Assembly: GCA_963769885.1 (NCBI GenBank)
Contig: CAVYNH010000006.1
Location: 160,001 to 224,000, forward strand
Length of the DNA stretch: 64,000 nt
From: Methanobacteriota archaeon
GTDB taxonomy: Archaea > Thermoplasmatota > E2 > DHVEG-1
Direction: 5' to 3'
The notes under the pieces are model-generated. The model ran no database searches, was not told the DNA's origin, and saw nothing but the letters and a program-made list of their open reading frames with translations. Numbering within the stretch: the first letter of the stretch is position 1; each line of letters begins with the position of its first letter. Made by a program: the position numbers and the translations under genes. This document shows positions 1 to 64,000 of this stretch, one piece after another.

Positions 1-116
1 CTAACGTTCCCTATTTATAGATTTCCTTTTTTATTTATAGCGAATAGGCGAAAAGAACGGGGAAATCGGGTTTACCCCATGCATTAATATCATCCTATCA
101 TATCCTGAGAAAAGCC

Positions 117-482
117 ATGAACCCCTGCCAGGCCATCCGTTGCAGCTACTGCTGCCAGCACACCAACATGCTCCTCACCGCAGAAGACACGAAGCGCATT
201 GAGGCTCTCGGACACCCCCCAGCCACCTTTCAGAAACCCGGGGCGCTCGGGATGCAGCTAAAGAACACCCACGGCCACTGCGTCTTCCTCAAGAACGGCC
301 AGTGCACCATCTACGACGCGCGGCCGCAGGGCTGCCGGCTCTACCCGATCATCCACAACCGCACTCTCGGCGGGGCCATCTGCGACGACGCCTGCCCACG
401 CCACACGGACTTCCCCCTAACACCGGAGACGAGACGGCAGCTGCGCCGACTCATCGAGACCCTGTTCCCCGACGGCCTCTAA
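117..482 (+). CDS. YkgJ-family cysteine-cluster (Zn/Fe-chelating) protein
   Basis: CxxxxCxxCC N-terminus, CVFL..CTIYDARPQGCRLYP motif. Confidence 0.8.
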   Translation: MNPCQAIRCSYCCQHTNMLLTAEDTKRIEALGHPPATFQKPGALGMQLKNTHGHCVFLKNGQCTIYDARPQGCRLYPIIHNRTLGGAICDDACPRHTDFPLTPETRRQLRRLIETLFPDGL

Positions 483-593
483 CCCGATTTTTTTCATATT
501 GCGGCCGAGGACGACGCCGAGCACCACCCGATCAGACCAACCTGCATGTACTACACGGGCTCCTTCGCCAGTAAAAGAAGCGGAGAACCCGCC

Positions 594-1115
594 TCACGCA
601 GTAGTCCGGGGAAACCACAGGCCGCAGAAATCGAGGTAGACGCCGGAGAGCATATTGTTTTGATACTCGCTCTCATTCACCGTCCGGCCAGGGTTCACCT
701 CACACGTCAATCTGAACAACCCGAGCTTCGGCAGATATCTAGAGTGAGTCAGACACGGAATCACCGTTTCCCCCACAGACAAGTGGCCGGCCACAAGCAA
801 GGAATCTGACGCTACAGTCTTTGCCGTCGCCAACCGCTTGACCGAATAGGAGAGGGTGACCGGCCCGACGGCACTCTCGTTTCCGTCGTTGACGACGGCA
901 GCAAAGGCATACACCTCGCAACCGTGCTCGCCGTAGTTCCACAAAAAACCGATGCTCTCAACCTTCAAATCAGGGAGCCCTTGGCGGAGAGGACACGGCA
1001 ATCCCGCCTTCTCCTCCGGCGCCATCATTGACGACGCCCGCACCTCAACCGCCCCAAAAAAAGCAAGAACCAGAAATACCGCACACAACGTCCCAACCAA
1101 AGGATACCTAACCAT
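594..1115 (-). CDS. Secreted CARDB/Ig-like domain protein
   Basis: Signal peptide from ATG 1115 (MVRYPLVGTLCAVFLVLAFF); PDLKV..VVNDG..VNESEYQNN CARDB-like pattern. Confidence 0.6.
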   Translation of the reverse strand: MVRYPLVGTLCAVFLVLAFFGAVEVRASSMMAPEEKAGLPCPLRQGLPDLKVESIGFLWNYGEHGCEVYAFAAVVNDGNESAVGPVTLSYSVKRLATAKTVASDSLLVAGHLSVGETVIPCLTHSRYLPKLGLFRLTCEVNPGRTVNESEYQNNMLSGVYLDFCGLWFPRTTA

Positions 1116-1207
1116 CCATACCAACCCTAAAAGAAGAAAAAACCTCAAGCTATTTAAAACTACGTACAGAGTATGGAAAAAACCAAATAAAACCAAAAAA
1201 AGGAGAA

Positions 1208-1281
1208 AGCCGCCGAAGGGATTTGGACCCCTGACCTGCTGATTACGAATCAGCCGCTCAACCGGGCTAAGCTACGGCGGC
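1208..1281 (-). tRNA. tRNA-Thr(CGU)
   Basis: Cloverleaf: acceptor GCCGCCG/CGGCGGC, anticodon arm GCTGA-TTCGTAA-TCAGC; no encoded CCA; atypical T-loop TCCAAAT. Confidence 0.92.
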
Positions 1282-1376
1282 AACCTTACCGCCCCTAATA
1301 CCGGAAGTACCATAAAAGAATTCTCATTCCTCCTCCCGCAACCTCTATCTACCGCCACCCCCAATACCACCCCACA

Positions 1377-2033
1377 ATGATCGCAGGCCTCGACGAAGCC
1401 GGACGCGGCCCCCTCCTCGGCCCCCTCGTCATCGCCGGACTCACCGTCACCACCGACGGCCCCCTCAAAAAAATCGGCGTCCGCGACTCCAAACAACTCA
1501 CCCCACAGCGCCGCGAAGAACTCACGGCCCAGATCCAACGCCTCGCCTCTCAGATCGAATACGTCATCATCCCCGCCGCCGACATCGACCGCCTCCGACA
1601 GCACAAGACCCTCAACGAAATTGAAGTCGACGCCTTCGCCCAGATCATCGACCGCCTCCGCCCCGACACCTGCTACGTCGACGCCGCCGACGTCCTCGAA
1701 GACCGCTTCGGCGCCGACATCAAAAAAGCCCTCACCTGCACCCCCACCATCATCAGCAAACACAAAGGCGACAGCCTCTACCCCGTCTGCAGCGCCGCCT
1801 CCATCCTCGCCAAAGTCACCAGAGACTACCATGTCCGCCTCCTCGAACAGGAACTCCAAGAACACCTCAATCTGCCCCTCGGCAGCGGCTACCAGACCGA
1901 CCTCCTCACCATGGACTTCCTGCGCGCCTGGCTGAAGAAATTCGACACCCTCCCCCCCTGTGTCCGCCACAGCTGGGAAAGCAGCAGACGCCTCATGCAA
2001 CACCACAAGACAAAGAAGCTCGACGAATTCTAA
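1377..2033 (+). CDS. rnhB: Ribonuclease HII
   Basis: GLDEAGRGP, DSKQL, SAASILAKVTRD, GSGY motifs. Confidence 0.95.
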   Translation: MIAGLDEAGRGPLLGPLVIAGLTVTTDGPLKKIGVRDSKQLTPQRREELTAQIQRLASQIEYVIIPAADIDRLRQHKTLNEIEVDAFAQIIDRLRPDTCYVDAADVLEDRFGADIKKALTCTPTIISKHKGDSLYPVCSAASILAKVTRDYHVRLLEQELQEHLNLPLGSGYQTDLLTMDFLRAWLKKFDTLPPCVRHSWESSRRLMQHHKTKKLDEF

Positions 2034-2244
2034 AAAAAATGTGAGGAAAAATGTGGCAGAAATGCCAGCAGACCTCGCTGGCAGTTCCCCCGCAACTCAA
2101 GTCATCTTACCACAGACATCCCGACCCAGCCTTATAAACCCCCAGGGGGGGTCACCGAAACTATTCACCCCGATTGTCTCAAAAGTCCCGATTCCCTCCT
2201 AACGAACACCCTCACTCCGAAAACCTAGCCAGAGAAAGTATTAC

Positions 2245-3486
2245 ATGACCACACACCATAAGACATCCCCGCTAATGCGCCGACCACCCACACATCGACC
2301 CGCACCATTCTCCACGCCCTTCATCCGAGCCACCACCCAGACCCTCGCCACCATCTTCTTCCACCACACCCTCGCCTCCAAAGCCATCGCCGCCACCCTC
2401 AAAACCCAACCCCGCTGGACCTCAGACGAACGCGCCACCTTCGCCACCACCACCTACAACCTCATCCGACACTGGCGCCTCCTCTGGTACCTCCAAGACC
2501 AACAACCCACCTGCCGCCAACACGATATCGCCAGACTCCTCACCACCTACCAAATCTACAAAAAAACACACACCGACCTCAAAAAACCCACTCCGCTCCG
2601 CGCCCGGCTCCGCCAAGCCAACAGCACCCGCGCCATCAAAGAATCCATCCCCGACTGGCTTGACGCCGCCTGCGCCGCCGAACTCGGCCCCCGCTGGAAC
2701 AACATCATCCACGCCCTCAACCAACCACCCACTCTAACCCTGCGTACCAACACCCTCAAAACCACCCGCGCCCGCCTCCTCCTCACCCTCAAAGAAGAAG
2801 GCATCCACGCCACCCCACTCCTCTGGGCGCCCGACGCCCTCTGCCTCCCCACACGGACCAACGTCTTCCGCCTCCCCAGCTTCCAAAAAGGCCTCTTCGA
2901 AGTCCAAGACGCCGCCTCACAGATGGTCTCCCGCCTCCTCGACCCCCAGCCCGGCATGCGCACCGCCGACGCCTGCGCCGGCGAAGGCGGCAAGACCCTG
3001 CACCTCGCCGCCCTCATGCACAACACCGGCCGCATCATCGCCCTCGACCCCCAACCCCATCATCTTCAGCAGCTCCGACGCCGCGCCACCCGCGCCGGCG
3101 CCGACACCATCGAAACCCGCACGACCTCAGCCAAGACCATCAAACGCCTCGCTGGCACCATGGACCGCCTCCTCATCGACGCCCCCTGCTCCGGCCTCGG
3201 CACCCTCCAACGCAACCCGGACATCAAATGGAAACTCACCCCAGACGCCCTCGAACGCCTCAAAAAAACTCAGCAAGACCTCCTCGGCACCTCCCCCCAA
3301 TCGCTTAAGTCGGGCGGCCGCTTCGTCTATGCCGTCTGCAGCATCCTCTACTCCGAAGGCGAACAGCAGATCGCCGTCTTCCTCACCCGCCACCCTACCT
3401 ACCAGCTCCTCCGGGAGCACCGCTACTACCCGGACGCAGACGGCACCGACGGCTTCTACATGGCGCTCCTCCAACGAACGGAATAA
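2245..3486 (+). CDS. RsmB/NOP2 family RNA m5C methyltransferase
   Basis: EVQDAASQ, DACAGEGGKT, DAPCSGLG, YAVCS, DGFY; start uncertain. Confidence 0.9.
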   Translation: MTTHHKTSPLMRRPPTHRPAPFSTPFIRATTQTLATIFFHHTLASKAIAATLKTQPRWTSDERATFATTTYNLIRHWRLLWYLQDQQPTCRQHDIARLLTTYQIYKKTHTDLKKPTPLRARLRQANSTRAIKESIPDWLDAACAAELGPRWNNIIHALNQPPTLTLRTNTLKTTRARLLLTLKEEGIHATPLLWAPDALCLPTRTNVFRLPSFQKGLFEVQDAASQMVSRLLDPQPGMRTADACAGEGGKTLHLAALMHNTGRIIALDPQPHHLQQLRRRATRAGADTIETRTTSAKTIKRLAGTMDRLLIDAPCSGLGTLQRNPDIKWKLTPDALERLKKTQQDLLGTSPQSLKSGGRFVYAVCSILYSEGEQQIAVFLTRHPTYQLLREHRYYPDADGTDGFYMALLQRTE

Positions 3487-3543
3487 AAAGGGGCCATCCC
3501 TTCCATAAATTCAATAAAGAAAATTGAGGAGGAAAAACAACCC

Positions 3544-4308
3544 TTGGAGATCCTCAGCTGGAATATCAACGGCATCCGCGCGGCAGAAAAAAAAGGATTC
3601 CGCACCTGGCTGCTCAAGGCCTCCCCCGACATCCTCTGTCTCCAAGAAACAAAAACCGACCTCGACGAGCTTCCCGCCTCACTACGCAACCTTCCCGGCT
3701 ACCACAGCGTCTGGAACCCAGCCGAACGTAAAGGCTACAGCGGCACCGCCACCCTCAGCAAACAGAAACCGCTCGCCGTTCACATCGGCATCGGGATAAA
3801 AGAATTCGACCACGAAGGCCGCATCCTCATCACCGAACACCCCGGCTTCACCCTCTTCAACATCTACTTCCCCAACGGCAAACAAAACAAGGAGCGCCTC
3901 GACTTTAAGATGCGCTTCTACGACGCCTTCCTCGACTACATCGACGCCTGGCGCGACACCCACGGCCACGTCATCATCGGCGGTGACTACAACACCGCCC
4001 ATACGGAAATCGACCTTGCCAGACCCGAACCCAACGCCAAGATCTCCGGCTTCCTCCCCATCGAACGACAATGGATCGACACCTTCGTCAGCCACGGCTA
4101 CGCCGACACCTTCCGAGCCTTCAACACCAAACCAGACAACTACACCTTCTGGGACCAACGCACCAACGCCCGCGCACGCAACATCGGCTGGCGCGTCGAC
4201 TACTTCTTCGTCGACACCGGCCTCCTGCCCCACGTTAAAAAGGCGTACATCATGCCAGAGACCACGGGCTCAGACCACTGCCCCATTGGCATCACCCTGA
4301 TCCCCTAA
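3544..4308 (+). CDS. xth: Exodeoxyribonuclease III / AP endonuclease
   Basis: SWNINGIRA, LQETK, GDYNTAH, GWRVDY, GSDHCP; TTG start. Confidence 0.95.
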   Translation: MEILSWNINGIRAAEKKGFRTWLLKASPDILCLQETKTDLDELPASLRNLPGYHSVWNPAERKGYSGTATLSKQKPLAVHIGIGIKEFDHEGRILITEHPGFTLFNIYFPNGKQNKERLDFKMRFYDAFLDYIDAWRDTHGHVIIGGDYNTAHTEIDLARPEPNAKISGFLPIERQWIDTFVSHGYADTFRAFNTKPDNYTFWDQRTNARARNIGWRVDYFFVDTGLLPHVKKAYIMPETTGSDHCPIGITLIP

Positions 4309-4333
4309 AAAAACCAAGAGCAGAGAAGAAATC

Positions 4334-5839
4334 ATGAACGACGCACTCGACTACATCACCAAAGAACAACACGACCTCACCCTCCTCGGCGGCATCAGCG
4401 CCCTCCTCAGCTGGGACCAAATGACCTACATGCCCCCCGCCGCCATCACCGAACGATCCGACCAAATCGCGTACCTCGCCAGAACTATCCACGAACGCAT
4501 CACCTCCGACACCCTCTACCACCACCTCACCACCCTCACCCAACCCACCACCCTCGCCAGCCTTTCCGACCCCCAACACCACATCGTCACCCGCCTCAAA
4601 AAAGACGTCGACAAAGCCAGAAAAATCCCCCCAGCCTTTGCCGAAAAACTCAGCAAAACCACCGCCCTCGCCTACCAATCCTGGCAAGACGCCAGAAAAC
4701 ACAACAAATACCAAGACTTCGCCCCCCACCTCCACCAAATCCTCGACCTCGAACGCCAATACACCGACTACATCCGCCTCCCCGGCCCCCCCTACAATAG
4801 CCTCCTCGACGACTACGAAGAAGGCATGACCACAGACACCCTCACCCGTGAATTCCACACCCTCCGCCCAAAACTCGCCGAGATCCTCGATCACATCACC
4901 GCCACCAAACGCTACCACACCCAAACCCCCCTCACCCGACCCATCCCCCTCACCCACCAACAAGCCCTCAGCGCCCACCTCCTCAAAACCATGGCCCTGC
5001 CCCCGGACGAAACCAGGCTCGACGTCTCCACCCACCCCTTCACCACCACCCTCGGCGACCAAGACGTCCGCATCACCACCAACTACGAACGCGACAGCCC
5101 CCTCTTCGCCTTCTTCTCCACCATGCATGAAGCAGGCCACGCCCTCTACGAACTCGGCCTCCCCAAAGGACCCTACCAAGACACCGTCATCTCCGACGCA
5201 CCCTCCCTCGGCATCCACGAATCCCAATCCCGATTCTGGGAAAACATGATTGGACGCAACAAACACTTCTGGACCTACTTCTACCCCCACCTCCAACGCA
5301 CCACCCCCACCTTCCAACACCTCAGCCTCGACGCCTGGTACCACGACATCAACCTCGTCAGACCCTCCCTCATCCGCATCGAAGCCGACGAACTCACCTA
5401 CTGCCTCCACGTCATCCTCCGCTACGAACTCGAACTCGACCTCATCGACAACAAACTCACCGTCAACGAACTCCCCCAAGCCTGGAACCAAAAGATGCAG
5501 CACTACCTCGGCATCACCCCCACCACCGACACCGACGGCGTCCTCCAAGACATGCACTGGAGCGGCGGCGACTTCGGCTACTTCCCCACCTACGCCATCG
5601 GCAGCATCTACGCCGCCCAACTCTACGACGCCATCGCCCGCGACCTCCCCACCCTCGACGACGACCTCACCCACGGCCGCCTCGCCCCAATCCTCAACTG
5701 GCTGCGCGAGCACGTCCACCAATACGGCCGGCTCGACACCGCCGACGAGATCATCAAACGCGCCACCGGCCACGGGTTGGACTCCCAGGTCTACGTGAAT
5801 TATTTAAAAAACAAGTACTATGCTCTCTACGACGTCTAA
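4334..5839 (+). CDS. Carboxypeptidase Taq (M32 family)
   Basis: HPF, HEAGH zinc motif, HESQSRFWEN, IRIEADE, QDMHW, GYFPTY. Confidence 0.95.
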   Translation: MNDALDYITKEQHDLTLLGGISALLSWDQMTYMPPAAITERSDQIAYLARTIHERITSDTLYHHLTTLTQPTTLASLSDPQHHIVTRLKKDVDKARKIPPAFAEKLSKTTALAYQSWQDARKHNKYQDFAPHLHQILDLERQYTDYIRLPGPPYNSLLDDYEEGMTTDTLTREFHTLRPKLAEILDHITATKRYHTQTPLTRPIPLTHQQALSAHLLKTMALPPDETRLDVSTHPFTTTLGDQDVRITTNYERDSPLFAFFSTMHEAGHALYELGLPKGPYQDTVISDAPSLGIHESQSRFWENMIGRNKHFWTYFYPHLQRTTPTFQHLSLDAWYHDINLVRPSLIRIEADELTYCLHVILRYELELDLIDNKLTVNELPQAWNQKMQHYLGITPTTDTDGVLQDMHWSGGDFGYFPTYAIGSIYAAQLYDAIARDLPTLDDDLTHGRLAPILNWLREHVHQYGRLDTADEIIKRATGHGLDSQVYVNYLKNKYYALYDV

Positions 5840-5852
5840 GGTGAAACCGCCC

Positions 5853-6530
5853 ATGTCCCAGCTCGTACTCATCCGCCACGGCCAATCCCAATGGAACCTC
5901 GAAAACCGATTCACGGGATGGGTCGACGTCCCCCTCTCAAAAAAAGGCATTGACGAGGCCATCGCCGCCGGCAAAAAACTCAAAGGCATGCGCTTCGACG
6001 CCGGATACGTCTCCCACATGCTCCGGGCCGTCCAGACACTCCACTACGTCCTCCTCGAGCTCCACGATCCCCGAACCCCCATCATCTACCATGAGGAGCC
6101 ACGCATCCATAACTGGGAACACCACTCCGGCAGCCTCGCCACAGAGCTGCCCATCTACCAGTCCGTCGAACTCGCTGAGCGGTACTACGGAGACCTCCAG
6201 GGGTTGAACAAGGACGAGACACGTAAAAAATACGGGGAGGAGCAAGTCCACATTTGGCGACGAAGCTACGATGTTCGTCCCCCAGGCGGCGAGTCCCTCA
6301 AGGACACCTGCGAACGAACGATCCCCTACTACCAGGCCTATATCGAACCCGAGATACGCAAGGGCAAGACCCTACTCATCGTCGCCCATGGCAACAGCCT
6401 GCGTTCCATCATGAAATACCTGGAGCAAATCCCCGATGAGACCATCCCCTCTGTTGAAATACCGACCGGAATCCCGCTTCTGTATAATTTTGAGCAAAAC
6501 GGGGAATATATAGGGAAAAGAACCCTATAG
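5853..6530 (+). CDS. gpmA: 2,3-bisphosphoglycerate-dependent phosphoglycerate mutase
   Basis: LIRHGQSQWNLENRFTGWVD, ERYYGDLQGLNK, AHGNSLR; start moved to ATG 5853. Confidence 0.92.
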   Translation: MSQLVLIRHGQSQWNLENRFTGWVDVPLSKKGIDEAIAAGKKLKGMRFDAGYVSHMLRAVQTLHYVLLELHDPRTPIIYHEEPRIHNWEHHSGSLATELPIYQSVELAERYYGDLQGLNKDETRKKYGEEQVHIWRRSYDVRPPGGESLKDTCERTIPYYQAYIEPEIRKGKTLLIVAHGNSLRSIMKYLEQIPDETIPSVEIPTGIPLLYNFEQNGEYIGKRTL

Positions 6531-6597
6531 GCAAAACATAAATACCGCTTTTTTTATCTCGGTAACCTATTAATTTCATGCAGCCAGGAGCATTTTC

Positions 6598-7656
6598 ATG
6601 GTTACCAAGCGTTTCAAATGCCCTTCTTGTGGCGAAATCGCCGCTTTCTCGGCGACCCCCGGCGAAGAACTCGTCGTCACCTGCCCATCCTGCAAGATGA
6701 GCGGTAAGATTCGCTTTCCAGCAGAACACGATGCATCTTATGCCATCGAGGTTTCCCATCTCAAGAAAGTCTACGGCGACCTCATCGCAGTCAATGACAT
6801 CTCCTTTCAGGTTCGCAAAGGGGAAATCTTCGCCTTCCTCGGACCTAACGGTGCCGGGAAAACGACCACCGTTGAGATTATCGAATCCATCAGGGAGCCG
6901 ACGGCAGGGGCCGTTACACTCCTGGGAATAGAAATCAAGACCGGGTTCAATAAGATCAAAGAGCGCATCAGCATCCTGCCACAAGAGTTTCATTCCTTTG
7001 AACGGTTCACCGTTCGGGAGACTCTTGAGTACTTCTCTCACCTGTATCAGAAGCGGGCAGACATCGATGCAATCATCGACGCCATGAATTTGGAATCCCA
7101 TGAGAAGATGCTGTATCGGAATCTATCCGGCGGGTTGAAGCAGCGGGTGGGCGTCGCCCTTTCACTCATCAACGACCCGGACATTGTTTTCCTTGATGAG
7201 CCGACCACGGGGTTAGATCCCAAAGCCCGCCGCGAAGTCTGGCAAGTGATTGCGAATTTACGAGCACAGGGCAAGACCGTGTTCTTGACGACCCATTATA
7301 TGGAAGAGGCTGAGTTCCTCGCAGACCATATCGCCATCATCCACAAAGGCCGGATTATCGCTGAGGGTTCGCTTGATGAACTAATCACCAAGCACGGCCA
7401 TGGCAGCGTGCTGCGTATTCAGGGCTGTTCGTCGCCCGATGCTATCGAAATCCTCAAAGAACAAGGGTACGAGGCGCGGTCAGAGGGGAATGGGAATCTC
7501 GCGGTGACCATTACCTACAAGGATCGGGTCCTCGATGTGCTTTCGACGCTGCGTCATGCGGCTGTTGAATATGAAAGCATCGAGATTCGTCGGTCGAACC
7601 TCGAGGAAGTGTTCCTGTCCTTGACGGGGGCGAAGCTGCTGGAGGCAGAGGCATGA
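6598..7656 (+). CDS. ABC transporter ATP-binding protein with N-terminal Zn ribbon
   Basis: CPSC..CPSC N-terminus; GPNGAGKT, LSGG, FLDEPT. Confidence 0.9.
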   Translation: MVTKRFKCPSCGEIAAFSATPGEELVVTCPSCKMSGKIRFPAEHDASYAIEVSHLKKVYGDLIAVNDISFQVRKGEIFAFLGPNGAGKTTTVEIIESIREPTAGAVTLLGIEIKTGFNKIKERISILPQEFHSFERFTVRETLEYFSHLYQKRADIDAIIDAMNLESHEKMLYRNLSGGLKQRVGVALSLINDPDIVFLDEPTTGLDPKARREVWQVIANLRAQGKTVFLTTHYMEEAEFLADHIAIIHKGRIIAEGSLDELITKHGHGSVLRIQGCSSPDAIEILKEQGYEARSEGNGNLAVTITYKDRVLDVLSTLRHAAVEYESIEIRRSNLEEVFLSLTGAKLLEAEA

Positions 7657-8762
7657 ACTTTCGGATTGTGGGCATGGATGTCTTCTATAGCATAAAGAGC
7701 TGGTGGCGGAGCAAGGGCACCGTCTTTTGGTCGCTGTTGTTTCCCATCATGCTTATCCTTATTTTCGGTGCGATTTTCTCGAATACTGGCAGTACAAATT
7801 ATTCGTTGTATATTCAAGATCTTGACCATTCAGCGATGTCGTCACAGTTACTGAAGATCATGAATGATACCGGCGTGTTGAAGCTCACCATGGTCAGTGA
7901 TTCGGAAAACGCCACCGATTACATCAAGGCGAACAATATCCAATGCTTCCTCGTCATCCCGGAAGGATATCAGCAGCGTATCAATCAGTCGTTTGTCAAT
8001 CCAGCGTCGACGGTGAATCTGACGTTTTATTACGATCCATCGCAGTCGACATCAACGGAGGTCGTGCGCAGTGTCATCTCGAATATTTTGCAGACGATGA
8101 ACATGCGTATGTCGAATGGCCGGAACATCGTCGGTCTTTCGACGCAGAGTTCGATAACGAATAATTTCAATTACATCGATTTTTTCGTCCCTGGGATGAT
8201 CGGGTTTACGATCATGCAGCAGGCGATCTACGGAAGTATCGAGCGGAACACGAAGTACCGCAAGGACGGGATCTTGCGGAAGCTGCTGACGACGCCGATT
8301 ACGCGGTCTGAATGGATCCTGGCGAAGATGGTGTTCATGTTGTTCCTGTCCTTTTTAACGACGGCGATTTCAATCGTGGTCGGCGTCCTTGTGTGGGGCT
8401 TGCATGTGAACATCACGCCGCTGATGATTTTGACGGTGATCACCACGAGTTTTATGTTCTCCGGCATCGGGATGATCATCGGCCGGTTCGTCAAGGAAGA
8501 AGAGACGGCTGATATGGCGGCCGGGGCGATCAGTTTCCCGATGATGTTCCTGGCGGGGACGTTCTTCCCGTTGGCAATGATGCCAGGGTTCCTGCAGGTG
8601 GTCGCACAGGTGTTACCGCTGTATTATGTGAACGAGGCATTACGCAACTCCATGATTTACATGAACACGTCGCTGGCATTCACGAACGCGATGATCGTCT
8701 TAGTCTTCGCAGTGGTATTCTTCGTGGTCGGCGTCGTGTTGACGAAGTGGCGGGAAGACTAA
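7653..8762 (+). CDS. ABC-2 type exporter permease
   Basis: Overlaps ATPase stop (ATGA); 1+5 TM layout, DFFVPG, FLAGTFFP. Confidence 0.88.
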   Translation: MNFRIVGMDVFYSIKSWWRSKGTVFWSLLFPIMLILIFGAIFSNTGSTNYSLYIQDLDHSAMSSQLLKIMNDTGVLKLTMVSDSENATDYIKANNIQCFLVIPEGYQQRINQSFVNPASTVNLTFYYDPSQSTSTEVVRSVISNILQTMNMRMSNGRNIVGLSTQSSITNNFNYIDFFVPGMIGFTIMQQAIYGSIERNTKYRKDGILRKLLTTPITRSEWILAKMVFMLFLSFLTTAISIVVGVLVWGLHVNITPLMILTVITTSFMFSGIGMIIGRFVKEEETADMAAGAISFPMMFLAGTFFPLAMMPGFLQVVAQVLPLYYVNEALRNSMIYMNTSLAFTNAMIVLVFAVVFFVVGVVLTKWRED

Positions 8763-10813
8763 CCGAACTGGCTGAAGTCGGTATCCTTGAAGAAGCTGAG
8801 GTTGAGCAGCGCCCAATCGTTGTGGCCGTTTCTCCCGTGGGAACCGTCAGAATAGTCGGGGACGAGGTAGGTGAAGTGGTAGTTCATGCAGCTGCGGTAG
8901 TTGTGGAACTCCCAGAACCCACGTTCCGATACCTTGACTGAGCAGCCGTTGTCGATGCCGCCAAACACGGCCGCGACGAGGCCGAAGGAGTGACCTAGCT
9001 CATGGAAGGCGCCGGTGAACATGAGCCAGTCCCGAGGGAAGCCTGCATGTTTGTCTTTGAGTTGTTGGCAGCCGATGGCGAAGGAGTCGAGGTTGCCCCA
9101 GCCAATGAAGGCGAAACCGCCGTACTCGGTTTTATCGCAGAAAAGCCCATAGTGGAAGACTCCTTCACGGGGGTTGTCGAGGTCGCCGTTCAGGAAGTGG
9201 TCCCAGTACCGGTCCATGATGTCTTCATAGGTGAGGATGGGGGCACCGGGGAGTTCTTCGCCGCCGCCGAGTTGCCCGGCGTCGATGTGCAGGGTAATGT
9301 TGTGGTCGGCGAATACGGCAGAGAAGCGGTCGAGGTTGCGCGTCGATATCTTGTTGCTGGCGTTGGCGTACGTGGAGGTGAGCCAGTCGATTTCGAGGAA
9401 GACGTCTTTGTGGAAGGGATTGGAGCCCATGGCGTCGGTGAAGCATTCCTGCAGATTGGTGAGGCCGTCGCCGTCAGAATCAAGATGGGCATGGTCGTCG
9501 TAAGTGAGCGGGTCGTAGCCCCATTTCGTCTCCCACCAGTCTGGTGCGCCGTCGCCGTCGGTGTCTCCGCCGGGCAGGGTCAACCGCGGGGAGTAGGCGT
9601 CGGGATGTTCAGGGGTGATGAAGACGGAGGCGATGTCCCAGGTGGCACCGGTTTGCGTTGGTGCTTTAAGGAGCCAGGGGAAATAGCGAATCTTGCCTAG
9701 TGCGAGGGTGACGCGGTCCGCGCGTCTGGAGTAGCTGTTATAGGTGGGCCCGAGGGGTGAACCCCACCAGTTGTTTCTGGCGTCCGCGGTAGTGTCCTTG
9801 GCGTAGAACCCGTAATTGGTGGTGTTTTCAAAGAGGTTGTTCGTGAGGTTCAGGGAGCTGGATTCTGGGTAGATTGCGTTTCTAAGGTTGTTGGTGAAGC
9901 TGCAGTTTTTGATAGTAATGGCCGTGGTGTTGGTGAAGTGGAGGCTGGTGTGGGTGTTTTTGTGGAAGGTGGTGTGGGTAATGGTGATGGCGGTGCTGCT
10001 TTTGATCCAGGCGCCCATCCCGTTGTTGGTGAAGATGGAGTTGTTGATGATGGTGTCAGTGGTGTTGTGGAGGATGATGCCGCCTTGGTTGTCGTTGTTG
10101 TCGTTGAAGGCGCAGGCGGTGATATAAAGATCTGTAGTGTAGGTTCCCATGAGGCCGATGCTGTTGGTGTGGAGGTGGGTGGTGTTGAGGGTGGTGTGTG
10201 TGGTGTGTTGGAGGTCAATGGCGATGGCGTTGCGGTAGGCTGCGGTGTGGTCGATGGTGATGTGGTCGCTGTCTACAGCATGGATGCCTTGTTGGTTTTT
10301 GTGGATCATGCAGTGGGTGATGGTGAGGTCGGTGTGGTTGGTGATGGTGATGCCGATGCGGTGTCGGTAGATGTTGCAGCCGGTGATAGTGGTATGGTTG
10401 GCGTGGATATCGATGGCGGCGGTGTTGGGTCGTGCCGCGGAGTTTTGGAATGTGAGGTCGGTGAGGGTGGTGTGGTCTGCGGTGATGGTGGTGATGGTGC
10501 CGGTGCCGTTGGTGGTGACGATAGTGGTGTTGCGGTCGCTGCCTTGGATGTGGAGGGTGGTGGTGATGGTGAGGTGTTCGTGGTAGGTGCCGGGGAGGAT
10601 GTAGATGGTGTCGTTGGTGGTGGCGTTGGTGATGGCGTCGGTGATGTGTTGGTAGGGGTGTTCGGGGGTGCCGTTCCAGGGTCCTTGGGTGTTGGTGATG
10701 TCGACGTAGAGGGTGGTGGGGGGGGGTGCGGGGGTGGCGGTGGTGGTGAGGGCGGGGGTGGTGAGGAGAAGGAGGATGGCGATGCTGAGGAGGTGTTTTG
10801 GCGTGGTGGTCAC
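8759..10813 (-). CDS. Secreted right-handed beta-helix protein with Ca-binding DxDxDG repeats and zincin domain
   Basis: Signal peptide; NosD/pectin-lyase-like repeats; DTDGDGAPD/DSDGDGLTN; HELGHSFGL and SCMNY Met-turn. Confidence 0.75.
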   Translation of the reverse strand: MTTTPKHLLSIAILLLLTTPALTTTATPAPPPTTLYVDITNTQGPWNGTPEHPYQHITDAITNATTNDTIYILPGTYHEHLTITTTLHIQGSDRNTTIVTTNGTGTITTITADHTTLTDLTFQNSAARPNTAAIDIHANHTTITGCNIYRHRIGITITNHTDLTITHCMIHKNQQGIHAVDSDHITIDHTAAYRNAIAIDLQHTTHTTLNTTHLHTNSIGLMGTYTTDLYITACAFNDNNDNQGGIILHNTTDTIINNSIFTNNGMGAWIKSSTAITITHTTFHKNTHTSLHFTNTTAITIKNCSFTNNLRNAIYPESSSLNLTNNLFENTTNYGFYAKDTTADARNNWWGSPLGPTYNSYSRRADRVTLALGKIRYFPWLLKAPTQTGATWDIASVFITPEHPDAYSPRLTLPGGDTDGDGAPDWWETKWGYDPLTYDDHAHLDSDGDGLTNLQECFTDAMGSNPFHKDVFLEIDWLTSTYANASNKISTRNLDRFSAVFADHNITLHIDAGQLGGGEELPGAPILTYEDIMDRYWDHFLNGDLDNPREGVFHYGLFCDKTEYGGFAFIGWGNLDSFAIGCQQLKDKHAGFPRDWLMFTGAFHELGHSFGLVAAVFGGIDNGCSVKVSERGFWEFHNYRSCMNYHFTYLVPDYSDGSHGRNGHNDWALLNLSFFKDTDFSQFG

Positions 10814-10971
10814 CTGGTGTGTGTTTGGATATGTGTGTTTTTATATTAATGCTTTCTTAGTGTGTGGAGGGGTGTGAAAATTGGGTTCGAGACCGATAAT
10901 TATTTAAGTTTATAGATATAATATAGTTATTGGCACTTGCTAGCATATGGCAGCAAGGGGGATTTGATCCT

Positions 10972-11094
10972 ATGATGAGACTCGTCGGCACGGTTGCGAA
11001 TGAGGATGAGCATCGGGAGCTGAGGTTCATCGCTGAGGTGTCGATCTTGGGTGATCGCATTCGCTCGCTTGCCCGTCAGCAGCGGAAAAAGTAG
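10972..11094 (+). CDS. Small hypothetical protein (40 aa), absent from ORF track
   Basis: MMRLVGTVANEDEHRELRFIAEVSILGDRIRSLARQQRKK; GGGGGA RBS-like and TTTATA upstream. Confidence 0.4.
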   Translation: MMRLVGTVANEDEHRELRFIAEVSILGDRIRSLARQQRKK

Positions 11095-11105
11095 CAGGGG
11101 CTTTA

Positions 11106-11348
11106 TTAGCCTTCGAGGCTTTTGGTGCCGATGAGGGTTTTGGTGTCGACGACGCCTTTTGTTGATCGGATTTTATTGATGACGATGTTACCGATGGTGT
11201 CGATGTCTTTTGCCTGGATCTTGACGAGGATGTCGTATTCTCCGAAGAGGGGGTGGACTTCGACAACCTCGGGGATGCTGGTGAGGTGTTCGTAGACGGT
11301 TTTTTCATGGAGGGGGCTGATGCTGAGGAGCGCGAATCCTGTTGCCAT
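11106..11348 (-). CDS. Stand-alone Lrp/AsnC ligand-binding (RAM) domain protein
   Basis: MATGFALLS..EVHPLFGEYDILVKI..IRSTKGVVDTKTL; start ATG 11348. Confidence 0.85.
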   Translation of the reverse strand: MATGFALLSISPLHEKTVYEHLTSIPEVVEVHPLFGEYDILVKIQAKDIDTIGNIVINKIRSTKGVVDTKTLIGTKSLEG

Positions 11349-11501
11349 GCGCTTGGAAATCTTGTGGTGCGATAAAAACGTATGCTTTAGGCGTACCTCT
11401 GGGCGACGGGGCGGGGTTTTTCTGAGGCAGAGGGGGTGTCTGGCTGTTGGAAGAACAGCTTGATTTTGCTGTTCGATCTTGTCGGCTTGTCTTTCCATTT
11501 C

Positions 11502-12092
11502 TCACAGCAGCGCCGGGAGTTCGGCGAGGGAATGGATGATCTGGTCCGCCGGAATATTGAGGCCGATGACGCGGCAGCCGGCGGCGTGGCCGGCGAGGAC
11601 GTCGTTGACGGTGTCGCCGATGAGGATCACGCGTGCGGGGGCGACGTTGAGGCGTGCGCAGGCGGTGTAGATGAGCTCGGGGTCGGGTTTGCCTTTGGCG
11701 ACGTCGTCGCTGGTGATGACTGCCTCGAAAAAGGAGGTGAGGTGGAAACGGGAGAGGATCTGGTCGACGCAGAGTCGGGGGGAGTTGGTGATGACGGCCT
11801 TGCGGTACTGCGGGAGCTGCTCCAGTGTCGGTTTTGTGGTATCATAGAGTCTGGTGCAGTCGAGGTACTGGGCGTAAATCTGGTTGCAGAACGGGCCGAT
11901 GGCTTCGGGGAGGCCGAGTTTTTTGAGGTTGTCGTAGAGGTCGTGGCCCCAGAACTGGTGGATGAACTGGGGCCGGGTGAGGGCGGGGTGGTGGAAGGCT
12001 TCGAGGGCGGCGTTGAGGGCGTGCCACCAGGAGTCGAGGGAGTCAACGAGGACGCCGTCCATGTCAAAGAGCAGGGCGTCGGCTGTGGTCAT
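11502..12092 (-). CDS. HAD-superfamily hydrolase (phosphoglycolate phosphatase-like)
   Basis: FDMDGVLVDS, KPDP, IGDTVND. Confidence 0.9.
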   Translation of the reverse strand: MTTADALLFDMDGVLVDSLDSWWHALNAALEAFHHPALTRPQFIHQFWGHDLYDNLKKLGLPEAIGPFCNQIYAQYLDCTRLYDTTKPTLEQLPQYRKAVITNSPRLCVDQILSRFHLTSFFEAVITSDDVAKGKPDPELIYTACARLNVAPARVILIGDTVNDVLAGHAAGCRVIGLNIPADQIIHSLAELPALL

Positions 12093-12123
12093 GGGTGGTC
12101 CTCGTCAGGTTGGAAAATGGTGG

Positions 12124-12561
12124 TTATTTGACCATCTGGCGGATGCGGCTGATGATCTCGGTTTTTTGTTTCTCGTCGAGGTCCTGATCGAGCCTGGGGT
12201 AGAGGGAGACTTCTTCGAAGGTCTTGTGGCTGAGGAGGAGCTCTTTCATCTCTCTGAAGGGGGTGGGCTGCTGCCACATGATGTTTTTACGTATCGCGGC
12301 GAGGTAGGCGCTGAGTTCGTCGTGTTGTTTCATCAGGTCTGGGATGATCTGGTAGCCTTCGAAGACGTTGGTGGGGGTGTAGGAGGTGAAGATCGCTTTT
12401 TCTTCGGTGAACATGTGTTTCTCGAGTTCCCATTCGAAGGTGTTGAAGACCTTGAGTGTCTCGGTGACTTCTTTGCCGAGGCTGCGTTCGACGTTGGTGA
12501 GGAGCTTGATGATTTTCGCGTGGTCCGCTGTCATAAGTTCGAGGATTGCGGTGGATTTCAT
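12124..12561 (-). CDS. Hemerythrin-like domain protein
   Basis: DH..HMFTEE..QH..HKTFEE..LYP pattern. Confidence 0.75.
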   Translation of the reverse strand: MKSTAILELMTADHAKIIKLLTNVERSLGKEVTETLKVFNTFEWELEKHMFTEEKAIFTSYTPTNVFEGYQIIPDLMKQHDELSAYLAAIRKNIMWQQPTPFREMKELLLSHKTFEEVSLYPRLDQDLDEKQKTEIISRIRQMVK

Positions 12562-12721
12562 GAGAAACGCCTTCTTGGCAGGAAAGAAGACAAGGGGTTT
12601 TATAACGATTCCTCTTGCTTTGGTGGGATTCGACGTCGGGAAGGGGCGTCAATCTGTGCTTATTGAATGTAGAAATATATTAAAATATGGAGAAAGCGAT
12701 ACTTTGGTCTGTCGGGATTGT

Positions 12722-13903
12722 ATGAATGGACAGAGAGGCATTGGTAGGATCTGTTGCTGTTTCGTTTCTGTTTTGTGGTTGACAAGAGTCGCGTCCGTGT
12801 CTTCCTTGGCAATTCCTGATGGTTCACCGAGGGGCATTGTTTATGTTGGAGGAGGCGGCCCTGGTAATTATACAAGGATTCAGGATGGAATCGACGCCGC
12901 GTTACCAGGGGATACAGTATACGTGTTCAATGCGTCCTCGCCGTACCATGAGAACGTCTTCATCAATAAATCAATTCGGTTAATGGGGGAAGATCGACCG
13001 ACCACGATTATCGACGGGGGAATGACAGGAAACGTGGTCTCAATCCTTGCAGACACGGTGCAAATCATGGGTTTCACCATTCAGTTCAGTGGATATTACA
13101 AGAGCGGGGTGGAAGTTTCTGGTTCGCAGTGCGAGATTGCGAATGATACATTCAGGGAGGATTTTTTCGGCGTGTGGGTCAATTCGAATCTGACTTCGAT
13201 CCATGATAACATTTTTGGCGACAACAATGACAGCGTTACTATCTCCTACTTCTCAAACTGTAATCGGATTTTCAGCAATTCGATATATAGTTCAATACAT
13301 GCGATTATGTTGCTTGGTCTTGGGAACAATGTCTCTGAGAATCTCATGTCCTCGAATCGCTGGGGCATCCTGGTGTCTGGGGATATGAACACTATCTATC
13401 ACAATACGATTACGCCCTGTGAGAATACCGGCCTGGAAATCGCGGCGACGAAGACTGCGGTTATTGGAAATACCGTCGAATTGGCTGATACTGGGATTGA
13501 GGTTGGAAGCGAGGCTTCAGACTTGCTCGTGAAATCCAACAACGTGTCGCAGTGCAACTACGGGATTTATCTATGGGGCATCACGGCGAATGCCGCCCTT
13601 GTCACCGAGAATTCTTTCACTGACAGTCTGTTCGGGACATGGGTTTATCAGTGCACAGGGGTAAACATTTCCAAAAACAATTTCAGGGATAATACGGTCA
13701 ATGCGGAGTTCAGGACGTTACCGAAGCTCAGGAATATATGGGCGGAGAATTACTGGGATGACGGCCATGGGAGGCTCCCCTACCGAATTTATGGAAAAAA
13801 TCGGGTGTTTTCATTTGACCATGGCTATTTCCATTTCGAAATCAATCTACCATGGATGAACGTCGACTGGCATCCGGCGACGACGCCCTACAATTTCTCT
13901 TAA
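12722..13903 (+). CDS. Secreted NosD-like right-handed beta-helix protein
   Basis: Signal peptide, VYVGGGGPGNYTRIQDGID, Asn-ladder repeats, NYWDD, C-terminal WMNVDWHPA. Confidence 0.8.
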   Translation: MNGQRGIGRICCCFVSVLWLTRVASVSSLAIPDGSPRGIVYVGGGGPGNYTRIQDGIDAALPGDTVYVFNASSPYHENVFINKSIRLMGEDRPTTIIDGGMTGNVVSILADTVQIMGFTIQFSGYYKSGVEVSGSQCEIANDTFREDFFGVWVNSNLTSIHDNIFGDNNDSVTISYFSNCNRIFSNSIYSSIHAIMLLGLGNNVSENLMSSNRWGILVSGDMNTIYHNTITPCENTGLEIAATKTAVIGNTVELADTGIEVGSEASDLLVKSNNVSQCNYGIYLWGITANAALVTENSFTDSLFGTWVYQCTGVNISKNNFRDNTVNAEFRTLPKLRNIWAENYWDDGHGRLPYRIYGKNRVFSFDHGYFHFEINLPWMNVDWHPATTPYNFS

Positions 13904-13906
13904 TCA

Positions 13907-14746
13907 TTATTCAAGCGCAGCGAGCCGGGAGGCGGCCTCAGAGACGTAGACGGGGTCGATGTCGAAGCCAATGAAGGGAAGACGTAGTCTTTTGCTTGCG
14001 ACTGCGGTCGAGCCGCTGCCCATAAAAGGGTCCAGAACGAGTTTGATGCTGGGGAGGCCGTGGAGCCGCAGACACATCTCCGGGAGTTTGTCGGGGAAGA
14101 CGGTGGGGTGGGGGCGGGCGGACTGGATGGTCTCATACGGGATGAACCAGGTATTGCCACGCTCGCGGAGGTCTTGGGTCGCGGTCTTCCAGCGGCCGAT
14201 GTTACTTTTGTCCTGGTAGTGGACGCCGACGGCGTGCTTGTCGAGGGGGACGTCGCCGGTTTTGGTGAAGTGGAAGATGTACTCGTGGCAGCCGCTGAGG
14301 AACTTGGGGCTGTTGACGGGTTGGTAGTGGCCGACCGCGATGTCGTGCTGCATGTGAGGGTAGGCGCCGGCATCGGCTTTAGGGATGGCGATGGATTTGA
14401 CCCAGTGGATGACGTTCTGGAGGATGAAGTGTGGTTTGAAGCGGGCGGCGAGGTCAAGGGGAATCCACTGGTCGGTGGGTTTGCCGCCGATGTTGAGGAA
14501 GAACGAGCCGTGGTCCGTGAGTATGGTTTTGCAGGCGACCGCGACGCCCTCCATCCAATCGAGGTACTCGTCTCTGGGGAGGTTGTCGTCGTGGGTGTGG
14601 TACGGTTTGCCGATGTTGTATGGTGGTGAGGTGACGATGACCTCGGGGTGAAGGTGTTGGGCGGCCATGAGGCGCATACCGGTGAGGCAGTCCATGAGGT
14701 AGATGGTGTTCGGCTGGAGAATGGGGTCAGTGATAGTGTGTTGCAT
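13907..14746 (-). CDS. Orphan DNA methyltransferase, beta class (probably N4-cytosine)
   Basis: TSPPY motif IV before DPFMGSG motif I; HPTVFP; no adjacent endonuclease. Confidence 0.88.
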   Translation of the reverse strand: MQHTITDPILQPNTIYLMDCLTGMRLMAAQHLHPEVIVTSPPYNIGKPYHTHDDNLPRDEYLDWMEGVAVACKTILTDHGSFFLNIGGKPTDQWIPLDLAARFKPHFILQNVIHWVKSIAIPKADAGAYPHMQHDIAVGHYQPVNSPKFLSGCHEYIFHFTKTGDVPLDKHAVGVHYQDKSNIGRWKTATQDLRERGNTWFIPYETIQSARPHPTVFPDKLPEMCLRLHGLPSIKLVLDPFMGSGSTAVASKRLRLPFIGFDIDPVYVSEAASRLAALE

Positions 14747-14906
14747 ACGAGTGGGCCCTGGTCTTTCTTATTCGATAAGGAATTGTCGTTTAAAAGCCTC
14801 AGGGTCGGGGACTCATCCCGCACGCATTAAATTGATTTAGAATGATGTTTGAAATGTTTTATCGTCATTTTTTAATAGACCCAGTATCTTTGTGGCTGGG
14901 ATTGTG

Positions 14907-15305
14907 ATGAAAGATAAGATGAATGTCAGGAAGTTGAACCCGTTGACGCCGGAGGAGGAGCGGGTTATGGTGGGGAAAGGGACTGAAGCGCCGTTCAGCG
15001 GGGTATACAATGATTTCTTTGAGAAAGGTGTGTATGTGTGTCGGCGGTGCAACACGCCGCTGTATCGGTCGTCCGCGAAGTTTCATTCGAGCTGCGGGTG
15101 GCCGAGTTTCGATGAGGAGATTCCCGGGGCGGTGACGCGGCTCCCTGACCGCGATGGCGAGCGGATCGAGATTGTCTGTACGACCTGCGGTGCGCATCTG
15201 GGTCATGTTTTTCAGGGTGAGCGGTACACCAGGAAAAACACGCGGCATTGCGTTAATTCTTTATCGTTGAAGTTCATCCCGGGGCATGGCAGAGAGTCGC
15301 CGTGA
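14907..15305 (+). CDS. msrB: Methionine-R-sulfoxide reductase (probably N-terminal half of an MsrB-MsrA fusion)
   Basis: GTEAPF, CRRC, GWPSF, HLGHVF, RHCVNS. Confidence 0.92.
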   Translation: MKDKMNVRKLNPLTPEEERVMVGKGTEAPFSGVYNDFFEKGVYVCRRCNTPLYRSSAKFHSSCGWPSFDEEIPGAVTRLPDRDGERIEIVCTTCGAHLGHVFQGERYTRKNTRHCVNSLSLKFIPGHGRESP

Positions 15306-15817
15306 GATCGTGCTCGGGGCCGGCTGTTTTTGGTGCACAGAGGCCGCCTATTCGATGGTCCCCGGGGTCGTGTCGACGATGCCGGGGTACGCGGGTGGGA
15401 TGACAGCTCATCCGAGCTACGAGCAGGTCTGCACCGGGTCGACCGGGCATGCCGAGGTGGTCCGGGTGGAGTACAACCCGGGCCGGGTTTCGCTGGAGGC
15501 GCTGCTGGATGTGTTCATGGCAATCCATGATCCGACGTCGCTGAACCGCCAGGGTGGGGACGTAGGCACGCAGTACCGCTCGGTCATCCTGTATTCGAAC
15601 GAGGAGGACCTTGCGCGGGTCGAGGCGTACTTGCAGAACACGCAGAAGACGTTCAGCCGCCCGCTGGTGACCGAGGTGCAACGTCTTGAGGCGTTCTACC
15701 CGGCGGAGGAGTACCATCGGCAGTACTTCAAGGCGCACCCGAACGAGCTGGTACTGCCGTGTGGTGATCGCGCCGAAGCTGGAGAAGGTCAAAACGCAGG
15801 CGGCGGCGAAGCCGTGA
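15286..15817 (+). CDS. msrA: Methionine-S-sulfoxide reductase; apparent +1 frameshift at ~15750
   Basis: GCFWCTE, GHAEVV, AEEYHRQYF; removing one G from CTGGTAC restores the typical YCRVVIAPKLEK tail ending TGA 15817. Confidence 0.88.
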
Positions 15818-15927
15818 CCCGTATCGCATTCTTTGGCAGATGTTTCAGGAGATAAAAAGTACCGAACATGCTCGATAGAATTATAAAGGATCCCGAGCTT
15901 TGAAATTGTGGTTGGGGGAGCAAGAAA

Positions 15928-16074
15928 ATGAAAAAGAAAGTGGACGAAGCGTGCGATGTCTGTTGTGTGTGCGGCACGGCATGCGCACAAGATAACATTC
16001 GCCATATTACCATAAAAGGGAAAATACGGAGAATCTGTAAAGAGTGTGCTACCGCGATAAAAGGATTATCGTAG
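15928..16074 (+). CDS. Small Cys-rich zinc-finger-like protein (48 aa), absent from ORF track
   Basis: MKKKVDEACDVCCVCGTACAQDNIRHITIKGKIRRICKECATAIKGLS; GGGGGAG RBS. Confidence 0.65.
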   Translation: MKKKVDEACDVCCVCGTACAQDNIRHITIKGKIRRICKECATAIKGLS

Positions 16075-16121
16075 CGTCTGTGTTGGCATAGAAAAGGAAG
16101 AGGTATCGGGGAGGAGAATAT

Positions 16122-16532
16122 ATGGACACAAAATATGAGGAAAAATTTGGGAATCTAATCCAAGAGGCCGATTGGAAAAAAGAAAAACATGTGCCGGTTA
16201 TTGAATGCCCGGACGTCGCGAAAAAGGATCAGCTTTTCGATGTGAAGGTCGGCATCGGCAAGGAGATCGCCCATCCAAATACCACCGAACATCATATTCG
16301 ATGGATTGACTTGTTTTTTCATCCCGATGGAGAAAAGTTCCCGTACCAGATAGGTCATTTTGAGTTCACTGCTCATGGCGAGTCAACGGATGGGCCGAAT
16401 ACGAGTTCGGTGTACGCACATCATGCCGTCACTGCGTCCTTTAAGACAGGGAAACCCGGAAAAATTCATGCGCTTGCCCTCTGTAACATTCATGGCCTGT
16501 GGCAGTCCTCGAAGGAATTGAAAATCCAATAA
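16122..16532 (+). CDS. sor: Superoxide reductase (neelaredoxin/1Fe-SOR type)
   Basis: EKHVP, HPNTTEHHI, CNIHGLW ligand motifs. Confidence 0.92.
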   Translation: MDTKYEEKFGNLIQEADWKKEKHVPVIECPDVAKKDQLFDVKVGIGKEIAHPNTTEHHIRWIDLFFHPDGEKFPYQIGHFEFTAHGESTDGPNTSSVYAHHAVTASFKTGKPGKIHALALCNIHGLWQSSKELKIQ

Positions 16533-16554
16533 AAAGAGTTGGATAAGCAGTTGT

Positions 16555-18217
16555 ATGAAGGAAGACCTATTCACCTATCTTATAGGCGGCAAAGCTGGGC
16601 AAGGAACCAAAAAAGCGGGTATCGTTGCCGCGAATTTTTTCGCCCGGCTCAATCGAGAAGTCTTCCAGATGAACGACTATCCGAGTCTTATTCGTGGCGG
16701 TCATAACTTTTCAGTGGTCACTACCTCTATTAATAAAATTTTTAGTCACTATATGGAGGCGGACATCGCGGTGATTCTTGACCAACGTAGCTATGACATC
16801 CATAAGAATCATGTCAGTAAGGACGGAATCCTGGTGTTTGACGCTGATACCACAAAAGGAGAAGGGGTGGGCATTCATATTTCTTCAGAGGCAAAGAAGT
16901 ACAGCGACCCTGATTTGATCTCGGGCGTTTCCGGTGTCGCGATTCTTGCGGCTGCCGTAGGAGTCGATAAGAAAAACCTCGATGATATCATCAAGAAAGA
17001 GTATAAGGGAAACGTAGAGGACAACCTCAATTTTGCCCATGCTATTTTTGATGCTGCCGATGAAAAAATACTACGGAAGTTTTCTCTGAAACAAGGAAGC
17101 AAGAAAAAAACGATTCTCTCAGGCAGTGAGACTATCGCGTTAGGTGCGGTCGCCGGCGGTCTCGATATCTATTTTTCATACCCAATGACCCCCTCGACCC
17201 CGGTCCTTCACTATCTTGCCGGTGCTGGGAGGAGATTTGGCGTCACTACGGTGCAACCTGAGAACGAGATTGCTGTTGCCAACATGGCCATCGGTGCGGC
17301 TTTTACCGGTGCGCGGTCCATGGTCGGCACGAGTGGCGGCGGTTTTTGTCTGATGCAGGAGGCTTTCTCCTTGGCCGGCATGGTCGAAGCACCCGTGTTG
17401 TTTTTCCTTGGTCAGAGGCCCGGCCCCAGGTACCGGAGTCCCAACCTACACAGAGCAAGCTGAGCTTCGTTTTTCGCTCACCCCCGGCCAAGGGGAGTTT
17501 CCAAGGATTGTGGCATCCCCCGGGTCAATTGAAGAGGCCTTCTATCTCACTGCCGAGCTATTGAGCCTTGTGTGGCGTTTTCAGACACCGGGCATCCTGC
17601 TGTCGGAGAAACATCTCACTGAAAGCAGCATGAGTGTCGACATCGACCCTGAGAATACACGGTGGGCTGAACCAATAGCACACACAAAAGGCGAGTACCA
17701 ACGGTACCGTGACACCAACGATGGCATTTCACCTCTTTTATTTCCCCCTTCAAAAGAACTGATTAAATGGAATAGCTATGAGCATGACGAACACGGTTTC
17801 ACGACAGAGACGGCGGAAGGAATCGCCAAAATGCACGACAAACGACGCAAGAAGAAGGATAGCCTTGTGAGTTATCTGAAAACGATACATACCGTAAACC
17901 GTTACGGTGATGGGGAACCAGTGATTTTTTCCTTTGGTTCAACAACAATGAGCGTTCTGGAGGCATTGGATTTCGGGGATCTCAAGGCGACAGTGGTTCA
18001 GCCAATCTACCTGGAACCATTCCCGTACTGGGAGTTTGAGAAATATGCGACTAAAGAGGGCATCGTGGTCGAGCAAAATAGCACCGGCCAGCTTGAGTCA
18101 CTGCTGAAAGAAAAAGCAGGTGTAAAGGTGAAAAGCTCTATTCGTCAGTATGACGGGCGGCCGTTTGACCCAGTGGACCTTGCAAAGAAGATAAGGGAGG
18201 CGACCCAGGATGGCTGA
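16555..18217 (+). CDS. 2-oxoacid:ferredoxin oxidoreductase alpha subunit (gamma-alpha fusion); apparent +1 frameshift at ~17430
   Basis: GGKAGQG, SLIRGGHN, YPMTPST, TSGGG; deleting one G gives the canonical RPGPSTG and joins the two ORFs. Confidence 0.9.
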
Positions 18218-19049
18218 TGACCTCGGTACGAACATGGAGGTGACCTGGTGCCCCGGCTGCGGAAATTTTGGAATCCTCAGCGCTTTTAAAAAAGCGGTCA
18301 GAAAATTGGAGGAACGAGGATTCGACCGCGATACTCTTGTTATTTCGAGTGGCATCGGGTGCCATGGGAAGATTTTCGATTACATACGCCTGAGTGGGCT
18401 GTATTCGATTCATGGGCGATCCATGGCAACGGTCCAGGGTATGAAGCTCGGTAACCCCGATCTGAAGGTGGTGACGTTTTCTGGTGACGGCGATGCATAC
18501 GGCGAAGGCATCGCACATATGATTTACGCCGCAAAACGTAACGCGGATATCACAGTCATCGTGCATGATAACGGGGCATATGCGCTGACTACCGGGCAAT
18601 TTTCGCCGACGAGCGAGAAAGGGTACAAGGGTCCGTCCTTGCCAAGCGGCAATGTTGAGGAGCCGTTGAATCCGCTTGCGCTGTTATTGGAGGCTGGCGC
18701 GAGTTTTGTGGCTCGTGGATACGCGGGGAAGATTGACCATCTGTCTGACCTCATGGTTGAGGCAATGACGCATGAAGGGTTCTCAGTCATTGACGTGCTG
18801 CAGCCGAGCGTCGTGTTCAGTAATACGTATAAAGAGTTTAATGAGCGTACGGAGATAATGACGCAAATACCGAGCAGCCTTGAGGATGCGGTTCGTCTGG
18901 CGAGGAGAAAAGAAGAACGGATACCTCTCGGAATATTTTATCGCGTGAGCAAACCTGTGTACCATTCGGAGTTGATGGGTCGGTGGAACCCAGTCCGTGA
19001 TAAAATTGATAGAAACGAACGCCTGAAGAAGATAAAAGAGCTGCTCTAA
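18210..19049 (+). CDS. 2-oxoacid:ferredoxin oxidoreductase beta subunit
   Basis: WCPGCGNFG, GIGC, GDGD..N TPP-binding motif. Confidence 0.93.
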   Translation: MADDLGTNMEVTWCPGCGNFGILSAFKKAVRKLEERGFDRDTLVISSGIGCHGKIFDYIRLSGLYSIHGRSMATVQGMKLGNPDLKVVTFSGDGDAYGEGIAHMIYAAKRNADITVIVHDNGAYALTTGQFSPTSEKGYKGPSLPSGNVEEPLNPLALLLEAGASFVARGYAGKIDHLSDLMVEAMTHEGFSVIDVLQPSVVFSNTYKEFNERTEIMTQIPSSLEDAVRLARRKEERIPLGIFYRVSKPVYHSELMGRWNPVRDKIDRNERLKKIKELL

Positions 19050-19117
19050 ACGAGAAGAGCAGCCGATGCCCGTTGCTATTCTTGGCGAAAGCGAATCCTT
19101 TTTTCTGCCGAGTTTTT

Positions 19118-19564
19118 TTAATAGCTGCTACCTTGGGTCCCAAGGAGGATCTCGAGTTCTGTGATGTGCTCTTGTTCCTCCATGAGGACATGTCGGATGT
19201 CGTGCTCAAGGAGGTGGTCGTAATACCCTTTTCCTTTCTCCTTTTTCAGCTCCTCTAGAATAATCCGGTACGTATCTACGGCGACTTTTTCGTCCTTCAA
19301 GTTTTGCTCAAGAATCTGCTTTATGTTTTTTGCCGGATGCGGTGGGCTGATCTCCATGCTTGGGATGCCGCCCAGTGCGCCGATGAGCGTTCGGAATTTC
19401 TCCTGATGCCCTTTCTCATCGTCGGCGATTTCTTTCAGTCTGGCGATAATGGGTTCAGCGTTGATGCCCTCAACAATTTCAGCATGGCTCAAATACTGAG
19501 TATAGGCCGCGTGCTCTAATTCAAGCGCATGGTTGAGCAATTCTAGGATCTTTTGCTTGGTCAT
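19118..19564 (-). CDS. Ferritin-like diiron protein (bacterioferritin/rubrerythrin fold)
   Basis: LELE..QY..DEKGH..DEK..EEQEH diiron pattern. Confidence 0.8.
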   Translation of the reverse strand: MTKQKILELLNHALELEHAAYTQYLSHAEIVEGINAEPIIARLKEIADDEKGHQEKFRTLIGALGGIPSMEISPPHPAKNIKQILEQNLKDEKVAVDTYRIILEELKKEKGKGYYDHLLEHDIRHVLMEEQEHITELEILLGTQGSSY

Positions 19565-19790
19565 GGTAGAAGATACCTCCGATGTTGCTATTTATTTGAC
19601 ATTTATAAAGGTTTATTTTATCGTCCGGTTTTTTGAATAATAAACGGCAGTGAAGAGAGCAGGTTTTCCCGCTCCATAAGAGAGAAAAACAGCAATGTGA
19701 AAATATTTTGGTTCTATTTCCTATTCCCTTTTTAGCTGTCAAGGGGAAGGGGAAGCCTTAAATAGAGTACTGTCATTAACAATCGTTAAT

Positions 19791-19859
19791 TGCCCGGCGA
19801 TTGGTTCTCCAATCCGCCCGGCACTAACGCTAGGAGATGTAAACCTAAGTGAGGGGGCA
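19791..19859 (+). ncRNA. Candidate structured small RNA (three-way junction), family unknown
   Basis: TTAAATA box at 19758-64 about 26 nt upstream; stems TGCCC/GGGCA, GGCG-ATTGG/CCAAT-C-CGCC, CACT/AGTG, TAGG/CCTA; pyrimidine-rich tract downstream. Confidence 0.55.
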
Positions 19860-19950
19860 TGTTTTGCATCCCATCCTTTCCTCCTCTCCTCATCAATAAA
19901 AAGAAACCCCCATTTGGTTTTACATACTCCTAACAATTTTCCCCTTGACT

Positions 19951-20577
19951 ATGACGCTCGACAACCTTCTCCATCGCATCGCACAACTCACACAAGACAA
20001 CGTCCGTGAGACGGTCAGCGACCGCATCACCTCGTTTCACACATTCCAAACCAAGCCAGACAACGCCGTCTTCCTCGAACTCTGCTTCTGCCTCCTCACC
20101 GCCCACTGCCGCGCTGAACACTGCCACGCCATCCAACAAACCCTAGGCCCCCTCTTCCTTCATGGCACCACCCGAGAAATCGAGCACGAGCTACACGCCC
20201 ACCACTACCGCTTTCCACCCCGCGCCGCCCACATCGTCGCCGCCAGGCAGTACAAAGACGGCCTCACTAAACGACTCCGCAACCTCTCCCATGACGACCG
20301 CCGCCGCTGGCTCGTCGACACCATCCCCGGCCTCGGCCTCAAAGAAGCCAGCCACTTTCTCAGAAACATCGGCTACGACGACTACGCGATCATCGACGCC
20401 CACATCCTCCGCATCCTCGACTACTACCAGATCATCCCCGCGTTCCGCAGCCTCACAACCAACCACTACCTTCAGATTGAAGAGGCCCTCAACGACATCG
20501 CTACTAAGGCAGGCCTCAGTCTCGCCGAACTCGACCTCTACCTCTGGTACCTCGACACCGGAATCATCATAAAATAA
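19951..20577 (+). CDS. ogg: 8-oxoguanine DNA glycosylase/AP lyase (Ogg2 type)
   Basis: ELCFCLLTA, PGLGLKEASHFLRNIG, AIIDAHILR, ELDLYLWY, C-terminal Lys. Confidence 0.9.
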   Translation: MTLDNLLHRIAQLTQDNVRETVSDRITSFHTFQTKPDNAVFLELCFCLLTAHCRAEHCHAIQQTLGPLFLHGTTREIEHELHAHHYRFPPRAAHIVAARQYKDGLTKRLRNLSHDDRRRWLVDTIPGLGLKEASHFLRNIGYDDYAIIDAHILRILDYYQIIPAFRSLTTNHYLQIEEALNDIATKAGLSLAELDLYLWYLDTGIIIK

Positions 20578-20640
20578 AAGAATCGCACGCCAAAAAAAAC
20601 CGGCGTGAGCCACAACAATCGTTGTTAGACTTAAAAAATC

Positions 20641-20808
20641 TTAGTCACTAATCGCCTTCACCGGGCACTCGTCCACACACGTCGCACAATCAATGCACGT
20701 ATCCGGGTTCACCGTCGCCTTCTCGTCGACCTTGATCGCCTCGACGGGGCACGCGGTCGCACAGGCGCCACACCCAGTGCACAGTTCCTTGTTCACAACT
20801 GCTACCAT
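20641..20808 (-). CDS. 2[4Fe-4S] ferredoxin
   Basis: Two CxxCxxCxxxCP motifs; GGAGGT RBS before ATG 20808. Confidence 0.93.
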   Translation of the reverse strand: MVAVVNKELCTGCGACATACPVEAIKVDEKATVNPDTCIDCATCVDECPVKAISD

Positions 20809-20990
20809 AGGAGAATCGAACCTCCGGGGCACCAGATACAGCTACCCCTTATAATAGCCTTTCCCCACCCCCACCGAGCACACTCCTTCGAGACCCAATG
20901 CGGCGACGGCGAAGTCATCCCCCGCACCCTCACCCTGCAGATCCCCCATTTTGTCTAGAATAGAAATCTTTCTATGGTACGTCCCGTTAC

Positions 20991-22187
20991 ATGCCTGGGT
21001 ATTTAAGGGAGAGAACACGCGGTATGGAAGAAGAGGTTAAGGCACGCATCTACTCGGGAACGCTCTTTGGGTTCTTTCAGACCCTCTTGATGGCCTTCGC
21101 CATGCTCATCCCCACTTTCTACTTCCGCTCCCTCGGCCTCTCCCTTGCCGCCTACGCCGTGCTCCTTTCCATCGGCGATATCGCATCCTTCATCATGAAA
21201 CCGGCCCTCGGATGGCTCACCGACCGACACGGAGAACGACTATTCATGATGCTCGGCGGCATCCTCTTCATCATCAGCCTCTTCCTCATCGGACAGACCA
21301 CGGACCTCCTCCTCATCGCCATCCTCAAGATCGTCTCCGGCGTCGCCAGCGCCCTCGTCTTCATCCTCATCCTCATCTACTCGCTACGAATGGTCAAAGA
21401 AAAACCAGAACGCAAAATCGGCGCCTTCGCCGGTGTCTACAACCTCGGCTGGGTCGTCGGACTCAGCGGCCTCTTCATCCTCGGCATCCTCTACACCACC
21501 TACCCCATCAAGGAAGCATTCTACCTCATTCTCATCGTCGGTATCATCTGGATCCTGCTTATGTTCCGATTCGCCAAACATTACGAAAGCGTGGTCTCCG
21601 TCAAGCTCACCTTTTCCCACCTCAAAAAAATCCCCACACTCATCGTCTTCAAAAGCATGGACCTCGCCATGTTCTCCGCCTTTCTCTTCTACCTCATCTA
21701 CAACGCCCCCAACACCGCCCTCTCCCTGCCCAAGACCACGCTTGTGGTCATCGTTGAAACCCTCCTCTTCGCCGTCTCCATCTACCTTGTCGGCAGGATC
21801 TCCACGCCACTGCTTCGCCGGTACTGGGTCCCCCTCTGCATCACGTTCCACCTCCTCGCCGCCATTGTCATGCTTTTCGCGGTTATGATAAATCAATACT
21901 ATCTCTACTTCCTCGTCGCCATCTTCATCGGCATCGCGGGCGGCTTCATCGACATCTGGATCTACACCCGCATCAGCGAACACTACGAACCCAAGGAAAA
22001 AGGCATCATCGTCGGAACCCTCGGCTGGAGCTACAACCTCGCCACGATCCTCGGCGCCAACGTCCCCGTCCTCATGACACTCCTCAACCTCAACGTCTTC
22101 ACCGCCCTCTTCGTCTTCCCCATCGTTATGCTCCTCACCTACATCGTCTTTATAGGAGCCGCACGAAGGACCCACCTCACCGCTTAG
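20991..22187 (+). CDS. MFS transporter
   Basis: About 12 TM helices, GWLTDRHGER motif A; start may be 21024. Confidence 0.85.
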   Translation: MPGYLRERTRGMEEEVKARIYSGTLFGFFQTLLMAFAMLIPTFYFRSLGLSLAAYAVLLSIGDIASFIMKPALGWLTDRHGERLFMMLGGILFIISLFLIGQTTDLLLIAILKIVSGVASALVFILILIYSLRMVKEKPERKIGAFAGVYNLGWVVGLSGLFILGILYTTYPIKEAFYLILIVGIIWILLMFRFAKHYESVVSVKLTFSHLKKIPTLIVFKSMDLAMFSAFLFYLIYNAPNTALSLPKTTLVVIVETLLFAVSIYLVGRISTPLLRRYWVPLCITFHLLAAIVMLFAVMINQYYLYFLVAIFIGIAGGFIDIWIYTRISEHYEPKEKGIIVGTLGWSYNLATILGANVPVLMTLLNLNVFTALFVFPIVMLLTYIVFIGAARRTHLTA

Positions 22188-22417
22188 CCTTTTGGCCGCA
22201 GCCGCTCGACCTCCGCAGCCGCCCGCTTCCCACTCACCTTGAAATAGAGCACGACAGCCCCCAGCTCAACGCCGAACAATACTAAAAACACAAGAAAGCC
22301 AAGGAGAAGACGGCCCAACGACAGCCCATAGAAAAGAAGCACTGACCCGCTGAACGGGATGAACATCCCAACAACAACCACAAGTAGAATCCTCACGATA
22401 TCCCAATGCCGACTCAT
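22184..22417 (-). CDS. Small two-TM membrane protein
   Basis: Two hydrophobic stretches; fills the gap between convergent genes. Confidence 0.6.
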   Translation of the reverse strand: MSRHWDIVRILLVVVVGMFIPFSGSVLLFYGLSLGRLLLGFLVFLVLFGVELGAVVLYFKVSGKRAAAEVERLRPKG

Positions 22418-22469
22418 GCCGACACTATACCGACACCAGCCTCATAAAAATTACCCCTAAAGAAAAAGT

Positions 22470-24684
22470 CTAGTTCTTCGACAACTGCGTCCCCGCAACC
22501 GCGACCTGCCCCACCGAGATGCCCCCATCCCCGTTCGGCACCCGATCATGCACCAGCAGCGACAACCCTGCGTCAGCCACCAGCCGCTCGATCATCGACA
22601 CAATCGGCAGATCATACGAGACCCCGCCCGTCACCCCAACATACGGGACGCCCTCCTCCTGCGCCCGAGCCACCCCCAACCCTACCAATTCCTTCAAAAT
22701 CGCATGGACCACGGAGACCGACAGATCCGCGATCTCACGAGCCGACAACCGCCGCCCCTTAATCTGTTCATCCAACTGCCGGAACACTTCCACCGCATCC
22801 ACCATGTCACCAGACACCGGCGCTGAAAACGAGTACCCTCGGCTTCCCCGCCGCCAAGAACGGCTCTAGCTTCATCGCCGGCTCACCGCTATACGTCCGC
22901 ATCCGACACACCCCCAGATAGCACGAGAGAGCATCCAGGTACCGGCCCATGCTGCAGGTCTGCGGCGACCGCACCATCACCCGCCGCAGCATCGCCGCCT
23001 GCTCACCCGAAAACTCCTTCTCCATCCTCAGCTGCTCAAAGACCGCGAATACGAGCCGACGCGGATCCTTCGTCGCCTGATCGCCACCAATTAACGGAAA
23101 CGGCCGTAGACGACCAACCCGCGCATACCCAGACAACTCCGCATCCAGCACCTCCCCACCCCAAAACGTCCCATCCTCACCGTATCCCAGACCGTCCACT
23201 GCGAGTACAACGCTTCGGTCAACCCCCTGATCAACCAGCAGTGACGCCGCATGTGCCCAATGATGCTGAACCTCAATCAACGGCACATGAAACTCATCAG
23301 CAAGCCCCTTGGCCACCCCTCGAGACGCATACCCCGGATGCACATCCAAGGCCACTCCATCCAGCCGAGGCCTGCCAAGGAACAGACCCATCAGATGTCG
23401 AAGGCTCTGCTCAAGGAACACAGCCGCCTCATCGTACTCCACGTTCCCGATGTACTGCGTGCTAATCAGCCGACCATCGACCGACAACGCTCCAGTGCTG
23501 TTCTCCCCCGCACCGACACCCACTACCTTTTCTTTGAATTTCACCGGGAGCACATCAGGAATGTAACCACGGGACTTGCGTAAAAAGAACCGATGGCCGT
23601 TCCACAGCCGGACGACGGAGTCGTCCACCCGGTTCGGGATCTCACGGTTGTGCAACAGGTACACATCCGCTCCTAGTGAGAACGCCTTCTCGTTCTCGAT
23701 GATCATCGGCTCCCCCGGGAAGTTCGCGGACGTCATCACCAACGCATCTGTCCGCAACGCCGAGAACAACAGCACCTGCAGCCCCGTATACGGCAAGAAG
23801 ATCCCGATGGAGTCCAGGCCTGGCGAGACCCGCTCCCCATCCTTCTTCGCCATCACCACAATCGGCCGCATGCTGCTCTCCAAGAGCCGGCGGTCGCCGA
23901 GGCTCATCTCCGCATACCGCTCCGCCACCTTCACGTCACGGACCATGATCGCGAACGGCTTCTGCGGACGGCCGTACCACTCCCGGAACCGCGGCAGCTC
24001 ACTCAGGGTGCAACACAGATGCATCCCGCCCCAAGATTTGACTACACCGATTTTCCCGGCATCCATGAACCCGGCGAACCGCATCACGGCATCCTTAGAG
24101 CCAAGACTTTTCCTCCGAGAATCATACAGCGTGTAGCGCGGCCCGCACCGCGGACATGAGATCGTCTGCGCGTGGTACCGGCGGTCTTCCACATCCATAT
24201 ACTCACGCTGGCACTCCGCACAGAGCGGGAACCGGTCCATCGACGTCCGCTCCCGGTCATACGGCACACCTTTCGCGATGCTATACCGCGCGCCACAGAC
24301 GGTACAATTCGTGAACGGATACCGATACCGACGGTTCCCAGCAGCACACAAATCATGCAGACACTCCTGGCAGATCGCGGTATCCACCGGGATCAACGAC
24401 TCCTTCTCCCCGGACCGGCTATGGAGAATACGGAATTCTGAGAACGACCGCGAGTCCGACTCACGGATGATCTCGTCAATCACCGCGATCGCCGGCAGCC
24501 GACGCAGCAGCTCAGCAATCAACCGATCCGCATTGCGGTCGACAACAACCTCCACCTCGGAGCCCTTGTTCACCACATACCCATGAACCCCCAGCCCGAC
24601 CGCCGCTCGGTACACCGTCGGACGGAACCCAACCCCTTGCACGACACCCTTGAAAATCAGCTTCTCCGCCGTCTTCTTCGTCAT
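22470..24684 (-). CDS. hypF: Hydrogenase maturation carbamoyltransferase; apparent +1 frameshift at ~22836
   Basis: GVVQGVGFRP, paired Zn fingers, QHHWAHAAS, DGLGYG, NGDGGISVGQ in downstream ORF; AGG[G]TAC joins frames. Confidence 0.93.
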
Positions 24685-24694
24685 ACCCAGAGCC

Positions 24695-25747
24695 CTAACA
24701 GATCCGCGGAATCGGGTCGCCCAGCGGCTTCTGCACGATCCGCCGACCACCCACCTCCGTTTCCAACACCACACCCTTCACCGAATCAGACACTGTCCCG
24801 ATGATCGCCGCCTTCCGGCCTAGCGGATGCCGATGCAGCACCGACAGCACCTCATCCGCCTTCTCCGCAACAACCCCGAGAACAACCTTGCCCTCGTTGC
24901 CGATCTCCAACGGATCAATCCCCAATAAATCGCATGCAGCCCGTACACCCTCAGAGATCGGGATTGACGCCTCATCCAATATGACACCGACCCGGGACTT
25001 CTCAGCAAACTCGTTCACCGTGTTCGCCAGTCCCCCACGCGTTGGATCCTTCGCCGCCACGACCCCACCAGCAGCCAGCACGCTGCCCATCACACCATTC
25101 AAAGGAGCGACATCAGACCTCACCCGCGTCTCAAACCCATACCCCTCACGAAACGACAGCAACGCAATCCCATGCTCACCAAGCAACCCAGAGCAGATCA
25201 ACACATCCCCACTCTTGAGGTTCGCATCCAACAGCCACCGATACTTCACCGGCCGATACCGCTCCACCTCCTTCAGGTCCCAGTCAAGCTCAGGACGACG
25301 CCTCCCCACCCCACTCGTATTCACCATGAACTGCTGCACCGCACCCCGCTCAACCACCTTGGTGTCACCCGTCACGATCGGCACCCCCGCACTCTTTGCC
25401 ACCCGCGCCATCGACCGCACGATCACCTCCATGGTCTCCACCGAGAACCCCTCCTCAAGGATGAACCCCGCAGACAACGCCAGCGGCCGCGCCCCCACCA
25501 CCGACACATCGTTAATCGTCCCGCACACCGCCAACAACCCGATATCCCCGCCCGGGAAGATCAACGGCCACACCGTATACGAATCCGTCGACAACACCAC
25601 GTCATCGATCACCGCCGCGTCATCCAGCATCTGCAGCGGCACCTCCGCGCGGCCCTGGAACGAGAAATGCTTCATGATATGCTCTTTGATCAGCGAGTCC
25701 ATCAGCGACCCGCCCGCCCCATGCGCCAAGGATATCGTCTTCGGCAT
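24695..25747 (-). CDS. hypE: Hydrogenase maturation carbamoyl dehydratase
   Basis: LAHGAGG, TDSY, GDTKVV, DPTRGG, C-terminal PRIC. Confidence 0.95.
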   Translation of the reverse strand: MPKTISLAHGAGGSLMDSLIKEHIMKHFSFQGRAEVPLQMLDDAAVIDDVVLSTDSYTVWPLIFPGGDIGLLAVCGTINDVSVVGARPLALSAGFILEEGFSVETMEVIVRSMARVAKSAGVPIVTGDTKVVERGAVQQFMVNTSGVGRRRPELDWDLKEVERYRPVKYRWLLDANLKSGDVLICSGLLGEHGIALLSFREGYGFETRVRSDVAPLNGVMGSVLAAGGVVAAKDPTRGGLANTVNEFAEKSRVGVILDEASIPISEGVRAACDLLGIDPLEIGNEGKVVLGVVAEKADEVLSVLHRHPLGRKAAIIGTVSDSVKGVVLETEVGGRRIVQKPLGDPIPRIC

Positions 25748-25875
25748 ACACCACTCAGCCCCCGGTGACCAAGTACCAGAGAATCCAGTATGCCATATCA
25801 CGAATTTATTTATACCCTCCGCAGACCCACAGTCAATCGTTAATAAAGGACCACAAGAATACAGGAGCAACGACT

Positions 25876-26148
25876 ATGTGGCAAGACACCGCCCTCACCC
25901 TCATCAACTTCGTCTTCATCGCCACGGTACTGCCCGCCATCATCCTCAACTATAAGACCAAGAACGCCACCGGACAGTCCCTCATCATGTACCTCGCCAC
26001 CGCCCTCCTCCTCGTCCTCATGGCACTCGTCTTCCAAACCCTCAACCTCTTCTGGAGCATGATCAGCACCCTGGGCAACGCCATCGTTTGGACCATCCTC
26101 ACCCTCCAACGACTCACCTACAACAAAAAACCAGGACAACGACCATGA
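25876..26148 (+). CDS. Small three-TM protein (PQ-loop/SemiSWEET-like)
   Basis: 3 TMs, LPAII..YKTKNATGQS pattern; AGGAG RBS. Confidence 0.55.
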   Translation: MWQDTALTLINFVFIATVLPAIILNYKTKNATGQSLIMYLATALLLVLMALVFQTLNLFWSMISTLGNAIVWTILTLQRLTYNKKPGQRP

Positions 26149-26585
26149 CCACCACCCTCATCCTCTGCATCGGCACCACAGACCACGGCGACGACGCCAT
26201 CGCCCCCTGGACCGCAGCACACGCCCCACAACTCCCCCACACCGTCTTCCTCGACGCCGGACCACACCCCGAACGCACCACCGCCGCCATCAAACGCCAC
26301 CACCCCACCCACCTCATCCTCCTGGACGCCGCAGACATGCACCAGCCCCCAGGCACCCTCCGCCGCATCCCCACCGACAAAATCCAGACCCTCAATATCA
26401 GCACCCACACCCTCCCCCTCAGCCTCCTCATCGACTACCTCACCCCCACCACCCCCACCATCACCCTCATCGGCATCCAACCCAAAACCCTCCACGGACC
26501 ACCCAGCCCAGAAGCCACCACCGCCGCCCAGACCTTCCTGCGACTCCTCAAAGAACACAAAATCGAAGAAATCCCCCTCCTCTAA
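26145..26585 (+). CDS. hycI: Hydrogenase maturation protease (HycI-like)
   Basis: IG..GDDAI, DAG..PE, LLDAA, STHTLPL, IGIQP. Confidence 0.85.
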   Translation: MTTTLILCIGTTDHGDDAIAPWTAAHAPQLPHTVFLDAGPHPERTTAAIKRHHPTHLILLDAADMHQPPGTLRRIPTDKIQTLNISTHTLPLSLLIDYLTPTTPTITLIGIQPKTLHGPPSPEATTAAQTFLRLLKEHKIEEIPLL

Positions 26586-26591
26586 CAACAC

Positions 26592-27512
26592 CTAGAACGG
26601 GTACTGCTTCCCCAACGCTTCTAACGACGACAACGCGGCCACCGCCCCCGACGCACACGCGGTCACAATCTGCCGCACCCCACCCGTTAGATCACCCGCC
26701 GCATACACCCCAGGCACACTCGTACGCCCAAACCGGTTCACCACCACATACCCCTCCCCATCCACCTCCACCCCCAACCCTTTGATCAACGTGTTCTGCG
26801 GCACCCACCCAATCGAAATGAACACCCCATCAACAGACAGCGTCGACGCCTGCCCCGTCTCCGCATCACGCAACGCCAACCCCCTCACCACCGAATCCCC
26901 CACAATCCGCTCCACCACCTTGTTCAACAGGATCTTCACCTGCTTCTCACGCGCCTGCGTCACATACACCTGCTCAGCCCGCACCTCCAGCCGCCGATGC
27001 ACCAAAAACACCTCCTTCACCCCAATCTGCTTAAGAAACACGGACTCCATCAATGCGGTGCTCCCACCGCCGATGACAGCAGCCGTCTTCCCACGGAAGA
27101 AAAACCCATCGCACGTCGCACAATACGACACCCCTTTCCCCAAAAACTCCTTCTCACCCGCAATATCCATGGTCTTATGCTCCGTCCCCGTACAAAACAA
27201 CACCGCCCCCACCACGTACGACCCCTTCGTCGTCCTCACCCGAAACCCCTTCCCCTCACGAGCCACCCCGGTCACCTCCTCGTACAAATGAGGCTGGACA
27301 TACCTCCCCGCATGATGCTTAATCCTCTCCATCAACTCCGCCCCCGAGATCGACTCAAACCCCGCATAATTCTCCACATTCGGCGACAACACCGCACGAC
27401 CACCACCATCACCGCGATCAAACACCGCGACCTTCAACCCAGACCGCACCGCATAAATCGCCGCAGAATACCCCGCAGGACCAGCACCAACAATCGCCAA
27501 CTCATACTCCAT
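26592..27512 (-). CDS. trxB: Thioredoxin reductase
   Basis: GAGPAG, GVSYCATCDG, GGGSTA, TSVPGVYAAGD. Confidence 0.93.
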   Translation of the reverse strand: MEYELAIVGAGPAGYSAAIYAVRSGLKVAVFDRGDGGGRAVLSPNVENYAGFESISGAELMERIKHHAGRYVQPHLYEEVTGVAREGKGFRVRTTKGSYVVGAVLFCTGTEHKTMDIAGEKEFLGKGVSYCATCDGFFFRGKTAAVIGGGSTALMESVFLKQIGVKEVFLVHRRLEVRAEQVYVTQAREKQVKILLNKVVERIVGDSVVRGLALRDAETGQASTLSVDGVFISIGWVPQNTLIKGLGVEVDGEGYVVVNRFGRTSVPGVYAAGDLTGGVRQIVTACASGAVAALSSLEALGKQYPF

Positions 27513-27582
27513 ACCCTCACCCAATAACCGCACTTCTCTTATAACTTACCATTTCCCCGAGAAAAAACCGCCCAAACACCAT

Positions 27583-28275
27583 CTACACGCCACGCAGCCC
27601 ACACCGCTTCACCAACGGCCGGACTGCCCCCAACATCTCCTCCAACACCGCCCTCGGATACGGCACCGCCCCCTCCAACGACGCGTCCATCAACGGCCGC
27701 ACCGGTTTGAACTGCTGAAGAAAATAACACGCCGAGCCCTCCAGCCACCGCCCAATCCCCACCACATCACTCAGCGTCACCAATCCAGGAACGACCGTCG
27801 TGCGAAACTCATACGCCGGCGCGCACTCACGAACCACCCGGACCGACCGCTCAATGAGAGTGACGGGGACATCTATCCCGGCTACCTTCGAGTACTTCTC
27901 CAGAGGCGCCTTCACATCCATCGCCACATAATCAACCAACCCCTCACTCAGCAACCCCCCCAACCGTTCCGGAAACATCCCGTTCGTATCCACCTTCACC
28001 AGGAACCCAAGATCCTTGACCTGCTGCAGAAAAAACCCGAGATCCTCCTGCATCAACGGCTCGCCGCCGCTGACCACCACAGCCTCAAGACGCCCTCTGC
28101 GTTGCTGAAGAAAACCAAGCACATCCTCCACTGGAATAAGCGGGCCCGACCCGAGGACCATGTCCCGATTATAACAATACGGACAACGGAACGGGCATCC
28201 CGTCGTCCACACGATCGCACTCAGATGGTCCGGGTAATCCAGCAGCGACGACGGCTGAAACCCACCGATCCTCAT
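27583..28275 (-). CDS. nrdG: Anaerobic RNR activating radical SAM enzyme
   Basis: SLLDYP, GCPFRCPYCYN, SGGEP, DTNG; overlaps nrdD stop. Confidence 0.9.
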   Translation of the reverse strand: MRIGGFQPSSLLDYPDHLSAIVWTTGCPFRCPYCYNRDMVLGSGPLIPVEDVLGFLQQRRGRLEAVVVSGGEPLMQEDLGFFLQQVKDLGFLVKVDTNGMFPERLGGLLSEGLVDYVAMDVKAPLEKYSKVAGIDVPVTLIERSVRVVRECAPAYEFRTTVVPGLVTLSDVVGIGRWLEGSACYFLQQFKPVRPLMDASLEGAVPYPRAVLEEMLGAVRPLVKRCGLRGV

Positions 28276-31200
28276 ACCGCCGGCACAAGCACCTTCTCAC
28301 GCAGCGTGAACGTCCGACGGTCCCGAAACTCCTGCTGCTTCCCCTTGTTCCACTGGTTCACCGGCCTGATGTACCCGACGACCCGAGAGTAGACCTCACA
28401 CTGCGTCGTCTTCTGCTCCGCCGCACACCGCGGACACTGTGGATGCTCCCCCGAGATATACCCATGGTCCGGGCAGACGCTGAACGTCGGCGTGATCGTA
28501 TAATACGGCAGCGTGTAGTTCTCCGCGATCTTGCGCACCAGCTTCTTCACCGCGGTCGGCGACGGATCCTCCTCCCCGACGAAGATATGCAACACGGTGC
28601 CGCCCGTATACTTCGCCTGCAACGAGTCCTGCAGGTCAAGGGCCTCGAAGACATCGGTCGTGTACCCCACCGGCAGCTGCGTCGAGTTCGTATAGTACGG
28701 CTCGACATCCCGCCCGCGGTTCTGCGAGTACATCTCCTGATTGTAGATGCGCATATCTGGATAGGTTTTCCGATCTATCCTCGAGAGCCGATAGGACGTC
28801 CCTTCGCCAGGAGTCGCCTCAAGGTTGTACATATTCCCGGTCTCATTCTGATATTCAAGAATCCGCGCACGCATATAATCAAGAACCTTCTCAGCAAACG
28901 CTTTGCCCTCTTTGCTCGCTATACTGGTGTTCATGAAATTCAGGAGCGCATCGTTCATGCCGATCAAGCCGATGGTCGAGAAGTGGTTCTTCCAATACTC
29001 CCCGAATTTCTTCTTGACATCAGAGAGGTAGAACCTCGAGTATGGATGTAGGCCGCTATCCGTGAGGTTCTCGATGAGGTCACGCTTAATCTCTAGACTC
29101 TGCCTCGCTAACATCATGACCTTATCGAGACGCTGGAAGAAATCATCATCGTTTTTCGCAAGATGTCCTATCCGTGGCATGTTCAATGTGACGACACCGA
29201 TGGACCCGGTTTTTGGGTTCGCTCCAAAAAGGCCGCCTCCGCGTTTCTTGAGTTCGGTGTTCGATAATCGAAGCCTACAACACATACTTCGAACATCTTC
29301 TGGCTTCATGTCGCTATTAATGAAGTTACTGAAATAGGGAATGCCGTATTTCGCGGTCATGTCCCAGAGGGGTGCGAGACCATCGTTGTCCCAGTTGAAG
29401 TCTTTGGTGATGTTGTAGGTGGGGATGGGGAAAGTGAAAGGGCGACCCTTAGCGTCGCCTTCGTACATAATCTCGGCGAAGGCGCGGTTAATCATATCCA
29501 TCTCATCGGTGTATTCAGCATAGCCATTGTCAAGCTCTTGGCCGCCGACAATCGCGGCCTCATCTGTGAGGCAGTCGGGGACAGTGAGGTCCATGGTAAT
29601 GTTCGTGAACGGGGAATTATGATAGAAGACGAGCCCGGTGCTTCCTGCAAAGTTCTCAACGCCGTCCTCGCTCTGCACAGAGATATCGTATTCCCAATCC
29701 CAGTCCAGATTGTAATCGTCGATCTGATAAACAGGAATCCCTGCAGTATTCCCAAGAACCATGGTGAGTTCCTTTCTTGGGTTCGGATAGATGAGGAGGG
29801 TGCCTGCCCGTCCTTGGCTCTTGGCGGTAGCGCGGATACGCCAGTTTTGTGCCGTGCAGAGGACTGCGAGGGAAGTTAGGAGTTTATCGGACATGGAGCT
29901 GTACGTGATACGATGGGAGCCTTCGTCGATATATCCGTCTCCTTTCACCAGCTCGTCTATGAAGAGCGCGCGAAGTGCCGGGGAGAGATTAAAGACAAAT
30001 GAAGGAATAGTCTTTTCGCGCGAGGAAGCACCTGCGATGTATGGGAGCATATATGCGTAGAGTCCGCTGAGGGCGACATCGGCAATGACGGTTTCGGTGG
30101 GTTTCTTTTCTTTCGTGCTGTAACCATGAGTTTCCGTGATCGTCGGAGCCATTTTCAGCCCACTGACAAAGGCGATGATCGGTTTGACGTTTTTCATACG
30201 CTGTGAAATCACGACGTTGGCTCCGGTTACCTTTCCTTCTGAAATGAACCAGGCGGTGAGTCTGATAAAATCCTTGAGGGCATCACCTTCCAAGAATCGT
30301 TCATAGAATTTCTTGTTGTATGGCTTGATGTACAGTTTTTCGCCTTTAATGACACCATCAGAGTAGGTTCGATAGATGTCATAAGGCAAGGTATTGTTCT
30401 TGAACCCTTCATAAAGCGTCTTTCTATCATGTCTTCCATTCTTATACAAGAATTCCTTGAGTGATCCGTAAAGGGTCAGGATTTTCTTTTGAATATGCGG
30501 TACTTCATCGGAGACGACGAAGATCCTTTTTCGAATGGTATCCGGAAGCTCCTCCACAACGTCGAAAAGATCGAGACTTGGGGAGTCGCCCAACATATCT
30601 TTTCTGAGCCTATTGACGGCAACAACATGGTTATCGTCTGAGAGTGCTCCGTTCGGCGTAGCAGTCTTCAACTGCTGTGCTTCAACGGGTTTGATTTTCG
30701 ACTCTTCGAACCTAAAGAGGGAATGGGCAGGGGATACAAGGACTTCCCCACAGCCGGTACGAATCCTCTTGAATTTTTGAGATTGGATCTTGTGCTTGAT
30801 GAATGCTCTGACCGGGAACCAGTCGATCTCGCCCTTTTTATTAAACGAAATAACCTCGACAGTGTCAATTGGTGGTACCGCATATGAGTCAGGAGATGGA
30901 GTGCCATAGCCGTCAATATTCTGCACGATGTCTTTACGGTTCTTGCCGAAGGTTTCCTCGACCAGTTTGCCGATGAGCTCGACCTTGATTTTTCCGTTCC
31001 TCCGGATGACAATTGGTTCACTGGGAGCAAGTGACTGGAATCCGACCCGGGTTGGGACGTTCATGTTGAAGAGGAACTTCTGCATCTCCTGTTTGACGCC
31101 GTCGTAGTTGAGTTGGTCTTTGTCGATGAAGGGGGCGAGGAAGGAGTCGAAGTTGGAGAGGGCTTGGGCGCCCGCGGCTTCGCCTTGTAGGGTGTAGAGG

Positions 31201-31838
31201 TAGTTGACGATCTGCATGAGGGCGGTGCTGAAGTGTTTGGCGGGTTTGCTTTCGATCTTTCCGGATACTCCCCGGAAGCCTAGTAAAAGGAGATCCTTGA
31301 GATCCCATCCGATACAGTAGGCACCAAGTGTGCCGAGATCGTGAATGTGATAGTCTCCTTTGGTGTGTGCCTCGCCAATCTCGGGCGGGTAGATCTTGTT
31401 GAGCCAGTAGTGGGAGATGATGCTTTCCGTGGCGTAGATATTGAGTCCTTGGAGGGAGTAGCTCATGTTGCTGTTTTCGTTGACTTTCCAGTCGAGCATG
31501 CCAAGGTAGTCGTCGACGACGTCGATGTCTTTGAGCAGGCCGCCGATCTCGCGCATGTCTTGGTGTTGTTTGCGGTAGAGGATGTAGGCTTTGGCGGTCT
31601 TGGCGTGGCCGTCTTCGATGAGGATTTTTTCGACGACGTCTTGGACTTGTTCGACGGTGGGGATGTCGCCGCGTTTGAGGTCTTTTTCGAGTTGTTGGAT
31701 GACTTTGTCGGTGAGCTCTGCGGCGCGTTTGTAGTCTTTGCCGCCGACAGCCTGGGCTGCCTTCCAGATGGCGTCGGTGATTTTGATAGGGTTGAAGTCG
31801 ACGACGGTGTCGTCTCGTTTGCGTATCTTGCGTATCAT
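28272..31838 (-). CDS. nrdD: Class III ribonucleoside-triphosphate reductase with ATP-cone and intein
   Basis: ATP-cone, HIHDL, SMCCRL finger loop, EATPGEG, Zn ribbon, SRVVGY glycyl-radical loop. Confidence 0.95.
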   Translation of the reverse strand: MIRKIRKRDDTVVDFNPIKITDAIWKAAQAVGGKDYKRAAELTDKVIQQLEKDLKRGDIPTVEQVQDVVEKILIEDGHAKTAKAYILYRKQHQDMREIGGLLKDIDVVDDYLGMLDWKVNENSNMSYSLQGLNIYATESIISHYWLNKIYPPEIGEAHTKGDYHIHDLGTLGAYCIGWDLKDLLLLGFRGVSGKIESKPAKHFSTALMQIVNYLYTLQGEAAGAQALSNFDSFLAPFIDKDQLNYDGVKQEMQKFLFNMNVPTRVGFQSLAPSEPIVIRRNGKIKVELIGKLVEETFGKNRKDIVQNIDGYGTPSPDSYAVPPIDTVEVISFNKKGEIDWFPVRAFIKHKIQSQKFKRIRTGCGEVLVSPAHSLFRFEESKIKPVEAQQLKTATPNGALSDDNHVVAVNRLRKDMLGDSPSLDLFDVVEELPDTIRKRIFVVSDEVPHIQKKILTLYGSLKEFLYKNGRHDRKTLYEGFKNNTLPYDIYRTYSDGVIKGEKLYIKPYNKKFYERFLEGDALKDFIRLTAWFISEGKVTGANVVISQRMKNVKPIIAFVSGLKMAPTITETHGYSTKEKKPTETVIADVALSGLYAYMLPYIAGASSREKTIPSFVFNLSPALRALFIDELVKGDGYIDEGSHRITYSSMSDKLLTSLAVLCTAQNWRIRATAKSQGRAGTLLIYPNPRKELTMVLGNTAGIPVYQIDDYNLDWDWEYDISVQSEDGVENFAGSTGLVFYHNSPFTNITMDLTVPDCLTDEAAIVGGQELDNGYAEYTDEMDMINRAFAEIMYEGDAKGRPFTFPIPTYNITKDFNWDNDGLAPLWDMTAKYGIPYFSNFINSDMKPEDVRSMCCRLRLSNTELKKRGGGLFGANPKTGSIGVVTLNMPRIGHLAKNDDDFFQRLDKVMMLARQSLEIKRDLIENLTDSGLHPYSRFYLSDVKKKFGEYWKNHFSTIGLIGMNDALLNFMNTSIASKEGKAFAEKVLDYMRARILEYQNETGNMYNLEATPGEGTSYRLSRIDRKTYPDMRIYNQEMYSQNRGRDVEPYYTNSTQLPVGYTTDVFEALDLQDSLQAKYTGGTVLHIFVGEEDPSPTAVKKLVRKIAENYTLPYYTITPTFSVCPDHGYISGEHPQCPRCAAEQKTTQCEVYSRVVGYIRPVNQWNKGKQQEFRDRRTFTLREKVLVPAV
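29616..31034 (-). mobile_element. Intein (473 aa) with LAGLIDADG homing endonuclease domain
   Basis: Interrupts RVGFQ|SPFTN; starts SLAPSEP, block B VSPAHSLF, WFISEG and LVKGDG motifs, ends YDISV..ENF..FYHN before Ser+1. Confidence 0.92.
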
Positions 31839-31880
31839 GGGTGTTCCATCTCTCCTCAATTTTGGTCTGCGTTTTGGTTG

Positions 31881-32330
31881 CTAGGGTTTGGTTAGGTTGT
31901 GAACTTCTTGTTCGAAGTGGGTGATGTCGGTGAAGGATCGGTAGACGGAGGCGAACCGGATGTAGGCGACCTGGTCGAGTTCTTTGAGGCAGTCCATGAC
32001 GTATTCGCCGATGGTGCTGCTGGGGATTTCTTCGAGGCCGCTGCGGCGTATTTTTTCTTCGATGGTGTCGAGGGCGGCTTCGAGTTGGTCGGGGGTGACG
32101 GGGCGTTTTTCGAGGGCCTTTTGCATACCGGTTTTGATTTTGGTGCGGTCGTATTTTTGTTTGCGTCCGTCTTTTTTGATGACGTAGAGTGGCTCCATCT
32201 CGATGGCTTCGTAGGTGGTGAAGCGGCGTTGGCAGCTGAGGCATTCGCGGCGTCGTCGGATGCTGTATTTGCCGGTGTCTCGGGAGTCGGTGACTTTCGT
32301 CTCTGGCGTGTTACAGTAGGGGCAGTTCAT
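31881..32330 (-). CDS. nrdR: Transcriptional repressor NrdR
   Basis: MNCPYC, DSR, IRRRRECLSC..RFTTYE, ATP-cone, DQVAYIRFASVY. Confidence 0.95.
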   Translation of the reverse strand: MNCPYCNTPETKVTDSRDTGKYSIRRRRECLSCQRRFTTYEAIEMEPLYVIKKDGRKQKYDRTKIKTGMQKALEKRPVTPDQLEAALDTIEEKIRRSGLEEIPSSTIGEYVMDCLKELDQVAYIRFASVYRSFTDITHFEQEVHNLTKP

Positions 32331-32341
32331 CCATCCTCACT

Positions 32342-32357
32342 CACCACAAGATGTGGT
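32342..32357. promoter_or_regulatory. Putative NrdR box
   Basis: Palindromic CACCACAAGATGTGGT between TATA (minus strand ~32404-32411) and nrdR start; resembles the acaCwAtATaTwGtg consensus. Confidence 0.6.
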
Positions 32358-32550
32358 AGAAAACGGTCCGTTTTTCTACCGCGGATTGTATAGCGTGTGG
32401 TTTTTTTATAACTTGCGGTTTTTTCAATATTGAGGACTGTAGACTATCATCATGCTAGCTTTTTGAATGGCTGTTTGGACTGCGTTTTTTGGTACTCGAT
32501 GTGGTGGATTGTCGGGGTCTTTCTTAAAGTCTCGAGGGGGGTGGCTGAAA

Positions 32551-32766
32551 CTATTCAGCGGCTTTGTCTCAAAAGTATTCAGCCGTCCCCCGAGATCGTT
32601 TTTCTCGTCTTGAAGTGGCTTCAGGAGGAACCTTTGAGTTTTGAGACAACGCCCTATTCAGCGGCTTTGTCTCGAAAGTATTCGACCTCTCCTTAGACCA
32701 TTTTCCTTGTCTTGGAGATGCTTCAGGAAGAGTCTTTGAGTTTTGAGACAACGCCCTATTCAGCGG
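32551..32766. repeat. Two full ~102-bp tandem units plus a partial third, each with near-terminal inverted repeats
   Basis: CTATTCAGCGG at 32551, 32654, 32756; TTGTCTCRAAA / TTTTGAGACAA inverted pair. Confidence 0.85.
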
Positions 32767-32949
32767 GGTTCCCAGGGGCCTTCATGGGATGCAAGCATGT
32801 ATGCAGATGGGTGTGCAGGTGCTCTGTGTGTTAATGCATCATTCCTCAAGAAAAATATCCTGGTTTCAGACGAAGCGATTCTTTCTTAGAAATATTGAAA
32901 TACTTGGTTGCGATTCGAACAGTACAAAGAACTAGGAGGTAAGTGTACC

Positions 32950-33519
32950 ATGAAAATCGGAAATCCGCATGAGTTAATAGGAAAAGAAGTGTACGACGCG
33001 ACCGGCCGGAGTATCGGCTGGATGGACAAGACGTGGCGGGGATGGAATGAGGAATACCCCGGGTATTTCTTTGGGATCAAGACCAATGAGTACGTCCGCA
33101 ACAACTGGTTCCGCGGTGACAACAAGCTGATCCCGATCCCCAGCGAGTACGTCCGTGAGACGGGCACCACCGTGACGCTGAACAAGACGCTGGATGACCT
33201 GTGCCGCAGCTGGAACAAGACGGTGACCTGTGGGCCGTTCACGCTACCGTTCGAGGAGCTAATCGAGAAGCCGGTCTACGACAAGTACAACAGCCGCGTC
33301 GGCACGTTCACTACGGGTGTCGAGAAGAACGGGACCTACAACAACCTCGGCTTGATCCTAGACCCGTACATCTGCGAGACCTGGCACATGCCCTACAACA
33401 CGACGGTGCCGATCGACACGCAGCACATCACCACGGTCAAGGACACGGTGACCCTGAACATCGCCCTGCACGAGCTGAAGGACTACTGGACCTGGAAACA
33501 GCGCCAGACCCAGCCGTAA
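32950..33519 (+). CDS. Tandem PRC-barrel domain protein
   Basis: Two repeats ELIGKEVYDATGRSIG / ELIEKPVYDKYNSRVG; GGAGGT RBS. Confidence 0.7.
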   Translation: MKIGNPHELIGKEVYDATGRSIGWMDKTWRGWNEEYPGYFFGIKTNEYVRNNWFRGDNKLIPIPSEYVRETGTTVTLNKTLDDLCRSWNKTVTCGPFTLPFEELIEKPVYDKYNSRVGTFTTGVEKNGTYNNLGLILDPYICETWHMPYNTTVPIDTQHITTVKDTVTLNIALHELKDYWTWKQRQTQP

Positions 33520-33550
33520 GAGATTCAGCCTCTGAATCTCCCTTTTTTTT
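33520..33550 (+). terminator. Hairpin plus T-tract terminator
   Basis: GAGATTCAG-CCT-CTGAATCTC then T8, immediately after the stop codon. Confidence 0.7.
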
Positions 33551-33564
33551 ATTTTTCTGTTTTT

Positions 33565-34197
33565 TTAGGTTATCTTGATTTCTTCGGCGTGGTCGACCGC
33601 TGTTTGCACAAGGGACGCGATGTCGAGTTTTTGTTCTTCGGCGTGGATGCGGTCGAGGCTGGCTCGAGTGGCGGGTTTGGGGGGGACGGCGGTGCAGCCG
33701 GTGGTGCGGACGGTGGAGAGTTCGTAGGTGCCGATGTCTTTGGCTATCTGGATGATGTCGTTTTTGTCGTAGCCGATGAGGGGGCGGAGGATCGGGATGG
33801 TGACGGCGTCTTCGATTGCTCTGAGGTTTTGGAGGGTCTGGCTGGCGACTTGGCCGAGGGATTCGCCGGTGACGATGGCCTCGGCTTGTTGTCGGCGGGC
33901 GATTTCTTGGGCGTAGCGCATCATCATGCGTTTGCAGAAGACGCAGGTGAGCTTCGGGTTGCAGTCTTGGATGTACCGTTGGAGGGCGGGCCCGTTGAGG
34001 ACGCGGTAGGCTTTGGGTGGTGAGGGGAGGAGATGGTGGAGGCGGGTGGCGACGGCGAGGAAGTTCTGGTAGTTTTGGTCGCTGTAGAAGGGCCGGTTGT
34101 CGGCGTGGACGAAAATGAGGTCTGGTGTCCAGTGGCGGATGATGTAGGCGGCGACGGGGGAGTCGATGCCGCCGGAGAGGAGGCAGACAAGTTTCAT
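33565..34197 (-). CDS. ThiI-like PP-loop sulfurtransferase, catalytic domain only
   Basis: LSGGIDSPVA, CVFCKRMM, TGESLGQVASQT, RPLIGYDK; no THUMP domain. Confidence 0.85.
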   Translation of the reverse strand: MKLVCLLSGGIDSPVAAYIIRHWTPDLIFVHADNRPFYSDQNYQNFLAVATRLHHLLPSPPKAYRVLNGPALQRYIQDCNPKLTCVFCKRMMMRYAQEIARRQQAEAIVTGESLGQVASQTLQNLRAIEDAVTIPILRPLIGYDKNDIIQIAKDIGTYELSTVRTTGCTAVPPKPATRASLDRIHAEEQKLDIASLVQTAVDHAEEIKIT

Positions 34198-34505
34198 GTG
34201 GTCTCGGTGGTAAGGTAGGTGAGGTAGTCGGGGAGTCCGCCGGTGATGGGGAGGGTGATGATGTCGGGGAGTTCGTAGGGGTGGAGGCTGCGGATGCGGT
34301 CGACGCAGGCCACGGCTTTGTCATCTGTGGTTTTGGCGATGAGGAGGGTTTCGGTGGCGCCTTCGACTTTGTGGTGCCAGCGGTAGATGGACTCTATTTT
34401 TGGGATGATGTTGGTGCAGGCCGCGAGTTTTTCTCTGACGATGGCGGAGGCGATGGTGCGTGCTTCTTGGAGTGAGCCTGTGGTGGTGTAGATGAGTTGG
34501 GCCAT
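34194..34505 (-). CDS. cutA: Divalent cation tolerance protein CutA
   Basis: LAACTNI, SIYRW, KT, HPYELP. Confidence 0.92.
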   Translation of the reverse strand: MAQLIYTTTGSLQEARTIASAIVREKLAACTNIIPKIESIYRWHHKVEGATETLLIAKTTDDKAVACVDRIRSLHPYELPDIITLPITGGLPDYLTYLTTETT

Positions 34506-34509
34506 GGTC

Positions 34510-34956
34510 TCAGTGTGTTTTGTAGTGGGGGTGGTTTAATATGTTTTTTCGTGGGCGGTAGGGCGTGAGGGTGAGGGCCCGGATGGTGTTTGTGAGTTCT
34601 TTTTTTGGTCCGTGGATGAGGTGGCTGAGGCAGGCGCAGTCGCTGTTGCCGAAGTCGGGGATGAAGTCGTGGTGTTGGAGGAGGGCGGCGGCGATGCGGC
34701 ATTCTGTGAGCTTTGGGTTGGTGGTGGTGTAGGCGTGGATGGTGTGGGCGGAGGGGAGGAGGTAGTCGATGTGCCAGTGGAGCTTTTTTTCTGCTCGGAG
34801 GTGACGGGTGATGCGTTGGTCGAGGCCGTTGCGGGCGGAGCCGACGTAGACGTAGGTGGCGGTGGGGAAGTGGAGGGTCCTTTTCTTGCCGATGGGGAGC
34901 GTGAGTGGTCTGGTGAGGGTGAAGAGGAGGATGTAGGCTCCGGGTCGTGGTGGCAT
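34510..34956 (-). CDS. DUF123 / GIY-YIG-like nuclease
   Basis: GAYIL, YVYVGSA, RH..KKLHWHIDYLL, FGNSDCACLSHL. Confidence 0.8.
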   Translation of the reverse strand: MPPRPGAYILLFTLTRPLTLPIGKKRTLHFPTATYVYVGSARNGLDQRITRHLRAEKKLHWHIDYLLPSAHTIHAYTTTNPKLTECRIAAALLQHHDFIPDFGNSDCACLSHLIHGPKKELTNTIRALTLTPYRPRKNILNHPHYKTH

Positions 34957-35053
34957 TGTTGCTTGGGAGGTTTGATGGGGTTCTTTGATTTTTTGGTTCT
35001 TGTCGAAGGTGGTAAAAAGGGGGGATGAAATTTTGGGTTGGTTGGTGGTGTGA

Positions 35054-35419
35054 ATGGCGGGTCATGGTCTTGAGGTTGTGAAGGTGTCGTCTCTTGCGGA
35101 GGCGCGTGCGTTGTTGGTGGGGCTTGGGTGTGATCCGGCGGGGGTGGAGATCATGGTGCCGAAGGCGGTGCTGCGGGTGGTCCGGTTCCGTGGGGTGGTG
35201 CTGCAGGATGCGGTGATGGTGAAGCAGGATATGTTGTCGGTGGGGGGTGAGGTGGCGATCCCCCGGTATACGTACGATCGGATGGCGGAGACGGCGGATA
35301 TCCTGGTGTTTGGGACGGTGGCGCAGTTGGATGAGCTGGTGGTGAAGCTGCGGCGGCATTATCCGCGGATCCGTGGGCTGGCGGATGAGTTGTCTGCCGT
35401 CGTCTCGGGGTTCCGGTAG
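35054..35419 (+). CDS. Stand-alone homologue of the N-terminal extension of some dihydropteroate synthases
   Basis: GCDPAGVEIMVPKA, AVMVKQDMLSVGGEVAI, LVFGTVAQL recalled from extended FolP proteins. Confidence 0.55.
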   Translation: MAGHGLEVVKVSSLAEARALLVGLGCDPAGVEIMVPKAVLRVVRFRGVVLQDAVMVKQDMLSVGGEVAIPRYTYDRMAETADILVFGTVAQLDELVVKLRRHYPRIRGLADELSAVVSGFR

Positions 35420-35476
35420 GTTGCTCCTAAGATTTTTATCTGTGCTGGTGTTGTAGGTAGGTTGGGGTGACGTCAG

Positions 35477-36826
35477 TTGGAGAATCCTGTCTGCCCGTTG
35501 GAGTATCGGTATGGACGGCCGGTGTTGAAGGCGATTTTTGGGGAGTCCAGTAAGCTGCAGTATCTGTTGGATGTGGAGGCGGCGCTGGCGCGGGCGCATG
35601 CGGCGGTCGGGACGATCCCGAAGGCTGCAGCGCAGGAGATCTCGCGCAAGGCGAACACGAAATATGTGACGGCGCAGCGGGTCTCGGAGATCGAGCGAGA
35701 GACGAAGCATGACATCATGGCAGTGACCAAGGCGCTATCTGAGGCGTGCACTGGGGATGCGGGGAAGTACGTGCATCTGGGCGCGACGAGCTACGATATC
35801 GTCGACACGGCGAACGCGCTGCAGTTCGCGGCCGCGACATCTCAGATTTCTTCTCAGCTAAAAGAGTTGCGGAGGGTTCTCGTCCGTCTTGCGAAGGAGC
35901 ATCGGGACACGCTGATGCTGGGCCGGACGCACGGGCAGTCCTCGATCCCGATCACGTTTGGGCTCAAGATGGCGGTCTACGCTCTTGAGGTGGACCGGCA
36001 GCTGGAGCGGATGCATGAATGCAAGTCCCGGGTCCTCGTCGGCAAGATGAGCGGGGCGGTCGGCACCGGTGCGGCGCTGGGGAAGAACGCGCTGAAGATC
36101 CAGCAACTCGTCATGGCGGACTTGAAGCTCGGGGTTGAGGAGGGTCCGACGCAGATCGTGGACCGGGACCGGTACATCGAGCTGCTGTCGGTGTTGGCGA
36201 ATATCGCGGCGAGCATGGAGAAGTTCGGCACCGAGGTGCGGAACCTGCAGCGCTCCGAGATCGGAGAGGTCTCAGAGGCGTTCGAGGCGAAGAAGCAGGT
36301 CGGCTCGTCGACGATGCCGCAGAAGAAGAACCCGATCACGAGCGAGCAGGTCTGCGGGCTGGCGCGGGTCGTGCGCTGTTACGTGATCCCCGGATTTGAG
36401 GACGCGGTGCAGTGGCATGAGCGGGACCTGGCGAACAGCGCGGCGGAGCGGTTCATCCTGCCGCATTCCCTGATTCTGACGGATTGGATTATCACGCAGA
36501 TGATCGACGTCTTTTCGCATTTGAAGGTGAACCCGGAGCGGATGCGACAGAACCTGGAGCGGTCCCAGGGGCTGCCGATGGCGGAGGCGGCCATGAGCAG
36601 GCTCATCGAGAAAGGGATGGGCCGCGGGGACGCGCATGAGCTCCTTCGGGTCTCAGCGTTGAAGGCCTCGGAGTCCGGGGAGCAGCTGCTCGCGGTGCTG
36701 CGGCGGACGCCGAAGGTGACTGGGATGCTATCCGAAAAGGAACTGAAAGCGGCGATGGACCCCAAGAACTATCTGGGCGTCACCAGCGCGATCGTGGACA
36801 ACATCGTCAAGAAGCTCTCTCGATAG
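35477..36826 (+). CDS. purB: Adenylosuccinate lyase
   Basis: KHDIMA, HLGATSYD, GRTHGQ, GSSTMPQKKNP, WHERDL. Confidence 0.95.
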   Translation: MENPVCPLEYRYGRPVLKAIFGESSKLQYLLDVEAALARAHAAVGTIPKAAAQEISRKANTKYVTAQRVSEIERETKHDIMAVTKALSEACTGDAGKYVHLGATSYDIVDTANALQFAAATSQISSQLKELRRVLVRLAKEHRDTLMLGRTHGQSSIPITFGLKMAVYALEVDRQLERMHECKSRVLVGKMSGAVGTGAALGKNALKIQQLVMADLKLGVEEGPTQIVDRDRYIELLSVLANIAASMEKFGTEVRNLQRSEIGEVSEAFEAKKQVGSSTMPQKKNPITSEQVCGLARVVRCYVIPGFEDAVQWHERDLANSAAERFILPHSLILTDWIITQMIDVFSHLKVNPERMRQNLERSQGLPMAEAAMSRLIEKGMGRGDAHELLRVSALKASESGEQLLAVLRRTPKVTGMLSEKELKAAMDPKNYLGVTSAIVDNIVKKLSR

Positions 36827-36868
36827 CGAGTCAGGAAGCCTCTCGAGTATTTCTCCTGGGAAAACGAA

Positions 36869-37948
36869 ATGACCTTAAAGCCCATGACGGATTCCCCTGT
36901 CCATATGGATAAGCTGCAGACCCTCTGCCAGAACGCCGAAGAGATTGTCACCGTCGACGAACTGAAAACCGTCCTCCAGAAAGAGAAACCGAAGGCGTAC
37001 ATCGGCTTCGAGCCCTCAGGCACCGTCCACATCGGCTGGTCGATCTGCACCAACAAGATCAAAGACTTCCTCGCCGCCGGCTTCGACTTCACGGTCCTGC
37101 TTGCGGACTGGCACGCCTACATCAACGACAAACTCGACGGCGACCTCGACAAAATCAAGCTCTGCGGCCGCTACATGGAAGACTGCTTCGCCGCCATGGG
37201 CGTCCCCAAAGACAAGGTCCGGTTCGTCTACGCCAGCGACTACGTCAACGACCCCCGATACTGGGAGCTCGTCCTCAAGACTGCGAAAGCCACCTCCGTC
37301 GCCAGGGTCAGACGCGCCATGGACATCATGGGCCGCAGCGAAGACGAGGCCGACAAAGACCTCTCCAAACTCTTCTACCCGGCGATGCAAGTCTCCGATA
37401 TCTTCTACATGGACTTCGACGTCGCCTACGGCGGCATGGACCAACGCCACGCCCACATGCTCTGCCGCGAAGTCGCCAAAAAACTCAACCGTAAAATCCC
37501 GGTCGCCCTCCACACCCCACTCCTAAGCGGGCTGCAAGCCGGCGGCAGGATGAACCCCATCGAAGCCAAGATGAGCAAAAGCAAACCAGAGTCCATGATC
37601 TCCATCCACGACGACCCCGCAACGGTCAAGAAAAAGCTCGGCAAAGCCTTCTGCCCAGAGAAACAGACCAGCGACAACCCGATCCTCGAACTCTGCAAAT
37701 ACGTCATCTTCCCCGACCTCCACGGCGAACCGTTCATCCTGCATCGGCCGGAGAAGTTCGGCGGGGACCGCACCTTCCCCGACTACCAGTCCCTCGAAGC
37801 CGCGTACACCGAAGGACTCCACCCCCTCGACCTGAAGAACGCGACCGCGGAATACGTGAACCGAATCCTCGCGCCGGTCCACGAGTACTTCTCCCGGCAC
37901 CCCGAAAACCTCACGAAGATGCACGACCTCGGCATCATTCAATCCTAG
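36869..37948 (+). CDS. tyrS: Tyrosyl-tRNA synthetase (archaeal type)
   Basis: YIGFEPSG..HIG, YPAMQVSD, GGMDQR, KMSKS; start may be 36884 or 36905. Confidence 0.95.
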   Translation: MTLKPMTDSPVHMDKLQTLCQNAEEIVTVDELKTVLQKEKPKAYIGFEPSGTVHIGWSICTNKIKDFLAAGFDFTVLLADWHAYINDKLDGDLDKIKLCGRYMEDCFAAMGVPKDKVRFVYASDYVNDPRYWELVLKTAKATSVARVRRAMDIMGRSEDEADKDLSKLFYPAMQVSDIFYMDFDVAYGGMDQRHAHMLCREVAKKLNRKIPVALHTPLLSGLQAGGRMNPIEAKMSKSKPESMISIHDDPATVKKKLGKAFCPEKQTSDNPILELCKYVIFPDLHGEPFILHRPEKFGGDRTFPDYQSLEAAYTEGLHPLDLKNATAEYVNRILAPVHEYFSRHPENLTKMHDLGIIQS

Positions 37949-37989
37949 CGGTATCGAAAAAGGGAAAAAGAAGACGAGGAACGACGACG

Positions 37990-38295
37990 TTACTTCTTCT
38001 GCTGTTGTTCCCGCAGCTTCTGCAACTCCCGCTCCGTCTGCCGCTCGACATACATCGGCCCGGCGAAGGTGCCGACGCCATGCGCCGCAAGCCCGATCCC
38101 CCACCCAATCATCGGAAAGGCCGGCCAGAAGAAGTAATTACCAGCGGTTGTACTCGTCCACCACCAGATCCCAATGAGCATAGCGTTCACGAGGATGTAG
38201 ACGACGAGATGGATGTAGAATCCGACCTTCGCCTGCGCGACCTTCTCAGCCTTACTCCGGAGCTCCTCTTCAGTAGCCGTTCTACTCACCAACAC
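37990..38295 (-). CDS. 2TM domain protein
   Basis: GFYIHLVVYILVN..FWPAFPMIGWGIGLAAH signature. Confidence 0.8.
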   Translation of the reverse strand: MLVSRTATEEELRSKAEKVAQAKVGFYIHLVVYILVNAMLIGIWWWTSTTAGNYFFWPAFPMIGWGIGLAAHGVGTFAGPMYVERQTERELQKLREQQQKK

Positions 38296-38363
38296 CTCAA
38301 TAACGCCTCAAAACTGATAAGCGTTTGCATACCAAAGAGAAAAAAGGGGGAAAACAGCAGCCC

Positions 38364-41289
38364 TCACTTTGAGAGCTGCGGCACGTACGGGGTAAATGCA
38401 GGATCCCCGTAGAGATGGTACTCGAAGAACGACTGGAACTTGTTGTCCATCTGCGGGCTCTTGCCGGACTTCGCCATGGACGAGTACAGCTGCGCATCCA
38501 ACGACAGAATCCCGGTCGTCGTCAGCGGCGGCGACCACCAGACGTCCCACGGGCCATCCTCAGGGAGATACTGATTCCGCGCGTCCCGGAACGCAAGCCC
38601 CAGACTCGTGTTCCCCTTCTGCAGGTACCCCAGCATGTCCGCGTAAATCTTGAAGCCGAAATGCATGTCCGGATAATCTCCCTTGGCGACCGCACGCTTG
38701 TTGACCAGGTACCGATACAGCGTCTGACCGGGCAGGTCATACTTCGAGTTCTTCGGCTCTAGGTAGCCGCCCGCGATGTTCGACGATGTCGTCGCCGAAA
38801 TCATAGCGGCGACTCCCGAATGCAGGTACGCCTGGGTGATGCTCTGGGTCGGATACATCCCGTCCAGCTTGCCGCAGATGCAGCTTTCAATCCACATGAA
38901 CGACGGCCCCAATTGCATAGTCTCGACGTTACGGGGGCTGTAGCAGCCGTGGGCACCCAGCGACGTCCCCGGGCCGTACCCGAAGATGGAGACGACCTGC
39001 GCTAATATCTTGGGGAGGATGCCGTGCGGCAGGCCCAGCCCAAGGCTCGTAGTCCCGACGTCGGTCATGCTGAAGAGATGCTGGTTCCCATGGGCGTTGG
39101 CGAAGATGAGATTGGAGTCTCTCCTGGACCTCCTTGCCTCGGACGATGTCAGCGCCGATCTGCGTCCGTAGCTGCCGCGGGGAGAACAACAGTCGGTTCA
39201 GGATGTTCGCTGTTTTCATCTCCCGGATCGCCTCGTTAGAAAATCCCTGGTACGCAGCCTCGTTCTCGCGGATGTAGGTCGTGTCGTAGCCGAGGCCCTC
39301 GACGATATGCGTCATCGTCTGCCCGTTAATCACGGACGCCCCGGTGGTCAGCTTCATGGGCTCGCCGTGGCCCTTGATAATCCCGAGCATCTCACCTAGC
39401 ACCTTGTATCGGACGAGCGGCTCCTGGAAATCGTTGCCGCCGCCTAGCATCACGGCCGCCTGGTCCTTCCAGTCACCGAGGCCGTTGATGATGCGGTCGT
39501 AGAAGATGGTCCGGTCGATGAGCGCGGAGGCATCTTGGGTATCCCAGCCGGTGATGCGTCCGATGACGTTCTCCTGTTCAGGATACTTTTCTGTGGATGC
39601 GCTGTAGAGGTCCGGGGCATGGTTCGACCAGTCGCCGGGGTTTGGGTCGATGTCGGAGTAGATGAAGTCGCTGGGGATCCCGCAGCCCCAGAAGTAGCCC
39701 ATGTCCTGGATCGAGATAGGCTCGATGGAGCTGTTGTAGAGGTATTGCGGCAGCATCGTGCCGTCGCCGACCAAGGCGATGTACATGGGGCTGTTCGTGT
39801 AGTATTCTTTGAGTTCTTTGAGGGCGGCGCTGCCGCTGTCGTCGTTTGGCCCCAGATCGATCCCGGCGATGTTCGCGAGGAGGGCGTTGATCTCTTTATG
39901 GATATTGAAGACGTGCGTGTTCGATGCCTCGACGAGGCGAGGGTTCTTGCGTGGGAGTGAATATCCTGGGGAGGTCTGCCCCAGGTATAATGTGCTGTCG
40001 TTGGCAGCGAATGCGAACTCCGGTCGGCCGAAGACGAGACCCTGGTGGTAGGCGGCGAGGTACGGGGCGAGGGAGGACAACTTGGGGATCATCGGATAGC
40101 GGGAGTCGTCGAGCTTTTGGATGGTGACCTCGGCTTTCACCTGGCCGGTTTTGGAAATCACCCAGGTTGGTGAGGTCTGGATGTTGTATCGGACGCCGCC
40201 GCGGTCGTAGAGGACGCATTCGGTGTAGGTGCTGTCCTCGATGATCTTGCCGGTGGAGTCTCGGATGGCGACGCCGCCCATGTTGGTGCCGCCCGCGTAG
40301 AGCTCCATCTTTTGGAGGTTGGCGGGTTCGTCGGGGAGGTCTGGTCCGACGAAGAAGATGACGTTGTCGCCGAGGAGGTCCGCGTTCTCCGGGTTCATGT
40401 TGATGCCCTTGAATTTCACGAGGGCGTATTTGTAGTCCTGCGGGATGGGGAACGAGCCGAGCGTGAGGTTGTTGCCTTTCAGCATGCCGCCGACGGTGCT
40501 GAGGAGCATGGTGGTCGACGTGGTTTTCATGGTCTTCGGCCCGATGGTCATGTTGACTTGGGCGAGGACCCGGGGCGGATAGGCGTCGAGGGGGTTGGTG
40601 AGGACGAGGTAGTTGGTGGAGCCGAAGCGGTTGTTGATGACCGTGATCTGGGCGTCGAGGGCGTCTTCGGCGGTGGTGATGGTGTAGGGGTTGCCGACGG
40701 TCCTGATGTGGGTGCCGCAGACGATGCTTTGTTCGACGCCGAGGTCGGTGAGGGCGGAGAGGGATTGGGTGCTGTTGGGGTCGATGATGATGATGGGGAT
40801 GCTGAGGTAGGCGGCGATGGGGGCGGCGAGGACGCCGAGTTCGTAGCCTTGCTGGGAGTCTTCGATGAGGAGGGCGGCTTTGCTGTGCTGCCAGTAGCGT
40901 TGGGCGAGGTCAAGGGACCATTGTTCGGGGGTCTTGGTGTCGTCGATGATGAGGTCGACGGGGATCTTGATCTGGTCGTTGATGATGCGGACGACGTCTT
41001 CAGAGGGCGAGGTGAGGTTCTCTACATAAAGGGGGACGATGGTCTGGGTGCCAGTGGCATCGTAGTGGACGGCGAGGGGGGTGCCGATGAGGGGGTAGAA
41101 CTGGTTTTGGTTGGAGACGGTGATGGCGGTGGGGGTGGTGTTTTTTAGTTGGCCGGTGATGGTGCTGAAGGAGTCGATGCTGATGTTTTTTCCGGAGGCT
41201 TTCATGGGGATGTAGGTGTAGATGCCGATGGAGGCGATGATGAGGACGATGACTCCGGCTATCACTATGAGCTTGTCGTTTTTCTTCAT
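38364..41289 (-). CDS. Large membrane-anchored peptidase C25 (gingipain-like) protein; apparent +1 frameshift at ~39118
   Basis: N-terminal TM; ALVGD, SDFIY, IGRITG, NAHG (restored), ESCICG, LYGDPA. Confidence 0.7.
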
Positions 41290-41455
41290 TATTATCGCCA
41301 TCACTGGTTGAGATTGTGTTTTAAAAACATATTCCTATCTTTCTATATAATATTTTCCTTTTATATATTATTGTTCGGTGGGGTGGTGTTGGTGGGTTGG
41401 TGTTGGGAATGTTTAATAACGGTGATTTCCATTACCCGGGTTTGAGGACGAGTTT

Positions 41456-41824
41456 ATGGCGGATGAACAGCAGCTTTCCCCTCAGTTGCAGGATCAGATT
41501 TCTCGGTTGCAGCAGACGCGTGCGCAGGTGCAGATGTTGGCCCAGCAGCGGCAGCAGGTTGAGCTTCAGCTCCGTGAGGTGGAGGAGGCCTTGAAGGAGG
41601 TTGAGGCGGCGGGGGAGAAGACGCCGATCTACAAGAGCATCGGCGCGATCTTGGTGAAGGCGAAGGGGAAGGCTGAGGTGAAGAAGGAGCTGGAGGGGAC
41701 GAAGGAGTCGCTGCAGCTGCGCAAGACGACGCTGGAGAAGCAGGAGGGGCGGAGTCGGGAGAAGCTGACGGAGCTGCAGAGCAAGGTGGAGCAGGGGCTG
41801 AAGCTGGCTGGTCAGGGTGAATAG
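41456..41824 (+). CDS. pfdB: Prefoldin beta subunit
   Basis: Coiled coil - IYKSIGAILVK hairpin - coiled coil. Confidence 0.92.
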   Translation: MADEQQLSPQLQDQISRLQQTRAQVQMLAQQRQQVELQLREVEEALKEVEAAGEKTPIYKSIGAILVKAKGKAEVKKELEGTKESLQLRKTTLEKQEGRSREKLTELQSKVEQGLKLAGQGE

Positions 41825-42186
41825 TGCCGCTTGGGAAGATCTATTCGGTCTACAGTGATCTGCGGACGCGGAAGGGCGCGCTGTTTTTCTTCGTCCTCGG
41901 CGGGATTCTCCTTATATTGACGGTGTTGCAGTTTGTGTTTCATGTGTTTTCCTCGTCGGAGGAGTTGGCTGGGATTCTGCTGGCGTTGACGATGCTGTTT
42001 CTGGGGGGCGGGGCGATCTTTTATTTCTTCTCCCGGATGTTCGGGAGGCTGGCGGAGATCGCGGCGGAGGTCGAGAGCGATGAGTCGCTGCGGGATGATG
42101 AAGATGAGACGGAGGAGCGCCAGGAGTTGCTGGCTCCCGAGTCGGAGCAGAAGCAGCCTGATCAGAAAACGTCAGAGTTAAAGTAA
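41824..42186 (+). CDS. Two-TM protein with acidic tail
   Basis: GTG start coupled to pfdB stop; two TMs. Confidence 0.65.
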   Translation: MPLGKIYSVYSDLRTRKGALFFFVLGGILLILTVLQFVFHVFSSSEELAGILLALTMLFLGGGAIFYFFSRMFGRLAEIAAEVESDESLRDDEDETEERQELLAPESEQKQPDQKTSELK

Positions 42187-42194
42187 GGCTTTTT

Positions 42195-43082
42195 TTAGGT
42201 GCCGAAGCGCCGTTTGCGGTTCTGGTAGGTGCGGATGGCTTCGAGGAAGTCGCGTTTCTGGAAGGCGGGCCAGTAGACGTCGGAGAAGTAGAGCTCGGAG
42301 TAGGCGAGCTGCCAGAGGAGGAAGTTGGAGACGCGTTCCTCTCCTGAGGTGCGGAGGATGAGGTCGGGGTCGGGGATGCCGGTGGTGTAGAGGTAGGAGC
42401 TGACGGTGTCCTGGCTGATGCGGGGGATGTCGAGTTTGCCGTCTTTGACGTCGGTGGCGATGAGCTTGATGGCGTTGATGATCTCCTCGCGGCCGCCGTA
42501 GGCGAGGGCGATGTTGAAGAGGTATTTGTCGTAGTGTTTGGTGAGGTCCATGATTTCCTGGGCGGCTTGTTGGAGTTCGGGGGGGAGGGCGTCGAGATGG
42601 CCGAGGATGCGGATGCGGATCTGGTATTGGTGGATGCGGGAGTCCTCCTTGGCTTTGGTGAGTTCTTCTTTGAAGAGGCGCATGAGGGTTTGGACTTCGT
42701 CGGTGCTGCGTTTGAAGTTCTCGGTGGAGAAGGCGTAGATGGTGAGGACTGGGATGTCGAGGAGGAAGCACCAGTCGAGGACGTCCTCGATTTTTTTGCT
42801 GCCGATGATGTGGCCGGCTTCGGCGGTGATGCCGACTTCTTGGGCGAAGCGTCGGTTGCCGTCCATGATGATGGCGACGTGGCGGGGGACGGGGTCTGCT
42901 TTGACGTCTCGGATGAGCTGGTCGTCTCTGAACTGATCGATTTTTTTGTGGAAGAACGTATAGAGGGAGGAGCGGTAGACGGCGGTGAGGATGCGTCGTC
43001 CGGTGGTGCTTTCGAGGGCGTAGCGTTCGAGGTCGTCGATTTTTTTTCCCGCTAGGGATTTCAGTGATGATCGTCTCGGTAT
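42195..43082 (-). CDS. uppS: Polyprenyl diphosphate synthase (cis-prenyltransferase)
   Basis: PRHVAIIMDGNRR, YAFSTENF, YGGREE, RTSGEERVSNF, RRFG; frame is open to 43082 where the codon is ATA (start uncertain). Confidence 0.9.
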   Translation of the reverse strand: MPRRSSLKSLAGKKIDDLERYALESTTGRRILTAVYRSSLYTFFHKKIDQFRDDQLIRDVKADPVPRHVAIIMDGNRRFAQEVGITAEAGHIIGSKKIEDVLDWCFLLDIPVLTIYAFSTENFKRSTDEVQTLMRLFKEELTKAKEDSRIHQYQIRIRILGHLDALPPELQQAAQEIMDLTKHYDKYLFNIALAYGGREEIINAIKLIATDVKDGKLDIPRISQDTVSSYLYTTGIPDPDLILRTSGEERVSNFLLWQLAYSELYFSDVYWPAFQKRDFLEAIRTYQNRKRRFGT

Positions 43083-43201
43083 GGTCTAAGCCCCCGGTAG
43101 TCTGATTTTCTTCCTGGTATAAATAGGTTCATGTGGCTTCTCTTGGAGGGAAAAGGCTGACGAGAGCCGGAAGCGGGTGTCGTCCAGCTTAAAGACCGGG
43201 G

Positions 43202-43864
43202 TCATTGTTCTGTGGCGCCGGTCTCGATGGCTTCGATGGTCTCCAGGATCTCCTGGCGGGTGGGGCCGTCGAGTCCTTTGACGAGGAGGATCTGGCGGAG
43301 GAGCGGGAGGGCGTCCTTGTTTTGTTGTTTGGTGAAGTTGTAGATGAAGTCTCCGAGGTTGAACCAGCCGTGGTATCGGGCTGGGCGTTGGAGGTAGTCG
43401 GTGACGATGCCTTTCATGTAGTCGTAGGGGACTTGTCCGGGGATGCCGGTGAGGGCGCCGACCATGTAGGAGTTGTATTCCTCGTTGTCGAACTGGTCTT
43501 TGAGGGCGTCGAGGAGGGGTTGGATGGCGGGGGTGCCGATGTCTTGGAGGGTGAACATGGCTTCTTCGCAGGCGAGGGTGTCGTCGGATTCGCGGCAGAG
43601 CATGCCGATGAGGGCGGGGATGGCCTGGGGGTCTTTGGTCTGGTGGAAGATGCGGAGGGCGTAGTAGCAGCTCCAGGTGAAGTCGTGGTCGAGGAGCGGG
43701 CTGAGGGCGGTGGTCGCAGCGGGGCCGAGGCGGGTGAGCGCGGTGACTGCGTCTTGGACGACGGGCCAGATCTCGGATTCTTCCTTGTCGAGGTAGTCGC
43801 CTGCGTCTACGTTTTTGAGAGCGGTGATGTAGCGGTTGATCTCCTCTGTTTGTTGGTCTTGCAT
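43202..43864 (-). CDS. HEAT/PBS-like repeat protein
   Basis: ALTRLGPAATTAL, QAIPALI, TLQDIGTPAIQPLL helical repeats. Confidence 0.65.
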   Translation of the reverse strand: MQDQQTEEINRYITALKNVDAGDYLDKEESEIWPVVQDAVTALTRLGPAATTALSPLLDHDFTWSCYYALRIFHQTKDPQAIPALIGMLCRESDDTLACEEAMFTLQDIGTPAIQPLLDALKDQFDNEEYNSYMVGALTGIPGQVPYDYMKGIVTDYLQRPARYHGWFNLGDFIYNFTKQQNKDALPLLRQILLVKGLDGPTRQEILETIEAIETGATEQ

Positions 43865-43915
43865 TAAGGTTTCTCCTCAGGTCGGTGAATAGGCGTGGTT
43901 TTACTTAAAACTTGT

Positions 43916-45082
43916 TCAGCCCGGCTGGGGGCGGCGTTCCTTGACCCAGAGGAGCATGATGGCGGAGGCGACGGTGAGGGCAAGGGAGAGGATGAAGGGG
44001 GTGATCGGTCCGACCGTGTCCCAGAGGATGCCGGCGGCGAGCGAGGCGGGGAGGGCGCAGACGCCGATGACGAGCTGGAAGGCACCGAGGCTGCTGGCGC
44101 GGTACTGGGCAGGGGCGATCTCGGAGACGAGGGTGCGTTGGACGGGTTCGATGGCGGCGCGGTGCAGGCCGTAGAGGACGAAGGTGAAGAGGATGGCCCA
44201 GTAGGTCTGTAGGAAGATGAAGATGAGGCAGAGGAGTCCCCAGAAGCCGTAGGAGAGGAGGAGGACGTTCTTGCGGCCGATTTTGTCGGCGAGTCTGCCG
44301 AAGGGGTAGGAGAAGAGGGCGGCGAAGACGGTGAAGATGAGGTAGAGGATGGGGACGGTGAGGATGGGGAAGCCGGCGCGGCTGGCGAAGATGAGGAGGA
44401 AGGAGTAGCTGAAGCTGGCGAGGGCGAAGAGGGCGCTGAGGATGAGGAAGAGTCTGAAGTTGCGGTCGATGTCTTTAAGGGTGAATCCTTTGAAGATCCG
44501 CTGTCCGGATGCCCGTTTTTCTTTGATGACAAAGAATACGAGAAGGATAGCGATGACGCTGGGGATGGCGGCGAGGAGGAAGATGCTGCGGTAGGTCCAG
44601 CCTAGGAAGCTGAGGAGGGCGAGGCAGAGGAGGATGCCGCCGACGGCGCCGAGGTTGTCCATCGCACGGAGGATGCCGAAGTGTTTGCCGCGGTTCTCGT
44701 CGGTGGAGGCGTCGGCGATCATGGCGTCCCTGGGTGCGCCGCGCATCTTGCCGGCGCGGTCGAGGATGCGGAAGGGGATGACTTGCGGCCAGGCGGTGGT
44801 GAGGGCGTAGCCGATGCGGGAGGCGGAGCCGAAGAGGTAGCCGGTCCAGACGAAGACTTTGCGTCGGTGGAGGCGGTCGGCGGCGTAGCCGCTGGCGGCC
44901 TGGGAGAGGCTGACGAGGGCGTCGCCGAGGCCGTCGATGAAGCCGAGGATCTCCATGTTGGCGCCCAGCGTGATGGTGAGGAAGAGGGGCCAGACGGGGT
45001 AGATCATGTCGGAGCCGAAGTCGTTGAGGAAGGAGGCGGCGGCGAAGGTTCGGACTGTTTTTTTGTCTTCCTGGTCTGGCAT
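43916..45082 (-). CDS. MFS transporter
   Basis: SDMIYP, GYAADRL, DRAGKMRGAPRDA, GRLADKIGRK. Confidence 0.9.
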   Translation of the reverse strand: MPDQEDKKTVRTFAAASFLNDFGSDMIYPVWPLFLTITLGANMEILGFIDGLGDALVSLSQAASGYAADRLHRRKVFVWTGYLFGSASRIGYALTTAWPQVIPFRILDRAGKMRGAPRDAMIADASTDENRGKHFGILRAMDNLGAVGGILLCLALLSFLGWTYRSIFLLAAIPSVIAILLVFFVIKEKRASGQRIFKGFTLKDIDRNFRLFLILSALFALASFSYSFLLIFASRAGFPILTVPILYLIFTVFAALFSYPFGRLADKIGRKNVLLLSYGFWGLLCLIFIFLQTYWAILFTFVLYGLHRAAIEPVQRTLVSEIAPAQYRASSLGAFQLVIGVCALPASLAAGILWDTVGPITPFILSLALTVASAIMLLWVKERRPQPG

Positions 45083-45200
45083 GGGTCCGGGTTCGGAATC
45101 CTGGTCTTTTCATTTAAACGTATCCAGGGGGTTCGACGGCTTTCTTTCGGAATCGAATTTATATAAGGCTTTGTCGTATATTTTCTTTGGATTGGTTTGG

Positions 45201-46802
45201 ATGGTTTCGGGTCGTGGTTGCGTTGGGCGCGGGGGTTTTGCGGTTTTTCTTGTGTTGTTGATGGTGTTTCCGATGGTTTCTTGGGCTGGGTCGGAGACAG
45301 TGGTGGAGAAGGATGGTGGTCTTTTGGATTCTGCATGGCCGATGTTCCACCACGATCTCAAACACACCGGACGAAGCCCGTATGCCCCGGCAATAAGCAA
45401 TTGGTATGTGGTAAAATGGAAATTTAAAATGTACGGATACACGACCAGTTCTTCACCAGCAATAGACAAAAATGGAACCATTTATGTCGGCTCGTTTAGA
45501 GACGGACTTTTCGCTTTATATCCAAATGGGACGCCGAAATGGCAGGCCGACATCGGACAGGTTTTATCTTCCCCAGCCATTGGAGACGACGGAACCATTT
45601 ACGTCGGCAACGATGGTGGCCGACTTTACGCCTTTAACCCCAACGGCACAATACGATGGGATATCCTCTTAGGAGCCGGATGGGCCTATTCCTCTCCCGC
45701 TATCGGTTTAAACGGCATCATCTATACCGCCACCACAGACGAATACTCATTATTTGCGATCTACCCGAATGGCACCATCAAATGGAGATTTCAAGTCGCC
45801 ACTGGTCCTATCTATTCCTCCCCGGCGATAGCAGACGACGGCACCATCTACATCGGCTCCAACGATGACTACCTCTATGCCGTAAACCCCAACGGAACGC
45901 TTAAATGGAAATTTAAAGCCACTTGGTGTATACAAAACCCGCCGAGCATCGATGACAACTGCAACATCTACTTCGGCTCCTGGGACGGATACCTCTACAG
46001 CCTCAGACCCAATGGTACTCTTAGATGGAAGTATTGGATAGGCTCAAATGAAGCGTCCCCTGCCATCGCCGCTGACGGCACAATCATCACCGGGTCGGCT
46101 GACATCTTCGCGTTTTCCCCGAACGGCTCCCTGAAATGGAGATTCCAAGGAGTCGGCGGAGACATCCTGGGTTCACCAGTCATCGACGCCAACGGGATTA
46201 TCTATGCCCCCTCTGGCCATAACGACTTCTTCGCCATTAACCCGAACGGGACTCTCCGCTGGCGGTTCGTCATAGCAAATTGCGGCATCCAATCCACCCC
46301 TGCCATTGCACAAGATGGCACCATATACATAACCGGTGGTTTTGAAGCATCTGGAGCTAACCCAGATTATTCATACCTCTACGCCTTGGGATGCATCAAT
46401 GATACCCAGCCCAGCACGCCAACCATCACTGGAACCGAGAACGGCCACGTCCGCCGGACCTACGACTACACCATCACCGCCATCGACCCGGACAACGACA
46501 CCCTCCAGTATTACATCGACTGGGGCGACGGAACCTTCACGAATTGGACCACCCCAACACCCTCCGGACATTCTATTACGCAATCTCACACCTGGAAAAA
46601 ACGCGGAACCTACACCGTCAAAGCCAAAGCCCGGGACCAATACCTCTGGGAGACCGACTGGGCCACCCTCACCGTCAAAATGCCCTACGAACCACCACGA
46701 TTCCCCATCCTCCACTGGCTCCTCGACCGCTTCCCCAACGCCTTCCCATTCCTCCGACATCTCCTCCAGAACCTACCACAATATAACAATCCCTACAGTT
46801 AA
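45201..46802 (+). CDS. Secreted PQQ-like beta-propeller protein with PKD domain
   Basis: WPMFHHD..HTG, about 8 SSPAI.DGTIY..LYA.NPNGT.KW repeats, DWGDG PKD. Confidence 0.85.
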   Translation: MVSGRGCVGRGGFAVFLVLLMVFPMVSWAGSETVVEKDGGLLDSAWPMFHHDLKHTGRSPYAPAISNWYVVKWKFKMYGYTTSSSPAIDKNGTIYVGSFRDGLFALYPNGTPKWQADIGQVLSSPAIGDDGTIYVGNDGGRLYAFNPNGTIRWDILLGAGWAYSSPAIGLNGIIYTATTDEYSLFAIYPNGTIKWRFQVATGPIYSSPAIADDGTIYIGSNDDYLYAVNPNGTLKWKFKATWCIQNPPSIDDNCNIYFGSWDGYLYSLRPNGTLRWKYWIGSNEASPAIAADGTIITGSADIFAFSPNGSLKWRFQGVGGDILGSPVIDANGIIYAPSGHNDFFAINPNGTLRWRFVIANCGIQSTPAIAQDGTIYITGGFEASGANPDYSYLYALGCINDTQPSTPTITGTENGHVRRTYDYTITAIDPDNDTLQYYIDWGDGTFTNWTTPTPSGHSITQSHTWKKRGTYTVKAKARDQYLWETDWATLTVKMPYEPPRFPILHWLLDRFPNAFPFLRHLLQNLPQYNNPYS

Positions 46803-46888
46803 AAAGCGGTTTAACACAAAACTCCTTTTAAAAACACCATACAATTAAATACTGAAATCCTTATTAAGAACTAAGGGGGAAATGAATA

Positions 46889-47587
46889 ATGACAGCACAT
46901 CATTCACTCATGAAGCTGCTCGCCCTCGCTGGGGCCACCATCCTCGCCTTCTCCAGCCTAAGCCTCACCTGCGCCAACGCCTCACCAACCGACAACAGCC
47001 CACCGTACGCCCCGACCATCACCGGCCCGTCCTTCGCGATGCCGGGCAAGCCCGTCCCCGTCACCTTCTGCGCTGTCGACCCGGACAACGACACCCTCAT
47101 GATCTACGTCGAATGGGGCGGAGAAAACAACTCAGACTTCTCAGATTGGTACCCCGCCCCCTCCGGCGTCCCCATCACCGTCAACCACACCTGGAACTAC
47201 ACCGGCGTCTTCACGACTAGGGCAAAAGCCAAAGACCCCTACGGCGCCCAAAGCCCCTGGTCCAAACCCTACAACATCACCATCCTCCCCGTTGAAATCA
47301 ACATCTCGTTCCTCGGCCGCTTCACCGTCACCGTCAAGAACATCGGCACCCAGAACATCACGAACCTGACCACCGCCATCACCTTCGACGGCGGCATCCT
47401 TCACCGCCACCATACGCGTAGCGCAACGAGTCAGATTCTATTACCCGGAGAAACCCAGACTGTATCCATGCTGCTCTTCGGCTGGGGCTCCTTCATGCTC
47501 ACCGTCTCAGTTAAAGCCAACGAATTCAACGAGGTCACATTCACAGTCACTGGTAAAATCTTCTTCTTCTTTATCATAATCCCCTGA
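46889..47587 (+). CDS. Secreted PKD-domain protein with conserved C-terminal domain
   Basis: Signal peptide, PKD (DPDND..EWG..HTW..AKAKD), C-terminal VKNIG..FGWG..GKIFFFF. Confidence 0.75.
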   Translation: MTAHHSLMKLLALAGATILAFSSLSLTCANASPTDNSPPYAPTITGPSFAMPGKPVPVTFCAVDPDNDTLMIYVEWGGENNSDFSDWYPAPSGVPITVNHTWNYTGVFTTRAKAKDPYGAQSPWSKPYNITILPVEINISFLGRFTVTVKNIGTQNITNLTTAITFDGGILHRHHTRSATSQILLPGETQTVSMLLFGWGSFMLTVSVKANEFNEVTFTVTGKIFFFFIIIP

Positions 47588-47661
47588 CCACTCGGCATTC
47601 GATAAGGAGGAACGAAACACCTTATAAGGGAGACCATGATTCCAGGAGCCGGGTAGCAACT

Positions 47662-48381
47662 ATGACCACCACCGTCGAGGTCACCAACCTCGTCAAAAAC
47701 TACGGAGCCTTCCAAGCCCTCAAAGGCATCACCTTCAAAATCGACGAAGGCGAAATCTTCGGCCTCATCGGCCCCAACGGCGCAGGCAAAACCACCGCCC
47801 TGCGCGTCCTCGCCACCCTCCTCACCCTCAACGGCGGCACCGCCACCATCCTCGGCCACGACCTCGTCAAAGACGCAGCCGAAATCCGCAAACACATCAG
47901 CTACCTCCCCGAGGACGCGGGCGCATACAAGACCCTCACCGGACGCGCCTACCTCCAGTTCATCGCCAACTTCTTCGAAGCCCACCACGCCAGAGACATG
48001 GTCACCCGCGGCATCGAGATCGCGGACCTCGGCGCCCGCATCGACGACCGCGTCGACACCTACAGCAAAGGCATGATGCGCCGCCTCCTCGTCGGCCGCG
48101 CCCTCATGACCAACCCCAAACTCGCGATCCTCGACGAGCCCACCACCGGCCTCGACGTCCTCAACGCCCAAGAAATCCGCAAACTCATCAAAACCACGGC
48201 AGAACACGGCACCACCGTCCTCCTATCATCCCACAACATGCTCGAAGTCGAATACCTCTGCGACCGCATCGCCCTCATCGCAGACGGCAAAATCATCGAA
48301 GAAGGCAACCCCACCGGCCTCATGAAAAAACACAACGCCAGAAACATCGAAGAAGTCTTCACCAAGGTGGTGCACCAATGA
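47662..48381 (+). CDS. ABC transporter ATP-binding protein (NatA-like)
   Basis: GPNGAGKT, YSKGM, LDEPT. Confidence 0.92.
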   Translation: MTTTVEVTNLVKNYGAFQALKGITFKIDEGEIFGLIGPNGAGKTTALRVLATLLTLNGGTATILGHDLVKDAAEIRKHISYLPEDAGAYKTLTGRAYLQFIANFFEAHHARDMVTRGIEIADLGARIDDRVDTYSKGMMRRLLVGRALMTNPKLAILDEPTTGLDVLNAQEIRKLIKTTAEHGTTVLLSSHNMLEVEYLCDRIALIADGKIIEEGNPTGLMKKHNARNIEEVFTKVVHQ

Positions 48382-49664
48382 GCGGACTGACCAACATCCT
48401 CAAAAAAGAAATCAGAGAACTCCTCACCATCCAGACCTTCCTCCCAATCATCCTCATCGCCCTCATCTTCGGCAGCATGGGCAACAGCATCCAAGGAATC
48501 ACAGAACAGGCAAAGACACCACCCATCATCGGCCTCATCAACGAAGACACCGGCAGCCTCGGCAACATCACAGCCAGCGTCCTCCACTCCGCAGCCAAAG
48601 TCGTCTACAACGGCACCACCGACGCCGACAAACCAGCCGGACTCGCCACCATACAACAGAAAAACGGGGCAGCCCTCATCGTCATCCCCAGCAACTTCAC
48701 CGCCGACATCCAAGCCAACAAACCCGGCAGCCTCCAGGTCTACTGGATCATGAAAGGCGCCGGCCTCTTCGACACCATCCCCAGCACTAGCGTCGACTAC
48801 ATCATCACCGCCGCCAACACCCAAATCTCCAAAACCCTCATCACCACCAACCAAAGCATCAACGCCACCGTCGTCCTCACCCCCACCACCCGCATCGAAA
48901 CCACCTACTTCAAGAACCGCGAATTCACCGGACTCTCCCCCAACGCCATCACCAGCATCCTGTCCTCACAATCCATGCTCATCCCCATCGTCATGATGAT
49001 GATCATCATCATGGCCGGCAGCCTCGTCATCACCAGCATGGCCTTCGAAAAAGAAAACAAGACCCTCGAAACCCTCCTCACCCTCCCCGTCAAACGCACC
49101 AGCATCGTCACCGGCAAGATCGCGGCCGCCGCCTTCATCGGCCTCATCCTCGCCATCATCTACATGGTAGGCATGAACTACTATTTCGCCGGCTTTCAAT
49201 CTATAGGCGGCACCAGCATCAGCAGCTACGGCCTCACCCCCACCACCCAAGACTACCTCGTCATCGGCGTCTCCCTCTTCATCACCCTCATCGCCGGCCT
49301 CGCCCTCTGCATGCTCCTCGGCTCCTTCGCCAAGAACTACAAGAGCGCCCAGACCCTCACCTTCCCCATCACCATGCTCGCCCTCGTCCCCATGTTCCTC
49401 ACCATGTTCTTCGACTTCGACACCCTTCCCCCAGCGCTGCAGGTCCTCACCTTCGCGATCCCCTTCAGCCACCCCATGATGGCCCCCCGCCTCCTCATGT
49501 TCCACGACTACACCCTCGTCGCCGCCGGCCTCCTCTACGTCACCGTCTTCGCCGTCGTCACCATCAGCATCGTCGTCTGGGTCTTCAAAACCGACCGACT
49601 CCTCACCGGCAGCACCAGCAAATGGGCCAAAGCACTCAAACTCAGACGAAGACGACCCTCCTAA
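48378..49664 (+). CDS. ABC transporter permease (NatB-like)
   Basis: KKEIRE, EKENKTLETLLTLPV, AKNYKSAQ, IPFSH. Confidence 0.88.
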   Translation: MSGLTNILKKEIRELLTIQTFLPIILIALIFGSMGNSIQGITEQAKTPPIIGLINEDTGSLGNITASVLHSAAKVVYNGTTDADKPAGLATIQQKNGAALIVIPSNFTADIQANKPGSLQVYWIMKGAGLFDTIPSTSVDYIITAANTQISKTLITTNQSINATVVLTPTTRIETTYFKNREFTGLSPNAITSILSSQSMLIPIVMMMIIIMAGSLVITSMAFEKENKTLETLLTLPVKRTSIVTGKIAAAAFIGLILAIIYMVGMNYYFAGFQSIGGTSISSYGLTPTTQDYLVIGVSLFITLIAGLALCMLLGSFAKNYKSAQTLTFPITMLALVPMFLTMFFDFDTLPPALQVLTFAIPFSHPMMAPRLLMFHDYTLVAAGLLYVTVFAVVTISIVVWVFKTDRLLTGSTSKWAKALKLRRRRPS

Positions 49665-49754
49665 AAAAACCCACCCGACCCCTGCCCTCTCCCGTCATCT
49701 AACACAAATATATTAATAGCCACGCCTCTATTATAATCCAAGGGGGACACGACA

Positions 49755-51650
49755 GTGAACCACCACAACCACCACGAGCACTCTCGCATCTGGAAATACC
49801 TACTCTCCTGGAAAGGCCTCGGCTTCCACCTCGCCGGCATCGCCGCAATCCTGTGGTTCCTCCTGCGCAGCGGCACCAACCCAAAACGCCTCACCTACCC
49901 CTGCCAACAAGCCAGCCTCACCATCGCCACCGGCTACATCACCTTCTGGAGCTGCCTCCTCGCCGGCCTCCTCATCTGGATCAAAACCGCCCGCACCCGC
50001 ACCACCAAAACCATCCCCACCATCATCGCCGCCTGCCTCATGGCCTCCACCGTCACCACCGCCGTCCTCGCCACCCTCCCCACCATCACAAACCCCGTCG
50101 ACACCGGATCCTGGACCCCAATCCCAAAACAACCCATCGGCACCCCCGCCGGCATCAACCCCGGCCGCGTCGCCTGGGTCTGGGACCCCAACGCCACCCC
50201 CCAAAACCTCACCGGCTACTGGTGGGAACAACAAAACAACAACCAAACCGTCCTCGACACCATGTTCACCCAAGGCGTCTGCAAAGTCACCGGCGCACCA
50301 AACGCCACCGCCGCCTGGGACGCCCTCTTCCACGACTTCAACCAACGACACGGCAACGGCAACATCGGCTACCAACCAGGCGAAAAAATCGCCATCAAAA
50401 TCAACCTCAACAACGCCTGGGCGTCCACCGACCCCTACACCCACGAAGACAACGACCGCGACGCCAGCCCCTACGTCGTCAAAGCACTCCTCAGACAACT
50501 CGTCAACACCGTTGGCGTCAACCAAGACGACATCACCGTCTTCGACGCCTCACGACCCATGCCTAACTGCTTCTACAACCGCGTCATCTACCAACAATAC
50601 CCTGCAGACCCCCTCATCGAAGAATTCAACGCCGTCCACTTCGTCGACTCCACCGGCGGCGCCACCGGACGAGAAAAGGCGCAAGCCAGCACCACCACCG
50701 TCTACATCTTCAACGGCACCGGACTCCCGCGGACACTGCCCACCCAAGCCGCCGATACCAAATACCTCTTCGACATGCCCCTCCTCAAGCGCCACCCCAT
50801 CAACATGGGCGTCACCCTCTCCGGCAAAAACCTCTATGGCTCCTTCATCGAACCCGTCAGCGACATCCACCCAGACCACTACAACTCCCTGATCATGGGC
50901 AACCCCGCCCCCGCCACCGCCCTCCTCGCAGACGAGGACCTCGGCCAAAAAATGCTTCTCTTCATCGGCGACGGCATCTTCGCCACCAAAGTCGACCACG
51001 CCACCATCGCCAAATTCCTGATGTACCCCTTCAACAACGACTGGACCAACAGCCTCTTCTTCTCCCAAGACCCCATCGCGATGGATTCTGTGATGTATGA
51101 TTTCCTGTTCACCGAGGGCACCAACCCCTGCGAAGGCTCACAGAACTACCTTCACCAGGCAGCCCTGCCCCCCGCCAACCTCTACGACCCGGAGAACGAC
51201 GGCGTCTACCTCAACCACAGCATCGGCGTCCATGAGCATTGGGACACCAACGTCAGCATCTTCTCCCCGGACCGCTACAGCGGCCCCACAGGAGGAGGCA
51301 TCGACTTCCAGCCAATCAACGACGGAGCCCCCCAGCCCTCCGTCGTCATCACCCGACCCCAGGAGAACCACGCCTACTTCTTCGGCAAAGAGAAGACGCC
51401 CTTCCCATTCACCTTCATCCTCGGGAAGTACACCGTAGAAGCACAGATGAACGGCAACTACACGTCAGTGGAGAAAATCGAGTTCTACGTCGACGGCACA
51501 CTCCGCAGTACCGATACAGTAGCACCCTATACCTGGCTCTGGAGTTCCCTATCTCTACGCCGCCATACCCTTCAAGTGATCGCGTCCTACACCGTTGAGG
51601 GAAACCCCTACAATTCCACGGCCGCCTTACGGGTATGGAAGCTGCTCTAA
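49755..51650 (+). CDS. Exported DUF362-like protein with C-terminal Ig-like domain
   Basis: WFLLR..PKRLTYPCQ N-terminus, GEKIAIKIN, MPLLKRH..GVTLSGKNLYG, DPIAMDS; KIEFYVDG..APYTW. Confidence 0.7.
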   Translation: MNHHNHHEHSRIWKYLLSWKGLGFHLAGIAAILWFLLRSGTNPKRLTYPCQQASLTIATGYITFWSCLLAGLLIWIKTARTRTTKTIPTIIAACLMASTVTTAVLATLPTITNPVDTGSWTPIPKQPIGTPAGINPGRVAWVWDPNATPQNLTGYWWEQQNNNQTVLDTMFTQGVCKVTGAPNATAAWDALFHDFNQRHGNGNIGYQPGEKIAIKINLNNAWASTDPYTHEDNDRDASPYVVKALLRQLVNTVGVNQDDITVFDASRPMPNCFYNRVIYQQYPADPLIEEFNAVHFVDSTGGATGREKAQASTTTVYIFNGTGLPRTLPTQAADTKYLFDMPLLKRHPINMGVTLSGKNLYGSFIEPVSDIHPDHYNSLIMGNPAPATALLADEDLGQKMLLFIGDGIFATKVDHATIAKFLMYPFNNDWTNSLFFSQDPIAMDSVMYDFLFTEGTNPCEGSQNYLHQAALPPANLYDPENDGVYLNHSIGVHEHWDTNVSIFSPDRYSGPTGGGIDFQPINDGAPQPSVVITRPQENHAYFFGKEKTPFPFTFILGKYTVEAQMNGNYTSVEKIEFYVDGTLRSTDTVAPYTWLWSSLSLRRHTLQVIASYTVEGNPYNSTAALRVWKLL

Positions 51651-51721
51651 GACACGTTTCCTTCGTTATATCCTTCAAAACTGTTCTCCAGAAGACAATA
51701 TTTTTTCCGAATGAAGAGGAG

Positions 51722-51796
<75 letters not shown>

Positions 51797-51815
51797 AATC
51801 AGTAAAGGAGGGGAG

Positions 51816-51903
51816 CGCTGAGGAGGAGATTTGAACTCCTGCCCCCCTTGCGGAGGACCGGCTCTCAAGGCCGGCGCAGTGGGCCGAACTTTGCTACCTC
51901 AGC
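51816..51903 (-). tRNA. tRNA-Ser(UGA)
   Basis: GCTGAGG/CCTCAGC acceptor, CCGGC-CTTGAGA-GCCGG, long variable arm. Confidence 0.95.
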
Positions 51904-52007
51904 AGGACCTCGTTTTTTCCTTTCTCTCATGGGTTAAACCAAAAACGGTATAAAAAGAGTGGTACAAGAGTGGGGGAAAGAGAAGGAGGAGACAAGATGG
52001 TTCTCGT

Positions 52008-52322
52008 CTATGATTTGAGGACGATCTCGATGTGCACGCCGTCCGGGACTGAAATCCGCATCAGCTGGCGGAGCGCCCGGTCGCTGGCATCGAGGTCGAT
52101 GAGGCGCTTGTGCACCCGCATCTCCCAGTGGTCGATGGTCTCCGTACCCTCGCCATCGGGTGACTTGCGGCAGGGGACGCGCAGGCGTTTGGTCGGGAGC
52201 GGCACCGGTCCTTTCAGGGCGACGCCGGTCTTCTCTGCGATCATCTTGATTTGTGAGCAGACTTCGTCAAGCTTCTTTGCTTCCGTGCTGGTGAGTGAGA
52301 TTCGCGCTTTTTGTGCTGGCAT
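52008..52322 (-). CDS. rpsJ: 30S ribosomal protein uS10
   Basis: [27 protein letters not shown]. Confidence 0.97.
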
Positions 52323-52378
52323 GGTCCGGTACCTCAGGATCGTTTCAAAGAAAGGGGATAGAAAGCGAAGTATGTGTC

Positions 52379-53662
52379 CTACTTCGCTGCCTCGACTTCA
52401 AGACAGACGCCGGCGGCGACGGTCTGGCCCATGTCGCGGATGGCGAACCGGCCAAGCTGTGGGATCTTCTTGGACGGTTCGATGACCATGGGTCGGGTCG
52501 GGACGATCTTGACGATTGCGGCGTCCCCGGTCTTGATGAAGTCAGGGTTCTCCTCTTTGACTTGTCCAGTTTTGGGATCGAGTTTCTTTTGTATTTCTTC
52601 GAAGCGGCACGCGACCTGTGCGGTGTAGCAGTGGAAAACAGGCGTGTACCCCTTGGTGATGACGGATGGGTGGTTCAGGACCATGATCTGCGCGGTGAAG
52701 GATTTTGCGACGGTCGGCGGGTCGTTGGGCGGGCCTGCGACGTCACCACGGCGGATCTGGTTCTTGTCGACACCTCGGACGTTGACCCCGACGTTGTCGC
52801 CGGGCATGCCCTGGGCGATCTGCTCGTGATGCATCTCGATGGTCTTGACCTCGCCGGTGACCCCGCCGGGCTTCATGCTGGGCTTGAAGATGATCTGCTG
52901 CCCGGGCTTCATGATGCCGCATTCAATCTTGCCGACCGGGACGGTGCCGACTCCCTTGATGGAGTAGACGTCCTGGATGGGCCAGCGGAGTGGGAGGTTC
53001 ACGGGCTTCTCAGGAACAGTGAAATTGTCGATTGCAGCGAGGATGGTCGGGCCGGTCCACCAGGTGAGCTTGGCCTTGTCCTTGATGTTGTCGCCGATGA
53101 AGGCGGAGACGGGGAGGAACTGGAGCTGCTCGTCCTTGTAGCCGACGCTCTTGGCGAGCTGGTGGACGTCGTTCTTGACCTGCTCATAGCGGGCCTTGTC
53201 GTAGGGCGGGGTGGTCGCGTCCATCTGGTTGATGGCGACGATCATCTGCTTGACGCCGAGGGTTCTGGCCAGGAACATGTGCTCCTTGGTCTGGGCCATG
53301 ACGCCGTGCTGGGCGGCGACGACGAGGATGGCAGCGTCCGCCTGGGACGTGCCGGTGATCATGTTCTTGACGAAGTCACGGTGGCCGGGGGCGTCGATGA
53401 TCGTGATGTAGTACTTGTTGGTGTCGAACCGCTTATGCGCGACATCAATCGTGACACCGCGTTCGCGTTCTTCCTTGAGTTGGTCGAAGATCCAGGCGAG
53501 CGCAAAGCTTTCTTTTCCCTTGGCTTTCGCCTCTTCTCTGAATTTCTCGACCATGTGAGCCGGGAACTGGCCGGTATCTAGGAGAATCCGACCGACGAGT
53601 GTAGACTTCCCGTGATCAACGTGACCAATAATTACCAGGTTCAGGTGTGGTTTCTCTGCCAT
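52379..53662 (-). CDS. tuf: Translation elongation factor EF-1alpha
   Basis: [34 protein letters not shown]. Confidence 0.97.
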
Positions 53663-53813
53663 AGTCTCTTTTACCTCCGACGTAGGTAGTTTTTGCCTAG
53701 TATTTTAGGTTTATCCCTAACTTCGGATGCTTTCTAGGTTTGATAGCGTATAGCCTTCTTGTTTATAAGGTTTACCTCGGAGAATTTCCAGAAGAAAATC
53801 GTGGAAAAAAAAG

Positions 53814-55203
53814 TCAGCGGGAAAGGTCGTGGATGACGGTCTCGACGATGGCTTTGTATTGACGTGTGAGCGCCTCGGCTTTGGGCTTGGTTTTTGCTTG
53901 GACGTAGACGCGGAAAATCGGCTCGGTGCCGGACGGGCGCATGAGCACCCAGCCGTCGCGGACGAAGAGTTTGACGCCGTCGGTGCGGTCGACGCCGGTG
54001 ACGTCCGGGTTGCCCTTGACGCGTTGGACGATGGCGTCCATGACCGCCTGTTTTTTGTCGTGGGGGCAGGGCATCTTGGATTTGTTCACCTCGTACTTCG
54101 GGATGGTGGCAATCAGGGAGGATAATGGCTGTTTTTCTTTCGTGAGGATCTCCAAGACCATGGCTAGGCTCATCGCGGAGTCCCGGCAGTACCTGGAGCT
54201 GGGGGAAGATGAGGCCGCCGTTCTCTTCGCCGCCGAAGATGGCTTGCCGTTCCATCATGACGCGGGCGACGATGGGGCTGCCGACCGCGGTGTAGACGAC
54301 CTGGCCGCCGTTTTCTTTGATGACATCTTCGAAGCAGGTGGAGGTGGTAACGGGAGTGACGGCGATGCCGCCATGTGCCTGTTTGGTGAGGTAGCGTCCG
54401 GCGAGGGCGAGGCTTTGGTCGCCCCAGACGTAGGTGCCGTGCTCGTCGACGAAGATGGCGCGGTCCGCGTCTCCGTCCTGGGCGATGCCGAAGTCCGCGT
54501 CGTGCTCAGGGACGGCTTTTATCAGGGCGCTGAGGTTGTCAGGAATCGGCTCACTGTTGCGTCCGGGGAAGGTGCCGTCGGGTTCGCAGAAGAGGGGGGT
54601 GAAGGTGCAGCCGAGTTTCTTGAGCAGGATGGGGGTGACGAGGCTGCCTGCGCCGTTGCCGCAGTCGAGGACGATATGATATTTCTTTTTCTTGATGGCG
54701 GCGACATCGACGCATTTGAGGATGCCGTTGATGTAGAGGGCGATGGCGCCGTCCCAGGTGCTGAGGGCGCCGACGTTCTTCCAGTCTGCTAACTTGTAGG
54801 CTTGTGTGAAGTAGAGGTCTTCGATGGCGTTTTCGACGTCTTTGGAGAACTCGGTGCCGTCGGCGGCGACGCCTTTGATGCCGTTGAACTGTGGGGGGTT
54901 GTGGGAGGCGGTGATGATGACGCCGGAGTCGTAGCCTTGCTCACGAACGGTGTACTGCAGGGTGGGGGTGGGGACGAGGCTGACGTCGGTGACGTCGCAG
55001 CCGGTGGCGAGCAGGCCGGCGCTGATGGCGGTTTTGAGCATGGTGTTGGAGAGTCGGGCGTCGGTGCCAATCGCGACTTTAGGCCGGGTTTTTTGCTGCC
55101 GGAGGAGTGTGCCCCAGGCTTTGCCGATGCCTAAGGCGAGGTCGGTGTTCATGTCTTCGTTGACGACGCCGCGGATGCCGTTGGTGCCGAAGAGTTTGGA
55201 CAT
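53814..55203 (-). CDS. Phosphohexomutase (PGM/PMM/GlmM family); apparent +1 frameshift at ~54192
   Basis: LFGTNGIRG, TASHNP, DGDADR, GEENG; CAG[G]TAC joins to the ORF with DGVK..RPSGTEP. Confidence 0.92.
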
Positions 55204-55247
55204 AGGGGGGATTCTCCTTTATGAAATATTTTGATTTTTCTTGGTTT

Positions 55248-56276
55248 TTATTCTTCGAGGACGTTGCCGATCTGCTTGGCGGGGTAGCCTGGCGGGATGG
55301 GCTGGGTCCAGACGATGGCGTTGGAGAGCCTGGTGTTGGGCTGGATGGTCTCATGGTCGCCGACGGCGACGTCTTCGAGGATTGCACCGTCGCCGATGTG
55401 GCAGCCTTCGCCGAGGACGCTGCGGCGGATGGTGGTCTGGGCGCCGATGATGGCGTCGTTGAAGACGACGGAGGAGTCGACGAAAGCCTTGGCTCCGACG
55501 GTGACATGGTTTCCGAGGCAGGATGCGGTGAGCGTGCCTTTGTTTATGGTGTGTGCTCCGGTGAGGTTCTGCTGGTGGTGTTGTTTGAGGAGTTGTTGGT
55601 TGACGTCAAGGTAGCTGCTGATGCGGCCGACGTCGATCCAGTAGCCTTGGAATTGGTAGCCGTAGAAGCGGTCAGTGTCGCGGATGATCTGGGGGAAGAT
55701 CTCTTTTTCCATGCTGATGAGGCGGCCGGGTGGGATGTAGTCCAGGACTGTTTTTTCGAGGAGGTAGGCGCCGGCGTTGATAAGGTTGCTGGGGGCGTCT
55801 TGTGGCTTGGGTTTTTCGACGAACTTGGTGATTTTTTTGTCCGGGGTGAGTGCGACGACGCCGTATTCGGAGACGTGGTCGACGGGCCAGAGGGAGATTG
55901 AGGCGACGGCGTTGTTTTTTTCGTGGAAGCGGAGCATGTGTTCGAGGTTGATGGAGGCGATGATGTCGGCGTTGAGGACGAAGAAGCGGCCGGTGAGGTA
56001 GTGGTCGGCGAATCTGACGGCGCCGCCGGTGCCGAGGGGCTGGGGCTCCTGGTTGACGATGATGGTTTGTGGGAGGTGGAGGGCGTCGATGGCGGCTTGG
56101 ATTTGGTCGCGGCGGTAGTTGACGGCGAGGATGACGGTGTCGACTTCTGGGGGGAGGCTGTGGAGGATGTAGGTGATCATGGGTTTGTTGAGGATGGGGA
56201 GTAGGGGTTTGGCTCGGGTGAAGGTGAAGGGACGCAGGCGGGTGCCGAAGCCTCCGGCGAGGATGATGGCCTCCAT
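55248..56276 (-). CDS. Sugar-phosphate nucleotidyltransferase (Man-1-P guanylyltransferase-like)
   Basis: LAGGFGTRLRP, PLGTGG, FVEKP, WIDVG, C-terminal hexapeptide repeats. Confidence 0.9.
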   Translation of the reverse strand: MEAIILAGGFGTRLRPFTFTRAKPLLPILNKPMITYILHSLPPEVDTVILAVNYRRDQIQAAIDALHLPQTIIVNQEPQPLGTGGAVRFADHYLTGRFFVLNADIIASINLEHMLRFHEKNNAVASISLWPVDHVSEYGVVALTPDKKITKFVEKPKPQDAPSNLINAGAYLLEKTVLDYIPPGRLISMEKEIFPQIIRDTDRFYGYQFQGYWIDVGRISSYLDVNQQLLKQHHQQNLTGAHTINKGTLTASCLGNHVTVGAKAFVDSSVVFNDAIIGAQTTIRRSVLGEGCHIGDGAILEDVAVGDHETIQPNTRLSNAIVWTQPIPPGYPAKQIGNVLEE

Positions 56277-56434
56277 AGTGTTCTCCTCAGGGATGTTGGT
56301 GTGGTTGCTGGTGTGCTAAAACGCGGGTTCTTTTAATAGTTACCGTTCAGGTTCCTTGGTTGTTCTAGGATGGCGGTAGGCAAAGTTTTATATTCTGAGG
56401 GAAAATAATTACCAATGCTTAGGGAGGCTTGCAG

Positions 56435-57301
56435 ATGAAGTTGCGTGTGAAGCGGAACGTGACCGTGCTTGGGTCGGTGTTCTTGATGGTCTGTGTGGTG
56501 CTGCCGTCGGTGGGCGCCGGCTTGATTGCGACGAAAGCGGATGCTTCGCGCGGGCGGGCTGGGGCGCCGACGGCGTCCAGTACGGGGGTGTTTTGGGGAC
56601 TGATCTTCGCGGTCGGGTACTATTATAACCATCCTGATAAGAACCGTCCGGAGATGATTAATGCCTCGAATAGCTTGCAGGCGACGCTGTTGGATTCGTC
56701 GAACTGGCAGCCGGATCATATCCATCTGGTGCAAGGTAGCGAGGCGACAGGGAAGCGGCTGATGCAGGAGCTGCGGTGGCTAGCGAAGAACTCGCAGCCA
56801 GGGGATTACGTCTTGGTGTACATCACGACGCATGGGGCGCAGATGCGTCTCAATGGGCGGCCGTTGGATCTGCCACCGAAGGACGAGCCGGATGGGATGG
56901 ATGAGTTCCTGATGATGTACAACGGGTTCGACAAGTGGTATTCCATCGTGTGGGATGACCCGTTGAACCTCTGCCTGAGTGCCATCAAGTGCCAGGGGCT
57001 GTGTTTGATTGTCGACAGCTGCTTCAGCGGCGGGTTCAACGACCGGCCGCTGCCGTCCTCGGGTCAGCAGCGGGTCGTGCTGATGTCCTGTGCGGAGAAT
57101 GAGGAGTCGTACGGCACTTCTTTCTCTGATTCCCTGATCACGGGGTTCCAGGGCTGGGCGGATTGGGTACTCTTCGGCGGGAACGGTGACGGCGTCGTCA
57201 CCGCGGAGGAAGCCTTTGGGTTTGCCCAATACTTTGTCTCAGGGCAGACGCCGACGATTGCGGATTACTCCAGCGCTGAGTTTCCAGTGACGTACGTCTG
57301 A
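56435..57301 (+). CDS. Secreted caspase-family (C14-like) peptidase
   Basis: Signal peptide, YITTHG and VDSCFSGG dyad, NGDGVVTAEEAF. Confidence 0.8.
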   Translation: MKLRVKRNVTVLGSVFLMVCVVLPSVGAGLIATKADASRGRAGAPTASSTGVFWGLIFAVGYYYNHPDKNRPEMINASNSLQATLLDSSNWQPDHIHLVQGSEATGKRLMQELRWLAKNSQPGDYVLVYITTHGAQMRLNGRPLDLPPKDEPDGMDEFLMMYNGFDKWYSIVWDDPLNLCLSAIKCQGLCLIVDSCFSGGFNDRPLPSSGQQRVVLMSCAENEESYGTSFSDSLITGFQGWADWVLFGGNGDGVVTAEEAFGFAQYFVSGQTPTIADYSSAEFPVTYV

Positions 57302-57415
57302 CGCCTTGACGGGGGCGCTGCCCCTCTGGTTTCTTCGGTTTCTTGGTGGGAAAACTATTAATTGGATTGTTTCATTCAGGAACGCACAAGGCCCCTCTTG
57401 GGGGTTGTGGTCATC

Positions 57416-57489
57416 GGGCTCGTGGTCTAGTTGGTTATGACGTCTCCTTGACACGGAGGAGGTCTTGAGTTCGAATCTCAACGAGCCCA
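57416..57489 (+). tRNA. tRNA-Val(GAC)
   Basis: GGGCTCG/CGAGCCC acceptor, TTGACAC anticodon loop, TTCGAAT T-loop. Confidence 0.95.
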
Positions 57490-57621
57490 CTCCACTTCTT
57501 CTTATCTCATCCTCCTAGTGGGCATTTAACGCATTCAATCCATGAAGAGAAAACAGAATAAATTACCAGATGAATGTGAGATAGTAGGGAACAATAGGAA
57601 AAAAGAGCGGCGAAAGAAGAG

Positions 57622-57900
57622 ATGGTCGAAGATTATAATATTGAAAAAGACAAGGACATAAGAGCCTCATCTGTCCAAGGAGGAAAAATCATTGGGGAAA
57701 AATTATCATTATTCTCCTTTGTCATCGGGATACCATTGTTAATCATCGGATTGTTCTCGCTTTTTTTCATGATGTGCGGTCCTGGAGTACCTGTGAATAC
57801 GGCTGTACTCATCGCATCTCTACTAGTCTTTGTGATAGGCTTGTTATTGACGATTGGCGGAATCACAATTAAAAAGAGCAGGACGCGAGAGAGGGCTTGA
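57622..57900 (+). CDS. Small two-TM protein in AT-rich islet
   Basis: Two TMs; lies between tRNA-Val and a copy of its 3' end. Confidence 0.6.
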   Translation: MVEDYNIEKDKDIRASSVQGGKIIGEKLSLFSFVIGIPLLIIGLFSLFFMMCGPGVPVNTAVLIASLLVFVIGLLLTIGGITIKKSRTRERA

Positions 57901-57925
57901 GTTCGGATCCCAACGAGCCCACTCC
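57896..57925 (+). repeat. att-like direct repeat of the tRNA-Val 3' end
   Basis: 28/30 identical to 57464-57493. Confidence 0.85.
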
Positions 57926-58031
57926 GCTCATTCTGCATCTCTGCTTCTCGACGCTGCTTCCTGCCCAAACGCCTGTTTCTCGTCTAAAATTATATATATT
58001 ATAGAGTGATTATAAAATAGAACGTGACGTT

Positions 58032-59633
58032 ATGGCCGATAGCAGCAGAAAAAAACGTGAGATGGCCATCGGGATGGCCCTTCTTTTATTGCTCGTGAGT
58101 GGAGGGGTTACTTCGGGCTCAGCGACGGCATCGAACCCAGCCGGGGGCCGCGCCATAGCAAAAGGGGGGAGTCCTGGGAGCTTTTTAACCATGTATGACT
58201 TCAATGGGACGACGCCCCCGTCTTCAGGCCAGAGGGCATGCCACCGGTTAGGGGTGCAGCATCCCGGCCGCGGACCGCCGACGTCCGGGCCAGAGCTCGA
58301 CAACCTGACGGAGTTCAGCACACCGGAGTACACCAGTATCTCCCGGCTCGACGGGAACCGGGTAAACACATTTTCTGAAGAGGGGCGGCCGCTCCAGTTT
58401 TTCCAGTTCATGATCAAGGAGAACGTCTCAGAGATCCGGAATCTGAAAATAGCCTGGTACGGACATGCCAGCGACCGCTCCGCCTATCTCTACATCTGGA
58501 ACTTCAAGGATTCTGACTGGGAATTGGTCGGCGTCAACAGGTTCGTGACATCGGATGAGCAAATATCCAAGACCTACATCAGCGACATCTCCGATTACAT
58601 CAACAGCACATGCGGACGTCTGTACCTAGTCGTCATCCCCAAAACCATCGCAATCTTCAGTCAGCGCATTGACACGGATTACGTCCAGGTACTGGTCGGC
58701 AACCCGAGCACAATAACGCTGCAGGACGACGCCTACCACCACCACAACGAGACGACGTATGTAGAATGGTGGTTCTTCCAAGTCATCAACGTCACCCAGG
58801 ACCTCCAATTCTACATCGGCTACTATGTCCTGAACCCACGGAACGGGTTCGCCCTGATCTCCATCGGAGTCTTCGAAAAAAACGAAAGCTACCAGATCCA
58901 GAAGCTGTATCCCTCCTCAGCCTTCCAAGCGTCTCATGAAAGACCGGACGTCAGGCTAGGGGATTCCTCCCTCACCGCCGCAAGCGAGAACACCTTTCTC
59001 GTCAACGGCAGCATCAGAAATATACGGCACAGTATGACCTGGAACCTGGTGTTCGAGCGGACTGCACCTCCGTTTGATTTCCTCGAGTCCGCAGGGGAGA
59101 CGCAGTACCTCTGCTACCTCCCAGGAGCCTGGGTGAATGGGACGATAAAACTAGACAATGTCTCCTATTCGCTGGGCGGGTCCTACGGCTACCATGACCA
59201 CAACTGGGGAGGCGAACCGTACCTCCCCTGCCAGTGGACGTGGGCAGACGCCTGCCGGCCGGAGGACGCCTTCGCGCTCGCCATGGAGCAGGTCGAGCAT
59301 CTCACCTGGCATACACAGAATCTTTTTGTGGCATTCGAAGGTATCGTGACGTCTTTTGAGGACGTCCAGACAACGTACAAGGATTTCCGATTTGACGTCC
59401 ACCGATCGCTGCCGCTGTTCACGTGGTATCCTGTAACCCGGCAAGTCCATGCAGTAAACAAAGAGGGATATGCAATAGATTTCACAGCAGAGGTCCAGAA
59501 GAACATCCCCCTGTACTTCGGATATCCCCGCGTCTTGAACGAACAGATATCCCTGTTCCGAGGATCGTTGTCGAAGGATGGAGCCCCGATCTATACTTTT
59601 AAAGTACTAGGGTTCACTGATTATACGAGTTAA
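58032..59633 (+). CDS. Secreted protein with tocopherol-cyclase/CrtC-like C-terminal domain
   Basis: Signal peptide; YVEWWFF and GYHDHNWG..WTW motifs. Confidence 0.6.
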   Translation: MADSSRKKREMAIGMALLLLLVSGGVTSGSATASNPAGGRAIAKGGSPGSFLTMYDFNGTTPPSSGQRACHRLGVQHPGRGPPTSGPELDNLTEFSTPEYTSISRLDGNRVNTFSEEGRPLQFFQFMIKENVSEIRNLKIAWYGHASDRSAYLYIWNFKDSDWELVGVNRFVTSDEQISKTYISDISDYINSTCGRLYLVVIPKTIAIFSQRIDTDYVQVLVGNPSTITLQDDAYHHHNETTYVEWWFFQVINVTQDLQFYIGYYVLNPRNGFALISIGVFEKNESYQIQKLYPSSAFQASHERPDVRLGDSSLTAASENTFLVNGSIRNIRHSMTWNLVFERTAPPFDFLESAGETQYLCYLPGAWVNGTIKLDNVSYSLGGSYGYHDHNWGGEPYLPCQWTWADACRPEDAFALAMEQVEHLTWHTQNLFVAFEGIVTSFEDVQTTYKDFRFDVHRSLPLFTWYPVTRQVHAVNKEGYAIDFTAEVQKNIPLYFGYPRVLNEQISLFRGSLSKDGAPIYTFKVLGFTDYTS

Positions 59634-59731
59634 TCAAGGATCCGACGTATGATTTTCTCTTTTCTACCGACCTTCGAGTCGGATACGTTCATCATACTAT
59701 AAGCAGGCGAGGAGCAGGATGATACCGATGA

Positions 59732-60154
59732 TTATACCGTAGGTCTGACGATGCCGCAGCTGGGACAACGTTCGTCATGTACGCAGAGGACGCCCCCGCA
59801 CTTTGGGCAGTGCCACCGCACTTCTTCATTCTGGATGAACCGCCTCATGCCATCGCGCTTTATTGCGCTAAGGTTCCGGATCACGCTTTCATGGTACCTC
59901 GTCTGATACCGCTGGTTCAAGTGTTGTAATCGGCCGCAGGGGAATTCCTCGCATTCGAAGCAGAACTGAAATGAATTTTTTCTAAGGTTCTTGCACCGTC
60001 TGATTTTGCATTGCGACCGCGTCTTCGGCTTCTTTTCTCGATCGTCTCGGCAGCCACGACAGGGGTTCTTTTCCCGAAGATAGGCTCGGCAGACGCGGCA
60101 GTCGATTCCGCAGGGAGCGACCAGTCTCGTGGAGAAACTATTTTTTGACGTCAT
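59732..60154 (-). CDS. DUF3795 Cys-rich protein
   Basis: APCGIDCRVC, CRGC, CKIRRC, FCFECEEFPC, C-terminal CPKCGG..CPSC. Confidence 0.82.
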   Translation of the reverse strand: MTSKNSFSTRLVAPCGIDCRVCRAYLREKNPCRGCRDDREKKPKTRSQCKIRRCKNLRKNSFQFCFECEEFPCGRLQHLNQRYQTRYHESVIRNLSAIKRDGMRRFIQNEEVRWHCPKCGGVLCVHDERCPSCGIVRPTV

Positions 60155-61404
60155 GAGTGAATCCTCTTGCTTGGTGGTCGTGATGGCGCACGACTTGGGA
60201 GCAAGACCAGGCGAAGGATCGATATGAGGCGACCACCCATGGCAGTGGGTCATCCCGGGAGAATGTGGCGTAGACGTTATCAGGGCGGTATGCGGAAAAC
60301 CAGTCTTTTATGGAAAGTGTTCCGTGGCGTAGGCCTGAGAGCCCTGAGAGGAGATCCTCAGCCCCGAACACCCAGCGCAGAGAGGCGTCGTCATGCGGAG
60401 TGGAGGCTGGGAGCGGCTTGCCGAGGGCATCGAGGTACGCCAGGTGCGCATGGCTGCAGCCGAGGCGCGCCGGGAAGCTGTTCTGCATCCAGAGCCGCGG
60501 GTTAATCTCGATGAGCTTCATGTGCCCGTCGCGTGGATCTCGACGGAACTCGACATCGACGATCCCATGATATTGTAGGGGATGAAGCAGGGAGGTCGTC
60601 ATCTGCTCGAGCGAAGGCTCCTGGGCCTGTCGAAGGCAGCAGCCGTTGCCGAAATCCAACGGCCATTCCCGGACCCGTTCGTAGACGAAGGCGCCGTGCA
60701 CACCACCGTTCTTGTCGTAGTAGGCGTTGAACCCGTGCATGGCCGCGGCGGTCCCTGGGATAATCTCCTGGGCGATCATGGCATGGCCTTTCTCGGCGGC
60801 CTTGCCGACCTGTTCGATGAACTGCTTTGGGTCGGAGGCGAGGAAGCCCTTGGTGGGAAAATCGAGGCGAAACCGTGTGGGGTACCGGGGCTTGAGGATG
60901 CAGGGGTAGGAAATCTCCTTGCTCGCGACGGTGAGGTCGCTGCCGGGGTCGATAATCAATGTAACGGGGTGGGGAATGTGGTACTGCTCGAGGAGGCGGG
61001 CGAGTGATTGCTTGTCGATGAGGCGGTCAAGGAGTCTCATAGGAAGGTGAGGTGAAGTGGTAGTACGGGGCGAGGTCATCCTGATGTTTAGCCAGGAGGA
61101 GTGCTTCGGTGTCACCCGTGGGGAACAGAACGCCTTTGCAGGGGAGCTGGCGTCCGAGGTCGGCAAGGAACCGGATGTAGGCGTCTGGGGATTTGGTGTG
61201 GTCTGATGCGACCAGGCCGAGGGCGTACTTGGAGTAGAAGGAGGATTGTTTTCGGGCGTCGATGATGAGGGTGGGGAGGTGATGGGGGGCGAGGCTGTGG
61301 ACGACGCCGAGGTTGGAGGTGGAGTAGGCGCCGAGGATGATGGCAGATGGGGTGTGCTCGTCGAAGGTTTGGAGGTAGCGGGCTAGCGGTTGGACAGGCG
61401 TCAT
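60138..61404 (-). CDS. ATP-grasp carboxylate-amine ligase (D-aspartate ligase-like); apparent +1 frameshift at ~61035
   Basis: LFPTGD, DK, YPCILKP, QEIIPG, VEFRRDPRDG..LIEINPR; GAG[A]CTC joins frames. Confidence 0.8.
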
Positions 61405-61532
61405 CCCCTTTTTATAGGGAGGAAACATGAGGGGCAGGGTATTTGAGTCTTTAGGTTCTTGCGAGGCCGTGGATGGTCGAAGGGTGGAAAGGGATAAATA
61501 TCGGGTGCGCCCATCAAACTCGTGGGGCGCGT

Positions 61533-62778
61533 ATGCGGTTGTTGAAGGCTGGGTCGCTCGTCGTGATCGGTGTTCTGCTTGTCTCGGCGTCATCCAGCAT
61601 GGTAGTTTCCTCGACGCCGGGTCTGCTGGGATGCGCGCCTGCCCATGTCATCGAGGGCGTCCCATACATCGCCCAGACCGGCCGGATTTACTGTTACTAC
61701 GCCTGCCTCGCCATGGTCCTCAACTTCATGGGGTTGAACACCTCGCTGGACGAGATTCTGTTTTTCGGCGGTGTGGGCTACGCCCATGCTTGCGATAATG
61801 GCAGCCGGCTCCCAAGTCCAAGGGTGTATTCCACGGACGTGCTCGGGTACTTCGGCGTGCAGGAGAGCCAGTGGTACGCGGGGATCCCCGATCCTCCGTC
61901 CGAGGAGAACTGGACTGCCTTTTGCATTCGGTTCCAGGAGAACATCACGAACGATCGTCCTGTGTTGGTCATCGTGGATCCGTTCTCCCTGCCGTCCCTT
62001 CGGGGGCAGTATGCCGTCGGCGATCGTATCTGGAGCGGCCTGTTTTCCTCTGGCATCCACGTCATCCTTCTCATCGGCTACGACTCAGCGAATGAGAGCG
62101 TCTGCTATCAGGATCCGAACGCGGGCTACTACGGCTCGTCGCGGTTCGGCGACCATGCCTGGATGACCTTCTCTGAACTGAGGACAGCCACTGAAAGCAG
62201 CATCGTCCCCTATTACGAGATTGGGACATTCACCCAAGTGTCCCCGGCACCTCCGCGAGCGGAAGCGGCGGCATTAGCGTTGCAACACAACCACGAGTTG
62301 CTGAACGGCTCCCGGCCGTACAGCGGCATCAATGCAACGAAGCAGCTCTGTCAATGGTACATCTGCTGAGAACAGGTCGGAAACGATTACGCTGTACGGG
62401 CAGCAGGGGGGCCCACGTCAACATGTTCTGCTCGTTCGATTCCTTCACCTGCTGTTGTCGGTCCTACGACCGTTGAAGCCCAACGTCTTCGACCTCCTTT
62501 CTCTTGCGCCTCACGATCCCTTCAAGGAGATTGCGGTGGGGAAGAATCATGTCGCTGACTACCTCGGCGCCGCCACTTTTCTTGCCTGGGGCGCCAATGA
62601 ATCGCGGTTGCTCCGCGACGAGGCACGACTTTGGGAGGACCTGTCGCAGCGCTACGAGGTGTTCCTCCTCGGGGGCGGCTTTGTCCGGGACCCATTATCA
62701 GAAAACATAATGGAGACGATGGAGAATCGGATGCATCAGGTGCTCGAGGCTGAACAGACCATCCTCGACAACGATTAA
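61533..62778 (+). CDS. Secreted papain-fold C39-like/BtrH-like peptidase; apparent +1 frameshift at ~62357
   Basis: VPYIAQ..YCYYACLAM, HVILLIGYD, YQDP; the downstream ORF joins on removal of one base. Confidence 0.65.
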
Positions 62779-62832
62779 GCTCGTTTTTTCTTCCGTAAGA
62801 AAAATGGAAAAATAGAAAAAAAGGGGGGATCG

Positions 62833-63999
62833 TCACTCGAGCTGGACGTTCTTGATGAAGCAGAGCATGATGGACGCGGTCGCGTTGCGTTGGAAGACCT
62901 CGCCCATGGTCTCGAGCCGGACGTTGATCGTCGCTGGGCCGAACCCCAGGATGAACTTCGTCTCGAGCGTGTCACAGTAGTTGACGTTCAGCCGCTGGTT
63001 CTCCGCGGTGGTCTTGCGGCCGAGGAGAACGAGGCCCTTGAGGGTGATGCTCCAGTTCAGGTCGGACACGTTCATCGTCCCGATGTTCTTGATGCCGACC
63101 ATGAGCCGCGTTTTACCTGGTAGGATGCTCGAAATCGTCAGCACGGGGAGTTCATGAATGGCGATGACATGAGGCGCCGTCCATGCTGACTCAGATCCCA
63201 CTTCGTCTTTTGCCTTTGCTCGGATATTATAGGCGCCTTCTATCATCCAGGCGTGGGAGCTGTTGCAGGAGCTTCCGGATTGGTACGGCCCGAGCCATGC
63301 GCTGAGGTTCCCGTCGCCCCAGTCGAACCGGAAGAAGATCGCCTGCCCAGCGGGGTCTGTGGCGCTGGTGGTGAACGTGGCCGGCCGCCCGGTGATTCCT
63401 TCATCGGGCCCCTGGGGGACGCTGACGTTCTCCGGTGGGGGGTCAGAGACCCACAGGGTGATCCGTTCCCCGATGTTGTCGGGGTAATCATCGTACTGGG
63501 GGCTCTCCGTTTGGGTATCATGCTCGACGGCGTAGTCAAAGGCCTCGCGGAAGCTGATGACGCCATCGCTGTTGTTGTCGGCGTTCACGGCGACGCCGTA
63601 GGCGTCCTCCCATTTCATAGCCGCAGTCCAGTGGAACACGTATTCATCATAGTAATACGGGTAGGGCAGCATCGCATACGAAGATTCATCATAGCGGCAG
63701 GCGGAGGATGCGACGACAGGGCCGGGCGGGACAACGACGTTATCGATGAATCCACCCGAGTAGCAGGGCTCGAAGGTGCAGAGGATCTCGACGTTATCGG
63801 GGAACAAGGCGAGGAGTTCAGCGAAATGATCGTCAGAGAGCTCCTCATGGTTCCAGAGGTTCTCATAGGTGCTCAGCCCGCCATCGGTCCCGCCGTGGTC
63901 CGTGGTGAAGATAAAGAGTTTTTCGCCGCCCGAGAAGTTCGCGGCGAGGTTGGTGAAGACAGCGTTCACGGTGGAGAGAAGACAGGCGTACATGATGTC
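62833..63999 (-). CDS. C13/legumain-like clan CD peptidase with PKD and conserved C-terminal domain (5' end outside window)
   Basis: FTTDHGG, FEPCYSGGF, DWGDG PKD, IKNIG..LGFG C-terminal domain. Confidence 0.75.
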   Translation of the reverse strand, partial: DIMYACLLSTVNAVFTNLAANFSGGEKLFIFTTDHGGTDGGLSTYENLWNHEELSDDHFAELLALFPDNVEILCTFEPCYSGGFIDNVVVPPGPVVASSACRYDESSYAMLPYPYYYDEYVFHWTAAMKWEDAYGVAVNADNNSDGVISFREAFDYAVEHDTQTESPQYDDYPDNIGERITLWVSDPPPENVSVPQGPDEGITGRPATFTTSATDPAGQAIFFRFDWGDGNLSAWLGPYQSGSSCNSSHAWMIEGAYNIRAKAKDEVGSESAWTAPHVIAIHELPVLTISSILPGKTRLMVGIKNIGTMNVSDLNWSITLKGLVLLGRKTTAENQRLNVNYCDTLETKFILGFGPATINVRLETMGEVFQRNATASIMLCFIKNVQLE

Positions 64000-64000
64000 G

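Follow-up and report, generated by a model that had tools for sequence, protein, structure and literature searches.

The archaeal genome that contains the 64-kb window, the whole 64,000-nt stretch analysed here, carries a genuine alternating strand bias that extends over the whole genome and is no artefact of assembly. It records a mutation process that strongly favours one strand and whose direction reverses at ~150 local sites. The source is an uncultured, DHVEG-1-like Thermoplasmatota archaeon from sediment, with a genome (G000) of 2.1 Mb in seven contigs. We expressed the bias as K4, (G+T-C-A)/n at fourfold sites, and call a change from G+T to C+A reading 5' to 3' a down switch and the reverse an up switch. 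Genes were called with a simple custom caller (~75% coding) that missed some short genes, so the junction classes carry some error.

Strand bias in the window, the genome and relatives

At silent sites of the source genome, composition swings between C85/A8/G4/T3 and G78/T12/C7/A2 in mirror-image domains, and blocks in the window saturate at K4 -1.0 and +1.0. Fourfold and twofold sites share the mirror-image composition, as does intergenic DNA (r 0.83), and the two polarities use codons in mirror symmetry. GC skew in 1-kb bins of the window runs from -0.56 to +0.58 with AT skew anti-correlated; GC and AT skew correlate at r -0.6 to -0.8, and mean absolute skews exceed the 0.15 threshold used for GRINS. 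|K4| is above 0.6 in 36% of 1-kb bins, against 0.2% in a shuffle retaining coding-strand bias. All seven contigs carry the alternation. There are ~250 swings, and the ~420 domains occupy 62% of the genome, housekeeping genes and intergenic DNA included. Median domain length is 2.7 kb, with plateaus as long as 9-14 kb; the favoured strand changes about every 3-7 kb and a full swing takes ~14 kb. A check for the period, advised in the original prediction, returned only a weak one (autocorrelation -0.29 at 6 kb, +0.09 at 14 kb). The domains of the window are as follows.

1200..6300: C+A-rich domain on the + strand, K4 -0.5 to -1.0 over 1.2-6.0 kb; rnhB, rsmB-like, xth-like and a 501-aa ORF, all +
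6300..8400: gradual C-to-G (up) ramp within + strand ABC genes, zero ~7150
8400..15800: G+T-rich domain on the + strand, K4 +0.3 to +0.9 outside an insert, taking in + genes at 14.9-15.9 kb; the insert (12.6-13.9 kb) is weakly skewed and has no syntenic match in a second genome, G001
16100..19600: near-unskewed lower-GC island, GC4 0.53-0.62, K ~0 in both species; 2-oxoacid:ferredoxin oxidoreductase and ferritin-like genes, on a different contig in G001
19564..19951: divergent promoter gap, start of a long C+A domain, K4 +0.1 to -0.6
19800..28600: C+A-rich domain of ~9 kb, K4 -0.4 to -1.0, same polarity in L198/L199; for ~6 kb it crosses genes of the minus strand (hypF with its neighbours, trxB and the ORF that follows nrdD), which are G+T-rich on their coding strand
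28272..31838, - strand: nrdD with a probable intein; intragenic up ramp, zero ~28950
29100..36600: G+T-rich domain that falls to ~0 between 33.0 and 33.5 kb, immediately right of the promoter gap of nrdR; G014 has a sharp switch there
35100..36900: down ramp that crosses purB and closes with a step in the gap between purB and the tyrS-like gene, zero ~36750
36900..38900: short C+A-rich domain by K4
38929..41289, - strand: peptidase C25 gene, up ramp in its 3' part, zero ~39150
39300..45200: G+T-rich plateau, K4 +0.7 to +1.0 from 40.2 kb, with + genes inside it at 41.5-42.2 kb; in G001 the polarity is reversed for the MFS gene at 43.9-45.1 kb
45082..45429: abrupt fall from G to C (down switch), +0.88 to -0.41, in a divergent promoter gap adjoining an insertion missing from G001
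45400..51600: C+A-rich domain (beta-propeller/PQQ-like gene, ABC operon), K4 down to -1.0
51600..52000: up switch at a convergent junction with tRNA-Arg and tRNA-Ser, zero ~51850
51900..57100: G+T-rich domain with rps10, an EF-1alpha-like gene, two minus-strand genes and a + gene at 56.4 kb
57300..59600: gradual down ramp by K4 past tRNA-Val to a weak C+A stretch
60000..61450: weak G+T-rich domain by K4, ending at a divergent gap

The description of the window in the original prediction held up well. Its hand counts of bases were exact on recount (4/4), and the C/A-rich and G/T-rich blocks lie where it placed them by 1-kb skew and K4; the G/T block at 31-36.8 kb is present and is broken at 33.0-33.5 kb. 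The sign changes gradually within single ORFs, as claimed, in nrdD at 28.95 kb and in the C25 gene at 39.15 kb. Proteins are indeed reshaped, from Thr/His/Pro-rich to Val/Gly-rich (Thr falls from 10.0 to 4.2% and His from 3.6 to 1.9%, while Val rises from 4.9 to 12.0% and Gly from 6.4 to 8.8%). The maxima assigned to divergent intergenic regions need correction: the gap at 10.8 kb is tandem, the sign flips sharply at 45.2 kb, where there is no maximum, and most of the 'maxima' are plateaus.

The fixed, polar, kb-scale mutational process proposed at the outset recurs genome-wide and in relatives, several of which also show kb-scale alternating strand bias. Comparison of orthologue polarity gave a divided answer, with polarity kept within the genus (r 0.86) and uncorrelated from one genus to another, where it is re-dealt (r 0.04). 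Other sequencing runs contain close strains at 90-97% identity. Misassembly, inversions of a replichore-skewed genome and codon or translation selection are already largely refuted as causes, and the chance that one of them explains the pattern is minute. The few single frameshifts that suggest assembly indel errors stand against 4.9 kb of the window that are 100% identical to contigs from other assemblies, contigs of other runs that also cover the window, and the same domains in four other records at 73-89% identity. Switches are gradual within intact genes, intergenic DNA follows the skew along with mirror-symmetric codon use, no replichore skew was seen in the samples examined of two single-contig relatives (G003 and G008), and a GC-rich relative of another family (G037) is without the pattern. 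None of the explanations on which the original prediction would have been abandoned (coding strand alone, inversions, misassembly, absence elsewhere) accounts for the data.

Switch sites and the replication origin

Down and up switches differ in place and shape. In the source genome, a promoter gap is found no more than 150 nt from 61% of down switches, against 21% at random; the figure is 51% after correction for coding bias and 46% in G014, a member of another genus in the same family. Promoter gaps at down switches are AT-rich, and tRNA promoters show K4 of +0.34 upstream and -0.10 downstream. Up switches shun promoters (13% near a promoter gap) and form ramps in gene bodies, near 3' ends, with 80 of the 124 intragenic ones in the last 40% of the gene. 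Sharp steps number 53 down and 10 up. Up ramps vary little in width (quartiles 1.2-2.1 kb) and have a more stereotyped shape and higher shoulders than down ramps (0.65 vs 0.50), which extend from sharp to >3 kb and in some cases run within operons without any gap (C4:279-281 kb). The folded skew profile decays from 0.6 to 0 over 5 kb in G000 and 3 kb in G014. In G014, some up dipoles stand alone, at 6.7 kb on C61 and 106 kb on C2, and fade gradually on their outer sides; C2 also has a flat zero-skew baseline at 39-66 kb. A midpoint test gave rho 0.18-0.27 for ups and 0.12-0.29 for downs, which does not demonstrate that up ramps are passive meeting points.

Sequence at the switches is only weakly informative. 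AT/TA-richness is a weak predictor of start sites (matched percentile 0.58-0.60 in G000, 0.70-0.76 in G014). GC4 is slightly lower at up than at down centres in G000 (0.73 vs 0.765, p 0.02), a difference absent in G014. No switch motif common to G000 and G014 emerged among 6-8-mers, mini-ORB, TATA and palindromes beyond weak AT/TA/palindrome enrichment, and no Chi-like polar motif or deaminase context was found within domains. With gap length matched, switch sites are not significantly enriched at synteny breaks (13/16 vs 18/28).

The ORB and orc1/cdc6 count and the motif search at switches, suggested as a check on dense origins, went against the suggestion: the source genome has a single canonical, ORB-flanked oriC between co-oriented genes, two orc1/cdc6 genes, and no ORB or other motif at switches. 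Multi-origin Orc1/ORB replication is rejected on this count and on the lack of mini-ORB enrichment at switches (p 0.14). At oriC itself, G000 (+1.16) and G001 (+0.84) switch strongly down, with a reach of just ~3.5 kb in G000, and the switch is ~0 in eight other genera, the skewed G014 and G020 among them. Canonical oriC/ter replichore skew is likewise rejected, given ~250 swings and 50-kb means without a switch at oriC.

Direction and origin of the mutation process

A mixing fit to G000 has one strand gaining G from A and T from C, with ~4.5-fold and 11-fold asymmetry. Asymmetric transitions with symmetric transversions fit the composition classes in two genera, and an additive-exposure model fits composition equally well. 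Both transitions shift jointly in seven genomes (GC4 ~0.16-0.80), which fits an ordinary mutation process being directional. No dinucleotide context appears (log2 O/E within 0.08 except TA). Mutagenesis by APOBEC or another ssDNA deaminase, which acts on C only and with a dinucleotide preference, was rejected on this lack of context and because A-to-G is asymmetric too. The G+T strand may be the deaminated strand or an error-prone newly made strand; the sequence is compatible with either.

We tentatively favour the view that DNA synthesis sets out from many promoter-type start sites and that the skew records its local direction, averaged over the long term. Dense local initiation, which the original prediction had put forward, is thereby the leading explanation here too, inferred from the skew pattern and held with the same reserve. 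Synthesis would start at many promoter-containing AT-rich gaps (~150 full-strength equivalents in 2.1 Mb), and tracts would run outward only ~3-5 kb, stopping on meeting an opposing tract. They could be true short replicons or leading-only strand-replacement tracts. The strand going 5'-3' away from the start (leading-type) would become C+A-rich, and the other (lagging-type) would gather errors from G.T wobble or the products of deamination, an asymmetry of the yeast kind but much more pronounced. To our knowledge, a start every ~14 kb, as this model requires, has no precedent in prokaryotes. Leading strands are A+C-rich in yeast (PMC3459929), and archaeal PolB acts on the lagging strand (PMC13136892). 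MutS and B1/B3-like PolB were not found in 41 genomes, and a divergent B8-type PolB is present in 40 of the 41 (PMC7544198); lack of MutS with B8 in place of B1/B3 would leave the asymmetry uncorrected. Dead proofreading in B8 was rejected as a cause, the ExoI/II/III acidic residues being intact, as was loss of NucS, UDG or EndoV, all present in G000 and G001 and with no match to amplitude. B8 does carry genus-specific changes, such as G239S, that may matter. PolY was not found in five genomes; PolX occurs in 23 of 24 family members and is therefore not discriminating.

The map of synthesis direction is supported by the mirror-image composition at silent and intergenic sites, the placing of down switches at promoter gaps and their excess of sharp steps, tRNA-promoter polarity, the oriC down switch in G000 and G001, and a polarity that makes most genes co-directional. 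Against it stand the lack of a clear oriC switch in the eight other genera, the short oriC reach in G000, the gapless down ramps within operons and the weak predictive value of AT/TA-richness. Judged from gene content, a class-wide polymerase set also appears at odds with a threefold range of skew amplitude among genomes, as do the intact B8 exonuclease motifs with an uncorrected polymerase. The fuller proposal, that DHVEG-1 chromosomes are mostly copied as a patchwork of at least ~150 short tracts (~10-15 kb replicons) from ORB-less, promoter-type AT-rich gaps, with the map written by an uncorrected asymmetric lagging machinery (B8 PolB, no MutS), is doubtful; if true, it would be a eukaryote-like, promoter-linked programme in a prokaryote, legible from sequence alone.

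The stereotyped up ramps with their higher shoulders suit the mirror polarity known from bacteria and mitochondria, a reading we consider rather unlikely. Synthesis would start in ~2-kb zones near gene 3' ends, or randomly in recombination-dependent fashion; the exposed displaced or lagging-template strand would be deaminated (C to U, A to I) and become G+T-rich, and occupied promoters would act as barriers giving the sharp down steps. Joint C-to-T and A-to-G change is the chemistry of single-strand deamination, RadA is present, and the bias of intragenic up switches towards gene ends and the isolated up dipoles of G014 point the same way. Under this polarity, however, most G000 genes would replicate head-on, oriC is a down and not an up switch in G000 and G001, A-to-G would have to equal or exceed C-to-T in G000 despite UDG and EndoV, and GC4 is slightly lower at up centres in G000, not in G014. 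Recombination-dependent replication, also raised in the original prediction, would if random and alone average the skew out (PMC13136892); it therefore needs fixed start sites or barriers. Repair or gene conversion started at breaks or nicks, in place of chromosome replication as the source of the skew, seems less probable still. Breaks at AT-rich promoter gaps would be resected and their 3' tails (the strand toward the gap) deaminated, or the strand away from the gap would be replaced by nick translation, fixing template lesions. This predicts G+T to the left and C+A to the right of a site with 3-5 kb decay, as in the folded profiles, and agrees with flat zero baselines, with the Mre11/Rad50-like pair, NucS, PolX, Fen1 and NAD ligase, and with Haloferax gene-conversion tracts of 4-5 kb (PMC8223754). 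NurA, however, was not found in five genomes (85-92% complete), the ratio of extra A-to-G to extra C-to-T must vary ~25-fold between genomes and tracks GC level, synteny breaks are not significantly enriched, and plateaus reach 9-14 kb.

Transcription-coupled mutation or repair that turns the sense strand C+A-rich and spills into neighbours through read-through or antisense transcription is improbable. Coding strands do have a mean K4 of -0.25, switches line up with promoters and gene 3' ends, K climbs along genes and UvrABC-like genes are present. The claim that polarity is independent of gene orientation thus stands only in part, gene strand giving R2 0.25-0.33 (0.31-0.33 for a gene-strand kernel). 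Coding strand alone is nevertheless insufficient: along one strand, K4 runs through -1.0, 0, -0.9 and +0.6 in the ribosomal protein operon and the genes of like orientation that follow it, strongly G+T-rich coding strands exist 7-8 kb from the nearest opposite-strand gene, G014 has equally shaped domains with almost no coding bias (mean coding K4 +0.07), and orthologue polarity is uncorrelated between genera. A transcription-associated asymmetry with its sign fixed by the transcribed strand was rejected on the R2 values, the ribosomal-operon sign changes and G014. The skew lies at silent and non-coding sites and follows the DNA strand, not the gene strand, as in skews of the replication-direction type.

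Relation to known strand asymmetries

Yeast-origin skew (Marsolier-Kergoat, PMC3459929) and human N-domains and fork profiles likewise divide each chromosome into many alternating domains, step at intergenic sites of promoter type and return gradually, with correlated GC and TA skews, and the yeast sign (A+C on the strand leaving the site) agrees with the archaeon. The yeast GC-skew jump is ~9% against an archaeal K4 swing of up to 1.8 at silent sites, two differing measures; here domains span a few kb, with one ORB origin, no origin motif and direction read from sequence only. Vertebrate mitochondrial H/L asymmetry involves C-to-T and A-to-G change confined to a single strand and reshapes proteins. 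Mitochondrial and bacterial keto skews share these two transitions and reshaped protein composition with the archaeon, at similar strength in mtDNA, but have one or two polarity blocks per replicon against ~420 domains re-dealt between genera. GRINS (2021), reported in a paper that does not mention archaea (PMC8256042), likewise combine strong GC and TA skews, correlated and of either sign, with recoded proteins, and G/T mispairing was proposed. GRINS are duplicated regions >500 bp in gene clusters, >80% identical to another copy in the cluster, whereas the archaeal domains cover housekeeping and intergenic DNA, and affected genes such as trxB have one match in the genome.

Dispersed, oriC-independent initiation as in archaeal recombination-dependent replication (Thermococcales, Haloferax; PMC11005403, PMC13136892) would explain the absent replichore skew, and RadA is present here too; that process is described as random, with no population-level leading/lagging pattern, whereas the archaeon has fixed, conserved local polarity. 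If the skew maps DNA synthesis, it would predict fixed start and stop sites for origin-independent archaeal replication and make the question testable. Our literature searches found no description of kb-scale alternating strand bias in archaea. Whatever the cause, asymmetry of mitochondrial strength acts at kilobase scale in this lineage. Thr, Val and His content is halved or more than doubled depending on where in the genome a gene lies, a potential source of bias in phylogeny, in binning and in the calling of foreign DNA.

Kilobase-scale strand asymmetry in G000 and its relatives

The window (C6:160001-224000) belongs to a 2.09 Mb genome, G000, assembled in 7 contigs and 92% complete. Its 16S rRNA carries archaeal signatures, and one window protein has named relatives that are nearly all Thermoplasmatota, for example M9B1D and SM1-50. 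Skew was measured on the + strand as K4=(G+T-C-A)/n at fourfold-degenerate sites. Within the window K4 reaches saturation close to -1 and +1; the C/A-rich and G/T-rich blocks lie where the original prediction placed them, and its four hand counts per 60-nt line were reproduced exactly. Genome-wide, |K4| exceeded 0.6 in 36% of 1-kb bins, compared with 0.2% under a null preserving coding bias. The 421 domains of G000, with a median length of 2.7 kb and a maximum of 14 kb, cover 62% of the genome; there are ~148 full-swing equivalents, or one per 14 kb. The autocorrelation, -0.29 at 6 kb and +0.09 at 14 kb, indicates weak periodicity.

The skew is a mutational bias bound to the DNA strand rather than the result of codon selection. 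Coding-strand compositions of the extreme classes are near mirror images (C85 A8 G4 T3 versus G78 T12 C7 A2). This conclusion follows because two-fold sites show the same trend, intergenic DNA tracks the skew (r 0.83), and amino acid usage shifts by up to 2.4-fold, with Thr, His and Asn set against Val, Arg, Glu and Gly. Asymmetry of A-to-G and C-to-T changes with symmetric transversions reproduces the fourfold and twofold classes in both G000 and G014, a skewed genome of another genus. Direction-mixing and additive-exposure models both fit the composition classes, and no dinucleotide context of the skew was found. Both transitions move together across genomes over a GC4 range of ~0.16 to 0.80, which suggests, short of proof, a directionality inherent in the ordinary mutation process. 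This pair of changes corresponds to G.T mispairs in the G+T strand during its synthesis or to C/A deamination on it while single-stranded, and the two are inseparable from sequence alone.

The pattern is not an artefact, an explanation to which we give almost no weight. A 4.9-kb part of the window is matched at 100% identity by two Logan contigs, and contigs from other runs also cover the window. The same domains recur in three JGI contigs and in the sister species G001 (~75% identity; r 0.86, slope 0.58 versus G000). Within the family the standard deviation of local K4 is graded: 0.55 in G000, 0.36 in G014, 0.35 in G001, 0.30 in G020, 0.21-0.25 in four more genomes and 0.16-0.18 in others. 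Skew hardly rises above noise in two genomes belonging to another family, and the GC-rich G037 shows it weakly. One record labelled Methanobacteriota (L003, JAZDGT010000083.1) has a Thermoplasmatota-type gene and the same strong swing, from -0.39 to +0.42, and is possibly mislabelled.

As a kind of phenomenon, strand-asymmetric substitution is already known. We found no literature description of kilobase-scale, near-saturating, genome-wide strand asymmetry in archaea, where a recent survey argues that strand asymmetry is slight (PMC12999951). The closest prokaryotic description, GRINS, is defined by duplication (PMC8256042).

Several loci stood out during the analysis:

Window 16100-19600: oxidoreductase/ferritin island, GC4 0.53-0.62, nearly unskewed in both G000 and G001
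C5:170442-173249: four low-skew archaellin-like genes, GC4 0.49-0.63, unlike the remainder of G000
Window 29614-31035: ~1.4-kb insertion in nrdD, missing from related contigs and runs; a probable intein
C4:357803-358515: ~710-bp dispersed repeat with one ORF, also at 9 further places on C4/C7 (85-89% identity) and in G001

The island sits on differing contigs in G000 and G001, is 25% diverged, and was either acquired twice or lies within a zone of low process activity. The repeat is IS-like, and its copy number is too low to account for the skew domains.

Switch geometry and the directional process

Switch direction is the same whichever strand is read. In G000, 61% of down switches (G+T-rich to C+A-rich, 5' to 3') have a promoter-containing gap within 150 nt, versus 21% at random; the share is 51% after coding-bias correction, and 46% in G014. 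Up switches fall near promoters in 13% of cases, which amounts to avoidance, and occur preferentially at convergent junctions and the 3' ends of genes. Sharp steps at junctions number 53 down versus 10 up, and their size rises with gap length. Skew around sharp down steps falls from 0.6 to 0 over 5 kb, or 3 kb in G014, and tRNA promoters show the same step. Switch gaps are mildly AT/TA-rich; no common motif was found in those of G000 and G014.

The original prediction that polarity is independent of gene orientation was too strong, as mean coding-strand K4 in G000 is -0.25 and gene strand accounts for 25-33% of the variance. Its view that transcription does not set polarity holds, and transcription as the underlying process, with which that gene-strand share would be compatible, is very unlikely. 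Coding-strand K4 climbs to +0.7 to +0.8 at 7-8 kb from the nearest opposite-strand gene, and the ribosomal protein operon with its following co-oriented genes (C4:271.9-288 kb) passes through -1.0, 0, -0.9 and +0.6 on one strand. Domains in G014 are similar with a mean coding K4 of +0.07, and ortholog polarity between G014 and G000 is uncorrelated (r 0.04, n 52). Polarity is a property of position, altered with context: the sign of the MFS gene at window 43.9-45.1 kb is reversed between G000 and G001, two genomes distinguished by an adjoining 2.5-kb insertion.

We tentatively favour a process in which DNA synthesis would begin at many promoter-type gaps and run outward, with polarity as in yeast, the leading strand being A+C-rich. 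This agrees with the way switches are anchored at promoters, with the behaviour of oriC in this genus and with co-directional genes, and also with the A+C-rich leading strands of yeast (PMC3459929) and the action of archaeal PolB on the lagging strand (PMC13136892). What the sequences establish is the pattern, the type of mutation behind it, where it is anchored and how labile it is in evolution; the identification of the directional process with DNA synthesis, its polarity and the part played by the polymerase set are inferred. The same direction map with opposite polarity, having start zones at up switches near gene 3' ends and promoters as barriers, is somewhat unlikely. Up ramps are of steadier width (~1.7 kb) with higher shoulders and down ramps are often broad, so the two geometries are duals. 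Repair started at breaks or nicks is more doubtful.

Replication origin and repair genes

Origin and polymerase loci of G000:

C6:259505-261925: oriC/cdc6/nucS cluster
C6:261744 and 261902: ORBs flanking an AT-rich element
C6:605458-608328 (L147:1461-4328), - strand: 956-aa polymerase, a divergent member of family B

G000 has a single ORB-flanked oriC (C6:261.7-261.9 kb) beside cdc6 and nucS, an adjacency common to G000, G001, G014 and G018; its second cdc6 is frameshifted. In G000 and G001 the origin forms a strong down switch, with a reach of ~3.5 kb in G000; in eight other genera it is roughly flat. G000 showed no replichore skew, and neither did samples from two single-contig relatives.

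MutS was not found in any of 41 genomes, nor PolY, NurA or histone in any of five. NucS, UDG, EndoV, RadA, Fen1, PolX (23 of 24 family members), NAD ligase, Mre11/Rad50-like genes, gyrase, UvrABC-like genes, MCM, PolD and a B2-type PolB operon are present. The 956-aa polymerase, with intact exonuclease motifs, occurs in 40 of the 41 genomes of the class, among which no B1/B3-like PolB was found; no solved structure was close to it (best E 1.5e-5). Its distribution fits the B8 group, which has been reported for every DHVEG-1 MAG (PMC7544198); this placement of the polymerase, like that of G000 in its family, is putative. Skew amplitude is tracked by none of the replication or repair genes, found or not found.

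At C4:12223-15937 the PolX-PHP gene lies immediately 5' of a bacterial-type NAD-dependent ligase gene. One frameshift each interrupts the second cdc6 (C7:394333-395515), the NAD ligase (C4:13935-15937) and the oxidoreductase alpha subunit (window 16555-18217). All three are intact in relatives, and the frameshifts are probably assembly indel errors and so no evidence of pseudogenes.

Follow-up and report, generated by a model that had tools for sequence, protein, structure and literature searches.

A predicted non-coding RNA family with an invariant C/U-rich loop, linked to ogg in uncultured sediment Thermoplasmatota

The ogg-linked locus and its long hairpin

The window, a 64,000-nt stretch of archaeal DNA, carries at positions 19757 to 19940 what comparison with related loci identifies as a non-coding RNA gene of an uncatalogued family, with approximately this same interval as the conserved unit. 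The RNA of this family, here the C/U-loop family, is an imperfect hairpin of 22 to 27 bp whose arms vary between loci yet stay paired, and whose loop of 45 to 55 nt contains a U run together with a near-invariant block that has almost no G. New here are the confinement to one archaeal family, the division into three subfamilies, an operator with a probable regulator, the read-through layout, and the placing of a 5′ hairpin as a genus-specific add-on. Direct reading of the gap found a ferritin/Dps-like gene on one side (19118–19564, minus strand) and ogg on the other, the latter identified with Pfam Ogg-HhH (E value, 1.5e-48) and NCBIfam NF002305 (199 bits against a cut-off of 183). The features of the locus are as follows.

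19741–19757, + strand: purine-rich run in the BRE position, immediately 5′ of the TATA box; putative function
19758–19764, + strand: TATA box TTAAATA; family consensus TTTAAATA or TTTATATA
19776–19789, no strand assigned: palindromic operator TTAACAATCGTTAA, with one mismatch to the consensus TTAACAATTGTTAA; at about −11 to +3 of the predicted start site; putative binding site
19791–19823, + strand: genus-specific 5′ GC hairpin, in the variable insert that separates operator and conserved hairpin
19831–19856, + strand: 5′ arm of the conserved long hairpin, purine-rich, beginning GGAGAUGUAAA; drawn from the pair list, fold z score, and covariation
19857–19906, + strand: apical loop of ~50 nt with very few G; U run at 19862–19865, then the invariant block, then an A-rich tail
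19868–19892, + strand: invariant pyrimidine block ATCCCATCCTTTCCTCCTCTCCTCA (also written AUCCCAUCCUUUCCUCCUCUCCUCA); its complement is GGAGG-AAAGG-ATG
19907–19932, + strand: 3′ arm of the conserved long hairpin, pyrimidine-rich; pairs with 19831–19856
19937–19940, + strand: short T run TTTT, at the position of the T5–T10 tract of relatives; putative termination site
19818–19952, + strand: extent of the covariance-model match (89.4 bits; E value, 2.5e-18), the sole match in the genome
19951–20577, + strand: ogg, 8-oxoguanine DNA glycosylase/lyase; ATG at 19951, 19 nt 3′ of the hairpin, lacking a Shine-Dalgarno sequence in this genome

A first-pass annotation had described a stand-alone RNA of ~70 nt with four helices (P1 to P4), which was correct in taking the element for a non-coding structured RNA of an uncatalogued family and mistaken about its size and fold. 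The GC-rich P2 hairpin (19791–19823) is present and stable, with a folding energy of −19.6 kcal/mol and a z score of −4.0, and none of 200 shuffled sequences folded as well. For P1, the words TGCCC and GGGCA (19791–19795 and 19855–19859) exist, and the helix itself is absent from the minimum-energy fold of 19791–19859, as are P3 and P4; this 69-nt stretch has a z score of −1.1, with 29 of 200 shuffles folding as well. The segment assigned to P3, P4, and the 3′ half of P1 (19831–19856) is instead the 5′ arm of a long hairpin with 19907–19932 (−31.2 kcal/mol; z score of −3.5 by shuffle comparison), backed by covariation across ~100 homologues, and the proposed 3′ boundary at 19895 would split this hairpin. 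The pyrimidine tract noted after 19860 is there as well, as the invariant core of the element rather than its trailer.

The conserved hairpin was delimited by comparison. Using RNAalifold on a plain MAFFT alignment, no pairs were predicted, the variable-length arms being misaligned; the stem was therefore set by hand, a covariance model (R1) was built from it, and the sequences were realigned. Covariation was scored in a primary set of 58 distinct copies and a secondary set of 41, 40 of which came from loci outside the seed alignment. Paired cells made up 79% of the primary set (64% after shuffling) and 80.5% of the secondary set (58.8% after shuffling), and compensatory changes were found at all 21 of the 21 pairs in primary and secondary copies alike. 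Cells in which both partners had changed numbered 201 in the primary copies, against 72 ± 8 in shuffled alignments and 35 to 64 in slid registers, and 194 in the secondary copies, against 60 ± 8 shuffled. The covariation score was 0.44 for the primary copies (0.08 to 0.14 slid) and 0.55 for the secondary copies (0.10 to 0.18 slid). Both alignments were fitted to R1 and are biased toward the structure; the slid-register controls used the same alignments and argue that the covariation signal of the long stem is real. Collecting homologues and checking them for covariation had been suggested in the first-pass annotation, and covarying homologues were found in both alignments. Since G-U pairs in the stem outnumber A-C mismatches (200 versus 98), a TATA box lies upstream, and a T run lies downstream, the RNA is assigned to the + strand.

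Only this one helix has support in the RNA family. Pseudoknot or switch pairings had been envisaged, and inspection of the family members revealed no conserved alternative (antiterminator) pairing; nor was a K-turn motif evident by inspection of the internal loops. Pairing of the operator's right half with TTAACA, a word immediately 5′ of the hairpin, was judged unlikely: one apparent compensatory change was seen in the window, and locus L074 contradicts it. The right half of the operator is also probably not transcribed, because the predicted start site coincides with the end of the palindrome. A triplex of the loop with the purine arm was rejected, the block being invariant while the arms vary. 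A second block-like stretch (G000:C7:226755) is not a member of the family, as its fold has a z score of +0.3 and the model misses it.

Comparison across genera also placed the GC hairpin. At the same-genus locus L003, a different hairpin occupies its position (z score of −3.2). The insert between operator and conserved hairpin measures 0 nt in L019 and L084, ~40 nt in the genus of the window, and 55 to 85 nt elsewhere, and the inserts of other genera (0 to 85 nt) are unrelated to the GC hairpin of the window. On this sequence comparison, the GC hairpin is a genus-specific 5′ add-on and not part of the conserved core of the family.

When positions 19730 to 19960 were compared with 60 relatives using BLAST, the conserved part proved to be the pyrimidine tract, not the GC hairpin. 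The block is 97 to 100% identical in more than 20 genera while its flanks diverge, and 15 columns are invariant in 50 sequences from more than 20 genera; the block of the window (19868–19892) is identical to the family consensus CAUCCUUUCCUCCUCUCCUCA. When ~55 homologues were folded singly to minimum energy, nearly all left the block unpaired, and every member has it in the large loop at the tip of a long imperfect hairpin with locus-specific arms. A run of 5 to 8 U precedes the block in all three subfamilies. In one-genome-per-species data, an exact 18-mer of the block had 73 matches, of which ~45 were in Thermoplasmatota metagenome-assembled genomes (e.g., 'Thermoplasmatales archaeon SG8-52-3' and 'SM1-50'), almost all of which have the hairpin and flanking architecture, and ~27 were in unrelated, mostly bacterial records lacking the flanks, a number near the ~17 expected by chance. 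The template strand of the block holds 15 G in 25 nt, arranged in GG and GGG runs, directly upstream of the gene for 8-oxoG repair.

Two coding readings of the block were rejected. A small open reading frame on the minus strand (GGAGG-N5-ATG) would give peptides of 3 to 16 amino acids that are not conserved, and the arms covary as RNA. For a + strand leader peptide (MFCIPSFPPLL...), the ATG occurs only in the genus of the window.

Promoter, neighboring genes, and distribution

The purine run at 19741–19757 and the TTAAATA at 19758–19764, read in the first-pass annotation as a promoter of the RNA's own, are both present, and the line-up of ~58 related loci supports a dedicated archaeal promoter. 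Nearly all primary copies share a fixed order in that line-up, with cgaaagt in the BRE-like position, TTTAAATA or TTTATATA, 11 nt, and then TTAACAATTGTTAA. The window fits this order, TTAAATA being separated from the palindrome by an 11-nt spacer. A palindrome with at most one mismatch was found within 135 nt upstream in 69 of the 99 non-redundant matches, and a TATA-like box in 71 of the 99. In the minimal forms (L019, L084, and subfamily 2), the hairpin starts right after the operator. The usual archaeal promoter geometry would put the start site at the end of the palindrome, near 19787–19790, and the palindrome therefore sits where archaeal repressors act.

The 2.09-Mb genome holds only four sites with at most one mismatch to the palindrome. 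One of these lies on another contig, 32 nt upstream of the ATG of an XRE-type regulator gene, and two further sites precede genes for an HtrA-like protease and an HdrC-like protein. Many relatives encode an XRE-type helix-turn-helix (HTH) protein of 110 to 115 amino acids divergently beside the RNA, and an orthologue is encoded elsewhere in the genome of the window. From these arrangements, we infer that the XRE-type protein binds the palindrome.

At the 3′ end, the stem is followed within 18 nt by at least five consecutive T in 50 of the 99 non-redundant copies and by at least four in 63. The T run of the window has only four T and is probably a weak archaeal terminator. A gene on the same strand starts within 160 nt in 66 of the 99 copies. 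The physical tie to ogg noted in the first-pass annotation recurs well beyond the window, as ogg lies downstream on the same strand in 36 or more related loci, with every promoter variant represented. Other downstream genes encode an ArsP-type permease with a Cys-rich N terminus (six times), dihydroorotate dehydrogenase (DHODH), a Fur-family regulator, an RPA-like OB-fold protein, Endo_dU, a phytoene/squalene synthase, a beta-eliminating lyase, and a secreted C25 peptidase.

The spacing to ogg falls into two arrangements. In type-A loci, from the best-represented genus of the family, ogg is led by a Shine-Dalgarno sequence and begins 35 to 39 nt after a run of T5 to T8; because no second TATA box is evident, ogg in these loci must, on the sequence layout, be made by read-through. 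Type-B loci, from other genera, have a longer insert between operator and hairpin, and their T run continues into a TTTAAATA-like box, a possible promoter of ogg itself. Many loci leave no room for a separate ogg promoter. Eight copies of subfamily 2 are arranged differently: a TATA box, a 6-nt spacer, and the palindrome are followed directly by the hairpin, and the stop codon of a convergent Peptidase_C25 gene lies 5 to 20 nt after it. As they face the end of a convergent gene, these eight copies are not mRNA leaders.

Matches to R1 were found in 90 of 107 genomes from the window's own Thermoplasmatota family in a sample of its order, against none of the 10 from the order's two other families; among the high-quality genomes of this sample, 39 of 43 carried the element. 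In an evenly drawn sample of the class, the counts were 58 of 67 genomes for the same family and 0 of 83 for nine others. Genomes carry one to seven copies, and that of the window carries one. By these model searches, the RNA family is confined to one family of uncultured sediment Thermoplasmatota.

The RNA family is absent from the Rfam 15 catalogue, and no paper describing it was found. Rfam 15, whose families include the C/D and H/ACA sRNAs, matched only four tRNAs in the window, all elsewhere; at an E value of ≤10, only three chance-level matches of 14 to 16 bits appeared, none over the hairpin, which agrees with the earlier statement that no family could be assigned. Five representative loci of the three subfamilies gave no Rfam match at an E value of ≤0.01. 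ARAGORN identified no tRNA at the element, where Rfam was likewise negative, and the first-pass annotation had rightly set a tRNA aside. Literature on RNA motifs of Thermoprofundales and on archaeal 8-oxoG riboswitches yielded nothing relevant.

Candidate functions of the loop

With a probability of roughly 0.5, the C/U-loop RNA is a small RNA under repressor control whose role is to mask translation initiation regions, some transcripts continuing into ogg. An XRE-type HTH regulator would bind the palindrome over the predicted start site and repress transcription. Most transcripts would stop at the T run, giving a small RNA of 100 to 150 nt, while a fraction would read through and carry ogg. 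The hairpin would keep the loop single-stranded, so that the CCUCC motifs, together with the CAU lying 5 to 7 nt 5′ of the first CCUCC, could base-pair with target mRNAs at their Shine-Dalgarno sequence and AUG, which would block the initiation of translation. A small RNA that masks ribosome-binding sites is taken as the most likely reading because the layout matches that of the csRNAs and the design of sRNA41 and sRNA154, which are compared below. The neighboring genes for Ogg, Dps/ferritin-like, Fur, RPA-like, and Endo_dU proteins suggest an oxidative or DNA-damage signal.

In all three subfamilies, the complement of the loop reads GGAGG, 5 to 7 nt, and AUG. The subfamily 2 loop has CAU-CUUUU-CCUCC, and that of subfamily 3 has CAU-CCUUUCA-CCUCC and contains UCACCUCCU, identical to the 16S rRNA 3′ end of the genome, GGAUCACCUCCU. 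The CAU is less conserved than CCUCC in the secondary copies. Shine-Dalgarno motifs are clearly used in the genome of the window, where ~333 were counted 9 to 17 nt before long open reading frames, compared with ~47 in the control (1,230 open reading frames). A genome-wide search for sites complementary to the block gave no credible target, G-rich antisense open reading frames dominating the matches, and a genome-wide duplex scan over translation initiation regions, swamped by spurious G-rich open reading frames, gave none either. Pairing of the block with 16S rRNA was rejected, as its −24 kcal/mol compares with a background of −22.6 ± 5.4. Against masking counts the ogg of the window itself, which has no Shine-Dalgarno sequence to mask. 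The 25-nt invariant block also exceeds what anti-Shine-Dalgarno pairing needs, which hints at a specific further partner.

The main rival of the small-RNA reading is a cis-acting 5′ leader or attenuator, in which the hairpin and U tract would limit transcription into ogg and the other genes, a trans factor (protein or RNA) would read the loop and set read-through or translation, and the short RNA would be a by-product. The same-strand genes of the 66 copies and the lack of room for a separate ogg promoter in many loci also fit such a leader, and the leader gains further from the recurrence of ogg across promoter variants, from the repeated ArsP-type permease, DHODH, Fur, RPA-like, and C25 peptidase genes, from the type-A spacing that shows no second TATA box, and from the 19 nt that separate stem and ogg in the window. 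A leader would form the 5′ untranslated region of a regulated gene in all members; same-strand genes accompany two-thirds of the copies (66/99), and the eight subfamily 2 copies run into a convergent gene. The type-B box could serve ogg as a promoter, and inspection showed no conserved antiterminator pairing. Archaeal RNA polymerase stops at oligo-T without a hairpin, and termination therefore does not account for the covarying stem, which again counts against a leader. Taken together, this reading is regarded as somewhat unlikely.

An RNA that binds a protein, or acts as a decoy for one, is a less probable explanation. Here an RNA-binding protein, for example one of the Sm-like (Lsm) or KH-domain type or a termination factor, would bind the U run and C/U block with high affinity, and the RNA would titrate or recruit that protein instead of pairing with mRNAs. 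The 5 to 8 U ahead of the block in every subfamily speak for this, as do a 25-nt stretch invariant across genera, longer than seed-type pairing needs, and the lack of a convincing complementary RNA in either the genome or the 16S rRNA. No protein, however, emerged as a candidate or proved to co-occur, and CCUCC repeats with a CAU at the distance that separates a Shine-Dalgarno sequence from AUG are what base pairing predicts.

A stress-induced RNA that mimics the 3′ end of 16S rRNA is a distinctly improbable reading. An XRE-type repressor released after oxidative or DNA damage would then yield abundant copies of the loop, which would soak up Shine-Dalgarno sites throughout the transcriptome and shift translation toward leaderless mRNAs and those lacking a Shine-Dalgarno sequence, including read-through ogg. 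If this were true, one promoter would yield both a global translational brake and a repair enzyme that escapes it.

Very little probability is given to an element acting at the DNA level, whether a small mobile element, a cruciform, a protein-binding site, or an oxidation-prone G-rich template tract that senses damage. The G-rich template strand just 5′ of ogg and the several copies per genome in some relatives would suit it. The genome of the window has a single copy, however, and a family whose stems differ while its loop is conserved is the opposite of REP or MITE sequences, with their many copies and conserved terminal inverted repeats. G-U pairs exceed A-C mismatches 2 to 1, favoring an RNA from one strand over a cruciform; mere G-richness needs no exact sequence conservation; and the TATA box, operator, and T run lie at fixed places around the element.

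Hardly tenable is the original proposal of a four-helix RNA at 19791–19859 acting as a ribozyme or as a riboswitch aptamer with pseudoknot options: its complementary words exist and its P2 is stable, but the stretch as a whole folds no better than chance, P1, P3, and P4 clash with the hairpin that covariation supports, P2 is not conserved beyond the genus, the purine riboswitch family (which includes the known 8-oxoG riboswitches, PMC10556655) gives no Rfam match, and the conserved residues fall within a loop that has no structure and almost no G, not within a folded pocket, with eight copies ending at a convergent gene.

Relation to described RNAs and meaning of the family

The csRNAs (cia-dependent small RNAs) of Streptococcus are multicopy RNAs with promoters under one regulator and an unpaired stretch carrying anti-Shine-Dalgarno and CAU sequences, and have been proposed to block translation initiation (PMC3091779). 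The C/U-loop RNA resembles them in its several related copies per genome, in an unpaired stretch that combines an anti-Shine-Dalgarno sequence with a CAU anti-start codon at the matching distance, and in a promoter under a single transcription factor, here putatively of the XRE type. The csRNAs are bacterial, whereas the C/U-loop RNA is archaeal, and the two share no sequence relation, the C/U-loop RNA having no Rfam match. The unpaired stretch of a csRNA lies between two stem-loops, while the C/U block lies inside one long hairpin; csRNAs answer to a two-component response regulator, in contrast to the putative XRE-type repressor site over the start site; and csRNAs are not tied to ogg, whereas the C/U-loop RNA is usually upstream of it.

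Among archaea, sRNA41 and sRNA154 of Methanosarcina mazei are intergenic RNAs whose anti-ribosome-binding-site loops mask ribosome-binding sites and repress translation (reviewed in PMC5867862). The C/U-loop RNA is likewise archaeal and intergenic, with an anti-ribosome-binding-site sequence in its loop. The Methanosarcina RNAs belong to a different phylum, respond to nitrogen, and have no detectable sequence or structural homology to it; the invariant 25-nt loop block, the conserved operator, and the fixed place before a repair gene are features of the C/U-loop RNA that they lack.

The 8-oxoguanine riboswitches are variants of guanine-I riboswitches, bacterial purine aptamers built on a three-helix junction (PMC10556655). 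Like them, the C/U-loop RNA lies upstream of a gene that handles oxidative guanine damage. They are junction aptamers, whereas the conserved residues of the C/U-loop RNA sit in a G-poor loop devoid of structure; the latter matches no purine riboswitch model and, unlike the riboswitches, has some members that are not leaders. On these sequence and structure comparisons, the 8-oxoG riboswitches are unrelated to the C/U-loop family.

Among archaea, regulatory RNAs are understood in very few cases, hardly any of them from uncultured lineages. The C/U-loop family offers a clean case for study, as it was defined by comparison alone, has strong covariation, and keeps its loop constant across dozens of genera; it also brings an operator-bearing promoter, a candidate regulator encoded alongside, and a physical coupling to an enzyme that removes 8-oxoguanine. 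Model R1 can annotate the RNA in more than 100 genomes whose present annotation leaves this region empty. Should the loop mask ribosome-binding sites, this RNA family would be an archaeal counterpart of the streptococcal csRNAs and, if so, would link damage or redox signaling with the control of translation in abundant sediment archaea.

Neighboring genes of other C/U-loop RNA copies

The C/U-loop RNA, a hairpin RNA occurring in three subfamilies, was found beside different genes at different loci (L numbers). One subfamily is convergent to a Peptidase_C25 gene and runs into the 3′ end of that gene (L152, L156, L158, L159, L163, L164, L169, and L183). Another lies upstream of Peptidase_C25 genes (L166, L172, L174, L186, and L189), and its promoter is of a different type, without the TTAACAATTGTTAA palindrome. 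Downstream of some copies (L011, L012, L019, L074, and L084), an ArsP_1-type permease is encoded, carrying an N-terminal Cys-rich segment (DPICGM...HYFCS) that looks like a metal-binding domain. NCBIfam placed this permease near Cu/Zn efflux transporters, with a score below the family cut-off.

Sequence features around the RNA

TTAACA recurred 8 to 12 nt upstream of the hairpin at most loci. The longer inserts between operator and hairpin contained the extra conserved words GAGGTGGT and AGATTA(ACA) (L015, L016, L018, L021, L026, and L092), and in some loci the insert carried a TTACAA-N14-TTGTAA palindrome. At window positions 19940-21000, the coding strand of ogg and its neighbors is strongly C-rich (GC skew of about −0.3 to −0.55). 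This bias produces numerous G-rich antisense ORFs that are spurious, and it confounds scans for complementary sites.

A second stretch resembling the near-invariant pyrimidine block of the loop was located in the same genome (G000), outside the window:

C7:226755-226775 (locus L193), block-like stretch GCATCCCTTCCTCCTCTCCTC

A TTTAAATC box lies upstream of it. The stretch does not fold (z, +0.3), and R1, the covariance model of the RNA, gave no match there. It could represent a copy that has decayed, or the resemblance could be due to chance.

The XRE-type regulator gene and further palindrome sites

Near-perfect copies of the palindrome, the candidate operator, were found in G000 outside the window upstream of the first gene below and, besides that, only at the two sites that follow:

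C7:98332-98679 (L192:333-680), minus strand, gene for a 115-amino-acid XRE-type HTH protein containing Cys motifs; the palindrome TTAACGATTGTTAA precedes its ATG by 32 nt
C4:341210, palindrome site followed after 11 nt by the gene for an HtrA-like PDZ serine protease
C6:653441, palindrome site followed after 31 nt by the gene for an HdrC-like CCG-domain protein

In more than 30 relatives, paralogues of the XRE-type protein adjoin the C/U-loop RNA in divergent orientation. The protein family is broader in range than the RNA, occurring also in f4 and f10, other families of the class. The HtrA-like protease and HdrC-like genes may belong to the same regulon.
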